From Synechococcus sp. A15-28 (GTDB lineage: Bacteria; Cyanobacteriota; Cyanobacteriia; PCC-6307; Cyanobiaceae), in NCBI RefSeq assembly GCF_014280175.1, contig NZ_CP047931.1:2280001-2312000 (forward strand): DNA of 32,000 nt. The letters run 5' to 3'. The notes below the pieces were generated by a model. The model had not been told where the DNA came from. It saw only the letters and a list, made by a program, of their open reading frames with translations, and did not search any database. The position numbers were made by a program, and so were the translations under genes. Below, in pieces: positions 1 through 32,000 of this stretch (position 1 is its first letter; each line of letters opens with the position of its first letter).

Positions 1-282
1 ACCCCTCTGATCATGGTGATGGGTCACAGTGTATGCGGTGCTGTTGACGCCGCACGCAAAAGCGACCCTCTGACCCCGCTTCTGGAGAAACTGGTCACGC
101 CAATCCGTGCGTCACTCACTCCTGGCGAAACACTGGATGAATCCATCCAAGCCAATTCGCGCTACGCGGCCAATCAGCTGACGGAAAGGAGTGCCGTTCT
201 TGCCGACGCTGTCAAAAACGGTTCCCTTCAGATCGTTGTCAGCACCTTCAACATCGCAGACGGTTCCGTCAGCATGGTCTGA
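1..282 (+). CDS. beta-class carbonic anhydrase-like protein, C-terminal fragment (5' end lies outside the window)
   Basis: Frame 1 is open from nt 1 ([15 protein letters not shown]...). The GHSxCGA zinc-ligand-type motif and the C-terminal [15 protein letters not shown] strand resemble beta-CAs. The stop TGA at 280-282 shares one base with the moaC ATG (TGATG). Confidence 0.5.
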
Positions 283-758
283 TGGAGGCTCCTCTCAATC
301 ATCTGAACCAGCAAGGCGAGGTTCACATGGTTGACGTGGGGGACCGCCCGGCCACCCACCGCGAGGCCCATGCCACAGGCGCGATCCGCATGGACGCCTC
401 AACCCTCGGCCTGATCCAGCGGGGCGAGACACCGAAAGGAGATCTTCTGGCGGTCGCCCGGGTGGCAGCGATCCAGGCCGCCAAACGCACCTGGGAGCTG
501 ATTCCCCTGTGCCATCCGCTGCCACTCAGTGGCATGGATGTGTCGATCGACGCCGACGCCTCCCTGCCTGGCCTGGTGCTCCACTGCCGCTGCCGCACCA
601 CAGGCCAGACCGGGGTGGAAATGGAAGCGATGACGGCCGTGTCCGTGGGGCTGCTGACCCTCTACGACATGCTCAAGGCGGTTGATCCAGCCATGACGAT
701 CGAGGCGATCCAGCTGGAGTTCAAGGAAGGAGGGCGGAACGGTGTCTGGAAACGCTGA
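282..758 (+). CDS. moaC: cyclic pyranopterin monophosphate synthase MoaC
   Basis: 158-aa ORF with typical MoaC blocks ([66 protein letters not shown]). Confidence 0.9.
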
Positions 759-1992
759 GCCCTACGGACGCGAAGGGCTACCCCTCGAAGAGGCACGTCG
801 ACGGGTTCTGGCGGCACTCCAGCCGATCACAGCCAGCAACACAGTGCCGCTGCAGCAGGCCCTCGGCCGGGTGAGCGCTGCGGATGTGCTGGCCAGCGCA
901 GCGGTTCCGGGCTTCCGGGCCTCGATCATGGACGGCTACGCCCTGGGGCAGAACCACCAGCCCAAACCTGGGGAGACCTGGCAGCTGAAGGGACGCTCCG
1001 CCGCCGGCCAGCCCTTCAACGGAACCCTGGCCACCGGCGATGCGATCCGCATCCTCACCGGCGCTCCACTGCCGGACGTTGCCGGCTGGGTGCTGCCCCA
1101 GGAGCTGATCAGCGTGAACGGCACCAGCCTCCAGCTGGTGAAAGAAGCGTCGGATCGTCCCTGGATTCGCCCCGAGGATGAGGAATGTCGAGCGGGAGAC
1201 CTGCTGCTGGCCGCTGGAGAGCGCCTTGGTGCCGCCGATCTCGCACGCCTCGCCGGCTGCGGCATCGCCGACCTAACCGTTGCCCAGCAACCCCGCATCG
1301 GGCTGCTGATCAGCGGGGACGAGCTGGTGCCACCCGGAACAGCGCGGCAACCCGGTGCCATCTGGGAGAGCAACGGCACGCTTCTGGAGACAATGCTCCG
1401 GGCCCTCAGGCAATCGGTGACCCAGCGACGGGTGGTGGCCGATCAACCCGACGCCCTGCGGCAGGCCCTGCTGGATCTGGCCCATGACTGCGACGTGGTG
1501 GTGAGCACCGGCGGCGTCTCCGCCGGCGACACCGATTGGATCCGACCCCTGGTGGCGGAGCTGGGTGCTGTGGACTTCTGGAAACTGTTCCTACGCCCGG
1601 GGCGCCCCTTTGCCTTCGGCAGCATCGGTGAGGGCGTGCCGTTTTTCGGACTGCCGGGCAATCCCGTGGCGGCGGCAGTTACCGCCCTGCAACTGCTCTG
1701 GCCCGCCCTGCAGGTTCTGGAGGGCCAGAGCGAACCAGAGCTGTTCCCCCGGGTGATGGTGGAACTGGCCGACCCGTTGTCCCGCCGACCGGGACGGCCG
1801 GAACTGGCACGGGCCCGCCTCGACACCAACGCCGCAGGAACGCTGCTGGCACGGGTAGATGGCTCGCAGGCCTCATCCCGGATCGGTTCGCTGCAACAGG
1901 CCGATCTACTGTTGGAACTGCCAGCGGAAGCCGGCCCGCTCGAAAGGGGCACCCGTCTCTGGGCCCAGCTGATACGTCAACGGATTTTCTAA
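742..1992 (+). CDS. moeA: molybdopterin molybdenumtransferase MoeA
   Basis: 416-aa ORF with a GTG start that overlaps the moaC 3' end by 17 nt. MoeA-like blocks are present: [46 protein letters not shown]. Confidence 0.88.
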
Positions 1993-2786
1993 GCCGCAGC
2001 AGGCTGAAAGCAGCGGCGCTCCCAAGCCATGAGCTGGCCCGATGCATCGAAATGGATGCTGATCTGCTGAAACAGCGCATCGCCGAGACACCCGCCGATC
2101 TCGAGGCTGAAGGGCTGATTGAGAATCTCGCTGGGCACCGAGAACACCAAGCCGTCGGGCATCACGGCTGAGCAGTCGTTGTGCAACAGCTGGCTTGGAT
2201 CGAACAGCATCGGAGCGGCGTCCTCCGCCTGGCCGTTCACCCCCGCTTGCGGTCTGAGCATCTGCCGCTCGCCACTCCATCCATGTACCGGCGCCAGCAG
2301 GGCTTCGGGTGTCCCGCATGCGGGACGGTCGGGTTCGGGATCAGGACTGTTCAGGCAACGGAAACCCACCGCCCCAACACGCTGTAAAAGCCAACAGCCG
2401 TCGAGCGGTTCCCAGAGCAGCACCAGCATCGAGCGGGAACGTCCGCAGAACAGGTTGATCTCATGGCCGAAGCGGGGACGCTCGGGATCAAGCCCCCGGC
2501 TCGACTGACCGCCCGCCCCGGGGAACTGCCAACAGCCTCCACCAGCGTTGTAGGTGGCTCGGCTGATGGGATAAGTGGCCTTACCACCGGGGGCAAAGGC
2601 CAGACCCGAGCCATCCCACACCCCTTGGTCGTCATCGGAAAAGGAAATCGCGTAAGTGGTGGGGTCGATCCGACGGGTCGGACAGTGCAGATCCAGCCGA
2701 CCGCTGCCATCCCGCTCAAACCAATGGCCGCAGCCCTGCCAGTGGCCGGCGAAATTGCGGCTGTTGAGGGTCCATTGATCGGTCAT
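1989..2786 (-). CDS. conserved hypothetical protein (possibly DUF3598-like; family assignment from memory only)
   Basis: This is the longest ORF in the interval (265 aa). It is Trp/Gly-rich and looks globular. Its 3' end overlaps the moeA stop by 4 nt. The other ORFs here are shorter overlapping frames typical of high-GC DNA. Confidence 0.6.
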   Translation of the reverse strand: MTDQWTLNSRNFAGHWQGCGHWFERDGSGRLDLHCPTRRIDPTTYAISFSDDDQGVWDGSGLAFAPGGKATYPISRATYNAGGGCWQFPGAGGQSSRGLDPERPRFGHEINLFCGRSRSMLVLLWEPLDGCWLLQRVGAVGFRCLNSPDPEPDRPACGTPEALLAPVHGWSGERQMLRPQAGVNGQAEDAAPMLFDPSQLLHNDCSAVMPDGLVFSVPSEILNQPFSLEIGGCLGDALFQQISIHFDASGQLMAWERRCFQPAAA

Positions 2787-2845
2787 GTCCGTGACGGCAT
2801 GAATCGGTCGATCTCCTTAGCGTCACGCCAACAGCCATCCCCACC

Positions 2846-3709
2846 ATGGACCTGACGATCGTTGGCTGCGGCTATGTGGGGCTCGCCCTGGCGGAGCGGC
2901 TGCAACCAAGGCGGCCCCAGCTGAAGCTGACGCTCACCACCACCAGCAGAGAACGGCTGGCGCAACTCAGCCCCCTGGCCGATCGGGTGGAGCTGTGCGA
3001 CGCCACCAACCCCGCGCAATTGCTGGCCGCCCTGCGGCAAAGCAGCAGCGCCGTGTTCTGTCTTGGGCCAAAGGGAGATCGCCAGGTGGATGCCAACGGC
3101 TACCGCCACACCTTCATCGACAGCTTCTGCTGCCTGGCGTCGCTGTTGCCACAACTGCCGGAACTGCGGCAGATCGTCTACACGGGCAGTTGCTCGGTGT
3201 ATGGCGATGCCGAAGGGGACTGGGTGGATGAGCAAACACCACCCGCGCCAGGCCGCGGCCATGGCGATGTTCTGCTGGAAAGCGAACAACAGCTCAGCGG
3301 CATCGGCGACAGGCGGGTGTGCATCCTGCGCCTCGGGGCGCTCTATGGCCCCGGCCGCGATCTTGATCGACGCCTGCGCGGACTTGCTGGACTGGAACGT
3401 CCTGGCAACGGAGCGACCTACAGCAACTGGCTGCATGTGGCGGATGCCGCCGGTGCCCTGGAAGCCGCTCTCAATGCTGAATGGGCCGGTCTGGTGAACG
3501 TGGTCAACGACGAGCCGATTCAGCTGCGAGACCTGGTAGGGCGCAGCCTGCAGCGCCAGGGTCTGGCCCCCGTGCGCTGGCTGGGGCAGGACGAACCGGG
3601 TTCAGGGGGCCGACGGATTCGCAACACCCGGCTCAAACAGCTGGGCTACCAACTGCAGCACCCGCGCCTTGATCAGAGTGGCGTGTTGGCCACCAGCCAG
3701 GTGCCCTGA
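2846..3709 (+). CDS. NAD(P)-dependent epimerase/dehydratase-type SDR family protein
   Basis: The N-terminal Rossmann motif is IVGCGYVGLALAERL. Extended-SDR-like features include YTGSCSVYGD and ILRLGALYGPGR. 287 aa. Confidence 0.75.
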   Translation: MDLTIVGCGYVGLALAERLQPRRPQLKLTLTTTSRERLAQLSPLADRVELCDATNPAQLLAALRQSSSAVFCLGPKGDRQVDANGYRHTFIDSFCCLASLLPQLPELRQIVYTGSCSVYGDAEGDWVDEQTPPAPGRGHGDVLLESEQQLSGIGDRRVCILRLGALYGPGRDLDRRLRGLAGLERPGNGATYSNWLHVADAAGALEAALNAEWAGLVNVVNDEPIQLRDLVGRSLQRQGLAPVRWLGQDEPGSGGRRIRNTRLKQLGYQLQHPRLDQSGVLATSQVP

Positions 3710-4101
3710 CCCGCGCACCACTCCCGCTTCCAGAACGGGGCCTGGTGCTTGAGCTGCTCTAACAAGGCGGCTGAGCAGCGCTGCGCCGCTCCACGACGAT
3801 CGGCCTGCACCGCCACCAGCACGATCGGCTCACCGGGGGCAAGCTTGCCCACCCGATGCAGCACCAAAATCGGCCCCGCCTGGTGCTCCTGCTGCAGACG
3901 CTGGGCCATAGCTGTGATCTGACGTTCGCAGAGGCCGGGGAAGTGCTCCAGCTCCAGCGCCTCCAGAGGCCGGCCATCCATCGTGGTGGGCCGCACCCGA
4001 CCGATGAAGATGGCCGCGGCCGCGGCATCCCCACACCAGAGCGCAAGCTGCTGCCACGGATCAAAGGGATCCGGGCACACCTCCACACGGCAACCGGTCA
4101 T
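3673..4101 (-). CDS. moaE: molybdopterin synthase catalytic subunit MoaE
   Basis: 142-aa ORF with MoaE-like blocks (GAA..FIGRVR, LEALELEHFPGL, GEPIVLVAVQADRRGAA, LKHQAPFWKRE). It lies 3 nt downstream of moaD on the same strand. Confidence 0.88.
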   Translation of the reverse strand: MTGCRVEVCPDPFDPWQQLALWCGDAAAAAIFIGRVRPTTMDGRPLEALELEHFPGLCERQITAMAQRLQQEHQAGPILVLHRVGKLAPGEPIVLVAVQADRRGAAQRCSAALLEQLKHQAPFWKREWCAGQGTWLVANTPL

Positions 4102-4104
4102 GGT

Positions 4105-4335
4105 TCACCCCCCCGTGAACGGTGGCAGAAAGGCCAGCTCATCTCCAGCCTGCAACGGCTGATTGGCACCGACCAACTCCTGGTTCACCGCAATGCTGAT
4201 GCCCTCGAGCGGACCAAGATCCAACTGGTCCCAGACCTCACGAGCCGTCGAAACGCCTGAAGTGAACGGAAGGGAACGCTCGCCCCAACCGGCGCGTTCG
4301 CGCAGGGATGCGAACAGCAACACCCGGAGCACCAT
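4105..4335 (-). CDS. moaD: molybdopterin synthase sulfur-carrier subunit MoaD
   Basis: Internal ATG at 4335-4333 of the 4105..4860 ORF gives a 76-aa protein, MVLRVLLFASLRE...DELAFLPPFTGG. The C-terminal Gly-Gly is diagnostic of MoaD/ThiS-type carriers. The longer upstream extension is antisense to moaB. Confidence 0.85.
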   Translation of the reverse strand: MVLRVLLFASLRERAGWGERSLPFTSGVSTAREVWDQLDLGPLEGISIAVNQELVGANQPLQAGDELAFLPPFTGG

Positions 4336-4386
4336 GGCCTTCCCATCTGGAGCGGTTCTAGCGTCCGAAGGCTTCGCCGCTGTGCC

Positions 4387-4884
4387 ATGGCCCTGTCCAT
4401 CGCCCTGCTCACCATCTCCGACACACGCAGCCTGGCGGACGACAGCAGCGGAGATCAGCTGCAGCGCAGCCTTGAAGCCGCCGGCCATCGCCTTCACGAG
4501 CGACAACTCTGCCCGGATGATCGCTATCAGATCCGCCGTGAACTGAGCCGCTGGATCGCCGATCCCGCGGTTGATGTGATGATCACCAGCGGCGGCACCG
4601 GACTCACCGGCCGTGATGGCACCCCTGAAGCGGTGGTACCGCTGCTGGACAAAACAATCGAGGGATTCGGGGAACTGTTCCGTGTGCTCTCCTTCGAGAG
4701 CATTGGCACCAGTACGCTGCAAAGCCGCTGCCTTGCCGGCGTGGCCAACGGCACCTTTGTGTTTGTGCTGCCGGGATCTCTGGATGCGGTAACCACCGCT
4801 TGGGACAAGCTCATCCGTGCTCAGCTTGATGAACAGACCCGTCCCTGCAACCTGGCCCAACTGCGGGCTCGCTTGAAGGAATAA
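4387..4884 (+). CDS. moaB: molybdenum cofactor biosynthesis protein MoaB/Mog-domain protein
   Basis: 165 aa with the MoaB/MogA-type fold signature (ALLTISDTRS, DVMITSGGTGLTGRD.TPEA, FVFVLPGS). Confidence 0.85.
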   Translation: MALSIALLTISDTRSLADDSSGDQLQRSLEAAGHRLHERQLCPDDRYQIRRELSRWIADPAVDVMITSGGTGLTGRDGTPEAVVPLLDKTIEGFGELFRVLSFESIGTSTLQSRCLAGVANGTFVFVLPGSLDAVTTAWDKLIRAQLDEQTRPCNLAQLRARLKE

Positions 4885-4905
4885 AGCGGGATCGAGGGGA
4901 GCTGT

Positions 4906-5694
4906 TCAGAACGGAATCGGCATCGTGACCGCTGCCGGTGTGGGCATGCAGGCTTCAATCTGCTGATCAATCACCTCACCCACCACAACGATCGAGGGTG
5001 ACTTGAAGGCCTCGGCTCGGCATTGATCAGCAACGTCAACCAGAGTGGCCTTGAGGCAGCGTTGCCCCGCCACCGTGCCCTGCTGGATAACCGCCACAGG
5101 GGTTGTAGTGGCCAAACCACCCGCCATCAGTTCCTCCGCGATCCGGGGCAGGTTGTGGAGCCCCATGTAGATCACCAATCCGTCACTGGCCGTGGCCAAA
5201 GCGCGCCAATCCACGGAGGGACGACGCTTGTCGATTTCCTCATGACCGGTGACGAAGGTCACCGATGAGCCCGCCCGCCGGTGGGTGACGGGAATCCCGG
5301 CGTAGGCAGGGGCGGCAATACCAGCGGTGACACCAGGCACCACCTGAACAGGAATGTTCCGCTCCGCCAGGTAAGCCGCTTCTTCCCCTCCACGACCAAA
5401 CAGGAAGGGATCACCCCCCTTCAAACGCACCACCGTGCTGTGCTTCTGGGCCATTTCAACGAGCACGGCATTCGTGCTGGGTTGTGGCACCGAATGATGT
5501 CCGCGACGCTTGCCGACAAAACGGCGTTCACAGGACGCCGGCACAAGATCCAGCACTTCTCTGGGCACCAGCGAGTCGTACACCAGGGCATCGCACTGGC
5601 TCAGCAGCCGATTCGCCTTCAGCGTGAGCAATTCGGGATCGCCGGGACCGGCTCCCACCAGATAAACGGTTCCGGTTTGTTCAGCGGTGGTCAC
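4906..5694 (-). CDS. cobA: uroporphyrinogen-III C-methyltransferase (siroheme/corrin branch)
   Basis: 262 aa with tetrapyrrole methylase motifs VYLVGAGPGDPELLTLKA, VVRLKGGDPFLFGRGGEE and VVPGVTAGIAAPAYAGIP. Confidence 0.92.
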   Translation of the reverse strand: MTTAEQTGTVYLVGAGPGDPELLTLKANRLLSQCDALVYDSLVPREVLDLVPASCERRFVGKRRGHHSVPQPSTNAVLVEMAQKHSTVVRLKGGDPFLFGRGGEEAAYLAERNIPVQVVPGVTAGIAAPAYAGIPVTHRRAGSSVTFVTGHEEIDKRRPSVDWRALATASDGLVIYMGLHNLPRIAEELMAGGLATTTPVAVIQQGTVAGQRCLKATLVDVADQCRAEAFKSPSIVVVGEVIDQQIEACMPTPAAVTMPIPF

Positions 5695-6353
5695 GGCAGA
5701 GAAACAAGCAGATCGATCAGGGCCTGGCGGGTGGGGGGATGCTCCAGCAGAGGAGGCAATCCACCAGCTTCGCTCAATGCCTCCGTCATGCGGTTCGGGG
5801 CGAGGGTTAACGGGAGTGGGCGGGCGCAGGGATTGCGCTGCTGATACTTGGGCCAGGCATCAAAGGCAACCAATGGCAAGGCCAGGCGAGAGGAGAGCAT
5901 CGCGAGGAAGCGATCCGCCACTCCCGGGCGCAGGGGGTGATGCACCAGCACGGCATCACGGCGCTCAGACACCGGCAGTGCTGAGATCACCGCGTTCCAC
6001 CAGGTGATCCAGGAGCCCAGAAAGGGAAGCAAACGCACGCTGGCCCCGGCGGCATGAAGCCTGTTGCGAATCGCCGGCACGTCCGTTCGGGCATGCGCTC
6101 CAGGCAACAGCAGCAACGGAACAATCCAAGAGGGTTGGAGAAGCGCCGACACGGGTTGTTCAGCCGTCAGCACCTCCAGCTGAACGGGCGCCGATCGCCG
6201 CTGGGCCAGGAGATCCGGCAGGGAGGCCAAGCAGTCGGGAACGACACCGCCACTACGGCCATGCACCACCAGATGCAACCCTTGACGCCCCCGATCGGAA
6301 GCGTCATTCCGTAGCAATGGCCACGGATCAAAAAAAGAGCTATCTGATGTCAT
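5691..6353 (-). CDS. CbiX/SirB-like sirohydrochlorin chelatase (putative)
   Basis: The ORF is 5691..6398. I prefer the ATG at 6353 (MTSDSS...). Two CbiX-like half-domains are visible (LHLVVHGRSGG ... LLLLPGAHARTDVP ... VLVHHPLRPG). The stop overlaps the cobA start by 4 nt. Confidence 0.5.
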   Translation of the reverse strand: MTSDSSFFDPWPLLRNDASDRGRQGLHLVVHGRSGGVVPDCLASLPDLLAQRRSAPVQLEVLTAEQPVSALLQPSWIVPLLLLPGAHARTDVPAIRNRLHAAGASVRLLPFLGSWITWWNAVISALPVSERRDAVLVHHPLRPGVADRFLAMLSSRLALPLVAFDAWPKYQQRNPCARPLPLTLAPNRMTEALSEAGGLPPLLEHPPTRQALIDLLVSLP

Positions 6354-6362
6354 CGAGAAGTA

Positions 6363-6680
6363 ATGACCTGGGGTAAGTACATGGCACCTCGCCAACAAAA
6401 CGAAAGTGCATCATTGGAAAGTCGTTTCTACCGAGCACAGACACGTCGGCGCTTTGACCTAAGCTCTACATTAATTGAATTTAAGAGTCCCAGTATGCGC
6501 AAAAGGGCAAAGCCGTACGACAAGAGTTACAGACGGCAATACGAGCGGAATCGTAATTCCATCAACAGAACAACTTTTGAGTACGAACTAGAAAAGGACG
6601 TAGCCGCTTTGAAGACGGTTTGGCAAATGATCAGCTCGGGAGCTGCCCGCATGCTGAACAGAGTTTTACATCAGATTTAA
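6363..6680 (+). CDS. hypothetical small, highly basic protein
   Basis: 105-codon ORF sitting exactly at the left compositional junction. It is Arg/Lys-rich (RRRF, RKRAKPYDKSYRRQYERNR). I recognise no family. The only coding evidence is ORF length. Confidence 0.25.
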   Translation: MTWGKYMAPRQQNESASLESRFYRAQTRRRFDLSSTLIEFKSPSMRKRAKPYDKSYRRQYERNRNSINRTTFEYELEKDVAALKTVWQMISSGAARMLNRVLHQI

Positions 6681-6913
6681 ATCTATAAAATGAATAGCAT
6701 AGATCGCACAGGAAAAAGAATATAAAATCAACAGGGAAGCTGGGAGTCTAAAAAACCAACATTGTGCTAATATATTTTTTAAGTAGCTCGAGAAATCGAA
6801 GGTTACTTCACTATCGCACGCTTTCATTATTACGTAGCGACAAAGGTCCCCGGGCCGATTAAACTGATCTACTACATTTTTTGATCGATCAGTCCGCCCT
6901 ATTTTCATGAATC

Positions 6914-8455
6914 ATGACCATCAAAAACCAAGTCAACCCCTACTTCGCAGAAAAAAAAATGAATAAGATTGAAAAAAGTAAGTTGGAAAAAGATGGGCTT
7001 TTAGTAGGAAGCGAAATCGAAAAGTTTGCAAAAATTGGGTGGGAAAATATGGATGAAACCGATTTAAAACTCCGTCTGAAATGGTATGGAATGTTCTGGC
7101 GTCCGAAAACACCCGGAAAATTCATGCTAAGACTTAGAATACCAAATGGTGTATTGACATTCAATCAAATACGAGTTGTAGCTTCAATAGTTGAACGTTA
7201 TGGAGAAAATGGAAGCTGCGACATCACCACAAGGCAAAACCTGCAACTTAGAGGAATACTATTATGCGATCTTCCCGAGATCCTTAGAAGACTGCGTGAA
7301 GCCGGACTAACTAGCATCCAGTCGGGCTTTGATAATCCACGAAACGTAACCGGCAATCCACTCGCAGGAATAGATCCGAACGAAATCGTCGATACGAGAC
7401 CTTACACAACTAAATTGCAGAACTTTCTCACAAATAATTGTGAGGGAAATTCGGAATATTCCAACCTACCGAGAAAATGGAACACAGCAGTCGCAGGGTC
7501 TAAAGACAATTTCCTTCTTCACAACGACATAGTGTTTCATCCCGTTGAGAATAACGGCGTGATGGGTTTTAGCATCTGGATTGGAGGGATTTTATCTCCA
7601 CAGATGAACGCATATGCATTTCCCATGAATGTATGGGTATTACCTGACGAGATCTGCAACATTTTGGATACTGTGATTCGTCTCTGGAGAGACAATGGAG
7701 AAAGAGAAAAGAGAACCAAGGGACGTTTCCGCATGTATCTCGATGAGATAGGGCACGAGGAATTCCGCAGCCAAGTGGAAAAACTGTACGGAACACTCAC
7801 TCCCGATCCAGGCTCAATATTCGAAAACTCTCCACGCTCTCACTTCGGCATTAATCAGCAGAAACAAGCCGGACTTTATTTTGCTGGCATACACGTGCCG
7901 GTCGGTCGCCTCACGGCAGAGGATCTACAAGATATCGCAACAGCGAGTCTCAAATATGGAAATGGAGAAATTAGACTCACAGAAGACCAAAATATAATTA
8001 TCACAGGTCTTACGAGTGAAAAAGTTGAAGAATTAAAGACTGATACATTATTGCAGCGTTTCCCCCTAGCACCTAGCAATATTTCAGCAGGAACAGTGTC
8101 CTGCACGGGAAATACGTACTGTAGTTTTGCGCTTACCAACACTAAAGACCAAGCCTTAAAAGCAGCAAAGGAACTTGACGAGGAGTTGAATCTACCTGAA
8201 GAGATAAAAGTTCACTGGACTGGCTGTCCAAATACATGTGGACAGGCTTATATGGGAGCAATAGGTTTAACAGGTACAAAGGCTAAAAATGCTGAAGGAG
8301 TAATGGGTGAAGGCTACACAATGACTATTGGTGGTTCACAGGGTCGCAACCCAACTATTGGTCAAATCTATCGCAAAGCTATACCTGCGGCTGAAATCAA
8401 AACAGCCCTTAAGGAAGTACTTATTTCAAAATTTGGAGCTACAGAAAAGAAATAA
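6914..8455 (+). CDS. nirA: ferredoxin-nitrite reductase
   Basis: 513 aa with the N-terminal KDGL...EIEKFAKIGWENMDETD..RLKWYGMFWRPKTPGKFMLRLRIPNG block. The siroheme/4Fe-4S cysteine clusters SCTGNTYCSFA and TGCPNTCGQ are present. An alternative start lies at M16 (6959). Confidence 0.95.
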   Translation: MTIKNQVNPYFAEKKMNKIEKSKLEKDGLLVGSEIEKFAKIGWENMDETDLKLRLKWYGMFWRPKTPGKFMLRLRIPNGVLTFNQIRVVASIVERYGENGSCDITTRQNLQLRGILLCDLPEILRRLREAGLTSIQSGFDNPRNVTGNPLAGIDPNEIVDTRPYTTKLQNFLTNNCEGNSEYSNLPRKWNTAVAGSKDNFLLHNDIVFHPVENNGVMGFSIWIGGILSPQMNAYAFPMNVWVLPDEICNILDTVIRLWRDNGEREKRTKGRFRMYLDEIGHEEFRSQVEKLYGTLTPDPGSIFENSPRSHFGINQQKQAGLYFAGIHVPVGRLTAEDLQDIATASLKYGNGEIRLTEDQNIIITGLTSEKVEELKTDTLLQRFPLAPSNISAGTVSCTGNTYCSFALTNTKDQALKAAKELDEELNLPEEIKVHWTGCPNTCGQAYMGAIGLTGTKAKNAEGVMGEGYTMTIGGSQGRNPTIGQIYRKAIPAAEIKTALKEVLISKFGATEKK

Positions 8456-8569
8456 TCATTTTATAAGAAATAAAACAAGTTATAAAGCAAAGTTGATCAA
8501 CAGAGAAGAGTAAAGATAATATTGCAAAATTAAAAGAATTGCAATAATTAGAGTATAGAAAAAAAGATC

Positions 8570-9502
8570 ATGCTAGGGTTAAAAGGTATAACAAAGAAAG
8601 TATCGAACTTAAATCAGATGGAGAATCTATATCACATTAGAGAAAGATTCTCAATTATTCATAATAATAAGATAATAGGAATACAGATGAAATGGGAAGG
8701 TAAAAGAGAAAAGTCTCCGATGCTAATGCTTCCGGCCTTAAGTACAATTTTAAATAGCGATGAATGGCAACATTTTAAAGCAATAGTGACAGATAAATAC
8801 CAATTAATAACAATCGATTGGCCTGGATTCGGCGAAAGTGATAAAATAGATATACACTACAGTGGAACAGTATTACAAGAAACACTAAAAAAGGCTATCA
8901 AAGTAATACAGAGTAAAAATTACAGAAAGCTAACTATAATTGCAGCTGGTCATAGTGCCTCAGTTGTACTTACACTAAAAGACAAATACATCAATACGAT
9001 AAAACAAATTGTGCTAATTCCACCAACATGGAGAGGTCCACTTCCAAGTATGACAGGATGGTCACCTAAGAGGCTAAATATCATAAATGAAATAGTAAGG
9101 CTTCCTATCATTGGTCCAATGCTATACTTCATAAATACAACAAAAGTAATTATAAGATTTATGATGAAAAGGCATGTATGGCTAAATAAGAATGACCTTG
9201 ATAATGATAAAATACGAAAACTTCAGGTATTATCTCGACAGAAGGGAGCACGATACGCAAGCGCAGCATTCGTAACAGGGAGATTAGATATAGATAATAA
9301 TAACAAGTGGTGGATATCAAACACAAATATAGTTAAAGAAATGTCTACTCTTGTTATACCGAAGGATTCACCAAAAAGATCATTATCAGAGATGGAAGCA
9401 CTCTCAGAGAGCATTAAAGATGTTTTATACATTAGAAGTAGGCTAGGATGCACGAAGAATTCGGAGAAGAAATCGCGAAGAGATTATTCTACTAAATTGT
9501 AA
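8570..9502 (+). CDS. alpha/beta-hydrolase fold protein, C-terminus possibly frameshifted
   Basis: DWPGFGESD and the nucleophile-elbow-like AAGHSAS are present. The last ~18 residues (GCTKNSEKKSRRDYSTKL) look non-native, while the adjacent frame at 9448-9495 encodes MHEEFGEEIAKRLFY*. Confidence 0.65.
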   Translation: MLGLKGITKKVSNLNQMENLYHIRERFSIIHNNKIIGIQMKWEGKREKSPMLMLPALSTILNSDEWQHFKAIVTDKYQLITIDWPGFGESDKIDIHYSGTVLQETLKKAIKVIQSKNYRKLTIIAAGHSASVVLTLKDKYINTIKQIVLIPPTWRGPLPSMTGWSPKRLNIINEIVRLPIIGPMLYFINTTKVIIRFMMKRHVWLNKNDLDNDKIRKLQVLSRQKGARYASAAFVTGRLDIDNNNKWWISNTNIVKEMSTLVIPKDSPKRSLSEMEALSESIKDVLYIRSRLGCTKNSEKKSRRDYSTKL

Positions 9503-10359
9503 GCACGAGAAAATATCAAGGAAAAAAGGAAGGCAAAGAATTGAAAGATTACAATTGAAGGACCTGAAGGTAGATTAAAGAAACCTGATAAGATAAGCCC
9601 AAACAGAGCACACATACCACCCAGTACCATAGAAAAAACAATATAAGAACTAAACTTACGCGAAATTAGTCTACCAGCGCATGCAGGTATTACAACGAAA
9701 GCACTTATAAGCAATACACCAACAGACTTAATTGAAACAGATACAACAATACCCAATAAAATGATGAAAGCAAGTTTGTGGAATCTTGTGTTAATACCAA
9801 TAGAGCCAGCCAAATCCTCATTAAGAGTTAAAAGAACATGAGAACGAAGACTAAAGACAAGGTAGATAATAGAAACAATAAAAAGGATCAATGTAATATA
9901 TATATCTGATGCTGTAATACCAAGAATATCTCCAAAAAGCAACTGCTTAATGCTACCACTATAAGAGTTGATTTTACTTAAGGCAAGAACAGCTGCTGCT
10001 AGAGAGCTAGAATATACGATATTCAATAGTGCGTCGGTAGGCAAAGAACTGCGCTCAACTAGATTATTTACAAGAAATGCAAATATAATGGCAAAAGGAA
10101 TAAGAACAAAAGTAGGATTCACATTTAAAAGGATACCTAGAGTTATACCGAGCAAGGCAGAATGCCCTAATGCATCACTAAAAAAAGCAAGTTGTCGGAG
10201 TACAGCAAAAGAACCTATAAGCCCTCCTAAAGAACCAGTTAAAAAGCCACCAATTAATGCGCGGTGAATAAATGGCTCATCAAATAACTCAAAAAAAGTT
10301 GATAAATCACCCACGACATTGATGCTGATAAGAAACAATATTGGGCCCATAGAGGACAC
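9484..10359 (-). CDS. znuB: metal (Zn/Mn-type) ABC transporter permease, ZnuB-like
   Basis: 291 aa and polytopic. ABC-3 family features include FIHRALIGGFLTGSLGGLIGSFAVLRQLAFFSDALGHSALLG. The start is uncertain because the ORF overlaps the znuC 3' end by about 50 nt. The 3' end overlaps the convergent hydrolase by 19 nt. Confidence 0.85.
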   Translation of the reverse strand: MSSMGPILFLISINVVGDLSTFFELFDEPFIHRALIGGFLTGSLGGLIGSFAVLRQLAFFSDALGHSALLGITLGILLNVNPTFVLIPFAIIFAFLVNNLVERSSLPTDALLNIVYSSSLAAAVLALSKINSYSGSIKQLLFGDILGITASDIYITLILFIVSIIYLVFSLRSHVLLTLNEDLAGSIGINTRFHKLAFIILLGIVVSVSIKSVGVLLISAFVVIPACAGRLISRKFSSYIVFSMVLGGMCALFGLILSGFFNLPSGPSIVIFQFFAFLFSLIFSRAYNLVE

Positions 10360-11074
10360 TTAATCTTTCGGAAGTCAATGCAAGATTAGGTACACCTCGG
10401 CAGCACAAACGTCTATTTAAACCAAGTACTTGATCGCTACTACGGAGAACCATATCAATATCGTGAGATATATGGAGGACAGTCCAACCTTCCTGCCGAC
10501 GCAATTCAAATAACATTTTTTGAAAACGTTGAGTTGAAGGTATATCTAGACCAGCCTGAACTTCGTCCAAAACAAGAAGATCCCTCGGACGTACGATACA
10601 AAATGCAAGCATAACTCGCTTCAGTTCACCGCCAGAAAGTTCAGTAAGAAGACGTCGTCTTAAATTAAAAGTATCGGTTCTTTCCAAAGATCGATGAACT
10701 AAAATCTTAGTACGGGGGTCCCGCATGCGTAGAAAGGAGGAACTATTACTAAGTCCAAGTTGCACGAACTCAAATACGGAGAGAGGAAACTGACCCTGAA
10801 AAGAAAAATTCTGTGGAATATAAGAAATTCGCTCGCGTATGGATTTCGGTAGATACCCAGCTTTATTCATTTTGGTGCCCATAATATTGATGTCACCTGA
10901 GACGCGCGGAATAAGACCCAACAAGGAGGCAACTAAGGAACTTTTACCAGCACCATTAGGGCCAACTAAAGCTGTATCACTTTCAGCTAATAATTCAAAA
11001 GAAACATCATCTACAACAACATTGGCACCCCTTCTTACAGTAAGATTCTTAACAGAAGCAATTGGATATGACAT
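10307..11074 (-). CDS. znuC: metal ABC transporter ATP-binding protein, ZnuC-like
   Basis: Walker A is GPNGAGKSSL, the ABC signature is LSGGELKRV and Walker B is LLVLDEVQAGLD. 255 aa. It lies 3 nt downstream of znuA. Confidence 0.9.
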   Translation of the reverse strand: MSYPIASVKNLTVRRGANVVVDDVSFELLAESDTALVGPNGAGKSSLVASLLGLIPRVSGDINIMGTKMNKAGYLPKSIRERISYIPQNFSFQGQFPLSVFEFVQLGLSNSSSFLRMRDPRTKILVHRSLERTDTFNLRRRLLTELSGGELKRVMLAFCIVRPRDLLVLDEVQAGLDIPSTQRFQKMLFELRRQEGWTVLHISHDIDMVLRSSDQVLGLNRRLCCRGVPNLALTSERLSVLYGPNIVSYQHQCRG

Positions 11075-11077
11075 AGT

Positions 11078-11989
11078 TTAACCACCAAGAGAGAGAAGAA
11101 GATTGGACAAGTTATCCCGCATAAGATCAAAATAGAGAGACTCGTCATACACAAAATCCTGTGAAATAGTTTCAATAGGATTGAATAGTGCTATTTTAAT
11201 ATTAAGATCACGTGCCAACGAATTGAAAGAATTGCTTCCATCTTGAGGCTCAGTTAAAAGAGCCTTTAAATCGGAATCTCGAACAAGATTCGAAACTCGC
11301 TGTAAATCAGCAGGGCTTGGATTGATATCTGGCAGATCAACTAAGTATTCAGCTTTTAATTGATATCGTTCAGCAAAATATGGTGCAAAGTCATGATAAG
11401 CGATAAATGATTTGCCCTGATAAGGCTCCAACTTGGATAAAATTTCAGCATGCAATGCGAGCAAGTTATCCACATAAGCTAAGGCATTTGAAGTATAGAC
11501 CTCACTACAAGCAGGGTTTAAATCCACAAGAGCATCTTTAATAGTCTCTACCTGGCTAATAGCACGTATAGGATCTAGCCATATATGAGGATTAGGATCA
11601 GAATAAGAATCCGCGTTAGAGATATCAGTAGAAATAGTCTTGATGCCAACACTAGTGTCAACAACGGATAATGTTGTACTCGCTGCTGAAGAGATTAGCC
11701 TGTCTAAAAAATTCTCCATTCCCAAGCCATTAATAAAAAATACATCAGCCTTGCCAATAGATAGGATGTCCTTAGGGGTTGATTGAAAATCGTGTGGTCC
11801 AATATTTGTGGGGATTAAAGCTTTGACATCTCCGCATTCACCGGCTACTGCCCTTGCAAATAGTGTTATCGGAAGGAATGAGGTCATAATGGAAATCTTT
11901 TTAGACCCCTCAGGAGGCGTTGTGAGGGAGCCGCAAGAAACCAAAAAGATGGATGCTAGCGAGCAACTAACCCATTTAGTGAAGCGCAT
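11078..11989 (-). CDS. znuA: periplasmic metal-binding lipoprotein, ZnuA/TroA (cluster A-I) family
   Basis: Lipoprotein signal with lipobox (SIFLVSC|GS). Metal-ligand His contexts are GPHDFQ, NPHIWLDP and AYHDFAPYF. No His-rich loop is visible, so the Zn versus Mn call rests mainly on the COG0523 neighbour. Confidence 0.8.
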   Translation of the reverse strand: MRFTKWVSCSLASIFLVSCGSLTTPPEGSKKISIMTSFLPITLFARAVAGECGDVKALIPTNIGPHDFQSTPKDILSIGKADVFFINGLGMENFLDRLISSAASTTLSVVDTSVGIKTISTDISNADSYSDPNPHIWLDPIRAISQVETIKDALVDLNPACSEVYTSNALAYVDNLLALHAEILSKLEPYQGKSFIAYHDFAPYFAERYQLKAEYLVDLPDINPSPADLQRVSNLVRDSDLKALLTEPQDGSNSFNSLARDLNIKIALFNPIETISQDFVYDESLYFDLMRDNLSNLLLSLGG

Positions 11990-12019
11990 CTAGTAGGAGA
12001 AGCGAAGTCAAATACGATA

Positions 12020-12058
12020 CGAAAAAACAAAGATCTTTATGAATCACCGAAAAAACAA
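12020..12058. repeat. two direct copies of CGAAAAAACAA in the znuA / COG0523 divergent intergenic region
   Basis: The identical 11-mer occurs at 12020-12030 and 12048-12058, 28 nt apart start to start. It is A-tract rich, and its function is unknown. Confidence 0.9.
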
Positions 12059-12109
12059 GGCGATATAAGCTGCCCGGGATTAGTATAGTTGTTGAGCATC
12101 CATCTAGTA

Positions 12110-13492
12110 ATGAAAGAAAAGCGCAAGGTTCCTGTCACCATACTTACTGGCTACCTTGGGGCAGGGAAAACCACACTTTTAAACAAGATCTTGAGAGAAG
12201 AGCACGGAAAAAAAATTGCAGTCATAGAGAACGAATACGGCGAGGTTGGAATTGATCAAGGACTCGTCATTAACGCAGACGAAGAGGTCTTTGAAATGTC
12301 TAATGGTTGCATTTGTTGCACGGTAAGAGGTGATCTGATAAGAGTCCTAGGCAATCTAATGAAACGTAGGGACAAATTTGATTACGTTTTAGTTGAAACG
12401 ACAGGTCTCGCTGACCCAGGGCCGGTAGCACAAACTTTTTTTATGGATGATGAAGTTAGAGATGAATTTACTCTTGATGGAATAGTGACGTTAGTAGATT
12501 CTGCACACATTAATCAACAATTGGAACATAGCACTGAAAGTGCAGAGCAGGTCGCCTTCGCGGACGTACTCATACTCAATAAAACTGACTTAGTTTCCAA
12601 AAACGAAGTCAATGTACTTGAATCACGCCTTCGAGATATGAACAAAATGGCCCGTATACTGCGTGCAAAAGAAGCCGGGGTCGATGTTGAAGATGTCTTG
12701 AATCTTGGTGCATTTGATCTCCAGCAAACATTAGATAGACGTCCGACATTTCTCGAACCTGAATATCCGTTTGAGTGGACCGGAGTATATGAACTTAAGA
12801 AAGGAAACTACAGGCTTTATTTTGATGATGGACCTGATCCAACAATGCTAATAACAGCAATAAAATGTGACAGTTCAAATGAAAAAGATCTTGATGAATA
12901 CGCCGAAGATTGTGTAAGAATATTTTCAAAAGAACCTAAAAAACTTTTACCAGGTGAAGCAATAAGCTTTAACGAGGTTATTGAATTACAATTACAAGAT
13001 GCTGGTCAAAAGCTCTTTGAATTATATATAGACAATAAATCAACTATAGGTCTCTTCACCCAACATACGGCAGAAGAATTTAATATAAGACTAGATGAAA
13101 ATAAAGATGATCAGCCCAGAGATAAGGAATTTAGGGATATAACTAAGGGGATCGATACAAGGATCGAAAGAATATGGGTAGCAGAACACGAACATGACGA
13201 TGAAGTTGGATCTATTGCCCTAGAAAGCCTTGGCAACATTAATCCAGATAAATTAAACGATTGGATTTCAAAACTTCTCCGAGAAAAAGGAGTAGATATA
13301 TTTAGAACCAAAGGGTTTATCAGCTACGCTGAAGAATCTAGAAAAATTGTATTTCAAGGGGTCCATATGTTATTTACTGCAGAACCTGGAAGCGAATGGG
13401 GAAACGAGCCCAGGAAGAATCAACTTGTATTCATAGGCCGAAATTTAGACGAGGATGCATTAAGGACTGAGTTTCAAAAATGTCTAGCATGA
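12110..13492 (+). CDS. COG0523-family (CobW/YjiA/ZigA-like) G3E GTPase, putative zinc metallochaperone
   Basis: P-loop GYLGAGKTTLLN, the CxCC metal motif GCICCTV, ETTGLADP and NKTDL are present. There is a His/acidic patch AEHEHDDE and a CobW_C-like tail (DIFRTKGF...VFQGVH...LVFIGRNLD). I prefer the ATG at 12110 over the TTG at 12089. Confidence 0.9.
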   Translation: MKEKRKVPVTILTGYLGAGKTTLLNKILREEHGKKIAVIENEYGEVGIDQGLVINADEEVFEMSNGCICCTVRGDLIRVLGNLMKRRDKFDYVLVETTGLADPGPVAQTFFMDDEVRDEFTLDGIVTLVDSAHINQQLEHSTESAEQVAFADVLILNKTDLVSKNEVNVLESRLRDMNKMARILRAKEAGVDVEDVLNLGAFDLQQTLDRRPTFLEPEYPFEWTGVYELKKGNYRLYFDDGPDPTMLITAIKCDSSNEKDLDEYAEDCVRIFSKEPKKLLPGEAISFNEVIELQLQDAGQKLFELYIDNKSTIGLFTQHTAEEFNIRLDENKDDQPRDKEFRDITKGIDTRIERIWVAEHEHDDEVGSIALESLGNINPDKLNDWISKLLREKGVDIFRTKGFISYAEESRKIVFQGVHMLFTAEPGSEWGNEPRKNQLVFIGRNLDEDALRTEFQKCLA

Positions 13493-14547
13493 AAAGATCT
13501 AACAGCATTTTTCAAGGTGGATGGTACAGTGAAATTAATGAATACGTAATAGCTTGTGACTGGGCACTCGAAAATAAGAATATTATTGCTGCAGATATAA
13601 CAGGCAATATTTACTCTTTTGATGCAAAAACAGGGAAGTTACTATACATGCAAAAAGACACTCACAACAAATCACTCTTAGATCTAGCAGTAAATCCCAA
13701 TGGAAGCATATATGCAACTTGTGGCCAAAACGGCAAGGTTGATATTAATGCGGCTTCTGATGGAAGCTTACTAAGTTCAAGCTCATTAGGCAATGATTGG
13801 ATTGATAATATACAATGGACAAATAACGGAAGATTATTAGCCGGTAGCATTGGAAAGTTCGTACATGTGATTGATTCGTCAGGAAATCAATTATGGCGTT
13901 CCGATGAACTGACAAGTACTGTGTCAGCAATTTATTGGTCAAACAATAGCGAATTAGCGATATCAAGCTACGGTCAAGTGATTATTTATGATGTGAAAAC
14001 CAATAAAGTTTGTCAAAGATTTGAGTGGAAGGGATCTCTTATATCATTGGCATTGAGCCCCAACGGGGAGATTGTAGCTTGTGGGAGTCAAGACAATTCA
14101 GTACATTTTTGGCGACGAACTAATGGTAAAGATGCAGAAATGACTGGCTATCCTGGCAAACCTAAAGATATTGTGTTTGATATTACGGGTCAATATTTAG
14201 CTACAGGGGGAAGCCCCCAAGTTACAGTATGGAACTTTAAAAATAAGGGTCCTGAGGGAACAATTCCGGGGCAACTTATACTTCATAATGAGCCTATAAG
14301 TTGCCTAAGCTTTGCCAACAGTAGCTCGTTATTAGCATCTGGTGCAAAAGATGGGTCAATTGCAATTTGGAAATTAGATAAAAATGGAGATGGTGAGCCC
14401 ATTGACAAGATATCCATCAACTCGACGCCGACACGACTAAGATGGAAAAAAGATGATAATGCCTTTTTAGCTGCTAGCGACTCGGGGAAATTATTCTGCT
14501 GGGATATACCGTCTAAAAATGGAGAAGGATTCGGATTCAAAAAGTAA
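13480..14547 (+). CDS. WD40-repeat beta-propeller protein
   Basis: 355 aa with repeated WD-like units (GSQDNSVHFWR, GAKDGSIAIWK, ASDSGKLFCWD, GGSPQVTVWN). The start at 13480 overlaps the COG0523 gene by 13 nt. The alternative ATG at 13489 forms an ATGA overlap with its stop. Confidence 0.85.
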   Translation: MSSMKRSNSIFQGGWYSEINEYVIACDWALENKNIIAADITGNIYSFDAKTGKLLYMQKDTHNKSLLDLAVNPNGSIYATCGQNGKVDINAASDGSLLSSSSLGNDWIDNIQWTNNGRLLAGSIGKFVHVIDSSGNQLWRSDELTSTVSAIYWSNNSELAISSYGQVIIYDVKTNKVCQRFEWKGSLISLALSPNGEIVACGSQDNSVHFWRRTNGKDAEMTGYPGKPKDIVFDITGQYLATGGSPQVTVWNFKNKGPEGTIPGQLILHNEPISCLSFANSSSLLASGAKDGSIAIWKLDKNGDGEPIDKISINSTPTRLRWKKDDNAFLAASDSGKLFCWDIPSKNGEGFGFKK

Positions 14548-14887
14548 ATATATAACCGTTCGATATAATCCTTGAGGATCAGAGGAAAGTTGATTAAGAA
14601 ATTAAAAACTAATTCAAATGCGACTGGCCGGACTGTACAATGGTGTAAATCAATACAATACAAGTTATGTATCAAACTCAATGGCTGGCTTCCGTCACTG
14701 ACTCACTGCGGAAGCGTTATCTAAAGTCTCAAAAAGAAAATGACAAAAAAGCAACTACAGAATTGTTTAAGGAAGCGGTTTACTTAGGTATTAACATACG
14801 CAATTTTGATTAAGATTTTTAATGGGCCGACAATAGAGTCCTTTATAATAACATGTATGTTTATAATATAGAAACAACCATAGCCCA

Positions 14888-15217
14888 TTGCTAATGAATG
14901 AAGAATCAGCAAAAAGTAACGAAGACCAAGATATTTTTTCACAATTAATGAAAGAAGTAAGTACTCTTGCTTTATTAAAAGAATCAGGTGCAAGTATTAT
15001 TCAAGGAAAGATTTTAATAATTATCGTTGGAATTGAAAAGGATGGAGAATTGTTAAAGGGCAAAGAGATACAACCTAAACATTGCAATATAAGCAATGAA
15101 GAAGAATTCCAAGAATTTATTAAAGGTAATTACAAAAATGTTGATACGTTATATGTAAGATACTTTAGACCCGGAGACATAGAATTAAGTGAAATTACGA
15201 AATACATAATAAAATAA
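14888..15217 (+). CDS. hypothetical protein
   Basis: A 109-codon ORF in DNA of about 30% GC, where stop codons are frequent, so its length alone argues for coding. I recognise no family. It is convergent with cynD. Confidence 0.4.
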   Translation: MLMNEESAKSNEDQDIFSQLMKEVSTLALLKESGASIIQGKILIIIVGIEKDGELLKGKEIQPKHCNISNEEEFQEFIKGNYKNVDTLYVRYFRPGDIELSEITKYIIK

Positions 15218-15257
15218 AAGAGCTACTTTAGGCAAGTTAAATAAACACAAAGTGTAA

Positions 15258-16124
15258 CTAAGAAGACTCTTCAACTGCTCTTGTTTCGCGAAGGAGATGA
15301 TCCTCAAGTTGGAGTTTGATATCAATGAAGAGAGAATCTTTTTCTATAATATTACGGATTCTGGGCCTTGGCAAAGGGACATCTATAATATCTGCAATAT
15401 TTGCAGATGGTCCACTAGACATAAGTACAATTTTGTCAGACATTAACAATGCTTCTTCAATACTATGTGTAATTAAAAGTGCTGTAACTCTATTTTTCTC
15501 CCATATTTTTAACACTTCTTCTTGCAAATAGGACCTTGTAAGGGCATCAAGGGCTCCAAAAGGCTCGTCCATAAGTAACATAGACGGATTAATAGACAAA
15601 GCTCGTGCAATAGCAACTCTCTGCTTCATACCACCTGAAATTTGCTTTGGAAACTTGTTCATTGAGCGTTCTAACCCAACCATATTCAAAAAGTATCTGG
15701 CTTTTTCACGCCTCTGTGAGGTACTTAGTTCTGGACAGGCCGTCTCCAAGGCATATTCGATGTTGCCTGCGGCGCTTAGCCAGGGCATAAGTGCGTAGTT
15801 CTGAAAAATTATACCTCTGTCTGGACCAGGGCCAACCAGTGGCTTGCCTTCGATGAAAATTTCACCAGACGTGAAATCATCTAATCCTGCTAAAAGATTC
15901 AAAAGCGTTGATTTACCACAACCCGAAGGGCCAATCAAAGAGACAAAAGTGTTCTTTTTAATATCGAGATTTATACCTTCAAGAGCAATATAGTTCTCAG
16001 TTTTTTTGTTAAAAAGAGAAGGTCGAGAAATTGGGAAAACTTTTCTTAGATTTACAATTTCAACATGAGATTCATGTTCCTTGTAAGAAATGGAATCAGC
16101 TGAACTTGAACCAGATTTAGTCAT
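15258..16124 (-). CDS. cynD: cyanate/nitrate/sulfonate-type ABC transporter ATP-binding protein (CynD-like)
   Basis: Walker A is GPSGCGKSTLLN, the signature is ISGGMKQRVAIARAL and Walker B is LLMDEPFGALD. The start forms an ATGA overlap with the cynB stop. Confidence 0.85.
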   Translation of the reverse strand: MTKSGSSSADSISYKEHESHVEIVNLRKVFPISRPSLFNKKTENYIALEGINLDIKKNTFVSLIGPSGCGKSTLLNLLAGLDDFTSGEIFIEGKPLVGPGPDRGIIFQNYALMPWLSAAGNIEYALETACPELSTSQRREKARYFLNMVGLERSMNKFPKQISGGMKQRVAIARALSINPSMLLMDEPFGALDALTRSYLQEEVLKIWEKNRVTALLITHSIEEALLMSDKIVLMSSGPSANIADIIDVPLPRPRIRNIIEKDSLFIDIKLQLEDHLLRETRAVEESS

Positions 16125-16900
16125 GAATCGTAATTGAATCGAAGTTGCAAAATCTCAAAGATTTGATCCAGTACATAACCAGTTATTCCTATGATTATAA
16201 TTGCTACAAATATGTTAGCTACATATAAATTGTTCCATTCATTCCATATAAAATATCCGATACCCGTGCCTAGAAGCATTTCAGCAGCCACTATTACAAG
16301 CCATGCTGTACCCATTGAAATTCTCATGCCAGCTAAAATATTTGGCATTACTGCAGGTAAGATGACTTTGGTAATGGTATTAGTTTTGGAAGCACCTAAT
16401 GACTTTGCAACTTTTAAGACATCAGAATCTACGGATTGAACACCAATTGCGGTATTAATTAAAGTCGGCCAGATGCTTGTAATAAAAATGACAAAAATAC
16501 CGGTAACTTCTGAATTTCTAAATACGAATAAGCCAATGGGCAGCCAGGCAAGCGGTGAGACCGGTTTAAGTAGTTGTACATAAGGATCAACAGAAGACTT
16601 AACGGTTTTGGAAACACCAACAAAGAGACCGACTGGAATTGCAACAACCATTGCAAGTGTATAACCAATTAGGACTCTTCTTAAGCTTATAAGTAAATTA
16701 AAACCAATACCTAAATCGTTAGGACCGTTATCAAAAAATGGATCTGATATCCACCATATTAATTCCTGAAATGTCTTTAAAGCCCCTGGAAAATTAGGAA
16801 TTAAATTGGCACTGGCTATAATTTCCCAGACAACGCAAAAAGAAAGGAGACTAGATCCTGAGATCAGTAACGATCTCAGGATTGTTGACTTTGTAGACAT
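16121..16900 (-). CDS. cynB: cyanate/nitrate-type ABC transporter permease (CynB-like)
   Basis: 259 aa and polytopic, with a BPD-type permease core (SVDSDVLKVAKSLGASKTNTITKVILPAVMPNILAGMRISMGTAW). Confidence 0.85.
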   Translation of the reverse strand: MSTKSTILRSLLISGSSLLSFCVVWEIIASANLIPNFPGALKTFQELIWWISDPFFDNGPNDLGIGFNLLISLRRVLIGYTLAMVVAIPVGLFVGVSKTVKSSVDPYVQLLKPVSPLAWLPIGLFVFRNSEVTGIFVIFITSIWPTLINTAIGVQSVDSDVLKVAKSLGASKTNTITKVILPAVMPNILAGMRISMGTAWLVIVAAEMLLGTGIGYFIWNEWNNLYVANIFVAIIIIGITGYVLDQIFEILQLRFNYDS

Positions 16901-16905
16901 ACAGT

Positions 16906-18585
16906 TTATACACCGTCCCTATCAATTTGTTTGCTGACATAGCCCAACGGATCAGTAGGGTCAAAGCTGTCGTATGCAAGCTTCTCAGTCTTGAACGAAC
17001 GGGAGGGAGGATTGAAACCCAGCTCCCTTTCCAAAGATTGAGCTTCATTTGTTAGGAATATTGCGGCACTATTAGCATTAAAGTCACCAGCTTTAATTGC
17101 GTCAGCAGCTCCTCCAAGGTCCCATCGTACAAGTTGAGACTGAATCCAATGTGAAAAGCTTTGCCAAGGATAAGGTTTAAAATCTATTCTGTCAGGAACA
17201 TTTTTCTTATTGCCCAAGCCGTCATCGAACTTGCCTGTCAAAACAGCTTCAACGACTTTAGTCGGTTGGTTTAGGAAGGCGCGGCCAGAAATATATTTCG
17301 CAATTTCAGATCTGTTAGTAGGATTTGTTGCATAATTCGCAGCTTCAATAATAGATTTATTGATGGCTTTAAAAGTATTTGGATGCTTGTTAATCCAGGG
17401 TTCACCCGCAGCGAAAGCGCAGCATGGATGACCAACCCAAAGATCCTTAGTTAGAAGGTGAATAAAACCAACACCTTCAAACACAGCTCTTTGATTAAAT
17501 GGATCAGGCATCAAATATGCATCGATATCACCTGCAACCATCTGGGCAACACTATCCGGTGGTGGTACAGGGCGAATTTGTACATCCTTGTCAGGATCAA
17601 CTCCACCCTTAGCGAGGTAATATCTAAGTAGTAAATTATGCATCGAGTATGGAAATGGTACTCCGAACACAAAGCCTTTCATATCTGCGGCAGATTTAAC
17701 TGTATCCTTGTGACGATTAGCTACAGTTATTGCTTGTCCGTTGATATTTTCAATACTGGCTAGTTTGACGCTGAATGGAGAAGTTCCCAATCCCAAAGTC
17801 ATAGAGATAGGCATTGGAGCGAGCATGTGATAAGCATCAAGCTCACCTGCAATGGCCGAATCGCGAACAGCTCCCCAACTTGGCATTTTCACAACCTTAC
17901 ATTTCAACCCATTAGATTTATAAAAACCCATAGGTTCTGACATGATTATCGGTGTTGCACATGTAATTGGAATGAATCCAATCTTCAAGTTAGTTTTCTC
18001 TAATTTACCGCCGGCATGACCTGCTGCATGAGCATCTTGAGTATCTAAGCCTGCGCTATTGGCAATTGTTATCATGGCCGCACCAGCAGCCAATCCTTTG
18101 AGAAATGACCTTCTTCCAAAAGGGGAACTAGAGTGAATAGAGGCAAAGAATTCACCTGCTTGAGGACCAAAGGCTGCTGCCATCGCTTGATCTAATCCAC
18201 CGGCTTCTTCAGCTAGTGCCCGCAAAAGCTTTTCCTTGGCAGGATCACCTTGAGAAGCGTTCTTATAAAAAAGAATCTCTCTAAGCTCCGCTGATGAAAC
18301 AGCCTCAGCGACTTCTACAGCATCGGCTTTAATCAAACCCATTTTATAAAAATCATCCATCAAATCCTCAGGATCTGAAGGCATATCTTCGGTAAAATCT
18401 TGATGATCTGGACTAAATGGCCGGCACTCTACACAGAAGCAAAACAAACCATGACCGGTTTGTGGTTGAAAGGAAGGAGAATTTGATGTAGCTTCTGTAG
18501 TGCTATTACATTGAAGCTGTGACTTAAGGATCTCAGCGGCAGTCTGAGTTGTTGTTGATGCATGCGAGGTGAAAAGATTCGACAC
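16906..18585 (-). CDS. cynA: cyanate-type ABC transporter substrate-binding protein (CynA/NrtA family) with a long N-terminal extension
   Basis: NrtA/CmpA-like body (KIGFIPITCATPI..., HPCCAFAAGEPW). The twin-arginine motif GRRSFLKGLAAGAA sits at residues 157-170 of the ORF. The start is uncertain: GTG 18585, ATG 18384, ATG 18360/18342 or ATG 18183. Confidence 0.85.
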   Translation of the reverse strand: MSNLFTSHASTTTQTAAEILKSQLQCNSTTEATSNSPSFQPQTGHGLFCFCVECRPFSPDHQDFTEDMPSDPEDLMDDFYKMGLIKADAVEVAEAVSSAELREILFYKNASQGDPAKEKLLRALAEEAGGLDQAMAAAFGPQAGEFFASIHSSSPFGRRSFLKGLAAGAAMITIANSAGLDTQDAHAAGHAGGKLEKTNLKIGFIPITCATPIIMSEPMGFYKSNGLKCKVVKMPSWGAVRDSAIAGELDAYHMLAPMPISMTLGLGTSPFSVKLASIENINGQAITVANRHKDTVKSAADMKGFVFGVPFPYSMHNLLLRYYLAKGGVDPDKDVQIRPVPPPDSVAQMVAGDIDAYLMPDPFNQRAVFEGVGFIHLLTKDLWVGHPCCAFAAGEPWINKHPNTFKAINKSIIEAANYATNPTNRSEIAKYISGRAFLNQPTKVVEAVLTGKFDDGLGNKKNVPDRIDFKPYPWQSFSHWIQSQLVRWDLGGAADAIKAGDFNANSAAIFLTNEAQSLERELGFNPPSRSFKTEKLAYDSFDPTDPLGYVSKQIDRDGV

Positions 18586-18607
18586 AAATCGAGTTCATAG
18601 TTCTACA

Positions 18608-18650
18608 TTTATAGTTGGAAAGCGAACGCGGATGTTGTATCAGGTGATAC
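18608..18650 (-). promoter_or_regulatory. NtcA-type activated promoter upstream of cynA
   Basis: A perfect GTA-N8-TAC (GTATCAGGTGATAC) lies at 18637-18650. On the minus strand, 23 nt downstream, is TATAAA (18613-18608). The predicted transcription start is about 18600, just upstream of the cynA ORF. Confidence 0.55.
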
Positions 18651-18869
18651 TCATAGCAAAATTTGTCAGAATTGTCTCACTTGCTACATTAATCGGCTGT
18701 TCAATTTATTAGAGAGAAAGGTAGTTCTCCAGATAACATTTGTTGGATGCCCTAAACAGTATGCGCTTAAACTTAAAATTATACTTATTGCAACAATGAG
18801 TGAATTTTTATTATTGGAAATTTATTATATTTGAGAGAAGATCTGCTGCGCAGATCAATCGCCTTAAGA

Positions 18870-19073
18870 CTAAAGGGTATCTTCTTTAGGATCTTTGTCC
18901 TCCAAGACAACTACATCAATTTCTTTCTTAAATTCACCAGAGGCGGATCTAAAACCGCCCAAATATTTAGCCAAATATTTTCCTACTTTGGGCAAACTAT
19001 TAGGCCCTAAGACTAATAAAAAAATAAGGCATATAATTAGTAGCTCAGGAAAACCTAATCCAAAAAAGCTCAT
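18870..19073 (-). CDS. tatA: TatA/TatE-family twin-arginine translocase subunit
   Basis: 67 aa: MSFFGLGFPELLIICLIFLLVLGPNSLPKVGKYLAKYLGGFRSASGEFKKE... This matches the TatA architecture of a short N-tail, one TM helix, a hinge Gly-Pro, an amphipathic helix and an acidic tail. Confidence 0.8.
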   Translation of the reverse strand: MSFFGLGFPELLIICLIFLLVLGPNSLPKVGKYLAKYLGGFRSASGEFKKEIDVVVLEDKDPKEDTL

Positions 19074-19481
19074 TTGTGATTTAACGATAATTTATAATAG
19101 CTGTGCCGGTAAGTTCATCAAGTTGATTTTAGACATATTTAAGATTACCAATTTTGCTTTTGTAAGATTACTATCGAACGGTATACGTGCATAATGTAAA
19201 GTCATGCAGTAAACAATATAATTAATTGATTTACAGGCAATCAATTAGCTGGCACATTCTCCTAATATTCGGCTTCAAAAGTATATGATCGTTTGTGGTA
19301 TTCTCTTAATTCATTGCTTATTTAACCACTCAGACTTCAAAATAGTATAAGGATATATAACTTTATCTCAAATGCCTTATTACAATCAAAAAAGAGTCGA
19401 GTTCTGGTTGGTACAGACGTGAAAGTAAAATACCGACAGGTTGATAGAAAATCGTAATTGTTAACCGACAACGAATTCTTA

Positions 19482-19495
19482 GTAGAACTGGATAC
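19482..19495. promoter_or_regulatory. NtcA-box-like palindrome in the AT-rich spacer
   Basis: Perfect GTAGAACTGGATAC (GTA-N8-TAC). The -10 candidates TAGATA and TAAATT lie 24-28 nt downstream on the + strand, which is not ideal spacing. A chance occurrence is plausible at this base composition. Confidence 0.3.
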
Positions 19496-19584
19496 CATTT
19501 AATTACAATTAATGAGGTTTAGATAAATTCAGCATACATCATTTGTCTAGAGCGAGTAGTAATCATTTACCTATGTAACCATAA

Positions 19585-19743
19585 ATGAAAAATCATACGC
19601 TCAGATTCAGCAAGCCTAAAATAGGGAAAATGATATGTGATATATTCATACGATACCAAGACTATATGGTAGAATTGTTGTGTTCGTTTCTACACAATGA
19701 AGAATTACATCTTGAAACCAAAAAAACTACTTACGCTAAATAA
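19585..19743 (+). CDS. 52-codon small ORF immediately upstream of the HEAT-like gene (not in the supplied track)
   Basis: Read by hand: MKNHTLRFSKPKIGKMICDIFIRYQDYMVELLCSFLHNEELHLETKKTTYAK*. The TAA at 19741-19743 is followed by 2 nt and then the ATG at 19746, in a different frame. Confidence 0.2.
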   Translation: MKNHTLRFSKPKIGKMICDIFIRYQDYMVELLCSFLHNEELHLETKKTTYAK

Positions 19744-19745
19744 CC

Positions 19746-20471
19746 ATGAAGGATACTGAATCAGATCTGTGGGAGAGACTCGGCAATTCACGTAAGGTTC
19801 CCTTGGATCCTTGTTGGTTAGAAAATGTCTATTCGCCCAACCTTGCTACTGATCTGCGGCTAGCTCTCTGTGAAAAAATGGGTATGCTTGCAGATCGTGG
19901 CTGGCCTACTATTGAACATTTACTGCAACGCTATGGCGACATGCCTGATTTGGTGATGGCCGCAGGACTCTGCCATCAAATTGAGGCCCGTGAATGGTTA
20001 CTGGAATTGCTCAAGCGCAGCAATTATAATGAAAAACTTCAACTAACTGCAGTTCAATCGCTTGGTTGTTGGGGTGCTGAAGTTCCCGAAGCAATCGTCA
20101 CTCATTGCTTACATCATCCTGGTCAAAATTTTCGACTCGCTGGTCTTCAATTGCTGGAATTTCGCTCACATCTTCTAACAGATCACCAACTATTGGATTA
20201 CTGTAATGAAGCACTCAACGATTTTCGGGATTCAGTTGTTATTGCAGCAATCCGTATAATTCAGCGTCGTGACAGTAAAGAAATCTGCAAACAATTATTT
20301 TGTTTGTGTCAAGAAGACTCTGACGAAGTCGCATTTACCGCACTCCGTGCTCTTAGCTGTATAGCATCCGAAAATAGCAAAAAATATCTACTAAAACTTA
20401 GTAAAACCCTAAAAAGTGAATCAAGACGATTATTAGCCCAAAAAAAACTTAACGAACAGTTTAGATCTTAA
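19746..20471 (+). CDS. HEAT/ARM-like helical repeat protein, function unknown
   Basis: 241 aa and all-helical in appearance, with repeating units of about 30-35 aa (e.g. LQLTAVQSLGCWG, FRLAGLQLLEF, SVVIAAIRIIQR, EVAFTALRALSCI). This resembles PBS-lyase-type HEAT repeats. Confidence 0.55.
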   Translation: MKDTESDLWERLGNSRKVPLDPCWLENVYSPNLATDLRLALCEKMGMLADRGWPTIEHLLQRYGDMPDLVMAAGLCHQIEAREWLLELLKRSNYNEKLQLTAVQSLGCWGAEVPEAIVTHCLHHPGQNFRLAGLQLLEFRSHLLTDHQLLDYCNEALNDFRDSVVIAAIRIIQRRDSKEICKQLFCLCQEDSDEVAFTALRALSCIASENSKKYLLKLSKTLKSESRRLLAQKKLNEQFRS

Positions 20472-20515
20472 AGCCCAATAACAATTGGACTTTAGATAAG
20501 TCGAAAGCCTAAGTT

Positions 20516-20950
20516 TTACCATTTCTTGTAGGGTAAAAACTTACCACACATTACAATTTTGACACGATCACCTTTAGGGTCCTCAACTTTATCGACATCT
20601 ATAGTGAAATCAATAGCACTCATAATTCCATCTCCGAAATGCTCCTGAATTACATCTTTCAGAGGCATGCCATACACCTGCATGATCTCGTAAAAACGAT
20701 AAATCAAAGGATCAGTGGGAATCACTGGCTCAAGGCTTCCCTTGGTTGGGTACTCCTGCAGTGCCGCTGTTGTTTCTGCATCAAGGGATAACAAACCAGC
20801 AAGTTTCTCGGCCTCCTCCTTCGAGGCCGTCGCTTGGCCATAGAACAAAGATGCAACCCAAACCTCATCGAGACCAATAGCCGCCTCGAGATCAGCAAAA
20901 CTCATACCTTTGGCCTTTTTGGCGGCCATCAACGTGGCTGTTAAAGACAT
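20516..20950 (-). CDS. cynS: cyanase (cyanate hydratase)
   Basis: Near-invariant cyanase C-terminal domain: [72 protein letters not shown] prefer the ATG at 20950 ([15 protein letters not shown]...) over the one at 20980. Confidence 0.95.
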
Positions 20951-21105
20951 AACGGTTAAGCGAACAATGAACTGCCTCAAAGCAGCATTCCAGATCGGAA
21001 CGTCTCAGCAGCATCGTAAGTGTCACCCAGCAAATGCACTCAAAATGCAGCAACGGCGACCAAATCAATTCATCGTTTTGATGCATCGTATACAACAGAC
21101 ACGTT

Positions 21106-21153
21106 CCCGTGACGCTGCAACCCCGTGACGCTGCAACCCCGTGACGCTGCAAC
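21106..21153. repeat. perfect 3 x 16-bp direct tandem repeat (CCCGTGACGCTGCAAC)
   Basis: Units lie at 21106-21121, 21122-21137 and 21138-21153 and are identical. They are followed by A7 (21154-21160) and an AT-rich stretch. The repeat sits at the right compositional junction, upstream of cynS. Confidence 0.95.
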
Positions 21154-21354
21154 AAAAAAATCATATTATAATTATGTGGGTCAGTTCTTTCGGGAAATCT
21201 CGTCATTGTTGTTCAGCCAACAATTGCAAGCAAAACCGGCCATCAACCTCGCCCTCGAGCGTCTGTACTACGCCGATGGTCGTCACAACCCCGACCATCC
21301 CCGGCACGGCAGCTTCGATGGACTGAATGTCCTGCCACAAAGCTAGGACGATTA

Positions 21355-21368
21355 GTATCAATCACTAC
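21355..21368 (+). promoter_or_regulatory. NtcA box upstream of the TrpD2-like gene
   Basis: Perfect GTATCAATCACTAC (GTA-N8-TAC). Its centre is about 58 nt upstream of the GTG start at 21420, which is the right geometry for a class-II activated promoter. The -10 region (about 21389-21396, CTGAACAC) is poor. Confidence 0.4.
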
Positions 21369-21419
21369 GTTCACGGGGTCCGGCACTCCTGAACACTTCG
21401 CTCAGCTGAAGGGACATCT

Positions 21420-22490
21420 GTGACCAGCGCCATCGTCAACGGTCGGGAACGCTTCAAGCAGCACCTGCGCAAAGTTGGCAGTGGTGAGCACACCAGCAAG
21501 GGGATGAGCAGGGAGGAGGCTGCCGATGCGCTCCATCTCATGCTCGATGGGGTGGCATCCCCAGCTCAAATCGGAGCCTTCCTGATCGCCCATCGCATCC
21601 GCCGGCCGGAGCCTCAGGAACTCACCGGCATGCTCGATACCTACCGCAGACTTGGTCCTGTGCTGACCAGTGCAGAGGGTCAGCGGCCGCCTCTCTGTTT
21701 CGGCATGCCCTTTGACGGTCGCACACGCACGGCCCCTATCTACCCACTCACCACGCTGGTGCTGCTCGCCTGCGGTCAGCCCGTGGTGCTGCAAGGGGGG
21801 GATCGCATGCCGATCAAATACGGCGTCACCGCAATTGATCTGTTCCGAATACTGGGCCTTGACCTGGCGGGTCTCTCCATAGCCACTGTCCAAGACGGCT
21901 TCGAGCAGACCGGGTTTGCACTGATCCACCAGCCCGACCATTTCGCCATCGCCGAAAGCCTGATCGGTTACCGCGAGGAACTGGGCAAACGTCCTCCAGT
22001 GGCCAGTCTTGAACTGCTGTGGACACCCCATCAAGGCAACCACCTGCTGGTAAGTGGTTTCGTTCATCCCCCCACGGAAAGCCGCGCCTGGGAGGCCCTC
22101 AAGCTGGCCGGCGAAACCAATCTGCTCACGGTGAAGGGTCTGGAAGGTGGCACCGATCTCCCCATCGGGCGGGCCTGCATCACCGCAAGGGTTCAGCAGG
22201 GCCAGGCCGAACGGCTGATTCTTCACCCTCGAGACCATGGCTGCCATGCAGCGGATGTGGAGTGGAGCGACGAAACGGCCTGGACGGAAAAGGCCCTTGC
22301 GGCACTCGACAACCGTGGCCCACTCCTGGATGCCCTGCGCTGGAATGCCGGGGCTTACCTCTGGTTCAGCGGCCTCAGCGACAGCCTTGAATCAGGCCTG
22401 CAAACAGCTGATGGCGTGCTGAAAACAGGCCAAGCCCTGCAATGCCTCGATCAGCTGCGGTCCTGGAGAAGCCATTTATCCATCCGATAG
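21420..22490 (+). CDS. anthranilate phosphoribosyltransferase-family (glycosyltransferase family 3, TrpD2-like) protein
   Basis: 356 aa. The N-terminal helical domain SREEAADALHLMLDG.ASPAQIGAFLIAHRIRRPEPQEL is typical of the family. The TrpD catalytic KHGN/GTGGD-type motifs are not evident, so this is a paralogue rather than TrpD. Confidence 0.75.
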   Translation: MTSAIVNGRERFKQHLRKVGSGEHTSKGMSREEAADALHLMLDGVASPAQIGAFLIAHRIRRPEPQELTGMLDTYRRLGPVLTSAEGQRPPLCFGMPFDGRTRTAPIYPLTTLVLLACGQPVVLQGGDRMPIKYGVTAIDLFRILGLDLAGLSIATVQDGFEQTGFALIHQPDHFAIAESLIGYREELGKRPPVASLELLWTPHQGNHLLVSGFVHPPTESRAWEALKLAGETNLLTVKGLEGGTDLPIGRACITARVQQGQAERLILHPRDHGCHAADVEWSDETAWTEKALAALDNRGPLLDALRWNAGAYLWFSGLSDSLESGLQTADGVLKTGQALQCLDQLRSWRSHLSIR

Positions 22491-22918
22491 CGCTTGAACG
22501 GGACGCCTCCGATGCTGATGGTTTCTGGAGCCTGCACACGCCAACCGCAGCGTTCCAGCAACGGACGACTCAACTGACTCGCTTCGGTGCGCAACCGCTC
22601 CACCCCCTCATGGCGGGCATCGGCCTCAATCTGGTCCAGCAAGGCGCGGCCATGGCCCTGGCGGCAAGCCCGTCCTCGGCAATAAAGCAAAGACAAGCGA
22701 TCCCTCGGTTCACGGATGGCAAAGGCAGCGTCGTGACCGCTAATCCACCCCTGCCCCTCCAGGAAGGTGCGATCCAGGATCCCGGGCAACCAGGCCAGAG
22801 CCGCCCAGGCGCGGACCTGGTCTGAGGAATAGAGCCCCGGAGCCTGACTCTCGATGGCATCCGCGTAGATCTCCCGCAGCAGGGGGTGATCAGCGGACCC
22901 GATCGGGCGGAGTGGCAT
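22451..22918 (-). CDS. GNAT-family N-acetyltransferase
   Basis: 155 aa with an acetyl-CoA motif-A-like RGRACRQGHGRALLDQIEADAR. It is convergent with the TrpD2-like gene and overlaps it by 40 nt. Confidence 0.75.
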   Translation of the reverse strand: MPLRPIGSADHPLLREIYADAIESQAPGLYSSDQVRAWAALAWLPGILDRTFLEGQGWISGHDAAFAIREPRDRLSLLYCRGRACRQGHGRALLDQIEADARHEGVERLRTEASQLSRPLLERCGWRVQAPETISIGGVPFKRYRMDKWLLQDRS

Positions 22919-22965
22919 GCCATCGGCCTGTGGGAATGTGAGTCTCCTTCAACCGCCGGTCGCCT

Positions 22966-24216
22966 TTGCAGCGCCCCCGTATCCCCACCCTGCTCAGCGC
23001 GTTTCTGACGCTGCTGAACGATCGACTGAGCGAGAGCATTTTTTTACCGCTGTTGCCCTTTCTGCTGGCGGACTTCAGCAGCAGCGGCAGCACCGTCGGT
23101 CTGCTGTCGGGGACTTACGCCCTCTCTCAATTCGCCGTGGCGCCACTGATCGGTGCCCTCAGTGATCGCTTCGGCCGCAAACCGGTGATCAGCATTTGTG
23201 TGGGTGGCTCCGTCGTCGGCATGGGACTGTTCGCCACCACCCTGACAGTGCCCTGGCAGCAAATCTGGCCCGGAGCTGCCGCAGCAGGCGTCCCCCTGGC
23301 TCTGCTGTTCACAGCCCGGATCATCGATGGCATCAGCGGCGGAACGGCCGCCACCGCCACCGCCGTGCTGGCGGACGTCACAACACCGGAGAACCGTGCC
23401 AAAGCTTTTGGACTGATCGGTGTTGCCTTCGGTCTGGGCTTTGCCCTTGGACCAGGCCTCGGTGGTGTGCTCGGTGAAATGAACCGCATCCTCCCCGCCT
23501 GGGGTGCCACCGGGTTTGCCGTCGTGAACCTGGTGATGGTGAGTCTGTTGCTGCCGGAAACCCATCCCCTTGAGGCCCGTAAACCTCTGCCGCGCAAGCG
23601 AGCCCTCAACCCTGTATCGCTGCTTCAGCGGGTGTTTGCCCGTCCGGACGTGCGGCGTCTGGCCCTGGCCTTCTTCGGCTTCTTCATGGCCTTCAACGGC
23701 TTCACCACGGTTCTTGTGCTTTATCTGCGCAACGCCTTCAACTGGACGGAAGGGATGGCGGGAGCCGCCTTTGCCCTGGTGGGCGTGATCGCCATGGTGG
23801 TGCAGGGAGGACTGATCGGCCCGCTGGTGAAGCGATTCGGCGAACTCCGTCTCACCCTGGCGGGTCTGGGACTGCTCAGCGTGGGTTGCCTAATGGTGCC
23901 GCTCGCCACGGAAGAGACATCGATGCCGGTCATCTACAGCGCCGTCGCCCTGCTGGCGCTGGGCACCGGCCTGGTCACGCCTTGTCTGCGGGCGCTGGTC
24001 TCGAAACGACTAACGCGGGATGGTCAGGGAGCAGCCCTGGGAGGACTGCAGGGACTCCAGAGTCTCGGCACCTTTCTGGGGGCATCCGCTGCAGGATTCA
24101 GCTATGACCGTCTGGGACAGACGAGTCCCTTCTGGATCGGTGCTCTGGTGCTGTTCGGCGTTGCTGGTCTGGTGGCTGGTGCCCCCCGTTCAGCCACGGT
24201 TGAAACACGAATCTGA
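22966..24216 (+). CDS. MFS transporter (drug:H+ antiporter-like)
   Basis: About 12 predicted TM segments and MFS motif A, GALSDRFGRKPV. The start is uncertain: the earliest candidate is a TTG at 22966. Confidence 0.85.
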   Translation: MQRPRIPTLLSAFLTLLNDRLSESIFLPLLPFLLADFSSSGSTVGLLSGTYALSQFAVAPLIGALSDRFGRKPVISICVGGSVVGMGLFATTLTVPWQQIWPGAAAAGVPLALLFTARIIDGISGGTAATATAVLADVTTPENRAKAFGLIGVAFGLGFALGPGLGGVLGEMNRILPAWGATGFAVVNLVMVSLLLPETHPLEARKPLPRKRALNPVSLLQRVFARPDVRRLALAFFGFFMAFNGFTTVLVLYLRNAFNWTEGMAGAAFALVGVIAMVVQGGLIGPLVKRFGELRLTLAGLGLLSVGCLMVPLATEETSMPVIYSAVALLALGTGLVTPCLRALVSKRLTRDGQGAALGGLQGLQSLGTFLGASAAGFSYDRLGQTSPFWIGALVLFGVAGLVAGAPRSATVETRI

Positions 24217-24261
24217 TTGCTACGTTTCGGCTGACCCCGCAGATCCAGCTCCAAACCTCCC

Positions 24262-26400
24262 ATGAGCTCCGCCGTTCTGAGCCCGGACCGCTACATCAAC
24301 CGGGAACTGAGCTGGATCGCCTTCAACCAGAGAGTCCTCGCCCAAGCGCTGGATCAGCGCACCCCCCTGCTGGACCAGGCCAAGTTCAGCGCCATCTTCA
24401 GCAACAACCTTGATGAGTTCTTCATGGTGCGCGTGGCGTCCCTGAAGTCTCAAGTGGAAGCTGGCATCACCACCCCCAGCGAAGACGGAAAGACGCCGCT
24501 CGAACAGCTGCTGACCATTCGCGAACGGCTGATACCCCTGCTGCAGCAACAGCAGGACCACTACCGCAAACAACTGCGCAAACAACTGCTCGACCACAAC
24601 GTTGAACTGCTGGATTACAGCCAGTTGAACAAGCAACAACAGCAATGGGTCAGCGACACCTTCCGCCATTCGGTGTTTCCAGTGCTGACGCCACTGGCCG
24701 TTGACCCGGCACATCCCTTCCCTTTCGTCAGCAACCTCAGCCTCAACGTTGCCGCTGTCATTCACGACCCGGAATCAGGCCAACGTCAATTCGCACGGGT
24801 GAAGGTTCCCCAGAAAAACCTGCCCCGCTTCGTCTCCATTCCCACCGAGCTGAGTGAGAGCGATCCCAAACCGATCCACACCGCCGTACCGCTCGAACAG
24901 GTGATCGCCTTCAACCTCGATCTCCTCTTTCCGGGGATGAGCGTGCAGGGGCATTACTTCTTCCGCGTGACGCGCGATGCCGACCTGGAACTGCGGGATC
25001 TCGAAGCCGATGACCTGATGCTTGCCCTTGAGCAGGGTCTACGCAAACGGCGGATGGGAGGCGAAGTGGTGCGACTCGAGGTGCCCAACGATATGCCCGA
25101 GGACGTCGTTGAAATGTTGATGAATGGCCTCGCCGTTGAGGAAGAAGACCTTTACAGGATTGATGGACCCCTGGGTCTGGATGACCTCTTCGGATTGATG
25201 GCTCTACCTCTGCCAAAACTGAAGGACAAACAGCACGGCGGACAGACGCCAGCGGTGCTGGCCAGAACCCAACAGCATCTGATAGACGAAGGTGCCATCA
25301 AACCCGAGGAATTCGAAAACATCTTCTCGGTGATGCGCCAACAAGACATTCTCTTGCATCACCCCTATGACCTGTTCTCCACCACGGTGGAGGAATTCAT
25401 CAACCAGGCCGCTGATGATCCCCAGGTGATGGGGATCAAGATGACCCTGTATCGAACCTCGAAGGATTCACCGATCATCGCGGCACTCATCCGTGCCGCT
25501 GAAAATGGCAAGCAGGTGATGGCTCTTGTGGAACTCAAGGCCAGATTTGATGAAGACAACAACATCCAGTGGGCCCGACAACTGGAACGCTCCGGCGTCC
25601 ATGTGGTGTATGGCGTTCTGGGCTTAAAAACCCACACCAAAATCGTTCTGGTGGTCCGCAAAGAGCAAGAAAAGCTACGCAGTTACGTCCACATCGGGAC
25701 CGGGAATTACAACTCAAAGACCTCGAAGCTCTACACCGATCTCGGGCTTCTCTCCACGCGGCCGGAACTGGGCCAAGACCTGGTGGAACTGTTCAACTAC
25801 CTAACCGGATTCTCAAAGCAGCAGAGTTTCCGCCGACTGCTGGTGGCTCCGGTGACCCTGCGCAAAGGGATGGAATCCCTGATCCGGCGTGAAATCGAAC
25901 ATGCCAGGGAAGGTCGGGAAGGTCACATCAGAGCCAAGATGAATTCCTTGGTGGATCCGGACATCATCGCGTTGTTGTACGAAGCTGCAGCAGCGAATGT
26001 GCGGGTTGAACTGATCATCCGGGGCATGTGCAGCCTCTACCCAGGCCGAGAAGGACTGAGTGAAAGCATCAGCGTTGTGAGCATCATCGGCCAGTTCCTC
26101 GAACACTCGCGCATTTTCTGGTTCGGAAACGGTGGCTCACCTGAGGTGTACATCGGAAGCGCAGACTGGATGAGTCGCAACCTTGATCGCCGGGTGGAAG
26201 CTGTGACACCCGTGGAAGATGCCAACCTTCGAGGCCGACTGGAGCGCTTGCTGGAGCTCTACCTGAAGGACAACCGGGGCGCCTGGGACATGCAAAGCGA
26301 TGGCAGCTTTATCCAACGGCAACCAGAGGACGGAGGGGACGTTCGCAACTCTCAAGTTCAACTGATCAAGCAATGGAGCCAAGGCGTGCCGCAATCGTGA
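24262..26400 (+). CDS. ppk: polyphosphate kinase 1
   Basis: 712 aa with the N-terminal RYINRELSWIAFNQRVL hallmark. The conserved PPK1 blocks FFRVTRDADL, LHHPYDLF, KMTLYRTS, VELKARFDE.NNI.WA and HTKIVLVVR are present. Confidence 0.95.
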   Translation: MSSAVLSPDRYINRELSWIAFNQRVLAQALDQRTPLLDQAKFSAIFSNNLDEFFMVRVASLKSQVEAGITTPSEDGKTPLEQLLTIRERLIPLLQQQQDHYRKQLRKQLLDHNVELLDYSQLNKQQQQWVSDTFRHSVFPVLTPLAVDPAHPFPFVSNLSLNVAAVIHDPESGQRQFARVKVPQKNLPRFVSIPTELSESDPKPIHTAVPLEQVIAFNLDLLFPGMSVQGHYFFRVTRDADLELRDLEADDLMLALEQGLRKRRMGGEVVRLEVPNDMPEDVVEMLMNGLAVEEEDLYRIDGPLGLDDLFGLMALPLPKLKDKQHGGQTPAVLARTQQHLIDEGAIKPEEFENIFSVMRQQDILLHHPYDLFSTTVEEFINQAADDPQVMGIKMTLYRTSKDSPIIAALIRAAENGKQVMALVELKARFDEDNNIQWARQLERSGVHVVYGVLGLKTHTKIVLVVRKEQEKLRSYVHIGTGNYNSKTSKLYTDLGLLSTRPELGQDLVELFNYLTGFSKQQSFRRLLVAPVTLRKGMESLIRREIEHAREGREGHIRAKMNSLVDPDIIALLYEAAAANVRVELIIRGMCSLYPGREGLSESISVVSIIGQFLEHSRIFWFGNGGSPEVYIGSADWMSRNLDRRVEAVTPVEDANLRGRLERLLELYLKDNRGAWDMQSDGSFIQRQPEDGGDVRNSQVQLIKQWSQGVPQS

Positions 26401-26598
26401 TCTTTTGAGATGAAGTTGCGTCAAATATCCGTGATGACTGATACGAAATCGTTGTAATCAAGCCGAAGCCGTTCAACGCACTCCCGGCACACACGGGTGT
26501 CGTAAACCACATCAGGGGCTCCCGAAAGTCTTCGGATTCACAACAGTCAAATCAGAAGGTGAGTGCTAAATTCACATTAAATTCATCAGGAGACCAGG

Positions 26599-27588
26599 GT
26601 GATGGGGATCCCTCTGGACTCTTCCGGATCGACTGCAAAGTCTTCCCGGAAGTCACCTGCCTTGCCATCCACAGGACGGCGGGCATCTTCACGTCAAGGC
26701 GGCCGTCTGGCCACCGATTCCATCGGTTTTTATCTCAGCAGTATCGGTCGCATTCCTCTGCTAACAGCCGCTGAGGAGATTGAGCTGGCTCACCACGTTC
26801 AGGAGATGAAGCAACTTCAGGAACTCCCTGAAGAAGAGCTCACCTCCCGTCATCGTCACAAAATCCGCATGGGCAAACGTGCCCGGGATCGGATGATGGC
26901 CGCCAACCTCCGCCTTGTGGTCAGCGTCGCCAAGAAGTACCAGAACCAGGGGCTGGAACTGCTGGATCTGGTTCAGGAGGGAGCGATCGGACTCGAACGG
27001 GCCGTCGATAAGTTCGACCCGGCCATGGGATATAAGTTCTCCACCTACGCCTACTGGTGGATCCGCCAGGGGATGACCCGCGCGATCGACAACAGCGCCC
27101 GCACCATCCGGCTGCCGATTCACATCAGCGAAAAGCTCTCCAAGATGCGGCGCATCTCGCGGGAGTTGTCCCATCGGTTCGGACGTCAACCGAATCGACT
27201 GGAAGTGGCCAGTGCCATGGGCATTGAGCCGCGCGAGCTGGAGGATCTGATCTCCCAGAGCGCTCCCTGTGCATCGCTCGATGCCCATGCCCGCGGCGAG
27301 GAAGACCGCAGCACCCTGGGTGAGCTGATTCCAGACCCCAACGGCGAGGAGCCGATGGAAGGCATGGACCGCAGCATCCAAAAAGAGCATCTCGGTGGTT
27401 GGCTGTCCCAGCTCAATGAGCGGGAACAGAAGATCCTGCGGCTTCGCTTCGGTCTTGGCGGTGAAGAGCCGCTGACCCTTGCGGAGATCGGGCGTCAGAT
27501 CAATGTGTCCCGCGAGCGGGTTCGTCAGCTGGAAGCCAAAGCCATCCTCAAGCTGCGCTCGATGACCGATCATCAGCAGGCCGCCTGA
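26599..27588 (+). CDS. RNA polymerase sigma factor, sigma-70 family (group 2 type)
   Basis: Region 1.2 is DSIGFYLSSIGRIPLLTAAEE, region 2 is NLRLVVSVAKKY...GLELLDLVQEGAIGLERAVDKFDP..GYKFSTYAYWWIRQ, and region 4.2 is TLAEIGRQINVSRERVRQLEAKAILKLR. The start is GTG 26599 or ATG 26602, preceded by AGGAG at 26589-26593. Confidence 0.9.
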   Translation: MMGIPLDSSGSTAKSSRKSPALPSTGRRASSRQGGRLATDSIGFYLSSIGRIPLLTAAEEIELAHHVQEMKQLQELPEEELTSRHRHKIRMGKRARDRMMAANLRLVVSVAKKYQNQGLELLDLVQEGAIGLERAVDKFDPAMGYKFSTYAYWWIRQGMTRAIDNSARTIRLPIHISEKLSKMRRISRELSHRFGRQPNRLEVASAMGIEPRELEDLISQSAPCASLDAHARGEEDRSTLGELIPDPNGEEPMEGMDRSIQKEHLGGWLSQLNEREQKILRLRFGLGGEEPLTLAEIGRQINVSRERVRQLEAKAILKLRSMTDHQQAA

Positions 27589-27605
27589 TCCAAGCCTCCA
27601 GTCCG

Positions 27606-28256
27606 GTGGTGCATCTGATCGGACCCATCGCCATTGGTCTCTGGCTCGGGATCGTGGTGCTGATCGCCGTGCTGACTCGTCAGCGCTGGCCCGATCAGCA
27701 GGAGTTGTCTCGCAAAATCATCCACATCGGCACAGGAGCCGTGGTTCCGCTGGCCTGGTTCTTCGCCGTCCCGGCCTGGATCGCCGTTCCCTTTGCCGTA
27801 TTGGTGACCCTGGCAACGGCGATCAACCACCGATGGCGCATCGTTCCGGCCGTTGAGGATGTCGATCGCAACAGCTACGGCACTGTTGCCTACGGCCTGG
27901 CGATCACCATGTTGCTGATTCTGTGCTGGCCCGCCCGAGCCGATGCAGTCTGCGCCGGTGTTCTGGTGATGGCTCTCGGCGATGGACTGGCTGGCCTCAT
28001 CGGCCGATCGGTGAACTCAGCGCGGTGGACCGTGCTGGGACAGACGAAGTCCGTCGCTGGCACGTTGACCATGGCCCTGGTCTCAACACTGGTGCTGGTC
28101 GGATTGATGCTGGTCAACGGCAACGCCATCGCCTGGAGAGTTGCCATAGGCATCAGTGCGTTGGCCACGGCCCTGGAACAAGTCAGTCCCGCGGGGGTGG
28201 ACAACCTCAGCGTGCCGCTGCTGGTGGGCCTGACCTGGGTGTTGCTGATCAGCTGA
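27606..28256 (+). CDS. phytol kinase / dolichol-kinase-like CTP-dependent membrane kinase (putative)
   Basis: 216 aa, polytopic, with a GTG start. SRKIIHIGTG and LGDGLAGLIG resemble the VTE5/phosphatidate-cytidylyltransferase superfamily. Confidence 0.55.
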   Translation: MVHLIGPIAIGLWLGIVVLIAVLTRQRWPDQQELSRKIIHIGTGAVVPLAWFFAVPAWIAVPFAVLVTLATAINHRWRIVPAVEDVDRNSYGTVAYGLAITMLLILCWPARADAVCAGVLVMALGDGLAGLIGRSVNSARWTVLGQTKSVAGTLTMALVSTLVLVGLMLVNGNAIAWRVAIGISALATALEQVSPAGVDNLSVPLLVGLTWVLLIS

Positions 28257-28275
28257 CCCGCAGCATGGCGTTCCA

Positions 28276-28653
28276 ATGACCCTGCCAATCGCCACGACTT
28301 CCGAGCCCGGCGACGAGTTCAATGTCAGCAGGGTGATGGGTGAGTTGCTTCTGCCATCCACGGATCTGGTCCTCCTGCACCATCCAGCGGTTAATCACCA
28401 TCTGCTGCAGTGGCTCGATGTCCCAATGCTGGTGACGTGCAACCCGCTGGGACCAACCCAGGAGTTCATCCAGCAGGAGGGGTCGAAAGCCTTCCACATG
28501 AAGACCGGTGCGTTGCTCCAGAGAAAACCGACACAGCGGATCTCCGAAGCCGAAGAAGTGAAGGTGAATCAACATCGTCTCCGTCTTGATCAAAACCTAC
28601 GGAGAAGTGATGGAAAATCTGTTCAACATGATCGGTTGATGCTGAACAGTTAG
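28276..28653 (+). CDS. hypothetical protein (strand assignment uncertain)
   Basis: Two mutually antisense ORFs share one codon phase here. By hand, the + ORF has a higher third-position GC (about 78% over the first ~85 codons) than the - ORF (about 65%). It also ends 20 nt before a hairpin shared with convergent aroG. I recognise no family. Confidence 0.35.
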   Translation: MTLPIATTSEPGDEFNVSRVMGELLLPSTDLVLLHHPAVNHHLLQWLDVPMLVTCNPLGPTQEFIQQEGSKAFHMKTGALLQRKPTQRISEAEEVKVNQHRLRLDQNLRRSDGKSVQHDRLMLNS

Positions 28654-28673
28654 TAAGCGCAAAAGGAGAGCCT

Positions 28674-28704
28674 GATTAGCACTCAGGCACTTGGAGTGCT
28701 AATC
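28674..28704. terminator. 11-bp perfect-stem hairpin between convergent genes
   Basis: GATTAGCACTC-aggcacttg-GAGTGCTAATC. It lies 12 nt downstream of the aroG stop on the minus strand. A TTTT run follows 9 nt after the stem on the minus strand, and there is no U-tract on the plus strand. Confidence 0.5.
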
Positions 28705-28715
28705 GATGATGAACG

Positions 28716-29783
28716 TTATGCCGTCACAACGCTGCTGCGATCGGCCACGGCTCTAGCCAGCTCGGACAGCAGCGCATCCGTGGTCTCCAGGCTGATGCAG
28801 GCATCCGTAATGCTCTGGCCATAGGTGAGCTGGGAGAGATCAGCGGTGAGTTTCTGATTGCCTTCCACCAGATGACTTTCGATCATCACGCCCATCACAT
28901 GGCCGGATCCAGCCTTCAACTGATCAGCCACCGTGGCGAGTACATCGGCCTGGCGGCGGAAATCCTTGTTCGAGTTGGCATGGCTGCAGTCCACCATCAG
29001 ACGATCCTTCAGGCCCGCCTTGCTCAGTTCCGCTGCAGCAGCCTGAACGGCCTCCAGGTGGTAGTTGCTGCCCTGATGACCGCCACGCAGCACCAGATGA
29101 CCATCCGGGTTGCCGGTCGTGCTCACGATCGAAGCATGGCCGTCGCGGTTGATTCCCAGAAAATGATGAGGTTTCGATGCCGCCTGCATCGCATTGATGG
29201 CGATAGTGGCGCTGCCGTCAGTGCTGTTCTTGTAGCCGATCGGCATCGACAAGCCTGAAGCCATCTCCCGATGGGTCTGGCTTTCCGTGGTGCGGGCTCC
29301 GATCGCAGTCCAGCTGATCAGATCAGCGATGTACTGGGGAACCACCGGATCCAGCAGTTCCGTCGCTGCCGGCATACCCTCCCGGGCCAGGTCCAGCAGT
29401 AAGCCACGAGCCCGCCTCAGGCCTGTGTTGATGTCGTACGAGCCATCGAGGTGGGGGTCATTGATTAGGCCTTTCCAACCAACCGTCGTACGCGGCTTTT
29501 CGAAATAAACCCGCATCACCACCTCCAGCTGATCCTTCAGCCGTTCCCGGATCGGGGCCAGCCGTTCGGCGTACTCCCGCGCCGCCTTCACATCATGGAC
29601 CGAGCAGGGGCCCACCACCACCAGCAGACGCCGATCCTCGCCGCGCAAAATGGCCTGGATCCGTCGACGGGCCGATGCGACCGTCTCCATGGCGGCGGCA
29701 TCAATCGGCAGATCTCCGTGCAGCAGAGCCGGAGCCACCAGCGGACGGGTCTCCACCACATGCAAATCCGAGGTGGTGGCCAT
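28716..29783 (-). CDS. aroG: 3-deoxy-7-phosphoheptulonate (DAHP) synthase, class I
   Basis: Class-I DAHPS blocks are present: [52 protein letters not shown] prefer the ATG at 29783 (MATTSDLH...) over the TTG at 29807. Confidence 0.9.
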
Positions 29784-29879
29784 GACCGCGCGCGTGAAAC
29801 GGACCAAGGCTACGCATCCTGCTCACTGGCAACAGACCCTGTCCGGAAGAATGGTGCTCTGCCCCGCACATTCCTCACC

Positions 29880-32000
29880 ATGCTGAGCGCGTATCGCGAG
29901 CTGGCCGCCGACCGCGAAGCCCAAGGCATCCCGGCCCTGCCGCTGACAGCTGAGCAGACCCAGGCCCTGACCGAACTGCTGCAACAGCCACCCGCAGGGG
30001 AGGACGAAGCCCTGTTGCATCTCCTCAGTGAGCGCATTCCACCCGGCGTTGACGAAGCCACCTATGTGAAAGCCACCTGGCTCAGCGCCGTCGCCCAAGG
30101 GCAAGCAACAAGCTCCCTGGTGACACCCCTAGAGGCCACTCGCCTGCTCGGAACCATGGTGGGTGGGTACAACGTGGCAGCTCTGATTGAGCTGCTTCAG
30201 CACAGCGACGAGCAGCTGGCCAGCTGCGCGGCTGAAGGCCTCAGCCGCACCCTGCTGGTTTACGACGCCTTCAATGACGTGATGGAGCTGGCGGCGAGCA
30301 ATCGCTTCGCCAGGCAGGTGGTGGACAGCTGGGCGGCGGCCGAATGGTTCACCCGCCGTGAGCCCCTGGCCGAAATGATCACGGTGACCGTGTTCAAGGT
30401 GGAAGGGGAAACCAACACCGACGACCTCTCACCCGCCACCCACGCCACTACCCGACCGGACATTCCCCTGCACGCCCTGGCGATGCTCGAGACACGGGAT
30501 CCCGAGGGTCTGAAAAAGATCGCAACCCTCAAACAAAAGGGTCATCCCGTGGCCTACATGGGCGACGTGGTGGGCACCGGCAGCTCCAGGAAAAGTGCGA
30601 TCAACTCCGTGCTTTGGCACACCGGCAACGACATTCCCCACGTCCCCAACAAACGCGGCGGCGGCGTGATTCTCGGCGGCAAGATCGCGCCGATCTTTTT
30701 CAACACCGCCGAAGACTCCGGCGCTCTGCCGATCGAATGCGATGTCACCATGCTGAACACCGGTGATGTGATCACCATCCGCCCCCATTCCGGCACGATC
30801 GAACGCGAAGGCGAGGTGGTGAGCCGATTCGAACTCAAGCCCAGCACCATCAGCGATGAGGTGCGAGCCGGCGGCCGCATTCCCTTGATGATCGGCCGGG
30901 CCCTCACGGACAAGGTCCGAGCGCAGCTGGGTCTCGCCCCTTCGGACGCCTTCATCCGCCCCTCGGCACCAGCAGACACCGGCAAGGGCTTCACCCTGGC
31001 CCAGAAAATGGTGGGCAAGGCCTGTGGCCTGCCGGGCGTTCGCCCCGGCACCAGCTGCGAGCCACTGATGACCACCGTCGGCTCCCAGGACACCACGGGA
31101 CCGATGACCCGGGATGAGATGAAGGAGTTGGCCTGTCTCGGCTTCTCCTCCGACCTGGTGATGCAGAGCTTCTGCCACACCGCGGCTTATCCGAAACCAG
31201 TGGATCTGCAGACCCAGAAAGATCTGCCGGACTTCTTTGCCCAGCGCGGCGGTGTTGCCCTTCGCCCGGGCGACGGGATCATCCACAGCTGGCTGAACCG
31301 CATGCTCCTGCCCGACAGCGTGGGCACGGGTGGGGACAGCCACACCCGCTTCCCCCTCGGCATTTCCTTCCCCGCCGGTTCCGGCCTGGTGGCCTTCGCT
31401 GCTGCCATCGGTGCGATGCCCCTGGACATGCCCGAGTCGGTGCTGGTGCGCTTCAGCGGTTCGCTGCAGCCCGGTGTGACCCTGCGGGACGTGGTGAACG
31501 CCATTCCCTGGGTGGCCATTCAGAAGGGCCTGCTCACCGTGGAGAAGGCCAACAAGAAGAACATCTTCAACGGCCGGATCATGGAGATCGAAGGTCTGCC
31601 GGATCTCAAGCTGGAGCAGGCCTTCGAACTCACCGATGCCACAGCCGAACGCTCCTGCGCCGGCTGCACGATCAAGCTCTCGGAAGCAACCGTGAGCGAA
31701 TACCTGCGCAGCAATGTGGCCCTGCTGAAAAACATGATCGCAAGGGGCTACAGCGATGCCAAAACCCTGGCTCGGCGGATCAAGGCTATGGAGGCCTGGC
31801 TGGCCAATCCGCAGCTGCTGAGCGCTGATCCGGATGCTCAATATGCCGAAGTCCTGGAGATCAACCTCGACGAGCTCACCGAACCGGTGCTGGCCTGTCC
31901 CAACGATCCCGACAACGTGAAACTGCTGAGTGAGGTCGCCGGCGATCCCGTTCAGGAGGTGTTCATCGGCTCCTGCATGACCAACATCGGCCACTACCGC
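29880..32000 (+). CDS. acnB: aconitate hydratase B / 2-methylisocitrate dehydratase, N-terminal 707 codons (3' end outside the window)
   Basis: I translated this from the sequence because the ORF is open to the window end and is absent from the track: [65 protein letters not shown]... This matches the AcnB N-terminal HEAT-like domain. Later GSCMTNIGH-type aconitase motifs appear at the window end. Confidence 0.9.

Follow-up and report, generated by a model that had tools for sequence, protein, structure and literature searches.

In Prochlorococcus, the focA-nirA-nirX nitrite cassette is gained, lost and replaced via homologous recombination in its flanks (Berube et al., 2019; PMC6370341). An HLVI cell carries an acquired LL-type cassette, and in some LLI genomes focA is missing and nirA is of a divergent 'Type II' (PMC6370341). 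In Synechococcus, cynABD is listed as the clade III-specific island Syn_GI013, with A15-28 among the clade III strains, and is the only content of that island named in the text seen of the source (Dore et al., 2020; PMC7522525). The SYNW2477-2491 genes of strain WH8102 are co-upregulated as one region (PMC2673484). Within it, synw2479-2481, the ortholog of a transporter described below, was called a putative second ZnuABC; it is expressed, lacks a Zur box, is neither Zur- nor zinc-regulated, and goes up upon P depletion (PMC9337993). The AT-rich block of Synechococcus sp. A15-28 that we analyse here appears to be the counterpart of SYNW2477-2491, and its cynABD to be Syn_GI013: as in that island, cynABD lies beside nirA in the clade III N cluster and is orthologous to WH8102. 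In the portion of the text of Dore et al. (2020) that we consulted, there is no mention of AT-shifted nirA, nirX and cynS, of focA loss, of breakpoints or of composition.

The window (the whole stretch of DNA analysed, 32,000 nt of contig NZ_CP047931.1) was examined with a sliding GC profile and a maximum-likelihood segment fit. The AT-rich stretch in the N-assimilation region of this open-ocean strain is a genuine compositional island. Three GC levels were found, 0.647 (1–6325), 0.387 (6326–21235) and 0.608 (21236–32000), and the three-segment model gains 902 log-likelihood units over a one-segment model. The block (6331–21235, from the change points with the left end set by alignment) is ∼14.9 kb long and represents the nitrite/cyanate cassette region in its clade III form. 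GC3 is 0.20–0.46 in its genes versus 0.63–0.80 in the flanks. The left edge is sharp (GC falls from 0.66 to 0.47 over ∼100 nt), and the right edge is broader, with the transition spread across ∼21050–21300. Composition is thus atypical (GC 0.39 versus 0.61–0.65) with step-like boundaries at ∼6330 and ∼21235, as the original prediction had it for a low-GC block at 6350–21160 in a high-GC chromosome; its edges fall within 25–75 nt of the fitted ones. The last ∼1.4 kb had also been described as intermediate in GC, which is true of cynS (GC 0.45, GC3 0.46) but not of the HEAT-repeat gene (GC3 0.31). Dinucleotide delta* between the block and low-GC Prochlorococcus loci is 48–88 versus 128 to the host flanks, a measure confounded by GC. 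A tetranucleotide comparison was run and is powerless at this length (the two halves of the block correlate at only 0.22).

The GC-normal left flank ends in cobA and a CbiX-like gene (4906–6398, minus strand; 92% identical to L011 and L013 in nt sequence), predicted to provide siroheme synthesis for NirA. A small conserved ORF of 105 aa upstream of nirA (6363–6680, plus strand) aligns as the AT-shifted ortholog of an 82-aa ORF of other Synechococcus, found at 9502–9750 in L007. The ferredoxin-nitrite reductase gene nirA (6914–8455, plus; GC 0.42, GC3 0.38) encodes a protein that scores 859 bits against NCBIfam NF007125 (cutoff 594) and retains all invariant Cys and siroheme motifs. Beside it, weak Pfam matches point to an α/β-hydrolase-like protein (8570–9502, plus), whose homologs form an identity series of 100–61% followed by 39–41% to Cyanobium; the gene is hypervariable across clade III (6–9% nt divergence from the metagenome contig L095).

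A metal ABC transporter on the minus strand comprises a ZnuB/AztB-like permease (9484–10359), a ZnuC-like ATPase (10307–11074) and a substrate-binding lipoprotein that is ZnuA-like by translation and profile match (11078–11989). It is flanked by a COG0523 (CobW/YeiR-like) GTPase metallochaperone of 467 aa (12089–13492, plus; profile match and tree), which is paired with a WD40 β-propeller protein (13480–14547, plus; Pfam and tree) as in other picocyanobacterial zinc clusters. The transporter had been called a zinc importer. However, the matches to the NCBIfam ZnuA, ZnuB and ZnuC profiles all score below the curated cutoffs, as does COG0523, and no His-rich loop is visible in the ZnuA-like protein, so that zinc specificity is plausible at most. 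Because the COG0523 gene adjoins it, the transporter is likely a metal importer. The other gene calls (NirA, CynABDS, TatA, COG0523) and the picocyanobacterial type of the block proteins were borne out.

A hypothetical protein of 109 aa (14888–15217, plus; GC 0.28), conserved across clade III contigs, precedes the cynD-cynB-cynA cyanate ABC transporter (15258–18585, minus), assigned by protein matches and the CynA tree. CynA has the twin-arginine motif GRRSFLKG, and tatA (18870–19073, minus; 67 aa, Pfam PF02416) lies directly upstream of this Tat-signal-bearing gene. An NtcA-box-like palindrome, GTA-N8-TAC (18637–18650, plus), is found 52–65 nt upstream of the cynA start; since the window holds three such sites versus 2.2 by chance, it is the position alone that is suggestive. 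The HEAT-repeat gene (19746–20471, plus; Pfam and tree) is an AT-shifted ortholog of nirX, a name taken from the Prochlorococcus cassette (PMC6370341). The cyanase gene cynS (20516–20980, minus; profile match and tree) occupies its ancestral syntenic position, and its product scores 223 bits (cutoff 150) and is 92% identical to the L011 protein. A small conserved ORF recognized by alignment (21125–21346, plus) spans the right GC transition, by a 3 × 16-nt tandem repeat at 21106–21153. The first gene of the GC-normal right flank is a trpD-like member of the anthranilate-phosphoribosyltransferase family (21420–22490, plus; profile match), an exact copy of whose product occurs also in six metagenome contigs.

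As had been expected of an acquired block, it is missing from the closest non-clade-III relatives (L010–L014, L018). These carry a GC-normal nirA-focA-nirX-cynS cassette of 3.9 kb, and their loci hold none of the hydrolase, znu, COG0523, WD40, cynABD and tatA genes. In L007/L015 and L011 the order is cobA, CbiX-like gene, small ORF, nirA, focA, nirX, cynS, small ORF, trpD-like gene. Alignments place all cassette elements except focA in the same order in the window, all AT-shifted; a search of the window for focA found none, and nirA and nirX stand 11 kb apart. Roughly a quarter of the block is an allelic replacement of genes that are constant at this position, so 'inserted block' is an inexact description; ∼11 kb was gained, but the DNA is not wholly new to the locus. 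To the left of ∼6330 the window is ∼92% identical to L011, L013 and L018; to the right it is barely alignable to them, homologous but AT-shifted and L009-like. Alignment places this breakpoint at 6320–6340, within codons 4–8 of the minus-strand CbiX-like gene. Such a position suggests homologous recombination and would account for the missing mobility genes. Alternatively, the sharp left breakpoint could have arisen when the moa-cobA flank was itself imported later, from a lineage resembling L011. On the right, none of the fetched loci is closely related to the flank (73% nt identity to L011), and the breakpoint there is placed by composition alone. In a sister lineage, L039, this cassette has been replaced independently, a precedent at this locus: its flanks are 87–93% identical to L018, the cassette only 67–79%, with a GC of 0.42–0.53.

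The original prediction that the block carries no mobility genes was correct. There is no tRNA, no Rfam family and no flanking direct repeat, none of the block ORFs tested has a Pfam domain typical of integrases, transposases or phages, and the features of an integrase-mediated island, tycheposon or prophage (integrase, transposase, tRNA/att target, repeats, close viral contig) were not found.

The block is shared widely. The 90% protein clusters of its genes also hold WH8102, WH8103, RS9915, A18-40, A18-46.1 and A15-24 (the CynA cluster includes WH8102 CAE09002, the NirA cluster WH8103, RS9915 and A18-46.1), and three clade III metagenome contigs (L095, L177, L178) have an identical gene order at 97–98.5% nt identity. 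The low-GC block is present in all clade III relatives examined, and the trees of the syntenic genes match those of the flank genes at subcluster level. Such agreement was what the original prediction had associated with old inheritance, and it holds in part here; it indicates that this atypical region is old and was passed on mostly by vertical descent rather than imported recently. The window and L095 differ by 0.4–1.6% in nirA, znuBC and cynABD versus 6–7.6% in the adjacent flank. We suggest that the block was inherited throughout clade III and that single segments were re-spread within the clade by recombination. Polarized substitutions in clade III (160 S>W versus 144 W>S) give a block GC* of 0.36 (95% CI 0.31–0.42) at a current GC of ∼0.38, with no drift towards host GC. 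Block composition would thus be stable and close to the mutational equilibrium of the host. Recent flank substitutions also give a low GC* (0.41–0.48; CI 0.37–0.46 for 0.41), so the equilibrium test cannot tell a foreign, stable block from a native, relaxed one.

Neighbour-joining trees from simple distances put NirA, NirX and CynS inside Synechococcus subcluster 5.1, on long branches. In 98–99% of NirA bootstraps, also after Dayhoff-6 recoding, no Prochlorococcus descends from the MRCA shared with L011; the same exclusion is seen in 95% of bootstraps for CynS and in 100% for NirX. NirA groups with the low-GC L009 (100% bootstrap, long branch) and is 78–80% identical to GC-rich Synechococcus versus 65–72% to Prochlorococcus, the low-GC members of which reach only 65–69%. 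The other proteins are incongruent with the host tree or branch deeply. CynA belongs to a clade of marine low-GC sequences as sister to the Prochlorococcus-HL-type CynA (78% bootstrap, 43% once recoded), at only 75% identity. COG0523 (on a long branch) and WD40 are deep, and the best outside matches of COG0523 are 68–70% in low-GC contigs and 62–65% in GC-rich ones. The mosaic nature that had been proposed is supported by these data; a Prochlorococcus-like donor, the other part of that proposal, is contradicted by NirA, NirX and CynS, and only CynA leans to the HL type. The parts of the block would have differing ancestries, all homogenized to ∼39% GC. The source may have been a lower-GC picocyanobacterial gene pool other than Prochlorococcus as known, with the L009-type locus as its nearest sampled member. 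Protein, genome-contig and metagenome-contig searches found no low-GC donor genome, and the closest low-GC variants lie on short contigs (L009, 2.8 kb; L061, 2.9 kb).

We consider it on balance probable that the block is an old AT-rich island that entered by allelic replacement from such a lower-GC pool and was inherited in clade III. The ancestral 3.9 kb cassette (small ORF, nirA, focA, nirX, cynS) would have been swapped, through homologous recombination between conserved flanking sequences, for an AT-shifted allele that had diverged strongly; no integrase, tRNA site or repeats would be needed. The incoming allele would have lacked focA and brought ∼11 kb with cynABD and its own tatA, a second ZnuABC-like importer, COG0523 and WD40, and the hydrolase. 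Recombination between 39% GC and 62% GC flanks should be inefficient, and this counts against a homologous first entry. It is unlikely, in our assessment, that a native cassette, after insertion of AT-rich accessory genes, escaped GC maintenance (biased gene conversion or codon selection) and drifted to an equilibrium of ∼0.4 GC. Decay in place would account for the 5.1-type proteins on long branches, the proximity of block GC to its own GC* and to that of the flanks, and the want of a donor genome; the 27% nt divergence of the flanks between clades gives time enough for synonymous turnover, and in most Synechococcus loci cassette GC3 is below that of the flanks (median −0.05, maximum +0.03, −0.26 in L039). 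However, the step at 6330 has the form of a recombination breakpoint with no gradient, GC3 in nirA does not rise or fall away from the edge, the nearest relatives L010–L014 have no GC3 depression at all, and no mechanism specific to the region is known. The cassette of L039, moreover, is clearly an imported allele (both flanks ∼90% identical to L018), and the L009 lineage has a lower-GC flanking gene too (GC3 0.41).

A direct copy from a low-GC Prochlorococcus with the same synteny is very unlikely and, as regards nirA, nirX and cynS, largely refuted. Although the block is Prochlorococcus-like in GC and nearer to low-GC Prochlorococcus loci in delta*, CynA is sister to an HL-type protein whose gene has a GC3 of 0.19, COG0523 is nearest to low-GC contigs, and L075 and L080 share the cobA...nirA-nirX...trpD-like-ppk synteny, the three trees exclude Prochlorococcus. 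Compositional attraction would pull them towards Prochlorococcus, the opposite of the result, identities are low throughout (33–48% for NirX), and neither oligonucleotide signature is decisive, the one confounded and the other powerless. An equally slim chance is given to a cassette that resided long on a phage- or plasmid-like element of ∼40% GC and was then re-delivered to Synechococcus. Such a circulating AT-rich cassette would account for several diverged AT-rich versions across hosts, and block GC equals that of the WH8102 cyanomyoviruses Syn9 (0.41) and S-TIM5 (0.40), with a delta* of 61 to S-TIM5 but 127 to Syn9. No phage or plasmid genes occur in the block, an IMG/VR scan with CynA returned nothing and one with the NirA profile only 59–62% matches, and 15 kb of transporter operons is unlike the auxiliary genes known from cyanophages. 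An assembly or binning chimera of Prochlorococcus-like and Synechococcus DNA has next to no probability. It would explain the bimodal composition, and mis-binned contigs exist in the same data (L030, L041, L042); it is refuted by the recurrence of the right junction (L001, L002, L004) and of the left (L095) in independent metagenome assemblies from different samples, by the source being a closed 2.34 Mb isolate genome, and by junction sequences homologous to GC-rich loci on either side.

Replacement from a lower-GC pool resembles the Prochlorococcus nitrite cassette exchange in that a functional cassette is flanked by core genes, and focA loss with a divergent NirA parallels the LLI genomes. 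It differs in that the recipient is a GC-rich Synechococcus, the allele is 0.25 apart in GC, and 11 kb of unrelated transport genes came along. The MED4-type cynABDS of Prochlorococcus HL has a transporter of the same family, is AT-rich and provides the nearest outside relative of CynA (75% aa, 76% nt). In MED4, as in the low-GC locus L091, the four genes are contiguous; in the block, tatA and nirX split cynS from cynABD, and cynS keeps the ancestral Synechococcus position, unlike in the HL cluster. The 25% divergence of CynA from the HL type excludes a recent transfer. Nutrient-acquisition cargo, atypical composition and restriction to a clade are shared with the integrase-borne islands and tycheposons of marine picocyanobacteria, but the block lacks their tRNA target, integrase, att repeats and replication genes and is integrated allelically inside conserved genes.

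The island is largely known and ordinary, and the compositional puzzle is the interesting part. In S. elongatus, CynABD reportedly has a role in nitrite transport. By analogy, the ATP-driven CynABD of A15-28 probably also replaces the lost FocA channel for nitrite import. The block would thereby equip an ultra-oligotrophic lineage for the use of nitrite and cyanate and for metal uptake.

Maximum-likelihood segmentation of the GC profile divides the window into three parts with GC contents of 0.647 (1–6325), 0.387 (6326–21235) and 0.608 (21236–32000), a fit that beats a uniform model by 902 log-likelihood units. The fourteen genes of the AT-rich block have GC3 values of 0.20–0.46 versus 0.63–0.80 in flank genes. 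The original prediction had placed this block at 6350–21160, which is confirmed, its edges lying 25–75 nt from the computed change points; the intermediate composition proposed for the last 1.4 kb holds for cynS (GC3 0.46) but not for the HEAT-repeat gene nirX (GC3 0.31). Markov-normalized tetranucleotide profiles, which are powerless at 7 kb, correlate at 0.22 between the block halves and 0.55 between the flank halves. Nitrogen thrift at the protein level was rejected, as block NirA has 0.372 side-chain N per residue versus 0.348–0.373 in GC-rich orthologues. Outside the block, further mild dips to a GC of 0.53–0.58 occur at 24500–26750, in ppk (GC2 0.36; the A15-28 Ppk is the sole member of its own 90% cluster), and at 28250–29000, around the 5′ end of the DAHP synthase gene (28716–29807, minus strand). 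The cynABDS operon of L090 (10001–13961), a Cyanobium-like contig of 70% GC, likewise has a GC of only 0.55–0.66 versus 0.72–0.79 in its surroundings; an AT shift relative to the host may be more general among cyanate genes.

Family scans supported most of the genes called from sequence, namely NirA (859 bits versus a cutoff of 594), cyanase, TatA, COG0523, WD40 and the HEAT-repeat protein; the match to an alpha/beta hydrolase (hyd) is weak. The identity of CynA, CynB and CynD is based on precomputed Pfam annotation and named homologues. All ZnuABC-like and COG0523 matches fall under the NCBIfam curated cutoffs, so that zinc specificity of this module is no more than plausible. Siroheme synthesis genes adjoin the nirA region. 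tatA lies just upstream of cynA, and CynA carries the twin-arginine motif GRRSFLKG. In the annotated protein (559 aa, 16906–18585) ∼ 155 residues separate the GTG start from this signal. Translation may in fact begin downstream of the annotated GTG, or the N-terminal extension, which is kept in clade III and in 556–561-aa relatives, may have a role of its own. A search of the window for NtcA boxes gave 3 sites versus 2.2 expected, and a GTA-N8-TAC box 52–65 nt upstream of cynA is the sole positionally sensible candidate, weak evidence in itself.

Scanning GTDB species genomes with a NirA profile yielded 80 syntenic loci, all from outside clade III. In the WPC1-type loci L007 and L015 and in locus L011 the order is moaC-moeA-...-moaE-moaD-cobA-CbiX-like-small ORF-nirA-focA, continuing with nirX-cynS-small ORF-trpD-like-GNAT-MFS-ppk-sigma. 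The window keeps the order of all these elements, minus focA, and its AT-rich tract takes in the first small ORF, nirA, nirX, cynS and part of the second small ORF. Between nirA and nirX are ∼ 11.3 kb (hyd, znuB-C-A, COG0523, WD40, a 109-aa ORF, cynD-B-A and tatA) that occur in none of the 80 loci. The left edge is at 6330 (alignment A2). Upstream of it the window is ∼ 92% identical to L011, L013 and L018; downstream the sequences are still homologous (the CbiX-like start, the small ORF and nirA-promoter motifs align), strongly diverged and AT-shifted. The switch occurs inside codons 4–8 of the CbiX-like gene, where the window reads MTSDSSFFDPWP versus MTSAGMVIDPWP in L011, and beyond 6330 the window looks like L009, a low-GC locus from metagenomes (alignment A4). 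On the right, composition changes inside a small conserved ORF (21125–21346, alignment A3). This anatomy points to an allelic replacement and not a simple insertion. Breakpoints inside conserved genes are the trace of homologous recombination, which explains the absence of an integrase, tRNA or repeats: as originally predicted there are no mobility genes, domain scans of the block ORFs having returned no mobility or phage domain (integrase, transposase), and no tRNA, Rfam family or flanking direct repeat (att) was found.

Between cynS and the trpD-like gene, the 16-mer CCCGTGACGCTGCAAC stands in a perfect tandem array of three copies (21106–21153). Contig L001, also of clade III, has one copy (alignment A3), so repeat number is polymorphic. 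The two flanks differ in history: nucleotide identity to L011 and L013 is 92% on the left (299–6330, moaC to CbiX-like) and only 73% on the right (21254–28100, trpD-like to sigma). Clade III and the L011-type lineage seem to have exchanged the moa–cobA segment, recombination having stopped at the island edge. Within the molybdopterin cluster, three genes (1989–3709) lie between moeA and moaE and encode proteins of 265 aa and 217 aa, both with no family match, and an epimerase-like protein of 287 aa. These extra genes occur only in a subset of Synechococcus loci and constitute an accessory insertion.

The A15-28 genome is closed (2.34 Mb) and belongs to clade III. The 90%-identity clusters of its NirA and CynA include WH8102 (CynA CAE09002), WH8103, RS9915, A18-40, A18-46.1 and A15-24. 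The right junction recurs in the independent metagenome contigs L001, L002 and L004, contig L095 contains the left junction and nearly the whole block at 96.9% nucleotide identity, and contigs L177 and L178 match the block at 98–98.5% in the same gene order. Since junctions and gene order recur in independent contigs, the block is older than the clade III radiation and no assembly artefact; a chimera of Prochlorococcus-like and Synechococcus DNA was rejected, its probability being negligible. No clade III locus came back from our scans of genomes and metagenomes; clade-wide presence is therefore drawn from the protein clusters and the ENA metagenome contigs. Dore et al. 2020 (PMC7522525) name Syn_GI013, which carries cynABD, as an island specific to clade III. 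SYNW2477-2491 were co-upregulated as a region in an array study of WH8102 (PMC2673484), and synw2479-2481 have been described as a putative second ZnuABC without a Zur box, constitutively expressed and induced by P depletion (Mikhaylina et al. 2022, PMC9337993). Given these earlier descriptions of the island, the finding is of an ordinary kind; in the accessible literature we found no statement on the base composition or the donor of the block.

The block genes differ in ancestry. The best outside matches of NirA are the low-GC variants L061 (88%) and L009 (84%), followed by GC-rich Synechococcus (78–80%), versus only 65–72% for Prochlorococcus; L061 also matches hyd (61%) and znuB (80%). By neighbour-joining, NirA of the window pairs with that of L009 on a long branch (100% support) inside the Synechococcus 5.1 crown. 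In 98–99% of bootstraps no Prochlorococcus falls within the smallest clade that contains both the window and L011, and in 97–99% no 5.2/5.3-like sequence does, with or without Dayhoff-6 recoding; CynS (95%) and NirX (100%) give the same picture. The 5.1 ancestry of these three genes is a conservative result, because AT-driven amino-acid convergence would pull them towards Prochlorococcus. No GC-rich allele patches were found in nirA or cynS, where identity to L011 is uniformly 62–83%. CynA falls in a marine low-GC clade beside a Prochlorococcus HL-type CynA (GC3 0.19), to which it is only 75% identical (bootstrap 78%, 43% after recoding). COG0523 and WD40 lie on a long, deep branch next to the znuB-zur-znuC-znuA-COG0523-WD40 cluster that is conserved in picocyanobacteria, with 68–70% identity to low-GC contigs and 62–65% to GC-rich contigs. 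The block COG0523-WD40 copy appears to be a duplicate of this conserved zinc module that has diverged deeply; in other picocyanobacteria, as on L098 (6095–12438), COG0523-WD40 is directly beside a presumed znuB-zur-znuC-znuA, read from ORF translations and weak similarity to the block proteins. Next closest to the hydrolase are proteins of Cyanobium (39–41%), and L096, the sole Cyanobium-type hydrolase locus examined, has a metal-homeostasis neighbourhood. The block is thus mosaic in ancestry, its parts having been brought to a common composition. The best pointer to a source is L009, which suggests a lower-GC Synechococcus-like lineage; in the only 350 nt available of its flank, the CbiX-like gene has a GC3 of 0.41.

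Replacement of this cassette is not confined to clade III. In L039 (Synechococcus AG-670-B23) both flanks are 87–93% identical to L018 versus only 67–79% for nirA-focA-nirX-cynS (9550–14250), and the GC of the cassette is 0.42–0.53 versus 0.60–0.67 in the flanks. Its left breakpoint differs from that of the window, and L039 is an independent replacement of the same locus in a sister lineage. Across 44 loci, the GC3 of nirA, nirX and cynS minus that of flank genes has a median of −0.05 and a maximum of +0.03; values are 0.00 for the nearest relatives L010–L014, −0.17 for L032, −0.26 for L039 and −0.32 for the window. Together with the L039 replacement, this pattern marks the cassette as a recurrent target of allele replacement, the clade III allele being the most extreme. 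The L039 NirA groups with that of the mis-binned contig L030. L030, L041 and L042 carry the Synechococcus nitrogen-assimilation cluster under MAG labels of Gammaproteobacteria, Salipiger bermudensis and Flavobacteriales, which looks like binning contamination in public MAGs.

Nucleotide divergence between the window and L095 is 6–7.6% in the left flank, 0.4–1.6% in nirA, znuBC and cynABD, 3–7% in znuA-COG0523-WD40 and 6–9% in hyd. Given this unevenness, recombination or sweeps have spread island segments anew among clade III strains. hyd (8570–9502) is hypervariable in clade III, with 87% amino-acid identity to L095, versus a nucleotide divergence of only 0.4–1.8% in its neighbours nirA and znuBC, and with database variants at 97, 96, 94, 88, 87, 81, 77 and 61%. 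When substitutions were polarized by majority rule among clade III sequences, the block gave 160 GC>AT versus 144 AT>GC changes, an equilibrium GC (GC*) of 0.36 (CI 0.31–0.42) versus a current 0.38, and the flanks 403 versus 150, a GC* of 0.41 (CI 0.37–0.46) versus a current 0.65. The test revealed no drift of the island towards host GC; its composition is stable. Since the two GC* values are similar, the island composition coincides with the apparent mutational equilibrium of the host.

We consider it somewhat probable that an AT-rich cassette allele was brought in by homologous recombination. In an ancestor of clade III the nitrite cassette would have been swapped through recombination in its flanks, cobA/CbiX-like on one side and trpD-like on the other, and the incoming allele would derive from a lower-GC picocyanobacterial gene pool. 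It would couple NirA with cyanate uptake (CynABD) and cyanase, and with a metal importer and its COG0523 chaperone. Decay in situ, by which the tract became AT-rich in place, is unlikely in our view; the polarized substitutions are compatible with it and with a stable foreign tract alike, and do not separate the two because recent flank substitutions are equally AT-biased. Such a recent spectrum is usual in GC-rich bacteria. A related and rather doubtful idea is that the island is a natural reporter of the raw mutational equilibrium of its host, the cassette alleles, resident in GC-rich Synechococcus genomes, having been exempt from a GC-holding force and having decayed in place to ∼ 39%, where they stay; this force may be biased gene conversion or codon selection and keeps the rest of the genome at 60–65% GC.

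Direct transfer from Prochlorococcus, the donor type originally predicted, is improbable: only cynABD lends it support, and weakly, and for nirA, nirX and cynS at least a recent copy is excluded. The dinucleotide distance (δ*) of the block is 48–88 to low-GC Prochlorococcus loci versus 128 to the host flanks, a measure confounded by GC. The same confounded measure gives 61 for cyanophage S-TIM5 and 127 for Syn9. Carriage by a phage or mobile element is very unlikely too; IMG/VR scans with CynA and with the NirA profile gave no match closer than 62%.

Under the favoured reading of an imported allele, the FocA nitrite channel was traded for an ATP-driven cyanate, possibly nitrite, transporter and an extra metal-uptake module. 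CynABD of S. elongatus reportedly also transports nitrite (Maeda & Omata 2009), and by analogy the block transporter could replace the lost FocA. The gene set fits the clade III niche of N- and P-starved gyres and the Mediterranean. In all clade III strains with proteins or contigs examined, the nirA of the nitrate-assimilation cluster is strongly AT-shifted and evolves fast; WH8102 presumably has no other nirA, so that clade III strains probably depend on it. If the reporter reading were true, the island would show accelerated protein evolution and would repeat, locally and on a small scale, the kind of genome evolution known from Prochlorococcus. Nutrient cassettes of marine Synechococcus are swapped as alleles by homologous recombination, with at least two independent replacements at one site, which explains why such islands lack mobility genes. 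The island is a known, ordinary kind of feature. The persistence of its low GC is a modest but real point: a 15 kb tract has stayed 25 GC points under its host over the whole clade radiation, which bears on what maintains high GC in bacteria.
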